A DNA stretch of 64,000 bases from a virus, in the IMG/VR virus record IMGVR_UViG_3300037606_000123, positions 1-64,000 of that record. One strand, given 5' to 3'. The position numbers and the translations under genes were made by a program. Below, one piece after another: positions 1-64,000 of this stretch (the stretch's first letter is position 1; each line of letters begins with the position of its first letter). The notes below the pieces were generated by a model. It was not told the origin of the DNA. It worked only from the letters and a program-made list of their open reading frames with translations, and did no database searches.

Positions 1-228
1 AAAAAATATATTACGTACCGGTAATACATGTTCTATTAATGATACTGTCATGTCATTAAACTTATCTAAAAATTCAACATTATCATCATTATTATATAGT
101 ATTGGTGATAATGTTCGTTGTAATATATTTTTTGAATAATCAAATCCCGTATTTTGTAAATTATCATCATGTTTATGTCTCAACATAAACATTTCTGGTA
201 TTTCGCTATTTTCTTCTATTAAACTCAT
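1..228 (-). CDS. Hypothetical protein downstream of baseplate wedge gene, partial (runs off window)
   Basis: ATG at 228 opens MSLIEENSEIPEMFMLRHKHDDNLQNTGFDYSKNIL..., no stop before base 1; starts just after stop of 232..2127. Confidence 0.65.
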   Translation of the reverse strand, partial: MSLIEENSEIPEMFMLRHKHDDNLQNTGFDYSKNILQRTLSPILYNNDDNVEFLDKFNDMTVSLIEHVLPVRNIFF

Positions 229-231
229 ATC

Positions 232-2127
232 TTATTTTAATTGTTTTCTTTTAGTTTTTTCAGGTAAAATTAAAATATTAATTGGTGAAAATTGACCCAT
301 ACCTGGTTGTAAATTATAATAATTATTATATCTATCAGTAAATCCACCTCGAATTAATGGTAATTCTGTTTTTTCTATTAAAATATCACCCAATATCGGA
401 TCTAAACCAACAGTGTTTTGATTATCATATGATTTACCATCGCCCATAATTAATTCAGTACCTTCCGGAACTCTACCATTTTGTATGTAAAATTCTTGAG
501 ATTTAATTAAAAACTCCTTATGATAATTTTCATTTTCTTCTGAAATATATTCAACAACAACAGAATCAACACCATAAATGCTATCAATAATTCTTACAAT
601 ATCTGATGGTGGTATACGATCTCTTCTCATTTCACTAATAAAATAATCCGAAATACTAGATGTTATTTCATTTATAATATTTGTTTGTACAGCATCATCA
701 TAAATTCTTAATGTAATGTTTAATACATATTTTTTAATTAAAATATCAACAATTTTTACTTCATTTGTAATTACTTGTAATCCCTCATTTGATAAATAAT
801 TTAATATTCTTTTTTTTTCATCATTGTTTAATGTAAACAAATCTGTATCAATATTAAAATAATTTATATCAACAGTTTTACCATAATAAATTCTAATATC
901 TGGAATAATAAAAACATTAATTAAATTGTCACCACCTTCTGTTAATAATAATTTACGTAAAATTTTAATCTCATTTAAATTTTGTGCAACTAATTGTGAT
1001 AATGTTGATGAATTATCTGAATCATTAATAGTATATAATAAATCTGTGTTTTTCTTAGCCAATGTATAAATATCATTTATAATATTTGTTCCTTGTTTTT
1101 TGCTCGTATACACATCAATTATTGAAAATAAACCTAATCGTTGTAAAAAGAATTTATATTGATCTGGTCCAACTAAAACAAAGTTAGAACTAACATATGG
1201 CATTATTGATTTTAAATAATTATTCGTATCACCAACACTACCAAATGTTATATCAGTTTCAATATAAATATCAAAAAATTGTCCTGTATCAATTTCTACA
1301 TTAAATGATGATCTTGGCATATCAACAAATTTAAATTCATTTAATTGAGGATCAATTAAATTACCTTCTATTCCATTTGTTGCTAAAAATTCAAATACTA
1401 TTATTGAACCCAATTCTGGTATCATTCCTTCGGAACCGTTACCAAATATTATATCAACACCACCAGAAAATCCAGTATATGGAACATATGCTTTTTCATC
1501 AGACAACATATCAAATTTATGTTTTCTCGGTGTCCATAATTCCGAATTTACATATAAATTAAATTTGTAATTATCAATTTGTTTCCCGTTTGGTGAATTA
1601 ATAGTATATGATTGATTTAATTCGCCAGTTCCTGTAAATGACGATGTAATCCATGAACCTTGAATTATATTTAAACTTATTGGTATTTGATTATTTAATG
1701 TAAATGTTAAATCATCTTGATTTAAATCTAAAATATATTCTAAATTGTTTTTAACATTTTTTAATTTCTGTCTATTTGTAAATATAACTTTACTCCCTGG
1801 TAATTCTTCTTCTATAACAGTTCCAGCTTTTAACTTCAATTCAATACTACCACTCGCTGCTTGACCTCTACTCGGATTATACTGACCAATCTTTGCCAAT
1901 GCTCTTATAGTTTTATCATTATCATTTAATACATCATTCATGTCCATTGATCTTTGTACATTTTGTACATGTAACATATTTAATTGAAATAATTCTGTAG
2001 TTGTTGATAATAATTGACCAAATGGTGATCCCAATGTAAATACACTTCCAGCTCGATTATATCTTTTTTTCAAATTGTAAACAATTTGTTGGTATAACTT
2101 TTTAAATGTTATCTCACTTAGTTGCAT
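232..2127 (-). CDS. Baseplate wedge subunit (T4 gp6 / baseplate J-like)
   Basis: 631 aa; N-terminal SPFGQLL..IRALAKIGQYNPSRGQAASG, central TGELNQSY, ATNGIEGN, LVGPDQYKFFL match the gp6-like layout. Confidence 0.75.
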   Translation of the reverse strand: MQLSEITFKKLYQQIVYNLKKRYNRAGSVFTLGSPFGQLLSTTTELFQLNMLHVQNVQRSMDMNDVLNDNDKTIRALAKIGQYNPSRGQAASGSIELKLKAGTVIEEELPGSKVIFTNRQKLKNVKNNLEYILDLNQDDLTFTLNNQIPISLNIIQGSWITSSFTGTGELNQSYTINSPNGKQIDNYKFNLYVNSELWTPRKHKFDMLSDEKAYVPYTGFSGGVDIIFGNGSEGMIPELGSIIVFEFLATNGIEGNLIDPQLNEFKFVDMPRSSFNVEIDTGQFFDIYIETDITFGSVGDTNNYLKSIMPYVSSNFVLVGPDQYKFFLQRLGLFSIIDVYTSKKQGTNIINDIYTLAKKNTDLLYTINDSDNSSTLSQLVAQNLNEIKILRKLLLTEGGDNLINVFIIPDIRIYYGKTVDINYFNIDTDLFTLNNDEKKRILNYLSNEGLQVITNEVKIVDILIKKYVLNITLRIYDDAVQTNIINEITSSISDYFISEMRRDRIPPSDIVRIIDSIYGVDSVVVEYISEENENYHKEFLIKSQEFYIQNGRVPEGTELIMGDGKSYDNQNTVGLDPILGDILIEKTELPLIRGGFTDRYNNYYNLQPGMGQFSPINILILPEKTKRKQLK

Positions 2128-2722
2128 AAATTATTTCTATTATTTTTTTATAAACATCTTGCAATGTTGTTTGTATCATTTCATTATTTATTTGAAGCTC
2201 CCACGAATCTTTTAAACACTTTAAACTAAAATAATATGTTTCCGTATTTGTTTCTAATTTAAATGCAAATAATGTATCTAAACATGATTTATTCCCATGC
2301 GGTATAAATGTTAAATTAGATGCAAATGCTGTTTTATTGTCTTTTTTTAATGCTATATTAAACATATCTGTACCATTTAATATAAATTCCGATAATTCAA
2401 TATTTGTTTTTTCTTTTTTAATTAAATTTAACATTTTATCAAATACATCATTTATATTTTCTTCTAATGTTATAGATGTATATTCACAATTTTGTCCATA
2501 TAAATAAGAAATAACATTTTCTGTTATTTCTGTTTTTTCCTTGTTAATCCAAAATATAAATTTTAAATTAGGATAAAAAAAAGATGTATCGTTTGTTGTT
2601 AATCCTTGAATATTATAAATCAATTTCCACGAACCATCCCTTGTTTTTTCATAAACTTTATCAAAAAATAATACCTTATATTCTTTCAATAAATTCTCAA
2701 ACGAAACTATTATATCAATCAT
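2114..2722 (-). CDS. Hypothetical protein
   Basis: 202-aa ORF tightly packed in the structural operon. Confidence 0.7.
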   Translation of the reverse strand: MIDIIVSFENLLKEYKVLFFDKVYEKTRDGSWKLIYNIQGLTTNDTSFFYPNLKFIFWINKEKTEITENVISYLYGQNCEYTSITLEENINDVFDKMLNLIKKEKTNIELSEFILNGTDMFNIALKKDNKTAFASNLTFIPHGNKSCLDTLFAFKLETNTETYYFSLKCLKDSWELQINNEMIQTTLQDVYKKIIEIIYATK

Positions 2723-2727
2723 TTTAA

Positions 2728-5700
2728 TTATAATCTGTCTATTTTTATATTATATCTTTGATCAATCAAATTAACCGCTAAATCAACATTACTTATACGT
2801 ACAATTGAAATTTTATATCCTTTTAAAAATGTTAATATCGGTTTAATTTTTAAAAATCTATCAATATTAACATACGTTTCTGATGGCAATGATGCAATAT
2901 TTGTAATTGTATCATAATTCGTTAAAAATGCTGTTAATATCGGATTAACATTTATATCCATTGAAATATTTACTCGAGTTACATTTTTTACAAATAATTT
3001 AATTGTAGCATTATTATCACCTAATCCAATTATTGTAATTGAACCTATTCCATCAAGAATGTCTTTTGTAGTTAAACCAGTTGTATTAATTAATTCAACA
3101 TTCGTTACATTTCCAGATGAATTTGCAGTTACTTCAACATCAACTATATATGCTCCATCATATATCAAACCTGTAACTAATGTAGTTCCTGCTGTGTATG
3201 ATGTTCCAGGTGTAACAACCTCAGCGCCAATAATTTTATCTCTTACATATGTTGGATTATTTGAATTATTAAAAACTTCATATTGTGAACTCAAATCCAT
3301 AAATGTACCACCTGGTGTTATTGGATTTTCTTCTAATAAAAAATTATCAATATAAATTCGTGATAATATATCTACAAATGATCTATCTAAAGCGTTAACT
3401 TTAGCTATTAAATCATCTTCAACAACAAATGAAAATATTCTATCATTTGTTGAATATTTTGAATAATAAATATTTCTAATATTCCAACTCGGTATTGTAT
3501 TTAATCCAACATATGGTTCATCATATATGTTCAAACCAACACGGTTCTTTAAAACCGGTAAACTAAATTCACCTAATAATTGTTTAATATTAATATTACT
3601 TGTTCCATCATTATAATTAATATATAACTCCAATTTTTTATCATTTATTGGATGGTTTACTGGATTTGTAATTGATATTAAATCTGAATTTATTTTTGGT
3701 ATAAATAAAATATCAATTTTTTGTTTATAAAATAAATCTTTTTCAATAACTAATGATAATTTATCTTGAAGAACAGTTGGATCATATACAAATGCTGGAA
3801 CACTATTATCATTATTGTTTACAACAGTTAAAAAATCTTTACCACTTACAACAGGTATTATTTTTTCAACTTTATTAACTTGTGTCAATGTATTTATATT
3901 TGTAAATTCTGTATACATATTTTTTGTATCAAATTGATAAACATAACCATATTGCTTGTCAATGCTTGTTAATCTAACTAATGGAGGATTAGATGATGTA
4001 TCTAATGTTGCAGTAATTGTATCGGAATCACCTATTTGTAATGTAGAATATATGTTTAATAAATTTTCAATATTATCCATTCGTGCTCTAACACTTTCTA
4101 AATTTTGTTGTGTATAAACAAGTCCTGTTAATCCTTCAACTTTTGAATTTAATTCTAAATTAGAATTAACAAAATACGATAATTGATCATTAAAATATGT
4201 AATTCTTGTTAATGCTTCATAAAATAATTCCATACCAAATAATGAATAAACTTTATCTGGATCAAATGTTGGAGCTGAAACATCACTATCAATTGTAATA
4301 TTTGTATCTAATGAAAATGTAAAAGAATTACCATCTTGAAAACCGTTACTAACTAATTTTCTTATTCCTGGTATCTTTGTTTTTGCAAATAATAAATCAT
4401 TCTCTGGTGTATCTAAAAACTCAACACCATACAAATTTGTTGCAGATATTGTATTATTTCCAGTAACATCTTCAATTGTATAATACCACAATATCGCATT
4501 AAATTCAAAATCTTTAGGTGCAATATTATTAAATGATGTTGCACAATATTCATTGAATGTTTCTATTGGATAAATATAAGAAACTGGTTGAGCATAATCA
4601 TCAATATTTAAATTTAATGATAATCCATCAATTCTCGATCCATCAAAATCTGGATATTTATATGTAGGTGAAATATTATTTAATGCTGAAACACCATAAT
4701 AATATCCATCTCGTTTATTAACATTTCCGGTTTCTGTTTTATATAAAAATCCACTAGTATCAAATTGCCCCCAAATATCACCTGGAAAATTTGAAGGATT
4801 TGTTAATATTGGATTATTTGGATTCTCTCCACCTTGTATTTCAGCTTGTATTTCAGAAGGTAATATAGGAAATTCTAAATTTGGTTTATAATTATTATCA
4901 TCCATTATATTCCATAAAGCATACGGAATTTGTCCGTGTTGATGTGAAATATATGCAAATGTTTCTGTATATGATTTATCTGGTAATTGAACATTATTTA
5001 ACCCTCCAATTTCAGATATAAATTGTACAAATTGTTGGTAACTATTATACATCTCTAATTCAGAAATAGTTCCTAAACCACTTATTAAAACACCACTATC
5101 AACTTCAACTATAATTGTATCATTTAATGTTACATTTGTAGCTAATCCAATAACTTGTAATAATGATTGTGTTGATGAATACCCTAATCCTGGAATTATA
5201 TTATCAATCAATTCTTTATTTAAAATAATAAAATCACCAGGCTTAAATGTTGTCGATGCTGTTAATTGAATTGTTATAAATTGCATACCAGGATTTAAAC
5301 TCGGTAATATTGCAGGTATTGTCGTTGCTGGTGTTGAAAATGAAACATTTAATGCATCATATATTTTAGTTGATCGCTCTTTCCATAAATGTTCACGAAA
5401 ATGTGTAACATTCCCGTTAGGTCCATTATTATTATATTTCGGATTTGCACCAAAATATTCGTTTATAGGATCAGCAACTTCTAAATTAATTAAATTTAAT
5501 CTTTTACACCATTTCCAAAATATTTTTTCGGTTGTTGTTGCCGGTTCAAATGTATCATAATAATACTCTGTATTATTGATTTTAGAGTTTCTAATAACAC
5601 TTTCATGATTAGCAACATAATTTCTTAATGATTCAACCAAAGCATCCTTAAATGTAGGCGGTGCAATCGATGTGTTATTTTGCTCAAATGAATTTTCAAA

Positions 5701-5871
5701 ATCAAAAGTTTTATCTATCACTTGTTTAGGAAAATTAACTAAAACAAAATGTGATAAATACATTTTATAATTGTCATTTTGTGTCTCAAAATTCTTATCT
5801 TCTGAAACAGATGGAAAAACATACATTGTTGTTCCGTTCTTTTTCATTGGTTTATATAATGGAGTTATCAT
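2728..5871 (-). CDS. Large virion structural protein (probable baseplate/tail associated)
   Basis: 1047 aa, Asn/Thr/Ile-rich, beta-rich C-terminus (VVTPGTSYTAG); co-oriented with baseplate wedge. Confidence 0.55.
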   Translation of the reverse strand: MITPLYKPMKKNGTTMYVFPSVSEDKNFETQNDNYKMYLSHFVLVNFPKQVIDKTFDFENSFEQNNTSIAPPTFKDALVESLRNYVANHESVIRNSKINNTEYYYDTFEPATTTEKIFWKWCKRLNLINLEVADPINEYFGANPKYNNNGPNGNVTHFREHLWKERSTKIYDALNVSFSTPATTIPAILPSLNPGMQFITIQLTASTTFKPGDFIILNKELIDNIIPGLGYSSTQSLLQVIGLATNVTLNDTIIVEVDSGVLISGLGTISELEMYNSYQQFVQFISEIGGLNNVQLPDKSYTETFAYISHQHGQIPYALWNIMDDNNYKPNLEFPILPSEIQAEIQGGENPNNPILTNPSNFPGDIWGQFDTSGFLYKTETGNVNKRDGYYYGVSALNNISPTYKYPDFDGSRIDGLSLNLNIDDYAQPVSYIYPIETFNEYCATSFNNIAPKDFEFNAILWYYTIEDVTGNNTISATNLYGVEFLDTPENDLLFAKTKIPGIRKLVSNGFQDGNSFTFSLDTNITIDSDVSAPTFDPDKVYSLFGMELFYEALTRITYFNDQLSYFVNSNLELNSKVEGLTGLVYTQQNLESVRARMDNIENLLNIYSTLQIGDSDTITATLDTSSNPPLVRLTSIDKQYGYVYQFDTKNMYTEFTNINTLTQVNKVEKIIPVVSGKDFLTVVNNNDNSVPAFVYDPTVLQDKLSLVIEKDLFYKQKIDILFIPKINSDLISITNPVNHPINDKKLELYINYNDGTSNINIKQLLGEFSLPVLKNRVGLNIYDEPYVGLNTIPSWNIRNIYYSKYSTNDRIFSFVVEDDLIAKVNALDRSFVDILSRIYIDNFLLEENPITPGGTFMDLSSQYEVFNNSNNPTYVRDKIIGAEVVTPGTSYTAGTTLVTGLIYDGAYIVDVEVTANSSGNVTNVELINTTGLTTKDILDGIGSITIIGLGDNNATIKLFVKNVTRVNISMDINVNPILTAFLTNYDTITNIASLPSETYVNIDRFLKIKPILTFLKGYKISIVRISNVDLAVNLIDQRYNIKIDRL

Positions 5872-6118
5872 TTAAAAAAAATATATTTTATTACATTTAT
5901 ATATCTTATTTATATATATTCATTCAAATAAAAAAAGACCAAACATTGTTCGGTCTTTCTACTATTTAATTATTATTCTTTAGTCTTTAATCAACCAATA
6001 CATTTGCTTGTTTATTTATATCTGCTAAAATAGTTGTAGTAAATAATCTTTTACCTACAGCATTATAATTGTTGTTATCATAATTGTTTTTAATATACAT
6101 TTTTATTATATATAAATT

Positions 6119-6685
6119 ATGATAACATCAATTAACGAATTCAATGAATTTTCAATAAATTTGAAATACCATTTAGATAATCAATTACCAATAATAGAAA
6201 ATATATTTCGTCCAACATCTGTTGAATTTTTTAATCTTATTGTTGAAACTAGAAATTTATTTGATAAAAATAAAATAAATCTATCTACAGAAATAGATAA
6301 TGAATTATTTATAAATACAGATGTCGGTATTACTGCAATGTATAATAATGAAAAAATTATATTAGATTTACCACTTGAAAATATAACAATAAATGAAGCA
6401 GAATATAAAAATAAAGAAGTTCAATTAAATTACCCAAAAAGAGGTGGTACAAAAAAATATTACGTTTATGTAAATAATCCAAAAACTGACAAAGTTATGA
6501 AAATACAATTCGGTGATACAACCGGACTAAATGCAAAAGTAAGTGATCCAAAAGCAAGAAAATCTTTCGCAGCAAGACAACAATGTGCAATAAAAAAAGA
6601 TAAAACAACAGCCGGATATTGGGCTTGTAGAATTAATAAATATGGACACTTATGGGGTGGTAAAACATATCCAGGTTTCTGGTAA
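6119..6685 (+). CDS. Conserved phage protein with CTS-like N-terminus (MITSINEF)
   Basis: 188 aa; C-terminal KKYYVYV..FGD..ARKSFAARQQC..TAGYWAC motif typical of large phages. Confidence 0.75.
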   Translation: MITSINEFNEFSINLKYHLDNQLPIIENIFRPTSVEFFNLIVETRNLFDKNKINLSTEIDNELFINTDVGITAMYNNEKIILDLPLENITINEAEYKNKEVQLNYPKRGGTKKYYVYVNNPKTDKVMKIQFGDTTGLNAKVSDPKARKSFAARQQCAIKKDKTTAGYWACRINKYGHLWGGKTYPGFW

Positions 6686-6710
6686 GTAAATATAATAAAA
6701 TAAAATAAAA

Positions 6711-6977
6711 ATGCTACCATTCATAGAAAAAAAAATATTTAATAATACATTCATTAGAGAATTTAAACAAGAAACTAATGTAGGTGAATTTACATGGCAC
6801 AGAGATCAAGAAAATAGAATTATTGAAACTGTACATTTAACAGATTGGTTAATACAATTAGATAATCAATTACCAATACAACTAATAATAAATAAACAAA
6901 TAAAAATACCTAAAGGCGTTTATCATAGATTAATAAAAGGTACAAATAATCTAATAATAAAATTAATAAAATTATAA
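6711..6977 (+). CDS. Small cupin-like protein
   Basis: 88 aa; WHRDQENR and IPKGVYHRLIKG cupin-type motifs. Confidence 0.6.
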   Translation: MLPFIEKKIFNNTFIREFKQETNVGEFTWHRDQENRIIETVHLTDWLIQLDNQLPIQLIINKQIKIPKGVYHRLIKGTNNLIIKLIKL

Positions 6978-6988
6978 TATAATATTAT

Positions 6989-7801
6989 ATGATAACTAAA
7001 ATAAACGAATATAAAAATAAACATGTACATATATGCACATGCTCAAATATGTATTTCTCTAATGATAATCTAAATGATAATCTAAATGATAATCTAAATG
7101 ATAATCTAAATGAAAATATAAATGAAAATTATATAGATTTAAATACATACGATTTAAATACACTATTCAATACAATAAATAAAGAATGCTTCAATTCAGA
7201 ATTAGAACCAATCAAATTCAATGTAAGCAAATCAAAATCATTCACCGCACAATTCTCAGCATTCTATATACCAAAAACAAAATCAATGGAACCAAAAGAA
7301 ATTAAATTTTCAAATATGTTCCACTTTACAGAAGAAAAATTAAAAAATATTCTTTGCCACGAAATGATTCACTACTTTGTCGCAATGAACTATATACAAG
7401 AAGCAAGAACACAACACCACGGTATGCGATTTAAACTTAATATGCATAGAATAAATGATCTAAATCTTGGATATAAAATTACAATAACAGACGACGAACC
7501 AGGTGAACTAAATACCGAAAACATCACGGAAACAAAACCATTACTATTCGTACATGGTAAATATAATAATAAAGATATATACATTCTTACAAATATAAAT
7601 AACTATCATGCATTAGAATTAGATAAAATTATAACCAACTATAAACTATACGATGTAATAATATATGTAACAACATCTCCCCATACAAAACCATTACCAA
7701 AAACAAATAAACTAAAACTACAAGGTATAAAAACACAATACTCATACCTATTACAAAATATTATCAATGATACTAAATATACAATAATACAAAAAGACTA
7801 A
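6989..7801 (+). CDS. SprT-like zinc metalloprotease with CTS-like N-terminus
   Basis: HEMIH (HExxH) followed by HHGMRFK, the SprT signature; starts MITKINEY. Confidence 0.8.
   Translation: MITKINEYKNKHVHICTCSNMYFSNDNLNDNLNDNLNDNLNENINENYIDLNTYDLNTLFNTINKECFNSELEPIKFNVSKSKSFTAQFSAFYIPKTKSMEPKEIKFSNMFHFTEEKLKNILCHEMIHYFVAMNYIQEARTQHHGMRFKLNMHRINDLNLGYKITITDDEPGELNTENITETKPLLFVHGKYNNKDIYILTNINNYHALELDKIITNYKLYDVIIYVTTSPHTKPLPKTNKLKLQGIKTQYSYLLQNIINDTKYTIIQKD
7061..7108 (+). repeat. 12-bp tandem repeat (AATGATAATCTA)x4 encoding (NDNL)4
   Basis: Four perfect in-frame copies followed by two degenerate copies. Confidence 0.95.
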
Positions 7802-8177
7802 TATTTATATACCATATCTTTTCTCATTATATCCATATCTTTACCATATCAAACAATAATCAAAATAATATAATCTATTACAAATATACAAATTAAACGC
7901 CCCAAATGGTTTGTAATCAATAAAATATAAAGATATGTGAATACTTACATATCTTTTTTTATTCAAAAATGTATAATATTACGAGAGATAGACACTTTCG
8001 TTTTTTTTTTATCATTATAAATTAATAAGAATCAATTCTACATAATAAAAATCAATTTTACATAATAGGAAAATTTTTTTAAATGTGTGTGGTATTGAAA
8101 ACGAAAATTCAAATGTGTTTGGTATTGAGAATAAATTTATATTATGTAGAAATGTTTTTTTATTCATTTATTATATG

Positions 8178-8185
8178 TATATTTG
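8178..8185 (+). promoter_or_regulatory. Bacteroidota-type -7 promoter element TATATTTG
   Basis: Matches TAnnTTTG, preceded by T-tract, ATG 4 nt downstream; similar sites at 13407, 14365, 14406, 16921. Confidence 0.7.
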
Positions 8186-8189
8186 TGAT

Positions 8190-8717
8190 ATGAAATATTT
8201 AAGAGTAAAACTTGAAGATAACAAAAATGTTTTAGTAGATGAATCTGTTGAGATAAAAGAAGGTGATTACGTATTATTAGAATACCCAGGGTGTAAAGAA
8301 ATTAAACAACTGATTAGAGGAGTTCCTTATGAGAATGCTGCGTTTGTTAAATCGGAAATTAAATTCGATGGATGCAAGCATAAAAAATTAGTAGCTACAA
8401 TAAACCATACTATTAGTTTAGATGTACCAGGGGTTATTGTTGATATTGATGAAAAGGCAGAGGATGGTATTTATAATATGGGTCATTTATCTGATTATCT
8501 TAATTTTGTTGAAGATAATTATCACTATCACGATGATAATTGGTATGATAGAGATACAGATGAACCTATACAAAGAGCAAAAATGCTTTTTACATTTGTT
8601 AAAACATTGAAAAAAGAATACATTGAGTTAGAAACTTATATTGTATCTGATGATGATAAAAAAGAAATTATCACTACTGAAAGAGTTGATGGACAATTGA
8701 TGGTTTATGTTAAATAA
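8190..8717 (+). CDS. Hypothetical protein (paralog of 9686..10267)
   Basis: Start reassigned to MKYLRVKLEDNK directly after promoter; shares KLEDNK..LVDES.EI.EGD, TINH.ISLDVP and EYIELE blocks with 9686. Confidence 0.75.
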   Translation: MKYLRVKLEDNKNVLVDESVEIKEGDYVLLEYPGCKEIKQLIRGVPYENAAFVKSEIKFDGCKHKKLVATINHTISLDVPGVIVDIDEKAEDGIYNMGHLSDYLNFVEDNYHYHDDNWYDRDTDEPIQRAKMLFTFVKTLKKEYIELETYIVSDDDKKEIITTERVDGQLMVYVK

Positions 8718-8734
8718 TAAATAAATAAATAATT

Positions 8735-8989
8735 ATGGTATTTTATACAGGAACGAGTGAAAATGGTTCAGATATGGAACAAGTACAGGGTATGTATATA
8801 TCAGAAGATGGAAACGAATGGTCAAATCAACTATATCCTATTCATCGAGAATTAAGAAGACATTTAAATTATGTAAGATTAAATCTCAGAGAAGCACATG
8901 AAGCAATGTTAAACAATACATCTAAAGCATCTAAAAGAGTACAAAAATATTTAATTGCTAACTATAGCGCAATGAATCCTAAACATTAA
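8735..8989 (+). CDS. Hypothetical protein
   Basis: 84-aa ORF in early-type gene run. Confidence 0.6.
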   Translation: MVFYTGTSENGSDMEQVQGMYISEDGNEWSNQLYPIHRELRRHLNYVRLNLREAHEAMLNNTSKASKRVQKYLIANYSAMNPKH

Positions 8990-9061
8990 AATTATGAAGT
9001 ATTTAGAATCAATTGATTTAGATTTAACAAAATCGTGGTTATTAATACAAAAACTTTAATT

Positions 9062-9301
9062 ATGATAACAGCAGAAGAATTTTTAAAAGGTAAACCCTTT
9101 TCAATAGAGGCAATAAATCAACACATGATTAAATTCACTAAACTTCATTGCATAGAACAAGCAAGAGTGATTAGTGAAAAAGCTAAAATAGAAACTTTTA
9201 TGACTTTTATTAAAAATGTGGAATCGGCAACTTATTTAAACGATGTTTTTGTAGACAAAGACTCAATCCTAAACGCTTACGATTTAAACATTATAAAATA
9301 A
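9062..9301 (+). CDS. Hypothetical protein
   Basis: ORF 9035..9301; MITAEEFLK is the likelier start. Confidence 0.6.
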   Translation: MITAEEFLKGKPFSIEAINQHMIKFTKLHCIEQARVISEKAKIETFMTFIKNVESATYLNDVFVDKDSILNAYDLNIIK

Positions 9302-9305
9302 TACA

Positions 9306-9689
9306 ATGAATAATAACATAGAAGAAAGTCGTGTAACATTTGATGTTGCTAAACTTTTAAAAGAAAAAGAATTTGATATTGAAACAATTGAATCTTATTG
9401 TAGTAGTGTTAATGACAGTATGATAGTTAAGCTCTTTCCTAGAGTGCAACAATACAAACCTAATGTAAAAGAAGAGTGGTATGCACCAACACAACAATTA
9501 GCTATTGATTGGATAAGAATTAATTTTGGTATTTATATAATATTAGATTGGGATGGCGATGAATATTTTTGTGCTACAAGAAAAGTTGTAGATTCTAAAA
9601 TGGTAATTGATGTATTTGGTTTACGATTTAATAAACCCGAAGAAGCTAAAGAAGCAGCTATTAATCACGTTTTAACAAATTTAATATGA
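9306..9689 (+). CDS. Hypothetical protein
   Basis: 127 aa; VTFDVAKLLKEKEF..APTQQLAIDWIR..EEAKEAAI. Confidence 0.7.
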   Translation: MNNNIEESRVTFDVAKLLKEKEFDIETIESYCSSVNDSMIVKLFPRVQQYKPNVKEEWYAPTQQLAIDWIRINFGIYIILDWDGDEYFCATRKVVDSKMVIDVFGLRFNKPEEAKEAAINHVLTNLI

Positions 9690-10267
9690 AATATAAAGTA
9701 ATAAAATTAGAAGATAACAAAAGTATTTTAGTAGATGAATCTGCTGAAATAAGAGAAGGTGATTGGTTTTTGAGAGATTTTGACAATATTATTACAAAAG
9801 CTAATGTAAATAGTGACCATAAACTTTATAAATCATTTAAAATCATAGTCACAATAAACCACTATATTAGTTTAGATGTACCAATGGTCATTGTAGAAGA
9901 TGAAGTTGATGGGTTAAAATTATTAAAACAAATTGGATATGATAATCCATATATAACAGTAACTGAAATTTGGATTGCAAAAGAAATACACAAAGCAGCA
10001 CAAGAAAAAGGTGTTTATTCAGAAGATGATTTAATAAATGCTGCAAAGTACGGTTATGAGTTTAGAGATACGACGAGTTTTCCTGAGCATAAATTTGAGG
10101 ACAGTTGCATTAATAATTTTAAACAGCATTTACAATCTATCAAACAAAAAGATATTCAAGAATACATTGAGTTAGAAATGGTTATTGATTTAGACAATTT
10201 ACATAATTATAGAATCAAGACAAGTAGAAAAAGAAATGGTCAATTAATTGCTTATATAAAACATTAA
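9686..10267 (+). CDS. Hypothetical protein (paralog of 8190..8717)
   Basis: ATGA overlap with upstream gene; shared blocks with 8190. Confidence 0.75.
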   Translation: MKYKVIKLEDNKSILVDESAEIREGDWFLRDFDNIITKANVNSDHKLYKSFKIIVTINHYISLDVPMVIVEDEVDGLKLLKQIGYDNPYITVTEIWIAKEIHKAAQEKGVYSEDDLINAAKYGYEFRDTTSFPEHKFEDSCINNFKQHLQSIKQKDIQEYIELEMVIDLDNLHNYRIKTSRKRNGQLIAYIKH

Positions 10268-10348
10268 TTTTTATATTTTGAGAATTTATTTATATTTGTA
10301 ATCTAAATAAATTTTTAAAAAAATATATATAAATAAATAAATAAATAA

Positions 10349-11194
10349 ATGAAAACATTAATAAAACAATTAAAAGGGAAAAATAAGGCTGGTAAAAAAA
10401 TTCTTATTATTGCTGGAGTTCATGGAGATGAGATTACACCGGTGTATATGCTTGCTAAAATGTTAAAGGATAATGATTTTGATCATAATCTTAAAAATGT
10501 TAATAGTATAACTATTATAAATGGTCTTAATATATCTGGTCTTAAGGGAAAGGTAAGAGATGTAGTTTCTAATTCAACACAAGACTTGAATAGAATTTTA
10601 TCTAATGATCCAGAAGAAAATTGTATTGAATTATTGAAAGAGTATATTAAAAAAAACGATGTTATAATTGACATACATTCTTCTCCAACATGTACAGAAT
10701 TTGCACTTGTAGATATTGATGAATATACTCAGTTAGTTAGTGATTGGTGTAAAAAAGCAGATGTTAGCTGTGCATTTAGATATTCAGGAGCAAATACAAT
10801 TAAAAGATATTGTCTTGAAAATGGTAAACTTGCTGTCACTCTTGAGATAAATAAAATGAATGTAGTAGATAAAATTTCAGTATTTAAAAGCTCAAAAATG
10901 ATTGTTAAACTAATTGATGCTTCTGTTGATGTTAATCTTTTGAAATCTGTGTTAACTGAAACAATTAAGCCTATGGTAGAGATTAAAACATATTATACTG
11001 GGCTTATAGAAACAGATCTTAAAAACGGTGACATTATTAATCTTGGAGTTATTCTTTATACTGTATTGAATTTTGAAGGCGAATTAATTTCCAAAGTGAA
11101 AGCTAGTAAGTCTGATTGCGGCCTTATTTTGTGTGAACCAAACAATCATTTTATAACTAGAGGAGATACATTATTTTTAATACAACCATTATAG
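10349..11194 (+). CDS. Succinylglutamate desuccinylase/aspartoacylase-family (M14-like) zinc hydrolase
   Basis: IAGVHGDE (HxxE), DLNR, IDIHS, VTLE motifs and a C-terminal hybrid-motif-like domain. Confidence 0.8.
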   Translation: MKTLIKQLKGKNKAGKKILIIAGVHGDEITPVYMLAKMLKDNDFDHNLKNVNSITIINGLNISGLKGKVRDVVSNSTQDLNRILSNDPEENCIELLKEYIKKNDVIIDIHSSPTCTEFALVDIDEYTQLVSDWCKKADVSCAFRYSGANTIKRYCLENGKLAVTLEINKMNVVDKISVFKSSKMIVKLIDASVDVNLLKSVLTETIKPMVEIKTYYTGLIETDLKNGDIINLGVILYTVLNFEGELISKVKASKSDCGLILCEPNNHFITRGDTLFLIQPL

Positions 11195-11410
11195 TTGGGT
11201 TATTAGAAAAATAGTTAATGAATTATTTTTTTATTCATTTATTATATGTATCTTTATATTATGAAAAAAGTAAGAGTTACAAAAAGTAATTGAGATGTTT
11301 AACAATAAAAAAAAATAATTACTGTAGATAATACTAACTAAAAAATAATTAGTGAATAATTATTTTTATTGGAATATTATACGTATCTTTATAATCTAAA
11401 TTATATAAGT

Positions 11411-11818
11411 ATGAGTATTATAGTTAATGTAAAAGATGTGAATGATTTTGGAAAGGTTTCAATTAATCCGAGTGTATCACAATACCAACAGACAGGTAAA
11501 CGACCGACGAAGAATGATATTATGATTTATTATTATCCAAAAATTGGTAATAGTAATGGTCCATCTGTTGGTATTTATCAAGTTATAGCGGAAACTAAAT
11601 CCGAAGGACAAGGTACAGTATATGGTTATTTTCAAGGAACGATGCGCAATTTATTAGGCACACGTGATGCTATAACTGTAATAAATGATATGATTAAATT
11701 TAATAAAGACTTGGGTACAAGAATAGATAATACTATTTATGATTTACAAAAAAAATACAATCCTGAGATTTTTAAAAACATTATCGAAGAAACTAATTTA
11801 GATATTACTGAAATATAG
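11411..11818 (+). CDS. Hypothetical protein
   Basis: ORF 11369..11818; MSIIV likely start after TATCTTTA promoter-like site. Confidence 0.65.
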   Translation: MSIIVNVKDVNDFGKVSINPSVSQYQQTGKRPTKNDIMIYYYPKIGNSNGPSVGIYQVIAETKSEGQGTVYGYFQGTMRNLLGTRDAITVINDMIKFNKDLGTRIDNTIYDLQKKYNPEIFKNIIEETNLDITEI

Positions 11819-11866
11819 TAATAGTTCTGAATGTTATTTATAAACAAAACATATTAAATTATGAAA

Positions 11867-11901
11867 TAAAAAAATGCAAGATTTAAATCTTGCATTTTTT
11901 T
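11867..11901. terminator. Bidirectional intrinsic terminator
   Basis: A-tract TGCAAGAT/ATCTTGCA T-tract between convergent genes. Confidence 0.8.
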
Positions 11902-11914
11902 ATTTATGTAATAA

Positions 11915-12385
11915 TTACATAGTTGGGGCTTTACTTGAAGGACCACCGGTATCATCTGATTGTGTAATTAATTTTTTATCTTTTACTATATTTAAGTACT
12001 GACATGGAATATATACCATGTCTGGTAATATTGATATATTATCTGTTTTAGGCATTACACCGATATATACACACCCGTTTAGATATTCTATACGTTCTAA
12101 TGCAACGCCTTTAAAACCGCTTACGTGTTTAACTGTATTACCTAGTATAATATCTGTATGAGCTAATTGAGATGCAGAACATGTATTATGTTCTGTTGAT
12201 TTTAGTAATCCTTTATCATACCAAATTGTATTGATTGGATCACCGTCAGGTTTAAAACCTGACGGTGTTATTGCATATTGTACAGTACCATTTAATGTTT
12301 TTGATTTACCAGTAACAACACCAGTCATTCCATTAATGATATGTATTGCGGACATACCAATTTTAATTTTATTTATATCTATCAT
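11915..12385 (-). CDS. Hypothetical protein with an internally duplicated small beta-domain
   Basis: IKIGMSAIHIINGMTGVV..LNGTVQYAITP repeated as IILGNTVKHVSGFKGVA..LNGCVYIGVMP. Confidence 0.75.
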   Translation of the reverse strand: MIDINKIKIGMSAIHIINGMTGVVTGKSKTLNGTVQYAITPSGFKPDGDPINTIWYDKGLLKSTEHNTCSASQLAHTDIILGNTVKHVSGFKGVALERIEYLNGCVYIGVMPKTDNISILPDMVYIPCQYLNIVKDKKLITQSDDTGGPSSKAPTM

Positions 12386-12700
12386 TATTTATTTATTTGT
12401 TTATTTTATCCTAGTTCTTTTACTCTATACGTTCTCTTTTTTGAATCTTGCCAAATACTTCTACAATTTAATTGTTTGATTTCATCACCATGTACATTAC
12501 CATGAAATACTAAATTTCGTTTTAATGCTTCTTCAATGCTTATAATTTTAAATGTTCTAATATACCATTCTTTCATACGTTTTCTTTTTTATAATTTTTT
12601 TATATGTAATACTTTATTTCATACTACAAATATACAAATAATAAATGAATAAAAAAAATTATAATATTTATATATAAATATAAATTAAACTATTATAAAT

Positions 12701-13336
12701 ATGATAACTACTATACGTGAATTTTTAAATAAACAGAAAATAATTAATGAAGCATCATTTAATAGTTTTTCTAATGATGATATTTTGAGTGATAAATACA
12801 TTAAAGATTTTATTAATCGTGATGATTTATCTAATGATTTACTTGATTTATTTATTGAATATGATAATTTGGATGAAGATAATAAAGAAGAAATAGAAGA
12901 ATCAGAAGATTATTATAATTTTATTAAAAATGAATTAGAAAGAAATTTAGAAAATGCTAAAGAAAATATATATGATAAAATTGACTACAATACAGATAAA
13001 ATAACTATATACAGAGCAATTACTGTTGATGACAATTGGATCCAACATTTAGTAACACAAGGTAAAAGGTTGGGTATTTATTGGTCTTGGGATAAAAGTG
13101 GAGCTGATGCTCATTGGGGTTATAATTCAAATAAAAAAACAGCTGTAGTAAAAATAGAAATTGATGAAAAATACATTGATTGGGTAAATACATTACAAAT
13201 GAATATGCACCCCAATTATACACATGAAAAAGAAATTCGGTTATTTAAAAATACAAAAATTAAAATAAAATCAATTAAAATTGATGATGTTAAAATTGAC
13301 ATATCAAAATTAAAAAATAAAGTTTTTTATTCTTAA
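12701..13336 (+). CDS. Hypothetical protein with CTS-like N-terminus (MITTIREFL..IINE)
   Basis: 211 aa; IYRAI..LGIYWSW..EKEIRL may be ADP-ribosyltransferase-like (unverified). Confidence 0.7.
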   Translation: MITTIREFLNKQKIINEASFNSFSNDDILSDKYIKDFINRDDLSNDLLDLFIEYDNLDEDNKEEIEESEDYYNFIKNELERNLENAKENIYDKIDYNTDKITIYRAITVDDNWIQHLVTQGKRLGIYWSWDKSGADAHWGYNSNKKTAVVKIEIDEKYIDWVNTLQMNMHPNYTHEKEIRLFKNTKIKIKSIKIDDVKIDISKLKNKVFYS

Positions 13337-13418
13337 TTTTATTTCATACTACAAATATATAAATAAAGTATTACATATAAATTTTTTTTTATTCATTTAT
13401 TATTTGTACATTTGTAAT

Positions 13419-13793
13419 ATGGCATATAAAATAGGTGATAAAGTTTGGGTAAAACCAATAGATTGGCAAGATTTAATAGGTGTTGTTATAGGATTTCAAC
13501 AAGTAGAACCATACAATCCTATAATAGAAATTGATTATTTAGATAAAAAAATAATAAAAGCGTTCAGTCTAAATGAAATAAATCCATTTGTTGAAAATAA
13601 TTTCAAAAAACAGATAATCACCATTCTACAAGACAATTCAAAAGATGGTTGGGATGGTAATATAGAAGCTGTTGCATATGTTGATTTTGAAAAAGTGGCT
13701 AAAGATTTGGAAGCGATGTTTTCAAAATCAATTGGTTTAAATATAGAAGACAAGCTTTGTAGTAATTGTAAATTTAAAACAGAACAAAATTGA
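13419..13793 (+). CDS. Hypothetical protein
   Basis: MAYKIGDKVWVK begins 4 nt after TACATTTG promoter. Confidence 0.65.
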   Translation: MAYKIGDKVWVKPIDWQDLIGVVIGFQQVEPYNPIIEIDYLDKKIIKAFSLNEINPFVENNFKKQIITILQDNSKDGWDGNIEAVAYVDFEKVAKDLEAMFSKSIGLNIEDKLCSNCKFKTEQN

Positions 13794-13883
13794 TAGTAAA
13801 TTAATAGCTTATATAAAATAATTAGTTAAATTGTTTTTATATTAAAATATTATGTGTATCTTTATAATCTAAATAATAAAATT

Positions 13884-14360
13884 ATGAGTAAAATATTTTT
13901 TGAAGATTTTGAAGATTTTACACCGGATTTTACACCTATTGAAATATTAAAATTAGGTTCTTTTGGTGGTACTTATTTTTATAATATTAAAATAATTGAA
14001 CCATGGAATACAGTAGTTCCAGATGTGTTTTATAAATTGGTATTAGAGCAACTATCACCAAAATTATATGTTAATATAAAATATAATACTTTATATAATA
14101 AACATAAAGTTAAATGTGGTTCTAACTATGATGAATGGTTGTATAGTGGTTGGATCAGATACCAAGATCCATATGGTTGGTATAATTGGTATGTGAATTT
14201 TTACTATGGTAGACGATCAGTAGATGATATAAGACAAATTAGTAGATGGTTTTCATTCAAAGCTAGACATTCTGCAATGTATATCAAATTTCCAAATTCA
14301 AAAAAAACAATGCAAAATTTACTACATTGGGGTATCAATTATGATAAAATAAAAAAATAA
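13884..14360 (+). CDS. Conserved protein of unknown function
   Basis: FTPDFTP..LGSFGGTYF..KCG..QDPYGWYNWY..YYGRRSVDDIRQISRW. Confidence 0.75.
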   Translation: MSKIFFEDFEDFTPDFTPIEILKLGSFGGTYFYNIKIIEPWNTVVPDVFYKLVLEQLSPKLYVNIKYNTLYNKHKVKCGSNYDEWLYSGWIRYQDPYGWYNWYVNFYYGRRSVDDIRQISRWFSFKARHSAMYIKFPNSKKTMQNLLHWGINYDKIKK

Positions 14361-14420
14361 TGATTATATTTGTGTATAATTATGATAAAATAAAAAAATA
14401 ATGATTATATTTGTGTATAA
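14339..14420 (+). repeat. Perfect 41-bp tandem duplication containing a TATATTTG promoter
   Basis: TTATGATAAAATAAAAAAATAATGATTATATTTGTGTATAA occurs twice back to back. Confidence 0.95.
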
Positions 14421-14435
14421 CAATAAAAAATTAAT

Positions 14436-14930
14436 ATGAAAATTGAAGTTCTAAAATTAGAAACAACTGAAATATCTTGTGTTGGATATTTGACACATAT
14501 TGGAAGAAATCGTAATGATTTACGACATTTCACTATTCCATCACCTATTATATTAGATAGTATTAATGTTCATTTATATTTTATTACAAAAGATAAAATT
14601 AAAACAGGTGATGTTTTTTATAATGCTATATTGAATGCTGTATTTACAGCTACAGATAAAAATGTATCTAATTTAATTGGTGTTGAATTTTTTAAAGTTG
14701 TAACAACAACTGATACTAAATTTATAAATATACCCAAAACATCTGATGATGTTATTGATTTATATTGCCGTATACATAATGAAAGTCCTATAGTTTTATA
14801 TTCACAACAGTATGATTCTTATTGTTTTTTAAATGGATCAATGTATGAAAATGATGGTAAAGTTTCTAATGCTAATTTTCATAGTTTAGAAAAAGCTGCA
14901 AATAATTCATTTCATCCTGTATTTTTATAA
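14436..14930 (+). CDS. Hypothetical protein
   Basis: 164-aa ORF after duplicated promoter. Confidence 0.7.
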   Translation: MKIEVLKLETTEISCVGYLTHIGRNRNDLRHFTIPSPIILDSINVHLYFITKDKIKTGDVFYNAILNAVFTATDKNVSNLIGVEFFKVVTTTDTKFINIPKTSDDVIDLYCRIHNESPIVLYSQQYDSYCFLNGSMYENDGKVSNANFHSLEKAANNSFHPVFL

Positions 14931-14980
14931 TATTAAAAAAGAATTACTATCATAAATTGAAACTGTTAAAAAATAAAATT

Positions 14981-15400
14981 ATGAAAGATTTAAGAAAAGC
15001 AACCGAAAATGAAATAAACGATTTTGAAAGATTAGCTACTGATATTTTCGATTTTTTAAATAAACATTGGGATATTGAAGTTAAACCAAAAAAATATGAT
15101 AAATATTTAGAAAACTTCGAAGAATTTGAAGACATGGATAACATGGGAAAATATGAAAAAGATTTTAAAGGTTTTAAACCAGCTTGTGATGGATTATCAT
15201 TACCTGAAACTTTATCTTTACCAAATACAGCATACAGTGATGTTCATCAAAGTAGAACACCATTACAAACTTTAATTGGTGCTATCTTATCCTATGGATT
15301 AAAAATAGGTAACAGAAGAAAAGAAATTGATAAATTAGATATAGATAATATTACGAAATTAATTGAAAAAATTACTAAAATTGAAACTGTTAAAAAATAA
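14981..15400 (+). CDS. Hypothetical protein
   Basis: ORF 14957..15400; ATG at 14981 likely start. Confidence 0.7.
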   Translation: MKDLRKATENEINDFERLATDIFDFLNKHWDIEVKPKKYDKYLENFEEFEDMDNMGKYEKDFKGFKPACDGLSLPETLSLPNTAYSDVHQSRTPLQTLIGAILSYGLKIGNRRKEIDKLDIDNITKLIEKITKIETVKK

Positions 15401-15405
15401 TAATT

Positions 15406-15576
15406 ATGGCAAAAAATGAATGGATCTCTGTTGTAGATGAATTACCTACAATACAAAAATATTATAAAGTTAAATATTCAAATGGTGTAGAAGATATGAA
15501 ACCATTTAGAATACGACCAACAAAAAACATTTTAGGTTTTATGACTGAAAATGAAGTTACACATTGGAAAAAATAA
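15406..15576 (+). CDS. Small protein, DUF551-like
   Basis: MAKNEWISVVDELP...EVTHWKK; below ORF-track cutoff. Confidence 0.65.
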   Translation: MAKNEWISVVDELPTIQKYYKVKYSNGVEDMKPFRIRPTKNILGFMTENEVTHWKK

Positions 15577-15579
15577 TAT

Positions 15580-16146
15580 ATGAATAAATTAGAAATAATA
15601 AATGGTATTAATACTGAGATAAATGATAATAAATTATCACTATCTGAAATTAGTCTTAATGAAGATTATCGTAAAGAATGGAATATTCATTGTAATGATT
15701 TTTTATATTTAACTAGAAATGGAGAAATATTAAATAATAATACACTATATCGTATAGGTGGATTAAATATTTTTAAATTAAATGTTGATAAATATTTTAT
15801 ATTGATTAAACATAAAGAAGAATATTATGATAAAAAAATACTTGAATCCTCTAGTTCAAAAAACCCTAAACATTTAGAAAGTTCATGGTGTATTTTAGAT
15901 ATTTATGGTAATGAATTAATTGAATTATCAACATTTATATCTCCATACTTAGTTAAAAATAGTTGTATCTATAGTGTTAGTAATTTTTATTATAATATTG
16001 AAACTGGTGAATGTTATGGTCATACAACAAGTACAATGGAAACGTCAGAATATTTATTTTTAGATAATAAATATAATAAAGATACAGATAAAAAAGGTGT
16101 ACTTAGAATAAATAAAAGTGATGGTAAATTTAAATTATATAAATAA
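15580..16146 (+). CDS. Hypothetical protein
   Basis: 188-aa ORF. Confidence 0.7.
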   Translation: MNKLEIINGINTEINDNKLSLSEISLNEDYRKEWNIHCNDFLYLTRNGEILNNNTLYRIGGLNIFKLNVDKYFILIKHKEEYYDKKILESSSSKNPKHLESSWCILDIYGNELIELSTFISPYLVKNSCIYSVSNFYYNIETGECYGHTTSTMETSEYLFLDNKYNKDTDKKGVLRINKSDGKFKLYK

Positions 16147-16326
16147 ATTTAAGTGATAATATGTCGGGTGGTAAATCAAATACTACAATAACACAACCTG
16201 ATAGTGTTATTGTAAATAGTGTAAAAGAAGCAAAAGAATATATGGATAGTAAAATTACACCAATATATGGTTGGATTGTTACACAAAATAATAAAAAACT
16301 TTACATTTAAATGTAAAGTTTTTTTT

Positions 16327-16860
16327 TTAATTAAATATTATTTTATAAATAGAATTTTCTGTTTTAAAAATTATATGTTTCTCTGTTGTTTCTACTATTT
16401 CAGTAATGACACTGGTTCTAAAATTGTAGTAAGTTTTTGATTGAAATACATGAAAAGCATTTCCAACAATTGGCATAGTATATTCCCACATAAATCCTTC
16501 TTTAATATAACCATCAGGATATTTATCTGGTTGTGGATGTTTTGCGTCTTCTAAAGTTTTCATCTTTATCAAATTATAATTTTTTGGATAAATCATTGAA
16601 TCTTTATATTCTTTATACATTGTGTATAGTTTAGAAATTGTAACATCAATACCATCAATACCAATTTTTTTACTAATTTCATCTATATTGTTAATATCAA
16701 TTTCACATTGTTGATCTTTATCACTATCAACATTATCTGTCAATGTTATAATAGCTTTATTTTCATTTATTTTTTTAGCATAAAAAAATAAATTATCAAT
16801 CTGATAAACTAAAACAGAACTATATATTTCTAGCTTTTTAATTTTTTCTATATTTTTCAT
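16327..16860 (-). CDS. Hypothetical protein
   Basis: 177-aa ORF; C-terminal FRTSVITEI..FKTENSIYKI. Confidence 0.65.
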   Translation of the reverse strand: MKNIEKIKKLEIYSSVLVYQIDNLFFYAKKINENKAIITLTDNVDSDKDQQCEIDINNIDEISKKIGIDGIDVTISKLYTMYKEYKDSMIYPKNYNLIKMKTLEDAKHPQPDKYPDGYIKEGFMWEYTMPIVGNAFHVFQSKTYYNFRTSVITEIVETTEKHIIFKTENSIYKIIFN

Positions 16861-17155
16861 ATTATTTATATGGTATTTATATTAAATTGTTTATATGTTT
16901 TTTAATTCGTTTTTTATTTATATATTTGTTTTATGGATAATATAATAAAAATAAATAAATAAAAAATATGAAAGTTAAAATAGGTGATAAAATATTTGAT
17001 GGTAAAGATGAACCAATCATGTTAATTTTATCTGATAGCGATAAAAAAAATATTGAAAATATGTTACCAGATGCAAAAAAATATTGTCAATTTCCAGATA
17101 CAATAGATTTAGAAACAATTAAAAAATTTATGAAAACAAATTAAAATTATATTAT

Positions 17156-17395
17156 ATGAATAAAAAATTATTATTAATTCTTAAATGGATCGGTTATTCA
17201 TTAATAGTATTATATGTTTTTAATAGTTTAACATTAAAAGTATACAATATTAAACAAAAAGAGTATATTGATTTAAAACAGAAAATCAGTAAATCAACAT
17301 TAAATAAAACCACATATATTAAAAAATTAAATGAAGTTGATTCACAATTACATAATTTAGAAAAATGTTTTCTAACAAAATATATAATAAAATAA
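17156..17395 (+). CDS. Small membrane protein
   Basis: N-terminal hydrophobic helix LLLILKWIGYSLIVLYVF. Confidence 0.55.
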   Translation: MNKKLLLILKWIGYSLIVLYVFNSLTLKVYNIKQKEYIDLKQKISKSTLNKTTYIKKLNEVDSQLHNLEKCFLTKYIIK

Positions 17396-17402
17396 AAATA
17401 AT

Positions 17403-18143
17403 ATGGAAGTTAATTTAAATCGTAACGCGTGGTATAATAAATTACAAATCTGGACATTAAAAGAAAAAAAACCAAATTTATTTAATTTGTGTCCATATTT
17501 TTGGTTAACAGTTTTTTGTATAATTATAATACCATTTACATTAATTTTTAAAGTATTTAAATATTTTAAAAATATTATAGTCGAAAAACAATTAAAACAA
17601 TTAATAGAAAATTTAACATTAGATGATATATGTAATATTAAGTATAAGAATTATAAAACTAAATCTTTATTTTTAAGACATTTACATTTAATGTATATAT
17701 TTGATAAATGGTTTGATTATATGTTAACTAAAAAACATACAAAAGAAGAAATATATCTTATGATTAATAACATATATGAAATTAATTCAAATAAAATTTT
17801 AGAAAACAAAAAGAAAATAAAAATAAAAATTAAAAAACCAAATAATATTTGGTGGATTCCTGTTGTTAAATATACCAGATTAATTATTAGATTAATTATT
17901 AATATATCAATAATTAATCTAATAATTTTAATATTATTAATGTTAATAATGACAATTAATTTTAAATTTATAATTAATTTGGGTATGGGTTTAATTTTTA
18001 CATTTATTATATATTTTTTAATATTATTGATAGTATCAATAAAGCCATATATAAAAAATAAATTTAAAAGATTTTTTAAATTTTTTAAAAAAGATTATTG
18101 TCCAGGAATTAATTGGAACGATGAAAATATTGAGATAAACTAA
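17403..18143 (+). CDS. Membrane protein
   Basis: LCPYFWLTVFCIII and long C-terminal hydrophobic segments. Confidence 0.7.
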   Translation: MEVNLNRNAWYNKLQIWTLKEKKPNLFNLCPYFWLTVFCIIIIPFTLIFKVFKYFKNIIVEKQLKQLIENLTLDDICNIKYKNYKTKSLFLRHLHLMYIFDKWFDYMLTKKHTKEEIYLMINNIYEINSNKILENKKKIKIKIKKPNNIWWIPVVKYTRLIIRLIINISIINLIILILLMLIMTINFKFIINLGMGLIFTFIIYFLILLIVSIKPYIKNKFKRFFKFFKKDYCPGINWNDENIEIN

Positions 18144-18459
18144 AAATATGATTTGGATTAATATTAAAGATAAATTACCAATTGACACGACTATAAAATA
18201 TATAGTTGAAACAAAAACGATGTGTGGTAATATCCATAGATTAGAAACTAGATTTAATGGTAAATTGTTTGGTGTAAGAAATCAAATAGTTTTACGTTGG
18301 TTATTAGAATGATATTAGATGAACCAGAATATATTATTCTAAATAAATTAAAGAAAGAAAAGAAAATATATACTATTATTTTACAATTAGAAATTTATTT
18401 TATTTTCTTTCTTTTAATTTTTTATTATAAATATTTTTTATAGCATGTAAATCTGTGCA

Positions 18460-18896
18460 TTATTCATTTATATTATTTTCACGTATTGGTGTTTCTATTC
18501 CTCTTTTTTTATTTCTTTTAATTTTTTTTAATTCCTGTTCTTTATTTTTAATATTTTTTAATATTATATTTTCTTCTTCTTTAATATTAAAAATAGCTTT
18601 AATACCATCAATAGTATTTAATTTTTTATCTTCAATATAGTAATTTACTTTTTTTTCATCAGAATCATCATGTATTTTATAACTAATAACTTCATGAAAA
18701 GTTATACCATAATTATTTGATACTTCTATGTGCATCGTTTCTTTTTTTAAATCTATAATTCGACCTTGTATATTATTTGTTTTAATACGTAAAACATATT
18801 TATCTTTTTTAAATATGTTTTTTATTGTAGAAATTACACCTTCATTTATATTATTTTCATATATCGCATTTTGAATTCATTAATATTTGTTATCAT
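18460..18896 (-). pseudogene. CTS-motif gene interrupted by a 1-nt frameshift
   Basis: ATG at 18896 gives MITNINEFKMRYMKII-stop; one extra A in TTCAAAA gives a continuous frame into ORF 18460..18735. Confidence 0.7.
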
Positions 18897-19047
18897 AATT
18901 AATATTTTAATTTATATTTTAATTATATATTAATATTTTAATTTATATTTTAATTATATACATATGTAGTTAAAAACCCTTTTCTTTCTTTTAATTTTTT
19001 TTTTACAAATATTATTAATATATTTGCAATATATAAAAATAAACAAT

Positions 19048-19293
19048 ATGAGGGATATGGATTTTTTATTCGATGATTTAAAAAATGTTTTAAAAATAGA
19101 TTCTTCTTTAGCATCTATAGATGAAATAAAAGATTTATGTGATGTTAGAATAAAAACACATACAAAATTAATTGCACAAAATTTCAATATGCCTTTTTAT
19201 GTTGGTGGTATTGGGCATATGAGTGATTTTTGTCATATTCAAGAATCATACGAATTAAACGAATATAAAAAAATATTACTTAGATGTATTTAA
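19048..19293 (+). CDS. Hypothetical protein
   Basis: ORF 19024..19293; ATG at 19048 after TATATTTG promoter. Confidence 0.55.
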   Translation: MRDMDFLFDDLKNVLKIDSSLASIDEIKDLCDVRIKTHTKLIAQNFNMPFYVGGIGHMSDFCHIQESYELNEYKKILLRCI

Positions 19294-19360
19294 GTCGAGT
19301 TTAAGAACACTTATACATAAATTAATGCACTACTATATAAAATCTTAAAAATAGCTTAAA

Positions 19361-19744
19361 ATGAATGTTAAAATGATTAAAAAAGAATCATATACTATAG
19401 ATGAAGTTTTAAGTAATGTTATACCATACGACGCAAAGATTGGTAAACATTTTGTAGATTTTGATGGTGATTTAATGCGAATGGAATCACAGCGATATAA
19501 ATTATTTAAACGTGTCGGATGTACATGTATTAGTTGTGGAATTCATGGATCTTTTTTTAGAAAAGAAAGACATAAACATGATATAATGTTTCATTTTAAT
19601 TTATATGCCATTGATAATAATGGTAATGAAATATTAATGACAAAAGATCATATCATACCCAAATCTAAAGGGGGTAAAAACAATTTAAGTAATTATCAAG
19701 TGATGTGTGTTATATGTAATAATAATAAAGGAAATCAATTATAA
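19361..19744 (+). CDS. HNH endonuclease
   Basis: CxxC (CISC) plus TKDHIIPKSKGGKNNLSNYQVMCVICNNNKG. Confidence 0.9.
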   Translation: MNVKMIKKESYTIDEVLSNVIPYDAKIGKHFVDFDGDLMRMESQRYKLFKRVGCTCISCGIHGSFFRKERHKHDIMFHFNLYAIDNNGNEILMTKDHIIPKSKGGKNNLSNYQVMCVICNNNKGNQL

Positions 19745-19753
19745 TTTTATATT

Positions 19754-19786
19754 AAAAAAAAGTTCTGAAATATTTCAGAACTTTTT
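19754..19786. terminator. Bidirectional intrinsic terminator
   Basis: AAAAGTTCTGAAA/TTTCAGAACTTTT between convergent genes. Confidence 0.8.
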
Positions 19787-19804
19787 AGTATGTATAAAAA
19801 CTTA

Positions 19805-22663
19805 TTAAAATATAGTTTTAAATATAACTGCAATTATTGTCATAAATAATATACTGTTCGTATTTGTATCATTAGTTATATTTTTGTAACTATATGATAT
19901 ATAAACAGATTTTAATATATTCATTAATAATAAAGCTAATTGTTCAGATACTTTTAATTTTAATGATAAGTTACTAACATTATCTATATCATCTACACCA
20001 GCATTAAAATTAGAATCTAATAATTCTTGTGTTATTTCAGTATATGAAATTGATCCAATTTTATTTTTAAATTCTTCTTTTAAATCTGTTGTTAATAATG
20101 CAAAGTATGATTTGAATTTATCTTTATTTTGGTCAATAAATTCTGACATATTAAAAATGATTTCTGTATTTTCAGTACCTAAATCTAAATCAAAGTTATT
20201 AATAACTTCTTGTAACATTGTTGTATATTTTGCAGTGGCTAAAATATTTTCTTTTAACATTTTAGTATATGATTCATATGTTTTTAATTTTGCTGAATAT
20301 TCAGCATCATTTTTAATATATGTTTTATAAATCATTTCCATATCTTTATGGAAATCACCAGTTAATAAATTATGGTATGAAAATTTTAAAAAACTATCGC
20401 TTTCAATCATACGTTTTACTGCATCAATATTATAATCTGGTTTAACATACACTTTATCATTGTCTTCAATATTAAAAACATTATATTTAGGATTAGCATC
20501 ATTTACTAATGGCATAATTTGTTTATAGTCATTAGGATTTAACGTTGATAAAGTTATCGTAGTTTCATTAATAATAACATTACTAACTTTTTGTATATTA
20601 TCATTTCCACCCGAACCAATATTAAATTCTCTACCTTTTTTATAATATGTATTAATATCATCATCTGATAAATTTGCAGACATATTTGTGTTTACAACAT
20701 CACCATTTTCAAATTCAACTGTAACATCTCTTAATGATTCATTAATAATAATATCTAATGCTTTTGCTGCATCTTTATAAGTATATTTATTAACAGCATC
20801 ACCTAAAATTGTTTTATCACCTAATACTAAATCTGTATCGTCAAAATACAAAGGACTTTTATTAGACATCAAGGGTTTAAACAAATCAGCAATAGACATA
20901 GATTTATCAGGACTAGCAAAACCATTTGGCATACGACCACCATAAGTTTTTTTAATTATATCTATTTCGTTTAAACTTAAATATATACCATTGTTATCAA
21001 TCTTTTCATCTTTAAGAAAAGCAAGTACAATATTTGCAAGCTTTACATCTAAATTTACTGACTCGTTAATATTTTTAAATTCAATTGTAACATCTCTTAA
21101 TGATTCATTTGTTGCATTCCAATCGTTATCGATTTCTTGCCATTGTACATTTGTTAATTTTGCTGGAGAATCAACATTAAATTCTTTTAATTTATTCAAA
21201 AAATATTCTTTATATTTATTTTCTGTTGTTGAAACCCAATTATTATCAATTTCTTCCCATTGTTCTGGTGTCATTTCTGAAATATCTTTAATACCAAATT
21301 CTTGTGTTTTATTTAAAAAGTATTTATCATAATCCATTTTTTTACTTTCTTTTAAATATGGTTCTTCTTCTAGCATTAATTCTTCTTCTGTTTCATTTTC
21401 AAAATCAATACCCATACCAACTAAATAACCCATAATTTTATCAACCATGTCTAAAGTCCCACCATTATTAATTATTTCTAATTCTAAATCTGTTACTTTA
21501 TAATTCAATATATCTTTGATTTTATTGTATAAATCATTTGCAATATCTTCTTCAATATTGATTGTTCCCATTGATTCGTTCGTGTTAGATATTTCTGTTT
21601 TTAATATGTTTTTAAATTTATCAAAATTAACAATTTCTTCATTTTTAATACCAGCAATAATATCAACTAATTCTTCAGCTAATTTATGAAAATTAACATC
21701 AACTAATGATTTTTTTAATTCTTTTAATATTTCAATATCAGTATTTTTATCAATAGTTAATGCATATTGAAGCATATCATTATAATTAAAAACATTTGAC
21801 CAGCTATCACCTGGTTTAAAAGTTTTTTTGTGGATTGATTCTAATGTAACATCTTGTATAATTTCTTCTTTTGATAAATACATAGATAAATAATCAGTAA
21901 CTTCATCTCTATTATATTCTTCTGGTAATGAATTTACAAATTCATTTATATTTTCTTTAATTGTTGGATCTTCTTCTGGTTTGTAACCTTTTGTAAATTT
22001 AAAATACATGTTATCTAAATTATCGTAATAGCTATTTTCTAATGTTGGTTCATTCATATCTGTTATTGTTTTATTTTCTGCTAATTCTAGTTCAGGTATT
22101 TCACTTAATAATACAATTGTATTATATCCAGTATTATCTTTTTTTAATATTTCTTTATTATCAAATAAATTATTTAACTCTTTGTATGTAATTTCCATAT
22201 TTTCATTATCTTCAAATGTTAAATTAACAGAATGATTATTAAAATCAACATGTGTTATTTTACAATTAACTAATTCATTATTTAATAATTCTTTTTGAAT
22301 AAATTTATTTACTAATTTATTTGTTATAAATTCTTCTATATTTTCAAGATCATCATCAGCATAATTATTTTCTAAAATAATTTTGTTTTCTAAAATAAAT
22401 CCTAACTCTTTTGCTTTATTATAAAAATCTTGTGCAATTTCAACATAACCTAAATCATTTAAAACCGTACCTCTAATTTGTGCTTGTATTGCATTTTTTG
22501 TTTTTAATAAAATTTTATCAAATTCAATTATTAATTTATCATCTTTTTCAGATACAATAACATTAGAATTTTTATCTAATATTTTATTAAAAAATTCTAA
22601 TTCTTTATTATACTTATTTTTATATTTAAATGGATTTTTTGTTAATTCTTTTACTTTATCCAT
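19805..22663 (-). CDS. Large acidic multi-module protein, probable head internal/scaffold protein
   Basis: 952 aa; repeated xNES/xKES linkers, duplicated YFLNK..EF..QW.EIDN.W and NESLRDVTxEF modules. Confidence 0.6.
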   Translation of the reverse strand: MDKVKELTKNPFKYKNKYNKELEFFNKILDKNSNVIVSEKDDKLIIEFDKILLKTKNAIQAQIRGTVLNDLGYVEIAQDFYNKAKELGFILENKIILENNYADDDLENIEEFITNKLVNKFIQKELLNNELVNCKITHVDFNNHSVNLTFEDNENMEITYKELNNLFDNKEILKKDNTGYNTIVLLSEIPELELAENKTITDMNEPTLENSYYDNLDNMYFKFTKGYKPEEDPTIKENINEFVNSLPEEYNRDEVTDYLSMYLSKEEIIQDVTLESIHKKTFKPGDSWSNVFNYNDMLQYALTIDKNTDIEILKELKKSLVDVNFHKLAEELVDIIAGIKNEEIVNFDKFKNILKTEISNTNESMGTINIEEDIANDLYNKIKDILNYKVTDLELEIINNGGTLDMVDKIMGYLVGMGIDFENETEEELMLEEEPYLKESKKMDYDKYFLNKTQEFGIKDISEMTPEQWEEIDNNWVSTTENKYKEYFLNKLKEFNVDSPAKLTNVQWQEIDNDWNATNESLRDVTIEFKNINESVNLDVKLANIVLAFLKDEKIDNNGIYLSLNEIDIIKKTYGGRMPNGFASPDKSMSIADLFKPLMSNKSPLYFDDTDLVLGDKTILGDAVNKYTYKDAAKALDIIINESLRDVTVEFENGDVVNTNMSANLSDDDINTYYKKGREFNIGSGGNDNIQKVSNVIINETTITLSTLNPNDYKQIMPLVNDANPKYNVFNIEDNDKVYVKPDYNIDAVKRMIESDSFLKFSYHNLLTGDFHKDMEMIYKTYIKNDAEYSAKLKTYESYTKMLKENILATAKYTTMLQEVINNFDLDLGTENTEIIFNMSEFIDQNKDKFKSYFALLTTDLKEEFKNKIGSISYTEITQELLDSNFNAGVDDIDNVSNLSLKLKVSEQLALLLMNILKSVYISYSYKNITNDTNTNSILFMTIIAVIFKTIF

Positions 22664-22696
22664 AATTACAATTCATGTTTTTTTTTATTATATATT

Positions 22697-22727
22697 AAAA
22701 AAGTCTGATCAAATGATCAGACTTTTT
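22697..22727. terminator. Intrinsic terminator
   Basis: AAAAAGTCTGATC/GATCAGACTTTTT. Confidence 0.75.
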
Positions 22728-22750
22728 ATAACATTTAATATTTTAATATT

Positions 22751-23368
22751 TTAATTACTATTATTTAAAATATTTTTAAAGTTTAGTTGTGTATTTTTAA
22801 TAATTTTAATTCTACCGTGATGTAGTCTATTTTTTACTGTTTGTAATTTTACACCTAATATTTGTGAAATTTCATCATAAGATTTTCCTTGAATATCACA
22901 CAATTCAATATATTGTTTATATTTAAAATCTAATTTAGATATTTCTTTTAATGTAATATTATATTTTTCATTTGTAATATTATCAAATGAAATATCATTT
23001 TCAATATTATTATCTATTTTTGAATTTAAATAATATTGAAAAGCATTAAAAGCATTATCATCACTTGATTCACATGATGTATCTACTAATATTTCTTTTT
23101 TACTATCTATTTTGTGTTGTAGTGCTAAGTTTTTAGCAATAGAAAATAACCATGTACTATAATGATTTTTTTGATTAAATTGTTCTATTTTTTCTAATGA
23201 TTGCATGAATGCTTGACTAGCTATTCCTTCTGCATCTAATTGTGTTATATTATACTTTTGGATATACCATATTAATTTTGTATAATATTTTGTGTAAAAT
23301 TTGTTGAATGTGTGTCCTGTTTTTTCTTCAAATAATTTTTCATAAGCATTTGTTCTTCTTAATTCCAT
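22751..23368 (-). CDS. ECF-type (group 4) sigma-70 factor
   Basis: Sigma2 (DAEGIASQAF..YSTWLFSIAKN) and sigma4 HTH (GKSYDEISQILGVKLQTVKNRLHHGR), short linker. Confidence 0.9.
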   Translation of the reverse strand: MELRRTNAYEKLFEEKTGHTFNKFYTKYYTKLIWYIQKYNITQLDAEGIASQAFMQSLEKIEQFNQKNHYSTWLFSIAKNLALQHKIDSKKEILVDTSCESSDDNAFNAFQYYLNSKIDNNIENDISFDNITNEKYNITLKEISKLDFKYKQYIELCDIQGKSYDEISQILGVKLQTVKNRLHHGRIKIIKNTQLNFKNILNNSN

Positions 23369-23540
23369 TTTAATTTCCTAATTCTTTTTATTTCTTGTTA
23401 TGCCTTAAATGTTATAATAGTATATATTAAATACCACGTCTTCTATTTGAGCTATACATTATAATAAACAAAATATTCAAAAAAAGTTTCAAATAATAAA
23501 AAATAAAGTTTAAAATATTTTATAATTTAAATTATTTTTA

Positions 23541-23569
23541 TTATATATCACATGTGTCCACTTTATTTT
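23541..23569. promoter_or_regulatory. Conserved 29-bp element, copy 1
   Basis: TTATATATCACATGTGTCCACTTTATTTT; 28/29 identical to 58971..58999. Confidence 0.7.
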
Positions 23570-23658
23570 TTATGAAAATTAAACTAATAAAATTATAACC
23601 ATATAAGAAAACTTTTTTATTAGTTTAAACAATTTTTTAAATAATTTATATAATATAC

Positions 23659-24858
23659 ATGAGTGATGCATTAGATATAAATTATATTAAAAACACAATA
23701 TCAACGATATTAAGTAAAGTACATACACATCCAACAAAATTAAAAATTAATGATCGTAAACATGATAGATTAAGTTTTGCTTGTCCTATATGTGGAGATA
23801 GTCATAAAGATCCAAACCAAAAGAGGGGACATTTATTTTATAATAATTTATATTATAAATGTTATAATGAAAATTGTCATTCAACATTTACAAAATTGTG
23901 TAAAGATTTTGATGTGCGTATAGATCCAAGTAAAAAAATGGAATTGATAAAATATATCGATTTAAATTTTCAACGTATAAAGAAAAATGACGATGATTGG
24001 ATCATTGGTAATTTAACAAAATTAATAAATTTTGATGATTTACAAGAATGGTTTAATTGTGGTAAAGGGCCATTAAAAGGATTTAAACCGGTTGAGTTTG
24101 GTTCTACTGTTTATATGTATTTATTAAATCGTGGAATACCAAAAGATTTTATTTCTGAATTATTTTATGAAGGTATAAAAACAAATGGTAAATGGTCCGA
24201 ACCATTTGTTGTTTTTATTAATAAAATTAATGATAAAGTTATAGGAATGCAAGAACGTAACTTAAGAAATGGATATGAAAGAAAATTTAAAATATGGACA
24301 TTTAAAGATTTATATGAAAATGTATACGATGATGAAATGGATCTTATTGAATCTATTTCATATAATAAATTAAGTTATCTATTCAATATTTTAAATATAA
24401 ATTTTGAAAAACAAATAACAATATTTGAAGGATATATAGATTCAATATTTATTCCTAATAGTATAGGTGCTGTAGGTATAAATACAGATTATTCATTTTT
24501 AACAAATAATGATTTAGATATTCGTTTTCTTTTTGATAATGATAATATAGGTAAAAGAAAGAGTGCAGAGTATCTTAAGAAAGGTTTTAATGTGTTTTTA
24601 TGGGAAAAACTAATAAACGACTTAGCTAAAAAAGATATTGACCCACACGCGTTTAAAAAACGTTTTAATTCAACGATAAAAGATTTAAATAAATTAATGC
24701 AAGTATTCAATATACATTATACAGAATTAGATAAATATTTCAGTGATAATGTATTTGATATGTTATATATTAACTATGAGAAAAAATATATTAAACAAAT
24801 ACAAGAAAAAAAAATACATAACATTAATTGGCAAGAAAAAATAAGTAATATAAAATAA
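23659..24858 (+). CDS. DNA primase (T4 gp61-like)
   Basis: Zn finger FACPICGDS..YKCYNENCH; TOPRIM FEGYIDS and FDNDNIG. Confidence 0.9.
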   Translation: MSDALDINYIKNTISTILSKVHTHPTKLKINDRKHDRLSFACPICGDSHKDPNQKRGHLFYNNLYYKCYNENCHSTFTKLCKDFDVRIDPSKKMELIKYIDLNFQRIKKNDDDWIIGNLTKLINFDDLQEWFNCGKGPLKGFKPVEFGSTVYMYLLNRGIPKDFISELFYEGIKTNGKWSEPFVVFINKINDKVIGMQERNLRNGYERKFKIWTFKDLYENVYDDEMDLIESISYNKLSYLFNILNINFEKQITIFEGYIDSIFIPNSIGAVGINTDYSFLTNNDLDIRFLFDNDNIGKRKSAEYLKKGFNVFLWEKLINDLAKKDIDPHAFKKRFNSTIKDLNKLMQVFNIHYTELDKYFSDNVFDMLYINYEKKYIKQIQEKKIHNINWQEKISNIK

Positions 24859-25394
24859 TGCAAGAAATAGAAAATAATGAACAACATGTTATAAAATATA
24901 ATGTAAATTTATTACAATGGTATTTTAAAAAAAATAAAAAAGTATTAGAAGAAAAAGAAAAAGAATATATTTTTTCTTTAATGAGTTATTCTTTTTTAGA
25001 AGATCACTATTGTTTTATGCGAATATTATTATATATTGCTAATACTCGAAAAACTGATGAACAAGAAATAACTTATAAAATAATAATTCATTTTTTATGT
25101 ATCATGTTTCCGGATATTGTTATGGCCAATATAGATATGTTTTTAAATTTAGGTAAAAAAGATGATGTAATTTATTTTTTACAATGTAGTAATATGTCAG
25201 CAATGATTTTAAAATATGTTAATCATAAAGCTAAACAAGATGATGATTTTAAAATATTATTAACCGGTGAATTAATTAAAAAAAATCAATCGGTATTTAT
25301 TAAATATAAACCAAAATTTAAATCGAAATTAGTATGGACAGTTTTTTTAAATCAATTATTAGATGATCCAATATTAAATGGTATTACATTATGA
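24858..25394 (+). CDS. Hypothetical protein
   Basis: 178 aa, translationally coupled to primase. Confidence 0.7.
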   Translation: MQEIENNEQHVIKYNVNLLQWYFKKNKKVLEEKEKEYIFSLMSYSFLEDHYCFMRILLYIANTRKTDEQEITYKIIIHFLCIMFPDIVMANIDMFLNLGKKDDVIYFLQCSNMSAMILKYVNHKAKQDDDFKILLTGELIKKNQSVFIKYKPKFKSKLVWTVFLNQLLDDPILNGITL

Positions 25395-26021
25395 TAAATC
25401 AATTGTTGTTGTAACATGCATACCAACTCTAACTAATGTTCCTACACCAGATGTCTGAATGTTTAAACATTGTAACCGATAAAAACCACCAACTAATGAT
25501 ATAGTGAAAGATCCACTTGTAACTATATCTATGTTTGGATCATTATGTTCATAAATTATACTTTGTCCAATTATTGCACCATTATTTGAAGCTAAAACTA
25601 AACGATATTCACCATATGACATTTTATTAATTGCTGCTCCTGTTGTACCACGAGCATATACACGTATATTTAACATTATTGGTCTATGTCCAGTAGCATA
25701 AGATATGTTTTCAATAACATCACAAAATAATGATGTTGATACATTATTTGATATAACTACTGAATTTGTTACTACATTTCTAAGATGTAATTCATTATAT
25801 ATACCAGGTTTTACTGCATTAATAGATGCATTAATAGATGTAAATGATGCGGTTGCTAATGCAATAACATGATTTGAAATATATGTTTTAAAGTTTAAAC
25901 CAGATTTAAATACAGTATTATAAACACCAGGACTAATATATTTATCTACAGGTATTAAATCTATATCTGTAATGTTTATACCAGTATCTGATGTTAATTG
26001 ATGTATTCTTACATTTGCCAT
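25389..26021 (-). CDS. Probable tail/virion structural protein
   Basis: MANVRIHQL N-terminus typical of fibre-anchor modules; beta-rich C-terminus. Confidence 0.55.
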   Translation of the reverse strand: MANVRIHQLTSDTGINITDIDLIPVDKYISPGVYNTVFKSGLNFKTYISNHVIALATASFTSINASINAVKPGIYNELHLRNVVTNSVVISNNVSTSLFCDVIENISYATGHRPIMLNIRVYARGTTGAAINKMSYGEYRLVLASNNGAIIGQSIIYEHNDPNIDIVTSGSFTISLVGGFYRLQCLNIQTSGVGTLVRVGMHVTTTIDLS

Positions 26022-26044
26022 AAATTATATATTATTTTTTTTTA

Positions 26045-29023
26045 TTAAATATAAACAATATTATCACCATTATTATTTATTAATGAATCATTACTATCAT
26101 TAATAATATTAAAAGTTTCATTACTTGAAATGAATGTATGTTGTATTGTATGTTTAGTACGTTCACCATTTTTAAATGTACTTTTTAAAAATTGATTTTC
26201 AGACATATTATTTAAACCATCATCAATATAAAACCAAGTAATCCAAAATTCAACATGTATTTGTACTTTATTTGTTGGTGTAATATTAAATTCAACATTT
26301 TGAGAATTAATATTTTTAATAGTGAAATCTTGTGGGTACTGTGAAACAAGTGGATATAAATTCCAACAATATTCTTTACCATTAGTGTATGTTAAAAATG
26401 GTGGACAATAATTACAATAATTTACAGTTGTTGCTAATGGTACATTAAACAAATCCGTTTCAAATATTTTAACTTGTTCAACCTCTATAAAACATGCTGA
26501 AACAGTTTTAACTACTCCATTAGACTCATAGATTCCTAATTGTCTCAAATTTAAATATTTAAGTCCATTAGGAATTGCTGTAGGCGTTACAATATCATGA
26601 TAAATATTATCTACAATTGGTCCAGATGAAGGAATTATTTTTAAAAAAACTTTTAAAAGTGGATCATTCATTGTTGAATCTGGAAATTTATCTGATTTTT
26701 TATGAATATAATGTAAATGTAATGTAATATCTCGTCTTGTACTTATTTCTGTTGGATAAATATAATTATTATTACCTATAACTCTTGCATCATCAACATT
26801 AACTATTTGACCAATATTAGATGGTGGTAATGCAACTCCGGGAAAATTTACATTAGTATTAATATTTACATTACCAAATCTATTACGAATTGCATTGTCT
26901 TCTGTAAATGAAGACAATGCAATTAGTTTATCTGCAAATAATACACGTTGCTTTATATGATTTAAATTCCAAACACCAGAAAATGTCATTGGACCATTAT
27001 CTAAAATAACAGATTTAATATTACGTATTGTACTATTATATAACTGTATTGTGCCTTCAATAATTGGTGCTTGATATGCTAATTTGTAAATTGGAGCATC
27101 TACAGTAACTGTATCTACTTGTACTCTATGTTGTGACGTATAATATGAAATTTCATTACCAGTAATTGCTTCTGTTTTATTTAATTCTAAACTATAATCA
27201 GATATATTTAATGGTGTCGAACCAAATAAACCAGTTTTCCATGGTGTTTTTCTATCACTTAAATATGATAATGTATTTATATTCGTACCAGTAACAGTAT
27301 CACCATAAAATTGAATATTAACATTATTCCATATAACACCAGGATCAATTTTTGCACCGTCACCTAATCTAACATTATTTAAATATATAGTAGTATCAAT
27401 ATTTGTAGGAATAACAACAGTATTTGTAATAACAGAATCATATATAATTCCAGATATTATTTCACTATTATTTATATAACCTTTTAAATTATTATTTGTA
27501 TTATTTAAAAAACAGTAATTCATAATAGGAACCGTTGGTCCTGTAACATATTGTTTATTATTTTCATTAATATAAATATTATTACCAATAGATGAACCAT
27601 TAAATTGTGTTGTATCATTAAATATAATACCACTTAAACTTCCTTCTGTTACATTATTATTAATATTAAAATAAATATCATTAGTTAATGATATAAAATT
27701 TCCTACAATTGTACTATTATTTATAGTTAATTTATCTAAACTTAAATTAATAAAACCAATTTTAACATTTGTAATATTATAATCACTTAATGTTGTTGTT
27801 ATTAATGTAGGCCAAATTGGTATTAACGATGCACATTGTATTTGTATATTTGCACTATTAATATCACCAAATGTATATGATGTATTTATAATTGTTCCAG
27901 TTAAATTTGTATTTAAATCATTGAATGTATCATTTATAGTTTCAATACCTGAAATATAAACATTACTACCGTTTTCCCATTTTTTATTTGCTAATACATT
28001 ATAATTAACATTGAATGAGATTAAACCTGGTGTATTAGTATAAATTATATCATTAAGATTTAATGGAATTAATGTATCATAAAGTGCATTATTAACAGTT
28101 GTTAATCCTGAACCTGTATTTGTAACATAATGCATTACACCAGATAATAGTGTTATATCTTTAGTCGATGTACCATTTCCAATTATTGGTTCTAAACTAC
28201 CAATTCTTGCTTTATTTATAATAACAACAGTATTTAATTTTATACGTTCATTATATGGATTATCAAAATCACCATTATTAATAATTAAATTATTAGCATG
28301 ATTAAATCTTTCATATTGAGAATAACCCCAACCATTATTATTATTTGTTGTTGGTACAACAATTAAAGTAAATGGGTTATTTATAGATATTGTAGTATCT
28401 TCAATAACTTTAATTTTTTTTGTAATTGGATTAGATACATCAGTTTTAGAATTTATAATACCTTTACCAATATACACATTTTTAGAAACAATATGATTTA
28501 TTATAATATGATTTATGTTTGCTGATCCTAATAAAGTATTTAAAATAATGGTATTTGTATCTGTTCCAAAAACCCCATTATTTATAGTTCCTTTTTTAAA
28601 ATTACCATTTAAAAAACATGTTCTAGATACATAAATATTTTTATATAAATTGTCACTTGAATATGTATTATATGCTAAATTTATTAAATTTTGTGGATTA
28701 CCGAATCTATTATTTGTATTACCGTATGGATATATTAAAGTTGGATTTGTTATTGGATAATTAATAACAAATGAATTATTTGTATAATTAACCGAAATAA
28801 TTTTATATCCATTACTATTTGATTTAAATGGATTAAATGTGTTTGGTGTTAATGATGAAAAATCAGATATAAATAATAAATTATTAACATTATCATAATG
28901 ACCACCGATAATAAATATTTTATCACCGACAATAAATGAATGATCTAATTCAGTATATAATTCTAAATTATTACTATTATTTTTAGCATAATTTAATAAT
29001 TTTAATGATTTATCAAATCCCAC
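26045..29023 (-). CDS. Large virion structural protein
   Basis: 992 aa, GTG start, Asn/Ile/Thr-rich beta-helix-like tracts. Confidence 0.6.
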   Translation of the reverse strand: MGFDKSLKLLNYAKNNSNNLELYTELDHSFIVGDKIFIIGGHYDNVNNLLFISDFSSLTPNTFNPFKSNSNGYKIISVNYTNNSFVINYPITNPTLIYPYGNTNNRFGNPQNLINLAYNTYSSDNLYKNIYVSRTCFLNGNFKKGTINNGVFGTDTNTIILNTLLGSANINHIIINHIVSKNVYIGKGIINSKTDVSNPITKKIKVIEDTTISINNPFTLIVVPTTNNNNGWGYSQYERFNHANNLIINNGDFDNPYNERIKLNTVVIINKARIGSLEPIIGNGTSTKDITLLSGVMHYVTNTGSGLTTVNNALYDTLIPLNLNDIIYTNTPGLISFNVNYNVLANKKWENGSNVYISGIETINDTFNDLNTNLTGTIINTSYTFGDINSANIQIQCASLIPIWPTLITTTLSDYNITNVKIGFINLSLDKLTINNSTIVGNFISLTNDIYFNINNNVTEGSLSGIIFNDTTQFNGSSIGNNIYINENNKQYVTGPTVPIMNYCFLNNTNNNLKGYINNSEIISGIIYDSVITNTVVIPTNIDTTIYLNNVRLGDGAKIDPGVIWNNVNIQFYGDTVTGTNINTLSYLSDRKTPWKTGLFGSTPLNISDYSLELNKTEAITGNEISYYTSQHRVQVDTVTVDAPIYKLAYQAPIIEGTIQLYNSTIRNIKSVILDNGPMTFSGVWNLNHIKQRVLFADKLIALSSFTEDNAIRNRFGNVNINTNVNFPGVALPPSNIGQIVNVDDARVIGNNNYIYPTEISTRRDITLHLHYIHKKSDKFPDSTMNDPLLKVFLKIIPSSGPIVDNIYHDIVTPTAIPNGLKYLNLRQLGIYESNGVVKTVSACFIEVEQVKIFETDLFNVPLATTVNYCNYCPPFLTYTNGKEYCWNLYPLVSQYPQDFTIKNINSQNVEFNITPTNKVQIHVEFWITWFYIDDGLNNMSENQFLKSTFKNGERTKHTIQHTFISSNETFNIINDSNDSLINNNGDNIVYI

Positions 29024-29082
29024 AATAACGTTATATATTTTTAATTATATATTGAATATTGTAATTCATTAAAAAAAATATG

Positions 29083-29167
29083 TACCGCTAGTAGGAATCG
29101 AACCTACAATTGAGTTTCCTCAAACTGGATATGAGCCAGTCACTATTACCAATCTGATCATAGCGGC
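29083..29167 (-). tRNA. Non-canonical tRNA: CAU anticodon on a type II (long variable arm, Leu-like) body
   Basis: GCCGCTA/TAGCGGT acceptor, A73; ACTGG-CTCATAT-CCAGT; V-arm TTGAG-GAAA-CTCAA; GTAGG-TTCGATT-CCTAC; weak D-stem. Confidence 0.85.
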
Positions 29168-29349
29168 ATTTCTTCAAATTCTATATCATCAATAGTATTA
29201 CAAAACATATAGAATTCTACATCTTGTAATACATGTTCTGTATGAATAAATTTCATATATTTTTGTACTATATTAATATCAGCAAATTGATCTTTTCTAA
29301 TACGTCTTTTTAAATAATATAATTTATTATTATTTTGAACTATTTCCAT
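29158..29349 (-). CDS. Small hypothetical protein
   Basis: 63 aa; last codons overlap the 5' end of the CAU tRNA. Confidence 0.55.
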   Translation of the reverse strand: MEIVQNNNKLYYLKRRIRKDQFADINIVQKYMKFIHTEHVLQDVEFYMFCNTIDDIEFEEMPL

Positions 29350-29756
29350 AAATTTATTATATTTTTAATTTCATTTATATTTTCAACTGTTAATCCTATA
29401 TATGATTTTTTAATCGGTACAACATTTAAAACATATGGTATAATATCACGAACATTATCATCAATCACAATATAATTATCAATACAATTATTAGATAACC
29501 ATATAGCAATTTCTTCACCACGTTCAATTCCTAATACATCAGTATAATCTAATATTTCAACATCAATACCATGACCGTAAAATATATTTTGTAATTCATG
29601 TAATTTATAATGTATTCTCCATGTTGATGTTATAACCGGTTGTAAATTAAATTCATTACATATATCAGAATACATTTTACAACATTTTTTATTCCATTTT
29701 TTTGGATTGTTTATTTGTAAAACACCATCAATATCTGTAAATATTATATTTTTCAT
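29340..29756 (-). CDS. HAD-superfamily phosphatase (HAD_SAK_2-like, RNA-repair associated)
   Basis: Start MKNIIFTDIDGVL (DxD); VITSTWR, RGEEI, YIVIDD. The ORF-track 5' extension is tRNA-Cys. Confidence 0.8.
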   Translation of the reverse strand: MKNIIFTDIDGVLQINNPKKWNKKCCKMYSDICNEFNLQPVITSTWRIHYKLHELQNIFYGHGIDVEILDYTDVLGIERGEEIAIWLSNNCIDNYIVIDDNVRDIIPYVLNVVPIKKSYIGLTVENINEIKNIINLWK

Positions 29757-29760
29757 TTTG

Positions 29761-29831
29761 AGTTGGAAATCGGGATCGAACCAATATAACTGGTTTTGCA
29801 AACCAGCGCCTAACCATTCGGCCATTCCAAC
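29761..29831 (-). tRNA. tRNA-Cys(GCA)
   Basis: GTTGGAA/TTCCAAC, U73, CTGGT-TTGCAAA-ACCAG, TTCGATC T-loop. Confidence 0.95.
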
Positions 29832-30007
29832 ATTTTATAATAACGTCGTAACCTAAATATCATTGACGTTCATTACACTGCACAAATCGTTTAACATTTA
29901 TTAATATGCCGAAACAGGGAAAAGTTACTAATTGAACTAAGTTTATATATCTATCAATACTGAATTGTACACTTCAATAAATCAGTGTATATAACTAGTT
30001 CAAAATG

Positions 30008-30080
30008 AGCCTGATACCGGGATCGAACCGATGACAACCGCTTTACAAAAGCGGTGCTCTACCAACTGAGCTAATCAGGC
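30008..30080 (-). tRNA. tRNA-Thr(UGU)
   Basis: GCCTGAT/ATCAGGC, GCTC/GAGC D-stem, CCGCT-TTTGTAA-AGCGG. Confidence 0.95.
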
Positions 30081-30504
30081 AAAATGTATTTACGTTTCAA
30101 ATACTAAGCAGGTTTAGTTGCAGACTTTCCTTCTTCTGAATGATTCTTTTTTTATACATACGTCTACATATAATGGCATGTTATTCCAGTTTTCAACACT
30201 AAGCCAAAGTGTTATCAATCATCTTAAATATAGTTTACAATCTATACAATATTTTTTAATATAAGTTATTAAATTATCAATTTCAACATTAAATAATTCA
30301 TTTTTAAATGTTAATCTATTATTTAATTCATGATCATTTTTTAATTTTAAACCAGATTCTAAAATATCATTTATTAACAATATAGATTTATCTAATTGTA
30401 CGGTTTTAAATTTTAATTATGTTTTTAAATCATAAATTTCTCCATCTAATTCTTCAATATAATTAATTAATTCTTCATTTGATAATGTATTTAAAATTAA
30501 TTTA

Positions 30505-31170
30505 TTATATTTCTTCATTTTGTTTATCTTCTTCTGTAAATTTTGTTTCTTCTGTAAATTCCGTCATATATGAATAATCTGTAGAATATGCACCAATATT
30601 TTCTACACTATAAATAGTCATATCTATTTTATAACCAGGGTTTTTATCTATTCTATTATATGTCCATGATTTATCCATCCAAATAATTCTATTATTTGGG
30701 TAAATAAAATAATTACCATTATCCATTTTAAATACATGTCCACATTTATGTTCAGGCGTTTCAGAAAAATTTGTATCGATCATATTTCTATCCTGATGCG
30801 ACCAATCTAATGTAAATAAATATACACCTTGTCTTTTTACATTAGTTATTGATATTAAATCTGCTCTCAATCCACTCAATCTTTCTCTTACGTTAACTGC
30901 AATATATGAACTAAAACAATCCCAATAAATATATTCGCTCAGTGGTAAAATTTCAGCATCTTTTTTCCAAACAAATGCATGTATTGGTCTTCTTGTCCAA
31001 TTAACACCATTTTCTAGAAATCCTTCAAATAAGGGTATTCTTTTTTCTATTGAGGCAACAGAATGAACATCAACTAATGTAAATTCTTTATGACCTTTTT
31101 CATTGTTAAATAAAAATTCATTTCTTATAAAACATGTAATTGTTGGTATGTTTGCATTTAAATACGACAT
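30505..31170 (-). CDS. Conserved phage protein of unknown function
   Basis: MSYLNANIP..RRPIHAF..WDCFS..YLFTLDW..EHKCGH..PNNRIIW. Confidence 0.8.
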   Translation of the reverse strand: MSYLNANIPTITCFIRNEFLFNNEKGHKEFTLVDVHSVASIEKRIPLFEGFLENGVNWTRRPIHAFVWKKDAEILPLSEYIYWDCFSSYIAVNVRERLSGLRADLISITNVKRQGVYLFTLDWSHQDRNMIDTNFSETPEHKCGHVFKMDNGNYFIYPNNRIIWMDKSWTYNRIDKNPGYKIDMTIYSVENIGAYSTDYSYMTEFTEETKFTEEDKQNEEI

Positions 31171-31409
31171 TATCTTACTTAGTTATTTTTTTTATTATTT
31201 ATAAACACATACGTACATACATAAAATATATTACCTTTTTACAAGATTCAAACATGTTTAAACTCTCATCTAAGAAACATGGTAATTTATTTAATTACGT
31301 ATGTACGTATATAGTTAATCCAAAATATACATTCTTAGCAGTTATTTCAAGAATAACATTCACTAAAGGGATATTAACTATTTGTTTATTTTGTTTGTAA
31401 TTAAAAAAA

Positions 31410-32155
31410 AAAAATCAATCTTGGTAGTTGCTAAAGCTACATATTTTAAATCAAGCCCTGACCGCATTATCTCTTTAAAAACAGTCTACCTCCTGAAAGC
31501 TTACTGTTAAATCTGAAATACCTTATAATAAACAACATCTTTTAGCAGATTGTAACAAAAGGATTTGGGCTTTTTATGTGGTCGCGTCACTTGTTAAATC
31601 CTCACCTTTCCAATTCCGTATACAGATCTCCTAAAGATCTGTTGCATATATTGTTAGTCACTGTTTATTATAAACAAGATTAATTTTAATGTTTTATGTA
31701 AACAATTTCCATCTCATTTCGAGTTCGTCTTTAGTTTACACTGGTTTAAACGTTTAACCTTAATCTAAGACACACTTTGATTAGTAAATAATATAAACTC
31801 TACAAAGTTGTACCTTGACATAACAAAACTATTATAGGCTTATGTTTAAGTTCTGTTTCTTACGTGTTATAGCTTCAAATATACACCCACAATTGGATAA
31901 AGTTTAATATTTTTTTATTATTAATTTTTTACTAGATAATTCTTTTAATAACTAAAGATATAATACTCACATATTCTTATTACACCCCACGTCATTAATG
32001 ACAGAATTATTACTTTTAAATTGAAATTTATATTTTTCATTTCATTAAATTATGTTTTCCTACTCATAAGGCTTTTCAGAATACTCCCCGTTTTTTAAGT
32101 GTTTTCTGGTCTTCACTTTTTAAAATTATGTATTCATTAGATTACAAATAATTAA
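31410..32155 (-). ncRNA. Candidate large ornate ncRNA (ROOL/GOLLD size class), boundaries approximate
   Basis: ~750 nt without a long ORF in a tRNA cluster; own TATATTTG promoter (32166-32173); many short and long-range helices; ends in hairpin plus T-tract. Confidence 0.65.
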
Positions 32156-32220
32156 TTTTACAAAACAAATATACATATAATATTTTAATAATAAAAACAA
32201 TTATTAATATTTATTTTTTG

Positions 32221-32303
32221 TACTCTTAGCAAGACTCGAACTTGCACTCTCTTGCGAGAACCGGGTTCTAAAGCCGGGGTGTCTACCATTCCACCATAAG
32301 AGC
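32221..32303 (-). tRNA. tRNA-Leu(UAG)
   Basis: GCTCTTA/TAAGAGT, A73, GGTAGAC D-loop, TT-TAG-AA loop, V-arm TTCTC-GCAA-GAGAG. Confidence 0.92.
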
Positions 32304-32394
32304 ATTTGGGTAGAACCAAACGCGTTTTGTCTACCGAGACCTTGTCGTTAAATTATTACTAACCAGAGCGAAACAAGACACAGTTTTAATATTG

Positions 32395-32468
32395 TAGTGC
32401 TAACAGGACTCGAACCTGTGACATTCTCGGTATCAGCGAGATACTCTAACCAACTGAGTTATAGCACT
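32395..32468 (-). tRNA. tRNA-Ile(GAU)
   Basis: AGTGCTA/TAGCACT, TCTCG-CTGATAC-CGAGA, ACAGG-TTCGAGT-CCTGT. Confidence 0.95.
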
Positions 32469-32472
32469 ATGT

Positions 32473-32590
32473 ATTAGAGATTTGGTATTTTAGCACTCTA
32501 ATGTTAAAAGTAATACCTTAACTTTTGCTACCATTCATCATGTTTCAGATCATGCAATGGTTGTTATTTTATTATCTGAGTCAAATAACA
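32473..32590 (-). ncRNA. Four-hairpin spacer RNA with two putative kissing-loop pairs
   Basis: Loops TCAGAT/ATCTGA and GGTATT/AATACC are complementary between adjacent hairpins. Confidence 0.55.
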
Positions 32591-32604
32591 AACTTCTGAT
32601 AGGT

Positions 32605-32727
32605 TGTTGTTGATAGGATTCGAACCTATAATAGTACCATACTCTTTGTATCAAAACAAATACACAGATTTGAACTGTGATAATCAGTCTCTTAGACCGA
32701 CCTGTCTACCAGTTTCAGCACAACAAC
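32605..32727 (-). tRNA. tRNA-Leu(AAG)-like gene with a 54-nt variable region (non-canonical or pseudo)
   Basis: GTTGTTG/CAACAAC, CTG-AAACTGGTAGA-CAG, TCGGT-CTAAGAG-ACTGA, ATAGG-TTCGAAT-CCTAT. Confidence 0.75.
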
Positions 32728-32814
32728 GATTTATTAGTCTATCCTAATAGTCATTAGAATTCATTTTCACCTTAAAGTGGAACATCTAATCAACACACTC
32801 GTTTTTTTATTTTG

Positions 32815-32903
32815 TTGTATTGACAAGATTCGAACTTGCATAATGTCTGTCCTCAGTATCAAAACCTACTAACAAACCGCGTCACCAATTGCACCACAAT
32901 ACA
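32815..32903 (-). tRNA. tRNA-like gene with an extended anticodon arm (isotype undetermined)
   Basis: Intact acceptor TGTATTG/CAATACA, D-arm and T-arm; stem GTTTG/CAGAC encloses 23 nt. Confidence 0.7.
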
Positions 32904-32953
32904 AAGAACAATAGTTTTTTGTTCTATTTTACCATTCATTAAATATTCTATTG

Positions 32954-33261
32954 TACACCAGACGGGACTTGAACCCGTACGCCTTTTAGGGGCAAGGGAT
33001 TTTCATACCACTATAGTTTTCACTACCAACGGACTGTTGTTTGTGGTCTGGACTATCTCTCAATCATGTCGTATAAATACGATTTAGACCACTCCCGTTT
33101 AGTCTCTACACGTTCACCACTATTTTCATAGTTTAGCTTCGCTCGGGATTGCCATTTTAAAGGGTTCCCCGAATTTGAGAGTGTATGCATTTATATCTTT
33201 TCAAATATAACGCTCAATTTTTATTTAAGTCCCTCATGTCTACCAATTCCATCACCGGTGC
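32954..33261 (-). tRNA. tRNA-Leu(UAA) interrupted by a group I intron
   Basis: Exons 33261-33227 and 33003-32954 join to AGGGA-CTTAAAA-TCCCT; GCACCGG/CTGGTGT acceptor, A73. Confidence 0.93.
33004..33226 (-). ncRNA. Group I self-splicing intron (IC3-like, trnL-UAA type), 223 nt, no ORF
   Basis: Inserted after U34; P AATTCGGGGAAC, Q AATCCCGAGC, R GTGTAGAGACTAAACGG, S AGAGATAGTCC; terminal G. Confidence 0.9.
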
Positions 33262-33344
33262 ATTTGTTATAAACTATCCTCAAATACTTCACGGTTTATT
33301 ATCCGTTTCATTATATTGTGTCCTATAACATTTTTTATTTAATC

Positions 33345-33360
33345 CAATACGTCAAAGATC
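33345..33360 (-). promoter_or_regulatory. boxA-like antitermination element upstream of the tRNA array
   Basis: GATCTTTGACGTATTG; related GTTCTTTGA lies just 5' of tmRNA. Confidence 0.5.
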
Positions 33361-33369
33361 GTTTATCTT

Positions 33370-33600
33370 TTAATCTTTATAGTTCTTTAATTTACAACAA
33401 CGAGCATCATTAAATGAGATGTTATTTTTTCTTGCAAAATTAGAACGCACTCTATCAGAATTGTTATAACCATCTTCTGCATAAACTAATGCTTCTTTGG
33501 TTCTGTTTGCATCTGATGCTACAAACATTGTTTGTTTTACTTTACTTCTGTCTAAAATATCTAATAATTTACAGACAGGTATAATATTTGCAATACTCAT
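33370..33600 (-). CDS. Small hypothetical protein leading the tRNA operon
   Basis: 76 aa, downstream of a minus-strand TATATTTG promoter near 33626-33633. Confidence 0.55.
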   Translation of the reverse strand: MSIANIIPVCKLLDILDRSKVKQTMFVASDANRTKEALVYAEDGYNNSDRVRSNFARKNNISFNDARCCKLKNYKD

Positions 33601-33914
33601 ATTTTATTTTATTTATTTTATAAAACAAATATAAGTATTTTTTTTTAATTATAAAAGCATTTAAAAAATAATAATAAAAAAAAATTGGACTCATATTTCT
33701 ATGGTCCAATTTAATTTATATTTTTTAAATAAATTTAACCCATAGTTTTTTTAGTACATAATAAAATTGTGCACATGCTAATTGTAAGGGTTAATATTTT
33801 ATTTATATTTTTCATAATAGTTATATGTTATATATATGTAAAAGTTTACTCTTCTTTTTAATATTATTTGAAAAATATATAATATATAATATAAATTATA
33901 AATGCATAATTATA

Positions 33915-34484
33915 ATGTCTAAATATATTTTTAATAAATTAATAAACAACAATGTTAAAATAACAAATACAGTAACTGGTGATATATCATTCTTATCACC
34001 AGATAAGAATGTTTCGTTATTAAATAAACATATAAATAATATAAATACATATATTATTGAAATTTCTACTAGTAGTGATAATAAAAAAATGTATGATAAA
34101 ATAATTATTCCATATAATGAAATAGATTTATTATCATCTGTACCGACATTTGTTGCAACAACACCCGAAGATTTTATTACTGAATTAAATACAAAATATT
34201 TTTTTGTAGTAGTTAACATTTCAATTGATTCTATTTCAGTTAATACAGGACATCTTAGAGTACCTAATATAATTAGGACTAATGGTATAGGTATTATTAA
34301 TAGTATAGTGTATGATTTTACTGTTGCTAATGTTGGAAATTTAAATGGTTTTATTCTAAATAATATTATAAAACCTGGAGAATCTCTTAGTTTCGAAGCT
34401 GGTGCTATAAATAACTATTATGCAAGTAATATTATTGTATATGATGGAACAGATACAGAATTGATAATTATATATAACAATTAA
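33915..34484 (+). CDS. Probable virion structural protein
   Basis: ORF 33825..34484; MSKYIF likely start. Confidence 0.6.
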   Translation: MSKYIFNKLINNNVKITNTVTGDISFLSPDKNVSLLNKHINNINTYIIEISTSSDNKKMYDKIIIPYNEIDLLSSVPTFVATTPEDFITELNTKYFFVVVNISIDSISVNTGHLRVPNIIRTNGIGIINSIVYDFTVANVGNLNGFILNNIIKPGESLSFEAGAINNYYASNIIVYDGTDTELIIIYNN

Positions 34485-34487
34485 ATT

Positions 34488-34895
34488 ATGAGCACAAATA
34501 TATCTATAAAATTAAATAAGGGGTTTATAGCAGTTGAAAATTATGATGCATTACCATCTGTTGTTACTAATATTAATGGACATTATTGGGTTATTGCTAG
34601 TCAAGGAATAGCCTGGTTACCGTATTCAGTAGGTGGTACATATCACCCAAAAGGTATTTATTTTTCTGATGGTTTCACATGGACACATATAGATACACCG
34701 TTTCAAGCAACACAAGGAGAAGTAAATATTGGATTGAATGATGACAAATTTTTAACACCTTCAACATTCAATGAGTCTGCATTAATAAAGTCTAAAGTGA
34801 ATATAGCAACAAATCAAATTTTTTTAATTGATCAAGCTGCAATATTAATAAAAAATCAACGAATATTTGTTGATTTTTTAACAAAAATACAATAA
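34488..34895 (+). CDS. Probable tail-fibre-associated protein
   Basis: GTYHPKGIYFSDGFTW; ATQGEVNIG..LTPS. Confidence 0.55.
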   Translation: MSTNISIKLNKGFIAVENYDALPSVVTNINGHYWVIASQGIAWLPYSVGGTYHPKGIYFSDGFTWTHIDTPFQATQGEVNIGLNDDKFLTPSTFNESALIKSKVNIATNQIFLIDQAAILIKNQRIFVDFLTKIQ

Positions 34896-34985
34896 ATAAA
34901 TAAATAATATTTGTTGATTTTATAACATAAACGCATTAAATAAATAATATATAAATATACAAATAATAAATAAACAAATAAATAA

Positions 34986-35192
34986 ATGCCAACAATAGAA
35001 GAAGCAATTATAAATTTAACCACAGAAACAACGGCATTATTAGATGCAGTTAATATTTCAAAATTAACGATAGAGTCTAATATTGCTGCAGCTGTTTTAG
35101 TTTCAACAAATGCTGCAATCGAACCATTGTTTGTTGTATCAACTAATCTTATAAATACACAAGCATTACTTGTAACGTTTATTAGTTTATAA
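34986..35192 (+). CDS. Small helical protein
   Basis: MPTIEEAIINLTTETTALLDAV resembles the N-terminus of the next gene. Confidence 0.65.
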   Translation: MPTIEEAIINLTTETTALLDAVNISKLTIESNIAAAVLVSTNAAIEPLFVVSTNLINTQALLVTFISL

Positions 35193-35210
35193 AAAATAAA
35201 TAAAATAAAT

Positions 35211-35810
35211 ATGTCAACTACAGAACAATTATTAGCAGATTTAACCACAGCAACAACTTTATTAACAAATGCAGTTGCCGTACAACAAATAGCAGTAAAT
35301 GATGCAGTTTCACAATTTGCTTCTGTAATTAATAAAGTTAATACAGAATTGAATTATGTAGATAATACATCAGATGCAAACAAATCTGTTAGTAATGCAA
35401 CAACAGAAGCATTATCTTTTAAACAGAACACACTTGTGTCTGGCGTAAACATAAGTACGGTCAACGGTTTATCTATATTAGAAGGTCAACCATTAGTAAT
35501 AGAAAGAAGTGCAACATCACTCGTAAGTCTTGAATACGATAATAGAGATACTTTAAGATTAGAACCTTTGTTACCAAGCATATTAGATGATTCTGTTGTT
35601 GTTGAAGGTATTGGTTTATTAATGTTTGTGACAACACAGCTTGAACCAGATGATGATGAAACATGTTTTACGTCATTGATAGGACAATGGTTATTATCTG
35701 TTCCTGCACCAGATTTATTAGACGCTTGGGCAACCGATGAAAGACATTTTAACGATGAACTTGACGAAGATGAAGTAACAAGATTATCAACAAGTTTTGT
35801 TGGTTTATAA
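35211..35810 (+). CDS. Probable tail-fibre-associated protein
   Basis: LNYVDNTSDANKSVS..KQNTLVSGVNISTVNGLSILEG fibre-type motif. Confidence 0.65.
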   Translation: MSTTEQLLADLTTATTLLTNAVAVQQIAVNDAVSQFASVINKVNTELNYVDNTSDANKSVSNATTEALSFKQNTLVSGVNISTVNGLSILEGQPLVIERSATSLVSLEYDNRDTLRLEPLLPSILDDSVVVEGIGLLMFVTTQLEPDDDETCFTSLIGQWLLSVPAPDLLDAWATDERHFNDELDEDEVTRLSTSFVGL

Positions 35811-35833
35811 AAAAAAAATATAAAAATATAAAA

Positions 35834-37915
35834 ATGAGATTATCAACAAGAAGATTATTAACAGCAGTTAAATCGGGATTAGTCCTTGGTCCAGAATTAG
35901 AAACAAGGTTGTTAGATGCAGGTGTTAAATCTGGATTTTTAGAAGCACTTTCAATGCGTAGTGAAACTAAAAGTTTGGCTGCTAATCCGGTAGCAATAAC
36001 GGCTATTGTAGCAAGTCCGATAGCAACAGATTCAGTTTTTGGAGCAGCTAGTATAAATAATTCAACAGCTGCACAAGCAATGGCTGCTAGTCCTGTAGCA
36101 ATGCTTAATGTAACGCTTAACTTGCCAACTTTAACTAAAATTATAAACAATCAGGTGGCGTGGAATATATACTTACAAAGCCCTTATGCTGTAGATAATA
36201 TCGGTTATGCTGCTGCTGTTTTTGCTGGATTAAATTTAATAACATATCCAGATAGAACTTTTGTATTTGCAGACACTGTAGCAATGGCACAAATCATAGC
36301 TAGTACTAATGCAATTAGATCTGTTATTGAAGATGATGATTTAGTTTTAAGAACATCAGTCAATAGTATTGGTATGGAGTTAGTAGCTACAAATGCAACC
36401 GCTTTAAGTTATATAACAAATTCTCAAAGAGGTATGAGTGCTTGTGCAAACAGTGCTATAGCTATGTTTGAATTATCTTCAAAGTCATTGGCTATAGTTG
36501 CTATATCTAATAGTAAAATAGCAGTAGATACAATATATGCTAATAGTGTTGCAAGAGCTTCTTACAAAGCAAGTGCATTCTTTGTAGCAAATTTAAAAAA
36601 CACAATTGCAAACCTAGCAGGAATTAACCCATTGTCCTTTCCAACAATTGACGATATTATAAATAATAATATTGCATTAACTGCGGTTAACGCAAATGAA
36701 GGTGCATCAGAAGCATTATCTTCAAGTAGTGCTGCAATGCTAACATTAGGGACAAGTGCTAATCTTTCTATTGTAACAGGTAATACAGTTATTATGGCAG
36801 CCTTGGCAAGTAATAATACTGCAATGGTTAATATAGCTACAAGTACAAACTTTGCACTTGTGAAAGGCAATGCAGTAATAATGACTGCTCTTGCAGGTAA
36901 TTCAGCAGGCGTAACAGCGTTATCTACCCACGCTAATTTAACACTTGCCATTAATGACCCTATTGGAATGGCTAAATTATCAGCTAATTCTATATCAGTT
37001 GGAATCTTAGTAGGAGCTACTTCAACAGTTGGAGTAAGAGATATTATATTTAACTCTGAAACAGCGATGGTATCAGTGTCTAACAATACTGTATCAATCA
37101 ATGCTATTAATGCAAACGCTACAAGATGGACGGAATTTAAAGAAAGCCCTTATTATGAAGACAATGCTTTTGCAATAACTTATAATCTTGCAGGTATAAC
37201 TCTTATAATGTCAACTTTTACTCAAATGATAGCTAAAGCATCAGCTTTAACATTAGTAAATGCAAACGCAGGAGCATCAGAAGTACTAGCAACTAATTCA
37301 GATGCAATGCTTACCCTTGCTACAAGTGCAAACTTTGGTATAGTAGTTGGAAATAGTTTAATTATGACAGGATTCGTTACAAATGCAGCAGCACTTACAG
37401 CGCTTGGAGGACATTCAAATATTAATGTAGCAATAGGAAATGCTGTAGCAATTGGATTAATAGTTAATTCAGCACCAGCAATGGCAAGTTATGTTGCAAA
37501 TAATACAATCCTTGCATCACTGTTTGCTAGTTCAGTAGCTAAAACAGCTATATTTACTTCTACTGTAACAGTAGCAGCATTAGCTGCATCAGCATCAGCT
37601 GTTACATATTTGAAATCTATCCAAACATTATTATTATCATCAACTACCCCAACAGCTGGGAATTGGGTTTCATTTGGAACTGGAGTACCAGCTAAAATAT
37701 TAATGGTAACTTACAGACAACAGGGAATTGGTGCAATTGAAACACCAATTAGATTCCGTTCCCCAGAGGGTCCACAATTAAGTATGGTAGGTACAGCAGC
37801 AATTGGTGATCAGATTGGTAGAACACATATTGGTGCTTATAGTAACTTAGAATTTAATACTACTGCTATTAGTGCAATCACAGGATCAGGTATTGGTTAC
37901 ATAAGCATGCTATAA
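35834..37915 (+). CDS. Ala-rich repeat protein, probable virion component
   Basis: 693 aa; repeated NANxGASExL..AMLTL.TSAN modules. Confidence 0.7.
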   Translation: MRLSTRRLLTAVKSGLVLGPELETRLLDAGVKSGFLEALSMRSETKSLAANPVAITAIVASPIATDSVFGAASINNSTAAQAMAASPVAMLNVTLNLPTLTKIINNQVAWNIYLQSPYAVDNIGYAAAVFAGLNLITYPDRTFVFADTVAMAQIIASTNAIRSVIEDDDLVLRTSVNSIGMELVATNATALSYITNSQRGMSACANSAIAMFELSSKSLAIVAISNSKIAVDTIYANSVARASYKASAFFVANLKNTIANLAGINPLSFPTIDDIINNNIALTAVNANEGASEALSSSSAAMLTLGTSANLSIVTGNTVIMAALASNNTAMVNIATSTNFALVKGNAVIMTALAGNSAGVTALSTHANLTLAINDPIGMAKLSANSISVGILVGATSTVGVRDIIFNSETAMVSVSNNTVSINAINANATRWTEFKESPYYEDNAFAITYNLAGITLIMSTFTQMIAKASALTLVNANAGASEVLATNSDAMLTLATSANFGIVVGNSLIMTGFVTNAAALTALGGHSNINVAIGNAVAIGLIVNSAPAMASYVANNTILASLFASSVAKTAIFTSTVTVAALAASASAVTYLKSIQTLLLSSTTPTAGNWVSFGTGVPAKILMVTYRQQGIGAIETPIRFRSPEGPQLSMVGTAAIGDQIGRTHIGAYSNLEFNTTAISAITGSGIGYISML

Positions 37916-37951
37916 TTATAATTTAAAATACAGAATTATTGATCTTTAAAT

Positions 37952-37987
37952 AAACACATCAAATAAAATATTTTATTTGATGTGTTT
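37952..37987. terminator. Intrinsic terminator
   Basis: 17-bp inverted repeat AAACACATCAAATAAAA/TTTTATTTGATGTGTTT. Confidence 0.75.
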
Positions 37988-38098
37988 ATATTTATGTACT
38001 CATAAAACAATTACAGTATTTTATTATAATTGTTAAAAAAAATATAAATAATATTTAATATATAATATTATAATAAGAAAAAATTAACTAATAACAAC

Positions 38099-38662
38099 AT
38101 GGCATTACCACATTTTAATACCGTATTATCACATAATACAAATGCTGAACCTATTTATAAAGCATTATTTGAATTAACATTTGATTTACCTCCAGTTTTA
38201 GGTCGTTCTATAACTGATGTACAATTGATGTTAGAGAATGCTCGAAATATAATGTTACCATTAACACCAGATATTGAAGTACAAGTACAACGTTTTAAAT
38301 TTAGTACAAGAGCTTATGTAACATTACCATCAGAAACACATATTGCTGATTTATCTATCAATTTTAATTTAAATGAAAATGATAGAAACGCAGTATTTGT
38401 ATGGAATATATTAAAATCATGGTACGATTTAGCATGGAATTCACAAACAGGTGAAACACATACTAAAACAGAAATGGTTGGAAATATTATAGTAAATCAC
38501 CATAATAAAAAAGGACAAGTTATTAGACGTGTTACTTATCGTAATGTACAAATTGTTGGTGTAAGTGAAATCGAATTAAATTGGGACTCTCCAACAGACA
38601 TATTAGAATGTTCTGGTAAATTTATCGCAGATTACTGGGAAGATTTATATATTGATCAATAA
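38099..38662 (+). CDS. Tail tube protein (T4 gp19-like)
   Basis: MALPHF..EPIYKALFELTF..QRFKFSTRAY..WYDLAWNSQTG..GQVIRRVTY. Confidence 0.8.
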   Translation: MALPHFNTVLSHNTNAEPIYKALFELTFDLPPVLGRSITDVQLMLENARNIMLPLTPDIEVQVQRFKFSTRAYVTLPSETHIADLSINFNLNENDRNAVFVWNILKSWYDLAWNSQTGETHTKTEMVGNIIVNHHNKKGQVIRRVTYRNVQIVGVSEIELNWDSPTDILECSGKFIADYWEDLYIDQ

Positions 38663-38733
38663 TCAGCAATATATTTTCTTAAACAAATTTAAATAAAAAG
38701 GTATAATAATAAAATGTTATACCTTTTTTATTT

Positions 38734-40287
38734 ATGTTAAAATTAGAAATACAAAATATATTAAATATATTTATAAATAGTGGTAAAAAAATAAGTACAA
38801 GATTGACATATGATTTTTGGATAAAAAATTATCCATTAATTTATGATGAAATGATTGAGTATAACGCTATTAATAATTTAAAATGTAGTAATCTATCAGA
38901 AATTATATATTGTGTACTACATGATATTACAGTTAAACCAAAATGTAATGTATGTGGTATAAATATAACTAATTATAAAAATTTTAATTTAGGTTATGTT
39001 AAAACATGTTCTAAGAAATGTACTAATTCAGATCCAGATAAAATAAAAAAAGCATTAAAAAAATATAAAGAAACATGTATTGAAAAGTATGGTGTTGAAA
39101 ATATTTCACAATTAGATAGTATACAGAAGAAAAAAGAAGAAACGATGTTATTTAATTATGGTGTTAAATATAACAGTCAACGTACAGAAGTAAAACATAG
39201 TATTTCTGAACATATAACAAAAGTTAATATAAATAAAAATAAGTTAATGAGATTTAATTTATTATCAGTGTTAAAAAATATTGATATTGTAAATTTATAT
39301 AATGATAAAAATAGGTATTTAACAGATTTGTCATGTTTATCATGTAATAATATTTTTAGTATATCACAACATTTAGCACAAGTTAGAAATAAATCAAATC
39401 ATATTATATGTACAATTTGTAATCCTATATTGAAATATACATCTAAAGGTGAAATTGAATTATACGAATTTATAAAACAAAATTATGCAGGTAAAATTAT
39501 AACCAATAGTAGATCTATTATTGGTCCATTAGAATTAGATATTTATTTACCTGAATTAAATTTAGCATTTGAATTTAATGGGTTATATTGGCATTCTGAA
39601 ATGGAAAAAGATAAAAAATATCATTTAAATAAAACTAAATTATGTAATGAAAAAAATATTCAATTAATACATATTTATGAGGATGATTGGTTATATAAAG
39701 AATCTATTATTAAAAGTAGGTTAAAGAATCTTTTATATAAATCAAAACGTATATATGGAAGAATATGTGAAATTCGTACAGTATCTACTATTGAGCGCAA
39801 ATTATTTTTAAATAATAATCATATACAAGGTGATTGTATATCGAAATATAATATTGGATTATATTTTAATAATGAACTAATTTCTATGATGACATTTGGA
39901 AAATCTAGATTTACAGAAAATTTAGAATTATTAAGATTTTGTAATAAATTAAATACGACAATTATTGGTGGTGCAAGTAAATTATTTAAATATTTTACAA
40001 ATAATTTTAAATATGATAATATAATATCGTATGCTGATAAAAGTTGGTCTAATGGAAATTTATATAAACAATTAGGATTTGATTATTTAAATGATACAAA
40101 TCCTAATTATTATTGGATTGTTAATGGAATTAAATCAAATCGGTTTAATTGGCAAAAACATAAATTGGTTAAAATGGGGTATGATAAAAACAAAACAGAA
40201 ATACAAATTATGCATGATTTAGGGTATTATCGTTTATATGATTCTGGTTCACAAATATGGGAATATAAAAAAGAGATTCAAATTTGA
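38734..40287 (+). mobile_element. Free-standing homing endonuclease-like gene (PD-(D/E)xK, Vsr/Hef-like)
   Basis: CxxC fingers, KETCIEKYGVENISQ module, ELDIYLPELNLAFEFNGLYWHS nuclease motif, C-terminal IGGASKLF..IISYAD domain. Confidence 0.75.
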
Positions 40288-40299
40288 ATCTCTTTTTTT
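40267..40299. terminator. Bidirectional intrinsic terminator
   Basis: AAAAAAGAGATTCAAA/TTTGAATCTCTTTTTT. Confidence 0.8.
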
Positions 40300-40304
40300 A
40301 TTAA

Positions 40305-40547
40305 TTATTTTTTAAATTTATTCATAAAAGAACCGGCATTAAAATTACCGATACCGGAAGATGATTGTGATTTTTTATGTTCTTCTTCTTGTTTTTTTCT
40401 TTGTGATGCTAATTCATCATTACGTTTATTTAGACGTTCAACAAATGCTTCAAATTTCCAATATGGTAATTTTTCAATAACATCTATTTGTTGATGTGTT
40501 TGCATTAGAAATTCAAATTCGTTGTCTAATATATTGCTTAAAGGCAT
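40305..40547 (-). CDS. Baseplate hub assembly protein (T4 gp51-like)
   Basis: QTHQQIDVIEKLPYWKFEAFVERL; follows gp26-like gene; ATG at 40547 (TTG at 40556 alternative). Confidence 0.55.
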   Translation of the reverse strand: MPLSNILDNEFEFLMQTHQQIDVIEKLPYWKFEAFVERLNKRNDELASQRKKQEEEHKKSQSSSGIGNFNAGSFMNKFKK

Positions 40548-41523
40548 TTGGAACAATGAAAAGAGCTCTTGGACCGTTGGGAAAGGAAAAGGGTACTTTC
40601 ATCTCCTTTCCGCATTTGTTGCAATTAGTTTTTACGCTATCAACACCAAATCCCATTAAATCTATTGTATCATAAATAAATTCAAAAACTTCATTATTTA
40701 TTTTTGTAAAGTTATATTCTTCTTGTTCTAATTGTTCTATACTTAAACGTTTAACACCTAAACCAGCTTTTATATAACCGATACATTGCATAAATGTTAC
40801 ATTAGGTAATTTTTTACCTTGTGATTTATTTGTTACATAGAATATATAAGTATTAATATCTTCTGTTAAACCTATTGTTGGAGGTGCTAATTTATAATCA
40901 ATATCACCACCATTAATAGTTAAAGGAAATTTATATATTCTATCAATATTATCAAAAAATTCAGCAATATCTTCATTTTCTTCTTTATAAATATAATTAG
41001 CTGGAATTAATTCTACTAATTGTTCATCATTACTATTATTACAATCACAGTTAATTACTTTTTCATTTTTTCTACCATGTTTAGCACTAATTTTAGATAT
41101 TATTATAATTAGTGTATTTCTATCACCGTCTTGTAAATCTTTATATGATCCTAATAGCCCATCAATATTTTGAAATTTAACACAAGATGATAATAATTCA
41201 TTTAATTTTAATTGAACATCATATGGGTGTTCTTCATTAATAACAGCGAAAGCTTGAATTTCTTTTGTTGTTGTTGGTCTAACAAATATGCGTGTTCCAA
41301 TTTTATAAAATTTACCATAAGGTAAATCTTCTAAAGGTATGTTTTGCCATTCATCATTTAATTCAATTTTATCAACTTTTTGTCGTGTATTATTACCAAA
41401 ACTTTCAATATTTGAATTTTCATTAATATGTGTTGTTTGTCTTTCTGTATTAGAAATAAAATCCATTAAATGATCTTCTTTATTTTTGTCTTCATTATTT
41501 TTGTTTTCTATATTATCTGACAT
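40513..41523 (-). CDS. Baseplate hub subunit (T4 gp26-like)
   Basis: FVRPTTTKEI, CDC, KLAPPTIG, terminal CNKCG..PFSFPNG. Confidence 0.6.
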   Translation of the reverse strand: MSDNIENKNNEDKNKEDHLMDFISNTERQTTHINENSNIESFGNNTRQKVDKIELNDEWQNIPLEDLPYGKFYKIGTRIFVRPTTTKEIQAFAVINEEHPYDVQLKLNELLSSCVKFQNIDGLLGSYKDLQDGDRNTLIIIISKISAKHGRKNEKVINCDCNNSNDEQLVELIPANYIYKEENEDIAEFFDNIDRIYKFPLTINGGDIDYKLAPPTIGLTEDINTYIFYVTNKSQGKKLPNVTFMQCIGYIKAGLGVKRLSIEQLEQEEYNFTKINNEVFEFIYDTIDLMGFGVDSVKTNCNKCGKEMKVPFSFPNGPRALFIVPNAFKQYIRQRI

Positions 41524-41594
41524 GCTTTATTAATATTTTTTTATTATAATTTATATATTTTATAAATGTCTTTACCTATTTTTAATTAGATAAT

Positions 41595-41682
41595 AAAAAA
41601 AAACCACAGAGTAGCGAATTCTGTGGTTTCTATAGCCGAAACTATACCCGGTCCTAATCGTGAGACATACGCCTCGGGTTCT
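41595..41682 (-). ncRNA. GC-rich structured element ending in an intrinsic terminator
   Basis: ACCC/GGGT, GAGGC/GTCTC, TATAG/CTATA helices, then AAACCACAGA/TCTGTGGTTT plus U-tract. Confidence 0.55.
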
Positions 41683-41695
41683 TAAAATAATATAA

Positions 41696-42514
41696 TTATA
41701 TTATTTTTATATCTATTTTATTTGTAATAAAAGGATTTAATTTATTTGTTGTAACTAAATTCAAATATAATTCAGGTTTATAAATACTAACATATTCTTC
41801 AATTTTTTGTTTTAACCATGGTATAGTATTGATTAAATATTTTTGTAACCATATATTTATATTTTTACATTCTTCAATATTTGCATCTTCATCATCATAA
41901 AAATTAGAAACTTTATATTTATCTAATATTATTGGTTCAAATTTACTATCTTCTATTTTATATCCGATAATATTTTGTAATATACAATTCATTTTTTTTT
42001 CACTTGTTGTGCCTACAGAATTGATTACCGTAGGATCATTAACAAAAATAAAATCGGTTAATTTAATATTATGTTTATCAAGATTATCTTTCAATTTATT
42101 TAATATTTTTTTGTGTGCTTTTTTATTACCTCTTGCAGTTAAAATATTAATAATATCTTTTGTTCCGGATAAATGTATAATATTATTAATATAAACAAAT
42201 AAATTTTCTGTTTGTTTATCAATTAAATCGTTATCATTATATTCTCTTAATGATAATCCAATATCAATCATTTCAATACTTTTAATTCTTTGTATTTTTA
42301 CAAACAATTCATTTGGTAACCATCCACTAAAACCGTTATATGTAAAATAATGATTATCATTTTTGTAATTACCACTTAATATTAAATATCCATCATTAGG
42401 TTTAATACGTAATATTGGTTTACTTGGATTTTTTTTATCAACAATCCACCATTTACTATTTGTATTCCATAATGTATAATCAGCATCAAACCAATGTATT
42501 ATTTCATTTTTCAT
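41696..42514 (-). CDS. HAD-like hypothetical protein
   Basis: WFDADYTLW (DxD), ILTARG, FYDDEDANI. Confidence 0.55.
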   Translation of the reverse strand: MKNEIIHWFDADYTLWNTNSKWWIVDKKNPSKPILRIKPNDGYLILSGNYKNDNHYFTYNGFSGWLPNELFVKIQRIKSIEMIDIGLSLREYNDNDLIDKQTENLFVYINNIIHLSGTKDIINILTARGNKKAHKKILNKLKDNLDKHNIKLTDFIFVNDPTVINSVGTTSEKKMNCILQNIIGYKIEDSKFEPIILDKYKVSNFYDDEDANIEECKNINIWLQKYLINTIPWLKQKIEEYVSIYKPELYLNLVTTNKLNPFITNKIDIKII

Positions 42515-42855
42515 ATTTTTTCAATTGGAAAATCACCTTTTATTTTTATACCTTTAAATGTTCCATCTTTAAACACACCATTATTCCATGTACCTTTAAA
42601 TGTTCCGTTTAAAAATATACCACCATTCCAAATACCAGATCTAAAATCACCAGTTTCAAATATACCCCATTCCCATACACCCCAATAAAAAACACCAGAT
42701 TTCCAATGTAATAAATTGTTTTTTATTTCAATACATACATCATCTAATTCACATGTTAATAACCAATTAAAATTAGATGTATATAAATACTGTTCTATTA
42801 ATTTAGAAGATGTTAAATGTAAACTTTCCGTTTTAAGTTCTAAAAATCTTTGCAT
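42511..42855 (-). CDS. G-x-W/F pentapeptide repeat protein
   Basis: SGVFYWGVWEWGIFETGDFRSGIWNGGIFLNGTFKGTWNNGVFKDGTFKG. Confidence 0.75.
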   Translation of the reverse strand: MQRFLELKTESLHLTSSKLIEQYLYTSNFNWLLTCELDDVCIEIKNNLLHWKSGVFYWGVWEWGIFETGDFRSGIWNGGIFLNGTFKGTWNNGVFKDGTFKGIKIKGDFPIEKI

Positions 42856-42868
42856 ATTAAATTATATA

Positions 42869-43321
42869 TTAAAATAATGATTCAATACTAGAACCATATA
42901 CTAATTGATCAAAGGATTGTTCAAAAATTATATTAACCGGTATTTCACCTTTATTTGCATTGTAAAACATATTAGCCATTTGTTGTATACTAAAACCTGA
43001 TAATAATTTTATATTTACACCGTAAGCAATAAAAAATTCCATTTGTGGATTATCGATAGCAAATAAATATAATTCTCTTATATCTGATTTTATTTTCTTT
43101 GTTGGAATAGAAGGATTCTTTTTTATGCGTAGGTCTTTAGTTATAATACCATACGACTGTCCCATTATACCTTTTCCTTGTCCCTGTTGCGCCCCAAATG
43201 TTTTTTTGGCAATTAGTGCAGCTCCTTTACCATGACGTCCCTCAGGGTTCGAACCAAATACAAATATTTGATTTGATTCTAATTTATTTAAATGTCCGGT
43301 ATATGTTTTTCTTTTATTCAT
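42869..43321 (-). CDS. Conserved phage protein (FVFGSN..GxHGxGAA family)
   Basis: IFVFGSNPEGRHGKGAALIA..GQSYGI. Confidence 0.7.
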   Translation of the reverse strand: MNKRKTYTGHLNKLESNQIFVFGSNPEGRHGKGAALIAKKTFGAQQGQGKGIMGQSYGIITKDLRIKKNPSIPTKKIKSDIRELYLFAIDNPQMEFFIAYGVNIKLLSGFSIQQMANMFYNANKGEIPVNIIFEQSFDQLVYGSSIESLF

Positions 43322-43329
43322 ACATATAT

Positions 43330-43776
43330 TCAATTTTGTAAATAATCATATACATCTATCCAATTTTTAAATTTATCAGATCCAAAATGAATTAATTCAC
43401 CAGTGAATTTATCTTGACCACGACCAAAATTGTGATCATCAATTAAATAATCACCAATTAATAATGATTTATTAGAACATATAATTAGTTTTTCTATCCA
43501 TTCTTCACCAACATTATTTTTTATCCAATATGCTTTTTCTGTATAACATAATAAATTTTTAAAACTTGGTGCTGTTAAAAACCAAATATCATATTTAGAT
43601 TGTAATAGTTTAATAGTTTCAATACTATCTTTAATAATTTCCAATTCCATAAAAAAACCATATTGTGATTGTGGATATGGTTGTTCAGGTGTTTTAATTT
43701 TATATTTACTATATGCTTTTTCAACATCCGCTAAAACTCCATCAATATCTATGTATAATATTTTTTTATCTATCAT
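43330..43776 (-). CDS. 5'(3')-deoxyribonucleotidase (NT5C-type HAD)
   Basis: ILYIDIDGVLAD, FLTAP, EKAYWI, GDYLIDD. Confidence 0.85.
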   Translation of the reverse strand: MIDKKILYIDIDGVLADVEKAYSKYKIKTPEQPYPQSQYGFFMELEIIKDSIETIKLLQSKYDIWFLTAPSFKNLLCYTEKAYWIKNNVGEEWIEKLIICSNKSLLIGDYLIDDHNFGRGQDKFTGELIHFGSDKFKNWIDVYDYLQN

Positions 43777-43806
43777 ATTTATTATAAGTGAAATTTTATA
43801 AAATGT

Positions 43807-44523
43807 TTAATTTTTCATTATAAATTTAACATAATGTATAGTTTCAGAAATATTTGGAATATTATTACCGGCTAATTGTACATTACCAGGTCCGGCATTA
43901 TATGCAGCAAATGTTAAATCCCATCGTTTATATTTTTTATATAAATAATCTATATAAAATGTACCAATTAATATGTTTTGTTTATTTTTATCTAAATGAT
44001 CTATATTACCATTTTTAGTAACATAACGTTTTTTAATTGCAGTAAATGTTTTTGGCATAACTTGCATATAACCATTTGCACCCATATGTGATTTAGCGTT
44101 AGGATTATATTTACTTTCTTGCCATATCAATCTATAAATATATTTTAATGGAATAGAATATTTTTTTGACATTTTATGAATTAACATTATATCATCTTTA
44201 TTAATTTTTTCAGGTATTAATATTTTACCATGTTTAAAAGCTAAATACCTATAATAATCACCATCTTGTTTTAATGAATCTAATTCAATTAAATCAAATA
44301 ATAATGAATCATTAACATAATGAATAGAATCATTATTAAATGTTAAATCATTAATAGTTAAATTTAAATCTGTGATTTTATTATCACGAAATTTATAACC
44401 ATATAACCAACTACTACTAATAGAAATTAATAACATTGGTATAATGATATATTTTTTTTTTGATTTTGTATTAAAAATATATGTAAAATAAATACGTTCA
44501 ATAAATCTTTTAATGTTTTTCAT
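43807..44523 (-). CDS. Lytic transglycosylase (SLT domain) with N-terminal membrane anchor
   Basis: LIWQESKYNPNAKSHMGANGYMQVMP; FAAYNAGPGNV; ETIHYV. Confidence 0.9.
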   Translation of the reverse strand: MKNIKRFIERIYFTYIFNTKSKKKYIIIPMLLISISSSWLYGYKFRDNKITDLNLTINDLTFNNDSIHYVNDSLLFDLIELDSLKQDGDYYRYLAFKHGKILIPEKINKDDIMLIHKMSKKYSIPLKYIYRLIWQESKYNPNAKSHMGANGYMQVMPKTFTAIKKRYVTKNGNIDHLDKNKQNILIGTFYIDYLYKKYKRWDLTFAAYNAGPGNVQLAGNNIPNISETIHYVKFIMKN

Positions 44524-44532
44524 AATTATTAA

Positions 44533-44958
44533 TTAAAATGGACAATCGTTGTTTAGTTCTGTAATTATTTTAGTATTACATTCAACCCAAAATTGATATG
44601 GTTTACCTGTTTCATCTAAGGTAAATTTTAAATATGAATTATATTTTTTAGTGTTTTCGCTATTAGTTAATATTTGAATATTTGTAATACAATAACCTAA
44701 AATTTCATCAATGCGATCAATATGAAAACTTGTTTTAGATCTACCTTTACCAAAAATATAATTTGTTTCTATTGCAAATTTTTTAAATTCATTAAATGTT
44801 AATGTAAATTCTTTACCTCTACGTTTTGCATTTGTTTTTAAATTTTGAAATGATGATTGTATAGGATTATTTTCTCTATACTTACGACTAATACATTTAT
44901 AACACATCGTTCTATTTTTAACTTTAGTATTACAACAATATTTTGTTTTACATTTCAT
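44533..44958 (-). CDS. Putative HNH-type endonuclease
   Basis: Cys-rich N-terminus; AKRRGKEFTLT; HIDRIDEILGYCITNIQILTNSEN. Confidence 0.6.
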   Translation of the reverse strand: MKCKTKYCCNTKVKNRTMCYKCISRKYRENNPIQSSFQNLKTNAKRRGKEFTLTFNEFKKFAIETNYIFGKGRSKTSFHIDRIDEILGYCITNIQILTNSENTKKYNSYLKFTLDETGKPYQFWVECNTKIITELNNDCPF

Positions 44959-45084
44959 AATGCAAATATAATAATAATAAATTAAAAAATAGCAAAATTT
45001 GGTAATATTCTTGTACTACCATATTTCAAAACACATATCTCAAATTTTTGTAGCATGTGTATTACTTTTTATTTATATAGAAAT

Positions 45085-45116
45085 AAAAAACCGACTAAAA
45101 TACGTTTAGCCGGTTT
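45085..45116 (-). terminator. Intrinsic terminator after tmRNA
   Basis: Minus-strand AAACCGGCTAAA/TTTAGTCGGTTT hairpin plus U-tract. Confidence 0.7.
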
Positions 45117-45147
45117 ATCTATGAATGTTAAAACATTCGTGCCACGG

Positions 45148-45540
45148 TGGAGGTGGAGGGATTCGAACCCCCGTTTTTATAAGAAAATTCATTATTTTCT
45201 ACATGTTTATTTATCTTATTCACAAGATAACAAAATATTTATTTTTTGTTATAACAAACATTTTATTCAATTTTAAAGTTTGAATAAAAAACAACTTTTT
45301 GTTTACTGATTGGTTAATCCTTTCGGATCGACTTAAGCTGTTGCTAATTCAAAAGCTGTCTCAGTTACTACAGCTGTAGAAGAAACTTCTACTGAACCAC
45401 CTAAGTCAGAAACTAATTTGTTAAAAGAAGTTTCGTTTTTAAAGTTTGCATTTATTTTTTAGTACTTTATTTAAGTGTATTTACAAAAACACTACATGCT
45501 TATATTGATCATACATTACAAATCAAATCCAAACACCCCC
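45148..45540 (-). ncRNA. ssrA: tmRNA
   Basis: GGGGGTG/CACCTCC acceptor with G3.U70 and A73; TTCGAAT T-loop; AATAAAT-GCA resume context; tag ORF 45449..45333. Confidence 0.93.
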
Positions 45541-45612
45541 ATAAATCAAAGAACATATATTTCTATTACAAATATATAAATTATATATTAAAAATAAAAA
45601 TATGTTTAATTT

Positions 45613-46224
45613 TTATTTTATTTTATCAATTGCACCATATGTAATTGCATCTTTAGCTTTCATCCAATTATCACGTTCAGCATCTTTTAAAACTTTTTTA
45701 TATGAAACACCTGTATGTTTAGCTATAATTTCAATTAAATCATGTTTTATACTTTGCATTTCATTATTATAAATAGCAATATCAGTTGCTTGTGAAAAAT
45801 GCATTCCACCTAATGGTTGATGCATCATCATTTTACTATTAGGTAAAATAAATCGATTTCCTTTTTCACCACAAATAGCTAATATAAATGCCATACTTGC
45901 AGCTAATCCTACAACACATGTATACACAGGACAATCAATCATTTGAATTGTATCATAAATAGCTAAACCATCATAAACAGATCCACCTGGACTATTAATA
46001 TACAACCAAATTGGTTCAGATTTATCAGAATTATTATCTAAAAATAATAGTTGTGCTATTATTGTATTTGCAATAAAATCATCTATCTCTTCACCTAAAA
46101 AAATAATTCTATCTTGCATTAATCTATCAAACACTGATAATATTTGCATATTAGAATTACTCTCTTCAATAACCATTGGTGTAAAACTTTTTGGTTTTTT
46201 AAATACTGATGAAACTTTTGTCAT
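45613..46224 (-). CDS. clpP: ATP-dependent Clp protease proteolytic subunit
   Basis: DRIIFLG, YINSPGGSV, GLAASMA (Ser), MMHQP (His), RDNWM (Asp). Confidence 0.95.
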   Translation of the reverse strand: MTKVSSVFKKPKSFTPMVIEESNSNMQILSVFDRLMQDRIIFLGEEIDDFIANTIIAQLLFLDNNSDKSEPIWLYINSPGGSVYDGLAIYDTIQMIDCPVYTCVVGLAASMAFILAICGEKGNRFILPNSKMMMHQPLGGMHFSQATDIAIYNNEMQSIKHDLIEIIAKHTGVSYKKVLKDAERDNWMKAKDAITYGAIDKIK

Positions 46225-46336
46225 ATTTTATAAAATATTTTTTATTTATATGTATAAATATATAACTTGTTTATAAAAAAAAAAACACTATAATTAATTA
46301 TAGTGTTTTTTATAAAAAAAAAAAATAAGAATATGA

Positions 46337-47227
46337 CTATAATACCATTGTTGGCTTATATCCGTATTTAATTTTTAAATCTTCTTGCATTGGACATAAT
46401 TCATTCCAAGAAAAATATTGTCCTGGAATTTCTTCTAACTCAATTAAAATGTTTTTTACAACATCGTCTTCAAATTCTTCATCTTCAAATTCTTCATCAT
46501 AATAATATTTTTCATCACGAGAAAAATATTCTACTTCATCAGTTGCATCATCTTCAACATTACTATTAGTATTATCGTAAATCATTGCAACAGTTCCAAC
46601 ACCACCTGTTATAATTCGCAAATTACCGTTTACACCTTCAACATAAATAAGATCACCCAATTTTGGAATTAATACTGAACCAACTGGTTCATTACTTGAT
46701 TGTTTTGAAATTTCATTATTTATAATATCATCAACAAAAATTTCTAGTTGTGTTTTGGTTTTATATTTACCTAAATTTGGTGCATCAAAATTAATACTGT
46801 TAATAATTTTTTCAAAATCAAAATCATCTTCTGGTGTTTCAAATTTAGATTCTAACTGATCAAAATTAATACTGTTGTTAATTTTTTCAAAATAAGAATC
46901 ATCTAAAGTTGCTTCTGGTGCAATATTAAATTGTTTCATTTTTGTTGGATATAGTGTTGCAAAATTAATACTGTTTTCTTTAATCATTGCAGCTTCAAAA
47001 ATCGCACGACCAGTATGAATATCAAATTTAGTTTCCACTATATTTGTTTTTTGAATTGAATCTGGTAATGAATCTAATTCAACAACTTTTACATTATCTG
47101 TTTTAATATTAAGATTTTTAATAACATCATTGAATGGTGCTGTTGGATCCATACATTCAATAATTTTTTTATCGTTATCGTAAATTGCATACGACGTAGT
47201 ATTTTTTAATGTTATTACTGTTATCAT
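46337..47227 (-). CDS. Acidic hypothetical protein with internal repeats
   Basis: NSINF occurs three times; FEKINNSINFD / FEKIINSINFD. Confidence 0.7.
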   Translation of the reverse strand: MITVITLKNTTSYAIYDNDKKIIECMDPTAPFNDVIKNLNIKTDNVKVVELDSLPDSIQKTNIVETKFDIHTGRAIFEAAMIKENSINFATLYPTKMKQFNIAPEATLDDSYFEKINNSINFDQLESKFETPEDDFDFEKIINSINFDAPNLGKYKTKTQLEIFVDDIINNEISKQSSNEPVGSVLIPKLGDLIYVEGVNGNLRIITGGVGTVAMIYDNTNSNVEDDATDEVEYFSRDEKYYYDEEFEDEEFEDDVVKNILIELEEIPGQYFSWNELCPMQEDLKIKYGYKPTMVL

Positions 47228-47337
47228 GTTTAATTATTTAATTATTTAATTATTTATACAAATATAACAATAATTTTTAATAAACAAAAAATAATATATA
47301 ATTATTCAATATATAATAAAAAAGAATAACATTAAAT

Positions 47338-47694
47338 ATGAAATTACAAATAAACGGTTTTGATATTGAAATAAACACAGATGAAGCAAATATCACAATG
47401 AAAGTAATGGATGCTAATGGAAAAGAATTATCAAATAACACTTTCACACAATCAATGGAACAAACAGATGATGTTATTGATGTAGATATGCCAGAAACAG
47501 ATGAAATAGCTGATGAAGTTGTTGAAGATGAAATAGCTGATGATGTTGTCGAAGATGATGTTGTTGAAGATGATGTTGTTGAAGATGATGAAGTTGAAGA
47601 TGATGAAGTTGAAGATGATGAAGTTGTTGAAGACGAAGTTGGTGAATCTTTTATATTAAATTTTGAAGATTTTAAAAAACAATTAAATAAATAA
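47338..47694 (+). CDS. Acidic low-complexity protein with C-terminal ILNFEDF motif
   Basis: VVEDD/EVEDD repeats; ends GESFILNFEDFKKQLNK. Confidence 0.75.
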   Translation: MKLQINGFDIEINTDEANITMKVMDANGKELSNNTFTQSMEQTDDVIDVDMPETDEIADEVVEDEIADDVVEDDVVEDDVVEDDEVEDDEVEDDEVVEDEVGESFILNFEDFKKQLNK

Positions 47695-47723
47695 AAAAAA
47701 GTCCAGTTTAACTGGACTTTTTT
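47693..47723. terminator. Bidirectional intrinsic terminator
   Basis: A-tract GTCCAGT/ACTGGAC T-tract. Confidence 0.8.
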
Positions 47724-47899
47724 ATTTTAAGAATTTTGTAATTCTATTGCGTCAGCAAGTTTTAATAATGTTGGTAAATCTTCAAATGATTTTGCAACTA
47801 AACCTAATAACTCTTTATTATGATTTTTTTTAGTAACTTTTACTAAAGCTTTTTCTGATGCTGTTTTTTTAACTATTAATTGATTCATATTTTATTTAT

Positions 47900-48442
47900 T
47901 TATTTATTTAAAAATTGATTTTCTACGTCTGGTGTTAAATAAACATTATTATCTGATAAATATAATTTTCCTTTATTAGATAAATAATTTTTAACATCCA
48001 TTGTAATTATAACTCCTGTTGATTTATTTTTTATTGCTTTTTGATTCGCTCTAAATTGAGCCAATTCAAGATTTGTAGTCCAATGTACATGTTGTCTGTT
48101 ACCTGCTCTTAAACTTGATAAAATGATTAAATCATGTGCTTTCTGATCGGTTCCATGATATAACAAAAATGTTTTTTGTATCGATGTAATTTGAGATAGT
48201 TTTTTGTTTATTGCAACATTTGATGAATGACCTTGATTTGCACATATTAATGTTTCATCATCATTAAAACTAAATCTTTTTTTATCGTTTGTTTCAACTA
48301 TATTTTTTAAATCAATTAATGTAATATTAAAATGATTTAAAATACTATCAACACACATCCAACCATCAGAATTTAATTTTAAAGGTGTTGGATCATGTCT
48401 TAATAATTTACTTAATGTTCTTGATATTTTATCTAAATTCAT
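47900..48442 (-). CDS. kptA: RNA 2'-phosphotransferase (Tpt1/KptA)
   Basis: LSKLLRHDP, DKKRF, ANQGHS, LYHGT, GNRQHVH; Arg-His-Arg-Arg catalytic set retained. Confidence 0.9.
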   Translation of the reverse strand: MNLDKISRTLSKLLRHDPTPLKLNSDGWMCVDSILNHFNITLIDLKNIVETNDKKRFSFNDDETLICANQGHSSNVAINKKLSQITSIQKTFLLYHGTDQKAHDLIILSSLRAGNRQHVHWTTNLELAQFRANQKAIKNKSTGVIITMDVKNYLSNKGKLYLSDNNVYLTPDVENQFLNK

Positions 48443-48461
48443 ATTACAATAATATAAATAA

Positions 48462-48941
48462 TTATTCACTTATAAAATATTTTAATACTAACATATTTTC
48501 TAATGTTATATTATCTGGTAATTGATCTAATTCAATTTTATTGAATTCAACAGTTGTTTTCATTTGTAAATTTTTATTATATTTAGAAATCTGTATGTCA
48601 CGTTCTTCAATTATATTAGTATAATTTTTTTTTAATAAATTAATATCAATAAGCCATTGTTCATCTGTTTCATCAATATCGTAACCATTATTTGAATTTA
48701 TTAATGGATTATTTGATGCATCACGTTTAGTATATTTATCACATAAGAATATTCTTTTTTTATCATATTCTTCAAATTCATCTGATGGTTTAACCGAATT
48801 AACCAATTCATTTATTGCATCATCTAAAATAACAATATTTTTAGATATTGTAAATGTAAGTTTTACACCTTCTAGTTTTTTTAATGATTCTAAATTACTT
48901 TTTAAAGCATCTGATAATATAAATAAGTCTATATTTTTCAT
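48462..48941 (-). CDS. Hypothetical protein
   Basis: 159-aa ORF. Confidence 0.65.
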   Translation of the reverse strand: MKNIDLFILSDALKSNLESLKKLEGVKLTFTISKNIVILDDAINELVNSVKPSDEFEEYDKKRIFLCDKYTKRDASNNPLINSNNGYDIDETDEQWLIDINLLKKNYTNIIEERDIQISKYNKNLQMKTTVEFNKIELDQLPDNITLENMLVLKYFISE

Positions 48942-48988
48942 TCTTTTATGTTATAGTTTTTAATTTATATCATATAAATTAAAAAAGT

Positions 48989-49609
48989 TTAATTTAAAAA
49001 AATGTCTGTATGTGATAGTGTATCAAAGTGACCATTAAAATTATCAAACATTTCTGTTGAATAAAATAAAAACCATCTACTATTATTTTCTATAGCATCA
49101 AAAACTTGTAATAACAACATTTTTTTATTTTTTGCTTTCAATGCGTTTTCTATAGCATATGTATGTTGTAGTGTTAAATAGTTTTTGAATTTATCAAATT
49201 TATCTTGTAGCTGATTTGGCATTTTAACTTTATCATCTATTTCTACATTAATAAGTGATAATGTATCTAACATTAATGTTTTAATTAATTTTTTACTATC
49301 TTCAAATGATATTTTTTGACCCTTTTCTAATATATCTTCAATTAATTTTGTCATGTTATCTAAAAATGTATCGATATAGTAATAATATAATTCAGTTTTT
49401 AAATCATTATCAAATTCATTTAATTTAGATTCAAATTTTATTGCTTTTAATGTAACTAATACATTATGATTTTTAATATTATAATTACCACCACCTAAAT
49501 TAGAAAGAAACACATCTGTTAAACCTTCTCGCAATTTTACATTATTAAAAATCCAAGTTGTTAATATTGCACCAATACCAACTATAATTTCTTGTAACCC
49601 AAAAGTCAT
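48989..49609 (-). CDS. Hypothetical protein with N-terminal membrane helix
   Basis: LQEIIVGIGAILTTWIF. Confidence 0.65.
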   Translation of the reverse strand: MTFGLQEIIVGIGAILTTWIFNNVKLREGLTDVFLSNLGGGNYNIKNHNVLVTLKAIKFESKLNEFDNDLKTELYYYYIDTFLDNMTKLIEDILEKGQKISFEDSKKLIKTLMLDTLSLINVEIDDKVKMPNQLQDKFDKFKNYLTLQHTYAIENALKAKNKKMLLLQVFDAIENNSRWFLFYSTEMFDNFNGHFDTLSHTDIFLN

Positions 49610-49657
49610 AATATATACATTAATTTTTATAATTTATATATAAAAAATTAAAAACAA

Positions 49658-49810
49658 TTATGAAATAAACACATGACTTGTTTCAGATCCACCACCAATA
49701 TAATCATAATTTGGTCCGTCTAATGAATACGCATCTATATTACCACCAATAACACCAACTGGTAATTCTATAATAAAATTATCAGATGCAAATAATATAT
49801 CATCAATCAT
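49658..49810 (-). CDS. Small protein in tail-fibre operon
   Basis: 50 aa MIDDILFASDNFIIELPVGVIGG...SHVFIS; below ORF-track cutoff. Confidence 0.55.
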   Translation of the reverse strand: MIDDILFASDNFIIELPVGVIGGNIDAYSLDGPNYDYIGGGSETSHVFIS

Positions 49811-49826
49811 ATTTATTTTTTATTTT

Positions 49827-51973
<2,147 letters not shown>

Positions 51974-52804
51974 TTATAATTTTATTATTTTTATTATTAC
52001 ATTTATTCTACTAACAGTATCAGCACTTATAACATTAAATGCTATTACATCATATATGTTTAATGCTGTTGTCCATGTACTAAGATTATTATTATTATTA
52101 ATTTGTTGTGAAATTAATTTTGGTAATTGTGTCCCTGCTATTGTATTTGCTACTGTTGGAATATTATAAGATGTACCTCTCCATATATCAATTTCACAAT
52201 TTCCAACAGTATTACCGATTATATCCCAACCTATAATAATTGCATCATATGGTAAAATTAAATATCCTTTTATACCAGGTGTTATAACAGATCCAGCACC
52301 ATCAACAGTTAAACCAAATGTTGAAACTAGTTCTTGAGATGGTTCTAAAAATTTAATTTTACAAATAAATCCAGTTGATGGATAACTCGAATTAACTATT
52401 ACGATTGGTTGAATATTAAAAGTAAAATATGTTGTATTATCAATTATACTTAAAATTTTATATTTAATCCATTTATTAGAATTTGATGCATCTTGTATTA
52501 ATATTATATTATTTTTTTGCATTTTATTGAATAAAAAATTACATACAAAAGAATTTATATCTGTAGTATGTATATATAATATTGTAGCTTGTGTCATATT
52601 ACTATTATTTACTCTAAATGTATTTATAGATGGATTGCTTAATGTACTTCCATCATATAACCATGTACCAATATTTAATAAATCAACAAATAAATCATCA
52701 ATAAAATCTTTATTCACAGCATCTAATTGATTTACAGGTGTTGCAAGATTTTTGATATTGTTTTGATTTAAATTTAAATGTGTTCTAACTTTTTTTTCTG
52801 CCAT
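51974..52804 (-). CDS. Tail-fibre-associated protein
   Basis: NLNQNNIKNLATPVNQLDAVNKDF; C-terminal GLTVDGAGSVITPG..IVGWD..EIDIW domain. Confidence 0.65.
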   Translation of the reverse strand: MAEKKVRTHLNLNQNNIKNLATPVNQLDAVNKDFIDDLFVDLLNIGTWLYDGSTLSNPSINTFRVNNSNMTQATILYIHTTDINSFVCNFLFNKMQKNNIILIQDASNSNKWIKYKILSIIDNTTYFTFNIQPIVIVNSSYPSTGFICKIKFLEPSQELVSTFGLTVDGAGSVITPGIKGYLILPYDAIIIGWDIIGNTVGNCEIDIWRGTSYNIPTVANTIAGTQLPKLISQQINNNNNLSTWTTALNIYDVIAFNVISADTVSRINVIIKIIKL

Positions 52805-52823
52805 ACATACATTATATAATATT

Positions 52824-54065
52824 TTATACTGGTTGTCCTATATTTCCAATAACAACAGCGATAACATTTATATTTGAACCGTTTGCAGTAATAGTAACAG
52901 TATTAACAGTTGTATTTACAATTGTAACTATATATTCTTCAAATGTTGAAGCATCATATACTGTTACAGATACATTACGTGTATTAAAATTATGTGTAAT
53001 TATTTGAGCACCCGCCATATCACCAATAGTTATAGCACTTGTTGCAACTTTACTTACATAATTACCTATTGTTAATTGATTAGAACCGTTTTTTGTAATT
53101 GTATTTGTATCTACTAAAACATTTAAACCTGTTCCTGTTGTTTGAATAGCACCAGTAGCATTTAAATTTACACCAATAGAATCTGGATTTACTGTTATTG
53201 AATTATCTGCTGCAACAACGTCAATAGTATTACCAGTTTTAGTTAAACCAAAACCACCAATAATTGTACCTGTTGCAGAAAATTGTGTAAATATTAAATC
53301 GTTTGTACCAACTACATCATTAGTTTGATTATTCGTACATGTCCAACCAGTATCAGCATTTATTGTACCTTCTTCTACAAACATAAAAGCGGATGCAACA
53401 TTATCTCCAATTTTAAAATCTAATGCTCTTGTCCAAGCTCCAGCATTTGCTAAGTAAATACCATCTTGTGTAGTTGTAGTTTGACCTGTTAGTAATACTC
53501 TATCATTTGCTAATAATGTAACACCATCTATTGTTAATAAACCACTTAATGCACTGTTTGATAATCCTATTACACGAACAGAATTTTTAACTTTTAATCC
53601 TTGCGCTACAGCATCAACATATGCTTTATTTGCACCATCGGTATTATTTATTGGTGTATCATTAATTGTTATTTTATTAATGATAGTATTACCATCAACA
53701 TCTCTAAGCATTAATGTTGATGCTGTAGCTGATTCTGTCGCGTTGTTTAATTTTGCTTTATCTGCTGCTGACATTGATCCTGCTGCAACTATTGTAGCTG
53801 GATCTAAAGATACTGTTGCAATACCATCAACATCAACAGTTACAGCAATACCGCCACCACCAGCAATAACATTTATTATATCTCCACCATAAGACCAGAC
53901 AGGACCTACAATATTAATACAAACACCAATTTGTAATTTTACAGTATCAAAGTATATTTGACCCAATTTCGGTGTTAATGGTGATGTAGCTGAATTTTCT
54001 ACCCTTGCTTTTAAAAGTTCATTTTGATTTAAATTTATATCAACTTTATAATTTCTTTGTGCCAT
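52824..54065 (-). CDS. Tail fibre protein
   Basis: GSMSAADKAKL, ANKAYVDAVAQGLKVKNSVRV..DRVLLTGQ..DGIY, ITHNFNTRNVSVTVYD. Confidence 0.75.
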   Translation of the reverse strand: MAQRNYKVDINLNQNELLKARVENSATSPLTPKLGQIYFDTVKLQIGVCINIVGPVWSYGGDIINVIAGGGGIAVTVDVDGIATVSLDPATIVAAGSMSAADKAKLNNATESATASTLMLRDVDGNTIINKITINDTPINNTDGANKAYVDAVAQGLKVKNSVRVIGLSNSALSGLLTIDGVTLLANDRVLLTGQTTTTQDGIYLANAGAWTRALDFKIGDNVASAFMFVEEGTINADTGWTCTNNQTNDVVGTNDLIFTQFSATGTIIGGFGLTKTGNTIDVVAADNSITVNPDSIGVNLNATGAIQTTGTGLNVLVDTNTITKNGSNQLTIGNYVSKVATSAITIGDMAGAQIITHNFNTRNVSVTVYDASTFEEYIVTIVNTTVNTVTITANGSNINVIAVVIGNIGQPV

Positions 54066-54104
54066 AAATAAATAATATATTTTTTATTATATATATTATT
54101 TATT

Positions 54105-54362
54105 TTAAGAGATAATTGCAATACCTTCAACTGGATTATTAAATATTATTTGTAATTGCATATTATTAATATAATTTATTTCTCCCTCAATAGTTTTATT
54201 GTTTATATCATAAATTATAACATTTACATGTTTATTTAATAAGTGTGTGATATTCCAAGTTGTTAATGGGAATGGTTGAGTATATGTAAAAGACAAATTA
54301 AAATCTAATTTATCTTTTGATATAGATTGATTTTTAATTTGTTTACCTTTAATTATACTCAT
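54105..54362 (-). CDS. Small fibre-associated protein
   Basis: TWNITHLLNKHVNVIIYD resembles the C-terminal domain of the next gene. Confidence 0.65.
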   Translation of the reverse strand: MSIIKGKQIKNQSISKDKLDFNLSFTYTQPFPLTTWNITHLLNKHVNVIIYDINNKTIEGEINYINNMQLQIIFNNPVEGIAIIS

Positions 54363-54378
54363 AAATTATATATGAAAA

Positions 54379-54969
54379 TTATTTTGTAATTATATATTTA
54401 GACCAAAATTCAACTGATTTTTTATATAATTCATGATTTAATTTTACCCCATTACCTCCCTCTTTTTTACCTAATGCATTTCTGAAAATTGTTATCGGTG
54501 GCATTGGGTCTGGTTCTGATTCAGCACATCCTAAAATAGCAACAACACCCCATTCACAATCTTCACTTAATTCAAAATCAAATGTTTGTATTTCTGTATA
54601 ATATTCATTTAATAATTGTTTATACGTGTATAATACAAATACTAAATAATTTGCTTTTGGTTTTTTAAAATATTTTGGTAATTCTAACCATTCAGATAGT
54701 ACTGGTAATTCATTTGGTGTTCTTGAAGAATACCCTGTACGTAAAAACATATGTTGATCTATTGAACGTTCAATAACTCCTTGTTTTATTTCATTAAATT
54801 TATTTTCTATAATTAAATATTTACAATGATCATCTGGTGAATCAATTAAAATATGATCTGCATAATTAATATCTTTTAATAACAAAGTAGAAATATCTTC
54901 TGTTATTTTTGTACCAACAAATGATACATTAAATTGTCTTTTTACAAAATTCGTATATTCAATTATCAT
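54379..54969 (-). CDS. Hypothetical protein
   Basis: 196 aa; PELPV-type LSEW, EPDPMPPITIFRNALG..GGNG. Confidence 0.7.
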   Translation of the reverse strand: MIIEYTNFVKRQFNVSFVGTKITEDISTLLLKDINYADHILIDSPDDHCKYLIIENKFNEIKQGVIERSIDQHMFLRTGYSSRTPNELPVLSEWLELPKYFKKPKANYLVFVLYTYKQLLNEYYTEIQTFDFELSEDCEWGVVAILGCAESEPDPMPPITIFRNALGKKEGGNGVKLNHELYKKSVEFWSKYIITK

Positions 54970-55393
54970 AATTAAAATTTATATTTTTTATATATTCGTA
55001 TAATATTGTCCAATCAGTTTCTGCATTAAATCCAGCTTTATCTTCTAATAATAAATTAAAATATATTTTTTTATTATAACAGCCTAAAGAATCATTATGA
55101 ATATCTAAATTTTCATTTGCATATTTAAAAATAATACTGTCTTTTTTAAAAAAAGATAAATATTTTGTTATTTCTGATGGGTGTGAACATGTATAAATAA
55201 TCAATACTATATCTTTACGTGTAGATAAATATTGTAATACTTCTTTTGAATTTGATATATATTCAGTAGGTAATCCATTTTTATTATAATTACCATACAC
55301 AATAGTATTATGTATATCTACAGCAATATATATTTTATCCCATTTTTTATCCTGAGCACTTAAATGCACTCTATGTAACGCGTCTATAAGCAT
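54959..55393 (-). CDS. HAD-like conserved phage protein
   Basis: IYIAVDIHNTI, LIIYTCS, ANEN, LLEDKAGF. Confidence 0.65.
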   Translation of the reverse strand: MLIDALHRVHLSAQDKKWDKIYIAVDIHNTIVYGNYNKNGLPTEYISNSKEVLQYLSTRKDIVLIIYTCSHPSEITKYLSFFKKDSIIFKYANENLDIHNDSLGCYNKKIYFNLLLEDKAGFNAETDWTILYEYIKNINFNYDN

Positions 55394-55400
55394 AATATAA

Positions 55401-55721
55401 TTATTTTTTAATTTTTATTGTAATATATTCTAATTCTGGATCATATTCTGAAACACCAACTATATAATTACCTTCATTTGTCATAATAATATCAGAAAAA
55501 TGATATATTATATCTAATGTTTGAAATTCTATTGGTAATGTTTCATGAAAGTTATAATCATTTTTTGTGTAAATGTTTAAAATATCATATTCTATATTAC
55601 TAAAAATATCACATTTATATTGCTCTTTCAACCATTCTATAAATAAATTTTTTAATAATGTTTGATTCAATAATTGTACTACTTCCATAATTTTTAATTT
55701 AAAACTGTAAATTTTTGGCAT
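55401..55721 (-). CDS. Hypothetical protein
   Basis: 106-aa ORF; true start may be the internal MEVV. Confidence 0.55.
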   Translation of the reverse strand: MPKIYSFKLKIMEVVQLLNQTLLKNLFIEWLKEQYKCDIFSNIEYDILNIYTKNDYNFHETLPIEFQTLDIIYHFSDIIMTNEGNYIVGVSEYDPELEYITIKIKK

Positions 55722-56707
55722 CTGATTTTGCCACCTGCATGAACTAAAGCAGCTAGATCATCTTTGTGAATTCTAACTTCTACAACCAATTCTTCGCAAT
55801 AATCAGTTGCCTGTGGTTTTGTCCAAACAGATAATCCAAATGAATTTTCATTATCATTATTGAAATCAGCATGACATTCATATTCTTGACCTTTTAAGTA
55901 TTGAAATTGAAAGTTAAATTTACTATAACGATCACTTCTAATACCTTTAAATCCATAAACATAATTACCTTTAACTACATATAAACCAGTCTTTTTAATA
56001 GCTTCTAATTTATAATCACCATTCATATATAACCAACTATTATTATTCAATCTTAATTTATGTTCAATAATAAAAGATTCAGATAACTTTTGATATTTTG
56101 ATATACAACCCCAATAAACATAATCTTTATGTTCAATTATAAACGATTCAGATAATTTTTGAAAACATGATATACGATCCCAAGAAACTTTATCTTTATG
56201 TTCTGTAATAAAAGATTCAGATAATTTTTGATTACTTGATATACGATCCCAATTAACTTTATCTTTAAATTCAATAATAAAAGATTCTGATAATTTCTGA
56301 TAATATGATATACAATCCCAATAAACTTTATCTTTATGTTCTGATATGAATGATTCTGATAATTTCTGATTATATGATATATAATTCCAATCAACATAAT
56401 CTTTATGTTCAGTAATGAATGATTCTGATAACTTTTGATAATATGATATACAAGTCCAATCAACTTTATCTTTAAATTCAGTAATAAAAGATTCTGATAA
56501 CTTTTGATACATCGATATATGATTCCAATATAATTTATTTAAGTCAATTTTATTTGATTTTTTGAATATTGATAATAATTCTGGATATTGATTTAAAACG
56601 TTATAATTAATATTTTTTTTAATTAATTTATCATATAAAACTTTCTTTAAATCTTTCGATTTTGTTTTAATATTCAATAATTCAATAATTTGTTCTGTTG
56701 TTCTCAT
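55694..56707 (-). CDS. Tryptophan-repeat solenoid protein with conserved C-terminal domain
   Basis: Seven 23-aa repeats xWxxISxxQKLSESFIxEHKDKV; C-terminal GFKGIRSDRYS..ENSFGLS..GKIRC. Confidence 0.85.
   Translation of the reverse strand: MRTTEQIIELLNIKTKSKDLKKVLYDKLIKKNINYNVLNQYPELLSIFKKSNKIDLNKLYWNHISMYQKLSESFITEFKDKVDWTCISYYQKLSESFITEHKDYVDWNYISYNQKLSESFISEHKDKVYWDCISYYQKLSESFIIEFKDKVNWDRISSNQKLSESFITEHKDKVSWDRISCFQKLSESFIIEHKDYVYWGCISKYQKLSESFIIEHKLRLNNNSWLYMNGDYKLEAIKKTGLYVVKGNYVYGFKGIRSDRYSKFNFQFQYLKGQEYECHADFNNDNENSFGLSVWTKPQATDYCEELVVEVRIHKDDLAALVHAGGKIRCQKFTVLN
56048..56530 (-). repeat. 69-bp coding tandem repeat x7
   Basis: Constant CARAARTTATCWGAATC core with variable codons around W and IS. 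Confidence 0.9.
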
Positions 56708-56763
56708 ATTTTAATAATATATAATAATAGAACAAAAATATAAATAATAAACAACAAATAAAA

Positions 56764-57780
56764 ATGTATAGAAGTATAAATGAATTTTTCTTTTCAAAAC
56801 ATTATATGTATGATGCAAATAATAGATTTAATTTAAGAATAAAAAACGCAAAGATTTTAAATAGTTTTCAAGATCCAATTAAGGCAGATTTAAGATTAAA
56901 AAAGGCATTATATTATTATGCATTAGAATTATTAGATAAATCATCTATTGCAATACAACCGATTGCTATTGCTTTTGGTAATATATATTTTAGAGAAAAC
57001 AGTAGATTACAAGCGGCAGAAATTGAAATTGATAATATTGTTAAAGGTAATGTTTATGTAGCAGTTATAAAAGAGCAAACCGTTGTAACATTATTATTAA
57101 TGCCATTAACAATTAGTAATGAAGATATAGCTAAAAAAATATATGATCATGATGGAACAACAATTAAACAGTTGCGTGATATGGATTTTAAAGAATTATC
57201 TTTTAATGATAAAAAACGCAAAACTATAGTTATAGATTTAGATATGTCTGATGTTGATTTTATGAATTTATATCCGGTTGTAACATTAAAAAATAATAAA
57301 ATAACTACAGCTAGTGGTTTATCCAAAATTGAATTAGATGAGATAACAAATAAGAAAGAGGTTAAAAAAGAACGAACATTTTCTATTAATGCAATACCGC
57401 AAGAATTTAAAGCATTAGTACCAAATAAAGAGTTTGTTATTTATGAAGGTATGGAAATATATGTACCATATCCAGATGGACCAAAGAAAAAGAAAATAAG
57501 AAAATTGATTATAGATGAGACTGGAACAAGTCGTAAATTTTCATTAGAATTTGAAAATACACTTAAACCAATGATATTAGATTTAAATACAACATTTATT
57601 ATATCACCAAAAATGTCTAATGATGTTTATAAAAAATTATTAATAGGTTTTAATTTAGATGAAAACACTGAATTAGATTTTCAAGGACCTATAACTAAAT
57701 TTAATTTTTATAAACTTGGTAAAGGTGGTTCTAAAGTAAATAAACTTGGAGTTATAATAGATCCAAAGATGTATTTTTAA
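56764..57780 (+). CDS. Hypothetical protein with CTS-like N-terminus (MYRSINEFF)
   Basis: 338 aa. Confidence 0.7.
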   Translation: MYRSINEFFFSKHYMYDANNRFNLRIKNAKILNSFQDPIKADLRLKKALYYYALELLDKSSIAIQPIAIAFGNIYFRENSRLQAAEIEIDNIVKGNVYVAVIKEQTVVTLLLMPLTISNEDIAKKIYDHDGTTIKQLRDMDFKELSFNDKKRKTIVIDLDMSDVDFMNLYPVVTLKNNKITTASGLSKIELDEITNKKEVKKERTFSINAIPQEFKALVPNKEFVIYEGMEIYVPYPDGPKKKKIRKLIIDETGTSRKFSLEFENTLKPMILDLNTTFIISPKMSNDVYKKLLIGFNLDENTELDFQGPITKFNFYKLGKGGSKVNKLGVIIDPKMYF

Positions 57781-58894
57781 TTATTAATTCGTTTAGTGAT
57801 TGTATAAATATTGTTTTAACTTTAACATATGCATATTCAGGAATTATAATACTATCATGTATTGTAATTATAGGTAAATTATTATATTCAGCTAAAACAT
57901 TAGGAATTAATTTATTAAAAATAAAATTAGATTCAATTCTTTGTAATTTATGTGCAATAATTTTATAATTTTTATTTTGTTTTTTATATGCACAGATCCA
58001 TTCATAGACATCAGGATATAAATTATTAAATAATATGTTCCAATAATTTTTAGACATGTTACGACCAAATAATACTGAATAAATATTTACTTTAACTTCT
58101 TTTCTATCTTTACCACTTATATCTTTTATTTTATCATATATAACACCAGTCATAACATCTGTATCAAATCCATTAAATTTAATGAATCCATTTTGTCTCA
58201 TTAATAAATATAAAAAAAACGGCTGCGAATTAGTAATATCAATTTCTTTTATTTTATCTTTTCCAAAAGTTAAAAAATTATTTCTAATATCTTTTTTTAA
58301 TATTGTGTAATTTGTATGAAATCTACCATAATTATCAAAACTATAATAAATATCTTTAATAGCAATTTTATTACATGCATTTAAATTCATTAAATGTGCT
58401 TTATCATTTATATCTATATTATTATCTATCCACTGTTTAGCCCCAACAATATTTAAATCCATTTTATATAAATCTTTAATTAATTTATTTTTCAATGTAT
58501 CTGAAATTAAATTATTAGCTATATTTAATTGTATCGTTTTATCATATAATTTTTTTGGTACATCTACAGTAATTGATAAATACCCGTTTCTTTTTGTTTT
58601 TTCTGTTAATTTATAACATTTAGATTTAATGCCAGAACTATAATTCTTAAATAAGTAAATAAAATTATATTCCATTAAATATTCGATATACTTAACATAT
58701 GAATTACCATATAAAGATTTCAAAACACGAGAATTTAATTTCATATTATCTTTATTAAAACATATATATCTATTCAAAAACATATCAATAATATTTATCA
58801 TATTAATAGTTTTTAATCTTGTCTCTTTATAATTAATATACTTTTTAGTATAAATATCTTTTAAAATAGGACTAATATATTTTAAATTTTGCAT
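57752..58894 (-). CDS. Compact PolA/T7-RNAP-superfamily polymerase-like protein
   Basis: DNYGRFH (DxxGR), EIDITNSQP (motif A), RKEVKVNIYSVLFG (B), TIHDSI (C). Confidence 0.65.
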   Translation of the reverse strand: MQNLKYISPILKDIYTKKYINYKETRLKTINMINIIDMFLNRYICFNKDNMKLNSRVLKSLYGNSYVKYIEYLMEYNFIYLFKNYSSGIKSKCYKLTEKTKRNGYLSITVDVPKKLYDKTIQLNIANNLISDTLKNKLIKDLYKMDLNIVGAKQWIDNNIDINDKAHLMNLNACNKIAIKDIYYSFDNYGRFHTNYTILKKDIRNNFLTFGKDKIKEIDITNSQPFFLYLLMRQNGFIKFNGFDTDVMTGVIYDKIKDISGKDRKEVKVNIYSVLFGRNMSKNYWNILFNNLYPDVYEWICAYKKQNKNYKIIAHKLQRIESNFIFNKLIPNVLAEYNNLPIITIHDSIIIPEYAYVKVKTIFIQSLNELIIKNTSLDLL

Positions 58895-58970
58895 ACAACT
58901 ATTAGTATAAATATTAATAAAAGTTTAAAAAATGATTTTTAATATTTATAATATTTTAATTATTTTTACT

Positions 58971-58999
58971 TATATATCATATGTGTCCACTTTATTTTC
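58971..58999. promoter_or_regulatory. Conserved 29-bp element, copy 2
   Basis: TTATATATCATATGTGTCCACTTTATTTT. Confidence 0.7.
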
Positions 59000-59118
59000 A
59001 AGGAAAATTAAACTTTTTTATTTAATACAATATAATAATGTTATTATTTTTTAGTTTTTATTTTTTTAATTCAAATAATTTATTATCTTTGTAATGTTCA
59101 ATTAATAAATATAAAAAA

Positions 59119-60201
59119 ATGTCACAAAAAATTTCACAAAAAGATATAGTGTTTGATTTTTTAAAAACTGTATCACCAACACAATCATCTTTATCTGTAT
59201 GGGAAGAGTTTGAAACAGCTAATCCAGGGTTTAATAAAAAAAATTATAGTTTTTATAGAAATCAAGCAATAAATGATGGGATATATGTACAAGTTAAAAA
59301 AAGACTTGTAACTGATATAAATACATTAAAAGTATTTAACGAAAAAGAATTAGTTGTTAAAACAATTAATCTTGATACTATTGATCCTGCAAAATTTAAA
59401 GCAATACCAACAGGTACACCATTTGATAAAATTGCATCTAAGCGTTTAGGAATAATGCCTGGAACTGCATATATGATTACAGGTGAATCTGGTGCAGGTA
59501 AAACAACTGTATCTACAAATATTGCAGATTATTTAAAAGAAAACAATGAAGGATATACTGCGGGATTTATTTCAGGTGAAATGGATGAAAATGATTGGAC
59601 AGAAGAATGTTTAGACAATCCAAGATTAGCTGATTTAGAAACTGTATTTTTATTAGATTATTTAGATGCTTCAAATTATGTTGAAATTTTAGTTGAAAGT
59701 TTATCAAAATGGAATTTTGTAATTCTTGATTCGTTTGAAGTTGTAATTGATCAATTAAAAGATATAAAAGGTTGGACTGCAAAAAAAGCAGAAGCAGAAT
59801 TAATTAATATGCTCAGAAAAGCAGCAGCAGAATCTAATTGTACAGTTCTTGCAATTCAACAATATACAAAAGGTGGTACATTTGTTGGGTCTAATAAAAT
59901 CAAACACTTATTAACAGGAATGATTTTTGTTAGATTTGATAAACACGGAGATCGTTATATCGAATTTGTTAAAAACCGTCGAGGTGGACATATGATAGGA
60001 AAACATATGTATTTTACTAAAAATAAAGAAACAGGTAGAATTGAATTTGATGATTTACGATTTGAAAATGATGCAGCTTTAGTATCTTTTAATCAAGATG
60101 AAGCTACAAAAATTCAAGAAGAAGTTGGTATCTTTGATGATTTAATTATGTTACAAGCAGAAGCGGCACAAAAACGTAGAGAAGAATTATTAGCAATTTA
60201 A
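59119..60201 (+). CDS. RecA-fold ATPase, RadA/Sms-like without Lon domain
   Basis: GTPFDK..GIMPGT; Walker A GESGAGKT; YISGE-type FISGEM; Walker B VILDSF; KNRRG. Confidence 0.8.
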   Translation: MSQKISQKDIVFDFLKTVSPTQSSLSVWEEFETANPGFNKKNYSFYRNQAINDGIYVQVKKRLVTDINTLKVFNEKELVVKTINLDTIDPAKFKAIPTGTPFDKIASKRLGIMPGTAYMITGESGAGKTTVSTNIADYLKENNEGYTAGFISGEMDENDWTEECLDNPRLADLETVFLLDYLDASNYVEILVESLSKWNFVILDSFEVVIDQLKDIKGWTAKKAEAELINMLRKAAAESNCTVLAIQQYTKGGTFVGSNKIKHLLTGMIFVRFDKHGDRYIEFVKNRRGGHMIGKHMYFTKNKETGRIEFDDLRFENDAALVSFNQDEATKIQEEVGIFDDLIMLQAEAAQKRREELLAI

Positions 60202-60287
60202 AAATAATTAATAAAATATTTTTTTTATTAAAAAAGAATTACTATATTTGTTAAACAATATAAATAAATAATTATATAAATAATATT

Positions 60288-61427
60288 ATGGCACAATCAA
60301 AATTAAATAGTACAAACGTTTCACAAGAACAGTATAATGAATTTAAAGAAAAAGCATTAAATCATTCGATTGTTAGACGTGTTATTTCATTCAAGGATTT
60401 AACATTAATAAGCGATAGTATTATCGAGTATAGTGGTGTGCAATTTCAAATGACAGAAAATGCATTTAAATCATTAGTGAAAATATTAGGTTTATCTAAT
60501 GGTGTAATGGAAACAATTACAAAACAATTAGGTGAATCAGTAACAAATAAATTGTTATCAATGATGAAAGTTGCAATGAGTAGCGATACATCAAAAAATA
60601 CAATTTGTATTTTAGTAGATAAAAAAACAAGTAAAATAGTTGGATTTAGTAAATCAGCTCAATCAATTTTATCAAACAACGCATATTTTACATTGTTTGA
60701 ACAAACAATGAATAACCATACAGGAATGCACATTAAAAATATGGGTATTACTGAAAATGGAAATATTGAAATTTCTGTTTTAAATGACAATTGGGAATTT
60801 AATGTTGGGGGATTGAGTGATGAATATTTTAAATCTGGTTTAGTATTTATTAATACACCAGATTCAACAATTATTAATCCATTTAACGAACGTCTAGTTT
60901 GTACTAATGGTATGGTTGTTTCTGATAATGGTTTGTCATTAATCCTTAAAAATGGAGATGCAAATTCTATAAGTGGTTTCTTTGATGCTGTTCGTAATTT
61001 AAGTGGTACAATTAATTTTGAAAAAGAATTTAAAAATCGTATCATTAAAATGATGGACACAAAAGCATCATACGGCGAAGTTCTTAGTGTTAGAAAAAAT
61101 GTTGAATACCACGTTTCAAATATTAGTCACCCTGATGTAAGAGCAAGCGTAGAACAATTTATTCCAACACAATATATTCATCGTTCATTTTTAGATCAAA
61201 AAGTGGATATTTATAAAATTGATAGTAAGAATTATGCGAAAATTAACACGATGTTAACGGTTTGGGATTTAGTAAATAGATTGACAGATTTATCATCACA
61301 TCCTGTTAAATACGGTTTTGAACTACAACACGGAAATAGTTCTATTTTTGAATTACAAAAAGCGGCTGGTAATTTATCATTTAAAAAGCAATACGATTTA
61401 GAATGTGCGGTTAAACAAATTTTCTAA
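60288..61427 (+). CDS. DUF932/DUF945-like protein
   Basis: ERLVCTNGM signature. Confidence 0.65.
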   Translation: MAQSKLNSTNVSQEQYNEFKEKALNHSIVRRVISFKDLTLISDSIIEYSGVQFQMTENAFKSLVKILGLSNGVMETITKQLGESVTNKLLSMMKVAMSSDTSKNTICILVDKKTSKIVGFSKSAQSILSNNAYFTLFEQTMNNHTGMHIKNMGITENGNIEISVLNDNWEFNVGGLSDEYFKSGLVFINTPDSTIINPFNERLVCTNGMVVSDNGLSLILKNGDANSISGFFDAVRNLSGTINFEKEFKNRIIKMMDTKASYGEVLSVRKNVEYHVSNISHPDVRASVEQFIPTQYIHRSFLDQKVDIYKIDSKNYAKINTMLTVWDLVNRLTDLSSHPVKYGFELQHGNSSIFELQKAAGNLSFKKQYDLECAVKQIF

Positions 61428-61447
61428 ATATTATTAGTTGAACAATT

Positions 61448-61478
61448 AAACCTATTAAGAAATTAATAGGTTTTTTTT
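61448..61478 (+). terminator. Intrinsic terminator
   Basis: AAACCTATTAA-GAAA-TTAATAGGTTT plus T-tract. Confidence 0.8.
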
Positions 61479-61510
61479 ATATATATAATATATAAAAAAA
61501 ACGTAATAAT

Positions 61511-62218
61511 ATGCATCAAAAAAATTTAACACCAATACAAGATGGTGAAATTGTTAAATTACAAAAACCTTTAAATAATACATTTTCTGATCATGTTAAA
61601 AATAATGATGGAATTGTATTGGCCACATGCGATAATTGTAAAGCTGAAAATGTTAATATTGAAGATCACATATGTAAAACATTAGTTACATTACCTAATC
61701 CATCAGATATGGTTACAACTATAGAAAATTTTAAAAAAATAATAAAAGAAAATATGTTTACAACAAGAAAAGAATTTATTAATTCATTAAATGAAAATTC
61801 AAACAATACAGAATTAAAAACATTAGAAGACAATATGTATTTTGTGATTAAATCATCGGAATTACGAATTACTAAAAATTCATATAATGATGGTGAAACT
61901 GGTGAAACTACACACAGTGATACTGGTTTAGAAAAAAAACAATATAAAAACGTACAAGAAATTTTAGATCAAATAGATAGTCGTCTTACAAGTGATAGTT
62001 TAACTATTATGGATGATAGAATTATTTGTAGTTATTTAGGTGGAATGTCTGATGATAATAATTATGTTGCAACTGATTCATTAAAATACAATCAATGGAA
62101 AAATGATGAATTAGAATTGTACACATTTGATTATGATATAGTTATTGAAATTGTAGTTAAAACTAATTATACATCTCAAGATTTATCTAATTTATTAGGT
62201 ATTGCAAATTATGATTAA
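61511..62218 (+). CDS. Hypothetical protein with two internal CTS-like motifs
   Basis: MVTTIENFKKIIKEN-MFTTRKEFINSLNEN. Confidence 0.7.
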   Translation: MHQKNLTPIQDGEIVKLQKPLNNTFSDHVKNNDGIVLATCDNCKAENVNIEDHICKTLVTLPNPSDMVTTIENFKKIIKENMFTTRKEFINSLNENSNNTELKTLEDNMYFVIKSSELRITKNSYNDGETGETTHSDTGLEKKQYKNVQEILDQIDSRLTSDSLTIMDDRIICSYLGGMSDDNNYVATDSLKYNQWKNDELELYTFDYDIVIEIVVKTNYTSQDLSNLLGIANYD

Positions 62219-62236
62219 TAAATAAATAAATTAGAT

Positions 62237-62890
62237 ATGAAAGAATATATATTTTTAAGATATGCAAATCAACCTAATCCACAAGTTACTGAGGTATTGG
62301 TAAATAGTATAGTTAAACAAGGTGCAAAACCTTTTTTTACATCATTACCTGGTGTTATGATTACATCGTTTAAAAGTGATTTAACTGAAAGTGAAATACG
62401 TGGAAAATTAGATATTTTAGATATTTTATATGATATAGTAGAAAAGAAAAATATTGTTGTAGATAGTCCTACAAGTACTAATACAACAACAACAAATAGT
62501 AAAGAAGAATTACAACGTGAAATGGATGCAGCAGTAGAATCTGAAGATTATGAAAAAGCTGCAACATTAAGAAATAAGATTGAGCAATTATATGGTCCAA
62601 ATGAATCATTAATTTTAAATTTTAATTTTTTTAAATACCTTAAAGAAAATATGTCAACAGAATTATCAGTTGAACGTAAGATTGAAATATTAGCTGAATT
62701 ATCTGAATGGTCTGGTGGTTATGATCCAACAGAAATGTCGTTTGATCCTAATTATAGTGATGATAGTGATGATAATGAAACACTTAATCAATACATTGAA
62801 AATTATATTTTACAAGATGAAGTAGAATTAGTTACAGATTGGTTTGTTGATTTACAGAATGGTGCTGATGATATAAAAAAATATCAATAA
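62237..62890 (+). CDS. Hypothetical protein with UVR (UvrB/C) coiled-coil
   Basis: ELQREMDAAVESEDYEKAATLRNKIEQL; internal NESLILNFNFFKYLKE. Confidence 0.7.
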   Translation: MKEYIFLRYANQPNPQVTEVLVNSIVKQGAKPFFTSLPGVMITSFKSDLTESEIRGKLDILDILYDIVEKKNIVVDSPTSTNTTTTNSKEELQREMDAAVESEDYEKAATLRNKIEQLYGPNESLILNFNFFKYLKENMSTELSVERKIEILAELSEWSGGYDPTEMSFDPNYSDDSDDNETLNQYIENYILQDEVELVTDWFVDLQNGADDIKKYQ

Positions 62891-62892
62891 TT

Positions 62893-63648
62893 ATGATAAC
62901 AAATATTAATGAGTTTAAAGTATACTTAAATGAAAATGTTGATATGTCAACATTTTCAATCATACAAAGAAGTGATGGAATAATATCTAAATATGGTCAA
63001 GAAAATAATTTAGATATAGATGATTGTATTGAAAATTTAATATATTATAATATTATATCTGATAATTATACAGAAGACGAATTACGTATATTATTAAATA
63101 ATTTAAAATTAAATCAAACACACACATTTGGTTCTAGATGGACACAAACAGAAGTCACAAAAACACATTCTAATGATACATTATTAGAAAATGTACGTAT
63201 TCCACAAGAAGTTGAATTAAAGTTTGGTGTGAAGTATAAAAACATCAATTGGAATGATTTAAATCTTATTAATGTTGGTGTCTATGGTGATACTGTATTT
63301 TACGGTATTCAAATACCAGGGGAGAATAATAAATACAATAAAGGAATTATTGTTGATCTTAAAAATGAAGATGAATTAAATCGTATTGATATAATGATGG
63401 ATTTTAATTTACAAGGTTTAGGATTAGGATATAAAATTTATAAAAAAATTATAGAACAAACTGGACACATTTATTCATTATTTAATAAAAGAGTTAATGA
63501 TGATGCTATTCCTAAAATTTGGGAAAAATTAAAAAACGATTCTGATATTGAAGTACATTCAAACAAAGATGGTGAAATAGCAATTTGGAAAAACATGAAT
63601 GATAATGAATTAAAAAATAATTTAATTTCTAAAATAAATAACAAATAA
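62893..63648 (+). CDS. Hypothetical protein with CTS-like N-terminus and possible GNAT-like C-terminus
   Basis: MITNINEFKVYLNE; LQGLGLGYKIYKKI..AIPKIWEKL. Confidence 0.65.
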   Translation: MITNINEFKVYLNENVDMSTFSIIQRSDGIISKYGQENNLDIDDCIENLIYYNIISDNYTEDELRILLNNLKLNQTHTFGSRWTQTEVTKTHSNDTLLENVRIPQEVELKFGVKYKNINWNDLNLINVGVYGDTVFYGIQIPGENNKYNKGIIVDLKNEDELNRIDIMMDFNLQGLGLGYKIYKKIIEQTGHIYSLFNKRVNDDAIPKIWEKLKNDSDIEVHSNKDGEIAIWKNMNDNELKNNLISKINNK

Positions 63649-63733
63649 TTTTTATATTAAATTAATTATTAATATCTTTGTAAAGAATTTAATAAAGGAG
63701 TAAACTTTTTTAATATATAACAATATAATAAAC

Positions 63734-63811
63734 ATGAAAAGAATTTTAAACATACAAGCAGTTATAGGTCAAGCCGGGAGAAATCTACCGACTCAGAATT
63801 TGTATTGTTAA
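63734..63811 (+). CDS. Putative 25-aa leader peptide
   Basis: MKRILNIQAVIGQAGRNLPTQNLYC, after AATATATAA motif and before a terminator. Confidence 0.5.
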   Translation: MKRILNIQAVIGQAGRNLPTQNLYC

Positions 63812-63834
63812 TTTTTAAATATTTAACTACTACT

Positions 63835-63867
63835 AAAACCTGAGTCAATTTGATTCAGGTTTTTTTT
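63835..63867 (+). terminator. Intrinsic terminator upstream of tRNA array (possible attenuator)
   Basis: AAAACCTGAGTC/GATTCAGGTTTT plus T-tract. Confidence 0.8.
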
Positions 63868-63876
63868 ATTTATAAT

Positions 63877-63947
63877 GCAAGATATAGCTTAATGATAAAG
63901 CGCCACACTTCCAATGTGGAGACGGAGTTTGATTCTCATATTTTGCT
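63877..63947 (+). tRNA. tRNA-Gly(UCC), degenerate
   Basis: CCACA-CTTCCAA-TGTGG, U73; D-loop GA instead of GG, T-loop TTTGATT, 8-bp acceptor and short T-stem. Confidence 0.75.
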
Positions 63948-63961
63948 CTAAATTATAATAT

Positions 63962-64000
63962 GCACCATTAATTCAATGGTAGAGTAAATGTCTTATATAC
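63962..64000 (+). tRNA. tRNA-Ile(UAU), 5' part (truncated by window end)
   Basis: GCACCAT-TA-ATTC-AATGGTA-GAGT-A-AATGT-CTTATAT-AC. Confidence 0.75.

Follow-up and report, generated by a model that had tools for sequence, protein, structure and literature searches.

Gene blocks for tRNA supply, RNA end processing and ribosome rescue in a huge T4-like phage: a probable dispersed translation-maintenance repertoire

The tRNA, RNA-repair and ribosome-rescue genes analyzed here probably make up a dispersed repertoire for translation maintenance, of the sort described in huge phages, and are arranged in two separately conserved blocks and not as one operon or system. The window, a stretch of 64,000 nucleotides, lies at the start of a 123-kb fragment (IMG/VR virus record; 24% GC; approx. 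31% complete). The fragment belongs to a huge salt-lake phage of the T4-like type, which uses the standard code, carries T4-like baseplate and tail genes and should have a whole genome of roughly 400 kb. The gene blocks are of a kind already known from huge phages; a few details are unusual. An initial annotation had described an integrated 20-kb arsenal of tRNA, repair and rescue functions. Its parts are real (Table 1), but the proposed integration did not hold, as the two blocks are split by tail and baseplate genes.

According to the explanation we favor, the tRNA arrays would supply the most-used codons UUA, AUU, AUA, ACA, GCA, CAA and GGA, and tRNA-Leu(UAA) would have acquired a self-splicing group I intron. 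A phage-owned trans-translation set consisting of a tmRNA with a 38-codon tag, SmpB and ClpP would free stalled ribosomes and destroy the tagged products. HAD_SAK_2 and Tpt1/KptA may heal or mature tRNA ends, including ends cut by host ribonucleases, and a CCA-adding enzyme and an RNA ligase may join this end-processing layer in relatives. Both micro-syntenic blocks would have been inherited within one phage clade.

Table 1. Features of the window and of the adjoining part of the fragment.
Feature	Position	Strand	Evidence and remarks
tRNA with anticodon CAU (Met or Ile2), long variable arm	29083-29167	-	Rfam 43.9 bits
HAD_SAK_2 phosphatase, 139 aa, between tRNA-Cys and tRNA-CAU	29340-29759	-	PF18143 E 1.4e-16, 61.5 bits (cutoff 27.5)
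tRNA-Cys(GCA)	29761-29831	-	Rfam 61.5 bits
tRNA-Thr(UGU)	30008-30080	-	Rfam 66.4 bits
48-nt conserved element	30085-30132	-	ends 4 nt before tRNA-Thr; single copy in contig
DUF805 RNA motif	32053-32121	-	RF03081 70.8 bits (cutoff 51.1); missed in initial annotation
tRNA-Leu(UAG), canonical class II	32221-32303	-	Rfam 50.1 bits; kept in relatives
tRNA-Ile(GAU), canonical	32395-32468	-	Rfam 71.9 bits; kept in all relatives
odd123, aberrant tRNA-like, 123 nt	32605-32727	-	Rfam tRNA 40.8 bits
odd89, aberrant tRNA-like, 89 nt	32815-32903	-	Rfam tRNA 32.3 bits (cutoff 29)
tRNA-Leu(UAA) with 223-nt group I intron	32953-33261	-	ARAGORN, Rfam; missed in initial annotation
tmRNA	45146-45540	-	RF00023 73.2 bits; tRNA-like domain by ARAGORN
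ClpP protease subunit	45613-46224	-	PF00574 E 7e-69
Tpt1/KptA RNA 2'-phosphotransferase	47900-48469	-	PF01885 E 2.4e-39
Second tRNA cluster: Gly(UCC), Ile(UAU), Ala(UGC), Gln(UUG)	contig 63877-64761	+	ARAGORN; window part 63877-64000
RNase T-family exonuclease	65579-66133, beyond window		RNase_T E 1.4e-21
SmpB	66982-67434, just beyond window		PF01668 E 8.5e-41
HD-domain protein	67464-68051, beyond window		HD E 5.4e-6

Two conserved blocks and the ribosome-rescue genes

Relatives of the phage, one of them represented by a complete genome of 391 kb, retain two blocks: one is the tRNA array plus HAD_SAK_2, the other Tpt1-ClpP-tmRNA. The gene order orf206-orf159-Tpt1-ClpP-tmRNA-NT5C is kept in G001, G002 and G003. 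The gap between the blocks amounts to approx. 12 kb in the present phage, 8-10 kb in G001 and G002 and approx. 47 kb in G003. About 11 kb of the span (33.8-45 kb) are occupied by genes for tail fibre, tail tube, baseplate hub, a homing endonuclease, lysozyme and a nucleotidase, and SmpB and RNA ligase lie tens to more than 100 kb from the blocks.

The tmRNA had been placed beside clpP by the initial annotation, and it was indeed found 72 nt downstream of the intact gene. Its tag frame extends over 38 codons from the resume codon GCA at tmRNA position 92 to TAA. Tag frames of 35-38 codons starting from ...AAUAAA(U/C) GCA AAC are present in G001, G002 and G003, and the tag peptide is conserved across the four phages (AN-KN...DLG...). 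The catalytic residues Ser (GLAASMA), His (MHQP) and Asp (ERD) of ClpP align with solved ClpP structures, and the 67-69% identical ClpP proteins of G001-G003 are encoded at the same position. SmpB, which was to be sought in the rest of the genome, is located on the same contig.

The Tpt1/KptA gene is intact as well. Its catalytic residues R-H...R...R (LLRH, KKRF, NRQHVH) line up with those of solved Tpt1 structures, and none of them varies among 24 homologues. The distance between Tpt1 and tmRNA is 1.6 kb in G001-G003 and 1.6-2.4 kb over all four genomes examined. Outside the clade, Tpt1 adjoins the tmRNA in none of five genomes that possess a real tmRNA. Within it, a functional link could underlie the conserved adjacency of Tpt1, ClpP and tmRNA. 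Alternatively, Tpt1 might not serve tRNA repair but act as an NAD+-dependent modifier, for example by ADP-ribosylating 5'-phosphate nucleic acid ends or within an NAD/ADP-ribose conflict network, and the clpP-tmRNA adjacency would be inherited order only. Enzymes of the Tpt1 family have been reported to ADP-ribosylate 5'-phosphate RNA ends, an ADP-ribosylglycohydrolase (E 1.7e-31) is encoded directly after the tmRNA in the same block of G003, and Tpt1 has no RNA-repair neighbors in phiCD211 and Klebsiella jumbo phages. However, the full R-H-R-R tetrad of 2'-phosphotransferases is retained, a Macro domain was found in none of the four genomes, and tRNA genes recur within 5 kb of Tpt1 in other huge phages (11 of 41 loci). 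We regard the modifier function as highly improbable; Tpt1 would rather act on tRNA, as assumed in the favored explanation.

Since RNA ligase, PNK, RtcB and CCA-adding enzyme were not found in the 123-kb fragment, the repair chain is incomplete as seen here. Two of the enzymes that the initial annotation had proposed to look for are encoded by relatives, the CCA-adding enzyme 2-4.5 kb from the tRNA array in the three larger relatives G001-G003 and the RNA ligase in the complete relative G003, but PNK did not turn up in the fragment. The sole 2H candidate scored below threshold, was equally Acb1-like and lies 70 kb away.

The tRNA array, its intron and its spacers

Both canonical and aberrant tRNAs had been noticed in the span, and both kinds were recovered on the minus strand by Rfam and ARAGORN: five ordinary tRNAs and one CAU tRNA with a long variable arm in addition to the aberrant genes. 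The counterpart of the CAU tRNA in L049 is 89 nt long and matches by 85%, with acceptor, anticodon, variable and T stems kept via paired changes, whereas the CAU tRNAs of other relatives measure 71-74 nt. The tRNA-Ile(UAU) described at the window end was identified by ARAGORN at contig positions 63962-64034, spanning that end.

In the 24% GC genome A-ending codons dominate, and the phage tRNA set is very well suited to supply the codons in use. Per 1000 codons, TTA (75.9; read by Leu(UAA)), ATT (55.5; Ile(GAU)), ACA (44.4; Thr(UGU)), ATA (42.8; Ile(UAU) or the CAU tRNA), CAA (27.0; Gln(UUG)) and GCA (22.2; Ala(UGC)) are matched by tRNAs of the two arrays. Leu(UAG), Cys and the CUY-reading odd tRNAs are not explained by codon supply because they serve rare codons (CTN 9.1, Cys 8.5, CTT and CTC 5.3 in total), and they count against the favored explanation.

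The tRNA-Leu(UAA) gene is composed of a 5' exon (33261-33227), an intron (33226-33004) and a 3' exon (33003-32953). ARAGORN run with introns placed the intron after U34, that is at the U34/A35 site, and its sequence matches Rfam RF00028 (71.9 bits, E 1.5e-18). Joining of the exons yields a canonical 86-nt tRNA-Leu; a U precedes the 5' splice site and a G is the last intron base. The intron presumably splices. Seven relatives (L049, L152, L153, L015 and G001-G003) possess an intronless Leu(UAA). At the same site, L050 and L051 carry an insert of 537 nt; it contains an ORF resembling HNH (22.7 bits, below cutoff), and no ribozyme was detectable in it.

The HAD_SAK_2-like phosphatase embedded among the tRNAs was confirmed by its PF18143 match. 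All of 28 homologues share the DxD motif F6-T7-D8-I9-D10-G11, and the array position of the gene is the same in G001-G003, L015, L049-L051, L152 and L153. The enzyme may act on tRNA. Outside the clade, HAD_SAK_2 is near tRNA genes at only 3 of 31 loci, with a single tRNA each.

Structured RNAs had been suggested for the spacers of the array. For six spacers, however, folding did not surpass that of shuffled sequences (z -0.03 to -1.4), and relatives keep only one spacer (30081-30222). The 48-nt element occurs in seven of seven relatives, always directly 5' of a tRNA, although which tRNA differs. In G001 and G002, where the HAD proteins show approx. 65-67% identity to that of the present phage, the match extends over 50 nt at 96% identity. 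A proposed large noncoding RNA (31171-32052) shows somewhat stronger folding than 20 shuffled versions (z -3.15), but it has no match in the phage collection and belongs to an insertion absent from all relatives. This lineage-specific insertion of 2 kb (about 32220-30220; absent from L049-L051 and G001-G003) is headed by the DUF805 motif and contains a 31-aa ORF, approx. 800 nt without ORF and a 221-aa gene (30505-31170), which is widely mobile with 78-93% nucleotide identity to genes in unrelated contexts.

Odd tRNA-like genes in a hypervariable slot

Acceptor stem and T arm of odd89 are intact, while its anticodon loop comprises 23 nt. The loop can be read as Thr(AGU) with a 16-nt insert or as Leu(GAG); ARAGORN assigned no definite anticodon, and the minimum free energy is no better than that of shuffles (z -0.27). 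odd123 exhibits a Leu-type D arm, the anticodon loop CUAAGAG (AAG) and a 52-nt insert with a second T-arm-like hairpin ahead of the real T arm; an alternative ARAGORN call is Gln(UUG) with a 35-nt intron. The best match of odd89 is odd123 (81%), and the inserts of both contain the 10-mer GTTTTGATAC. The two genes are rearranged paralogues in a fast-changing array slot. Neither was found in relatives: they are absent from the closest relative L049, and other forms replace them elsewhere. In L050, L051, L152 and L153, which are approx. 96-98% identical around the slot, the slot tRNA has a near-identical body with four different anticodon loops. The loop is variable in 13 of 14 columns compared with 42 of 482 elsewhere, the region having been chosen post hoc. 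G001 and G002, which have a higher GC content, harbor a normal Leu(GAG) in the slot.

The hypervariability of the loop points to some conflict beyond simple codon supply. The initial annotation had interpreted the region as a coordinated counter-defence, with the odd RNAs serving as decoys or as variants that nucleases cannot cut. Spelled out, substitute tRNAs would stand in for host tRNAs cleaved by anticodon nucleases, Tpt1 and HAD_SAK_2 would mend the cut ends, and tmRNA and ClpP would release ribosomes that stall when tRNAs are lost. It is known that tRNAs of phages can escape defences that cut tRNA (PMC10264068, PMC11555353), KptA and HAD_SAK_2 are families associated with RNA repair, Tpt1 lies near tRNA genes in other huge phages as given above, and selection on the loop would produce a pattern as seen in the slot. 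This hypervariability leaves the decoy idea some probability. On the other hand, the blocks are neither contiguous nor co-oriented as one unit, their spacing varies from 8 to 47 kb, and the fragment lacks a detectable ligase or PNK. Outside the clade neither Tpt1 is linked to tmRNA nor HAD_SAK_2 to tRNA arrays. Moreover, the tRNA species are not among the known nuclease targets (Lys, Tyr, Arg, Asn, Asp, His), with the CAU tRNA as a possible exception if it is Met. Conserved parts and intact catalytic residues support the proposal in part. Since each block is kept on its own and the odd tRNAs are confined to one lineage, with a pattern that fits several causes equally, a coordinated decoy system appears unlikely.

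The same pattern might consist of scars left by selfish elements. Homing endonucleases and introns target anticodon DNA, and cycles of cutting, repair, insertion and escape would generate odd tRNAs, an intron and a hypervariable loop. Scar formation would be aided by relaxed selection, as this AT-rich lineage makes little use of CUY codons, and higher-GC relatives have kept the normal slot tRNA. The group I intron in Leu(UAA), the HNH-like-ORF insert at the same site, a DUF7487 homing endonuclease nearby, the 2-kb insertion inside the array, the duplicated T arm of odd123 and the shared 10-mer are consistent with this origin. Yet both odd tRNAs show complete pairing in the acceptor stem and in the T stem, whereas plain decay would soon lose pairing, the slot tRNA body is almost invariant while only the loop varies, and no endonuclease specific for the slot was identified. 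We consider scars a doubtful explanation for these features. The slot pattern itself is equally compatible with nuclease pressure, with scars from homing endonucleases and with relaxed selection, and a dispersed translation-maintenance repertoire remains our preferred reading of the region.

Comparison with known systems

A tmRNA and SmpB have been described from huge phages (Al-Shayeb et al. 2020, PMC7162821). Homologues of ClpP are present in further huge phages too, among them Lak phages. The present phage resembles the published translation sets in being a phage of more than 200 kb with tRNA arrays, tmRNA and SmpB (PMC7162821). It differs in its tmRNA tag of 35-38 codons, conserved at the peptide level across the clade, and in the place of the tmRNA, which immediately follows clpP at a distance of 1.6-2.4 kb from Tpt1 in four of four genomes examined.

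RNA-repair roles of phage KptA and HAD_SAK_2 and anti-nuclease phage tRNAs are published ideas (PMC9503650, PMC10264068, PMC11555353). A part in tRNA repair, together with 2H enzymes and ligases, has been proposed for KptA of jumbo phages (Iyer et al. 2022, PMC9503650). With these systems and with the T4 Pnkp-Rnl1 repair of PrrC-cut tRNA-Lys, our phage shares KptA/Tpt1, a HAD phosphatase of the RNA-repair 'Swiss army knife' type and an RNA ligase encoded by its complete relative. In contrast, ligase, PNK and RtcB were not found in this fragment, and Tpt1 is linked to clpP-tmRNA instead of a ligase or 2H enzyme. Nuclease-evading phage tRNAs (T5 against retron and PARIS effectors; mycobacteriophage loop variants; PMC11555353, PMC10264068) likewise form arrays, comparable to those here with one slot varying only in the anticodon loop. 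There, point changes in a 7-nt loop occur, whereas the variants here are 8-23-nt loops or large inserts in tRNA species that differ from the known targets.

The intron resembles the cyanobacterial and plastid tRNA-Leu(UAA) group I intron in its U34/A35 site, Rfam group I match, U at the 5' splice site, terminal G and normal joined tRNA-Leu. Unlike the latter, it resides in a phage tRNA gene and is sporadic in the clade, being absent from seven relatives, with a different HNH-ORF insert at the site in two. The tRNA cluster of T4 includes the stable RNAs C and D. A T4-like phage tRNA cluster with tRNA-like or conserved small non-tRNA elements is found here as well, but here they are represented by a conserved 48-nt element in a spacer together with the rearranged genes odd89 and odd123.

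Contig, relatives and gene order

The window covers the first 64 kb of the contig, a single IMG/VR virus record of 123,031 bp with 23.9% GC. The contig was estimated by CheckV to be 31% complete, which points to a genome size near 400 kb. Pfam and PHROGs annotation revealed genes for a homing endonuclease and for T4-type virion parts (baseplate hub, tail tube and tail fibre). An alternative genetic code was ruled out, as long open frames cover 89.5% under table 11 and the standard code fits. The only public run containing contig DNA is a salt lake metagenome, probably its source, and no RNA runs are listed.

A search with exact peptide words of Tpt1 or ClpP gave no close relatives in IMG/VR. 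Relatives were gathered from an alignment of HAD_SAK_2 homologues, which yielded three IMG/VR contigs, G001 (314 kb, 80% complete), G002 (169 kb) and G003 (391 kb with terminal repeats, 100% complete), and the closer metagenome contigs L049-L051, L152 and L153. All of them share the order Leu(UAA) - variable slot - Ile(GAU) - Leu(UAG) - Thr/Cys - HAD_SAK_2 - CAU tRNA. The second block, orf206 - orf159 - Tpt1 - ClpP - tmRNA - NT5C, is kept in three of three IMG/VR relatives with 1.6 kb between Tpt1 and tmRNA. The distance between the blocks is 8-10 kb in G001 and G002, 12 kb in the window and about 47 kb in G003. SmpB and tmRNA are 33-94 kb apart in G003 and G001, and a gene for a CCA-adding enzyme lies 2-4.5 kb past the CAU tRNA in G001-G003.

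Because ARAGORN misses the tmRNAs of G001-G003, tmRNA adjacency was scored with Rfam. Among 34 other Tpt1-bearing phage records, the tmRNA model matched over its full length in five, four of them scoring above the Rfam cutoff, and in none of these five, all outside the clade, did the tmRNA adjoin Tpt1. Likewise, tRNAs near HAD_SAK_2 were rare outside the clade (3/31 other loci). The two blocks thus represent clade-level synteny. The most widely recurring association is that of Tpt1 with tRNA genes, which lie within 5 kb of Tpt1 in 11 of 41 other Tpt1 loci and in some cases abut it directly.

Two ORFs were modelled with AlphaFold. The product of orf159, directly upstream of Tpt1, was modelled confidently as a helical protein (pLDDT 89.7), and no PDB fold matched it at E <= 0.001; orf296 gave no confident model (pLDDT 34). 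The ESM Atlas offered no useful result for orf296 and orf206. The 221-aa phrog_3704 gene, labelled 'ferredoxin' in PHROGs and without a Pfam match, proved unfit as a synteny anchor, having 549 close homologues in unrelated contexts. It shares 78-93% nucleotide identity with genes of many unrelated phage contexts, the flanks differ, and it looks like recently mobile cargo inside the tRNA array.

The initial annotation had combined the tRNAs and other RNAs, HAD_SAK_2, tmRNA beside clpP, and Tpt1/KptA into an integrated 20-kb arsenal that would act as a coordinated counter-defence system. Its components are real, and the gene order within each block is conserved; about 11 kb of the span consists of virion and lysis genes, and integration was not borne out. 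We consider such a coordinated system unlikely. The genes would rather form a dispersed repertoire for translation maintenance and RNA healing, a reading we hold to be probable.

Features of the window, the contig and related phages (window coordinates unless a contig or locus is named)
Feature	Position	Strand	Remark
HAD_SAK_2	29340-29759	minus	ORF between tRNA-Cys and tRNA-CAU
Conserved spacer	30081-30222		contains 48-nt element
48-nt element	30085-30132	minus	AAGGAAAGTCTGCAACTAAACCTGCTTAGTATTTGAAACGTAAATACA
phrog_3704 gene	30505-31170	minus	221 aa
DUF805 RNA motif	32053-32121	minus	RF03081, 70.8 bits, cutoff 51.1
TATATTTG box	32166-32173	minus	about 45 nt upstream of DUF805 motif
odd123	32605-32727	minus	aberrant tRNA-like gene
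odd89	32815-32903	minus	aberrant tRNA-like gene
tRNA-Leu(UAA)	32953-33261	minus	split after U34 by 223 nt (ARAGORN, intron search on)
tmRNA	45146-45540	minus	RF00023, 73.2 bits, cutoff 47, full length
ClpP	45613-46224	minus	PF00574, E 7e-69
Tpt1/KptA	47900-48469	minus	PF01885, E 2.4e-39
SmpB region	contig 65579-68376 (L001:80-2877)		past the window
SmpB	contig 66982-67434		PF01668, E 8.5e-41
276-aa ORF	contig 117788-118618 (L002:1141-1971)	minus	2H match below cutoff
Slot tRNA	L050:7156-7229		ARAGORN call GAG
Slot tRNA	L051:7199-7271		ARAGORN call 'ga'
Slot tRNA	L152:3882-3955		ARAGORN call 'tcat'
Slot tRNA	L153:3980-4053		ARAGORN call GAU
Split tRNA-Leu(UAA)	L050:6448-7070		537-nt insert
Split tRNA-Leu(UAA)	L051:6491-7113		537-nt insert
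tRNA-Thr(UGU)	L041:4744-4920		long variable arm
tRNA-Thr(UGU)	L049:856-939		long variable arm
Tpt1 frame with TGA	G001 139418-139915 (L062)		called ORF ends at 122 aa
ADP-ribosylglycohydrolase gene	G003 71863-72552 (L072:7853-8662)		directly after tmRNA

The tRNA array and its variable slot

ARAGORN and Rfam agreed on five ordinary minus-strand tRNAs, namely Cys, Thr(UGU), Leu(UAG), Ile(GAU) and CAU, the last having a long variable arm. The canonical tRNAs of the initial annotation are real. The long-armed CAU tRNA is a real, constrained gene: where its 89-nt counterpart in L049 differs, the changes are paired in each of four stems (acceptor, anticodon, variable and T). The codons dominating 92 long ORFs are TTA, ATT, ACA, ATA, CAA and GCA, and their readers are encoded by the phage: Leu(UAA), Ile(GAU), Thr(UGU), Ile(UAU) or CAU, Gln(UUG) and Ala(UGC). 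Such a match is classical for codon supply by phage tRNAs. Within the phage clade, tRNAs with expanded variable regions are found repeatedly. The tRNA-Thr(UGU) genes of L041 and L049 (81-85 nt) have long variable arms, which are unusual for tRNA-Thr.

The intron-split tRNA-Leu(UAA) had been overlooked in the initial inventory. In a focused Rfam search its 223-nt insert matched the group I intron model RF00028 (71.9 bits vs 50, E 1.5e-18); a whole-window run with default filters missed the match. The intron is placed between U34 and A35 (ARAGORN intron 36,223). The splice junctions read ...GGGACUU/AAAUAA... and ...GGUAUG/AAAAUCCC, with a U before the 5' site and a terminal G in the intron, and the joined exons form a canonical 86-nt tRNA that is called tRNA-Leu(UAA). 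Judged by its sequence features the insert is a group I intron, for which self-splicing is predicted. In the metagenome contigs L050 and L051, the U34/A35 site of tRNA-Leu(UAA) is likewise interrupted, but by an unrelated insert, which encodes a 150-aa HNH-like protein (match below the Pfam cutoff) and leaves only about 84 nt outside the ORF. The L050 insert gave no Rfam group I match and contains no recognisable ribozyme. Seven other relatives have no insert at this position. One tRNA-Leu anticodon site is thus occupied by different inserts in two lineages, a group I intron in the first and an endonuclease-bearing sequence in the second.

The aberrant tRNAs of the initial annotation were recovered by ARAGORN and Rfam as two tRNA-like genes, both weak and oversized. 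Odd89 and odd123 are mutually best matches (81%) and have a 10-mer in their inserts in common. Odd123 contains a full extra T-arm hairpin, as if a tRNA portion had been duplicated into the gene. Splicing of their 16-nt and 35-nt 'introns' by enzymes of the archaeal or eukaryal type was judged unlikely, since a tRNA splicing endonuclease was found in none of the four genomes searched and the inserts are not conserved.

Both genes occupy the slot between Leu(UAA) and Ile(GAU), which is empty in L049 and holds a normal Leu(GAG) in G001 and G002. In L050, L051, L152 and L153 it contains a single tRNA body with four different anticodon loops of 8-9 nt, and in the window phage a form with a 23-nt loop plus the chimeric form with two T-arms. 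Among L050, L051, L152 and L153, identity over the 500 nt around the slot is about 96-98%. Variable columns make up 13/14 of the loop patch vs 42/482 elsewhere, a contrast picked post hoc. CUY codons, readable by a GAG or AAG anticodon, are rare in the window phage (5.3 per 1000).

This variation may result from selection by host anticodon nucleases, from scars of, and escape from, homing endonucleases cutting tRNA-gene DNA, or from relaxed selection. With regard to anti-nuclease tRNAs, the loop hypervariability in the relatives is suggestive. The phage tRNA species (Leu, Ile, Thr, Cys, CAU, Gly, Ala, Gln) include none of the known nuclease targets Lys, Tyr, Arg, Asn, Asp and His. In one elaborate scenario, the slot RNA would be a bait or inhibitor of host anticodon nucleases, or a reader of quadruplet or odd codons, its loop would be under diversifying selection, and HAD_SAK_2 and Tpt1-clpP-tmRNA would provide the healing and clean-up arms; we regard this as quite improbable. 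We also consider it unlikely that the odd tRNAs are scars of selfish elements. The initial claims of integration and of decoy tRNAs exceed the evidence.

The spacers between the tRNAs had been described as structured RNAs. They fold no better than shuffled sequence. One conserved spacer harbors a 48-nt element that shows almost no variation among seven related phages. It always ends a few nucleotides 5' of a tRNA, the identity of which differs between phages. A hairpin upstream of it (AACAY...RTGTT) shows one compensatory change. A function as general promoter was rejected because the element occurs in a single copy in the contig.

Behind the DUF805 RNA motif we found no DUF805-family gene; a 31-aa hydrophobic ORF follows after 12 nt, and then about 800 nt free of ORFs. 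At the site of the large non-coding RNA proposed earlier, the 882-nt ORF-free stretch folds somewhat better than shuffles (z -3.15); it is part of a 2-kb insertion that all relatives lack. No paper on the motif was found in the literature searched. The motif family is reported from Bacteroidota, and the -7 promoter consensus of this phylum, TAnnTTTG, is matched by the TATATTTG box. Together, box and motif give a weak hint at a Bacteroidota host.

Ribosome rescue and RNA repair genes

The tmRNA, ClpP and Tpt1 genes are real as initially annotated, and the catalytic residues of both proteins are intact in comparison with solved structures. ARAGORN located the 5' and 3' tRNA domains of the tmRNA. 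The tag frame comprises 38 open codons from GCA at position 92 (ANFKNETSF...ELATA), and the 9-residue tag reported by ARAGORN is only its tail. AAUAAAU precedes the resume GCA, as in typical resume sites. Homologous frames with the same start have 35 codons in G001 and G002 and 36 in G003, with ends FAA or ELV. The residues AN-KN...DLG... are common to the four phages despite diverged nucleotides. A predicted tag of this length, conserved in the clade and situated immediately behind a phage clpP, is unusual.

In ClpP, the positions of the Ser-His-Asp triad align with solved ClpP. In Tpt1, the catalytic tetrad R15, H16, R56 and R116 is invariant in the homologue alignment and aligns with solved Tpt1. 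In G001 the Tpt1 frame is interrupted by a single in-frame TGA; the gene could be a pseudogene or be recoded locally, or the TGA could be a sequencing error. In G003 an ADP-ribosylglycohydrolase gene is part of the Tpt1-ClpP-tmRNA block, whereas this position is taken in the window by genes for an endonuclease VII-like protein and a lytic transglycosylase. HAD_SAK_2, an RNA-repair-associated HAD phosphatase located between tRNAs as initially described, matches its model with 61.5 bits vs 27.5, and D8 and D10 of the DxD nucleophile motif are invariant.

The initial annotation had proposed to look for SmpB, RNA ligase, kinase and a CCA-adding enzyme in the rest of the genome. SmpB was found, also in G001 and G003. 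In the contig it follows a second tRNA cluster, an RNase T-family exonuclease and a 286-aa unknown ORF that overlaps the SmpB start; behind SmpB come an HD-domain protein and then a gene of GIY-YIG-like type (T5orf172). In contrast, the 123-kb fragment (31% of the genome) contains no PF09414 RNA ligase, RtcB (PF01139), AAA_33 kinase (PF13671), ATP-dependent ligase (PF01068) or CCA-adding enzyme. An Rnl1 model gave no match in the fragment and was equally silent on its controls. A complete phage tRNA-repair pathway of the T4 Pnkp/Rnl1-like or RtcB-like type was not found in the fragment. The sole clear RNA ligase is a PF09414 protein in the complete G003, encoded 130 kb from Tpt1. A source of 2'-phosphate RNA for Tpt1 would be a Trl1-type ligase or a 2H cyclic phosphodiesterase that acts on cut RNA. 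The 276-aa ORF matched 2H with 23.8 bits, below the cutoff of 27, and equally weakly the anti-CBASS protein Acb1 (23.2 bits); it has 353-aa homologues in G001 and G002.

Comparison with described phage systems

The locus shows how a huge phage keeps translation running. Its tRNAs suit a codon usage that is extremely AT-rich, and it encodes a ribosome-rescue RNA with adaptor and protease as well as RNA end-repair enzymes. Four features could matter for the conflict between phage and host over tRNAs: the tRNA slot with a loop differing between near-identical phages, the tRNA-Leu anticodon site with its two different inserts, the HAD_SAK_2 phosphatase fixed inside the tRNA array, and a tmRNA family with conserved tags of 35-38 residues that is always beside phage clpP and Tpt1.

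Huge phages are known to encode tmRNA, SmpB and many tRNAs (PMC7162821). For tRNA repair, jumbo-phage KptA has been proposed to act jointly with ligases and 2H enzymes (PMC9503650). Evasion of tRNA-cutting defences is a known or proposed role of phage tRNAs (PMC10264068, PMC11555353). As the locus fits what is described for huge phages, our main result is the correction of an over-integrated reading.
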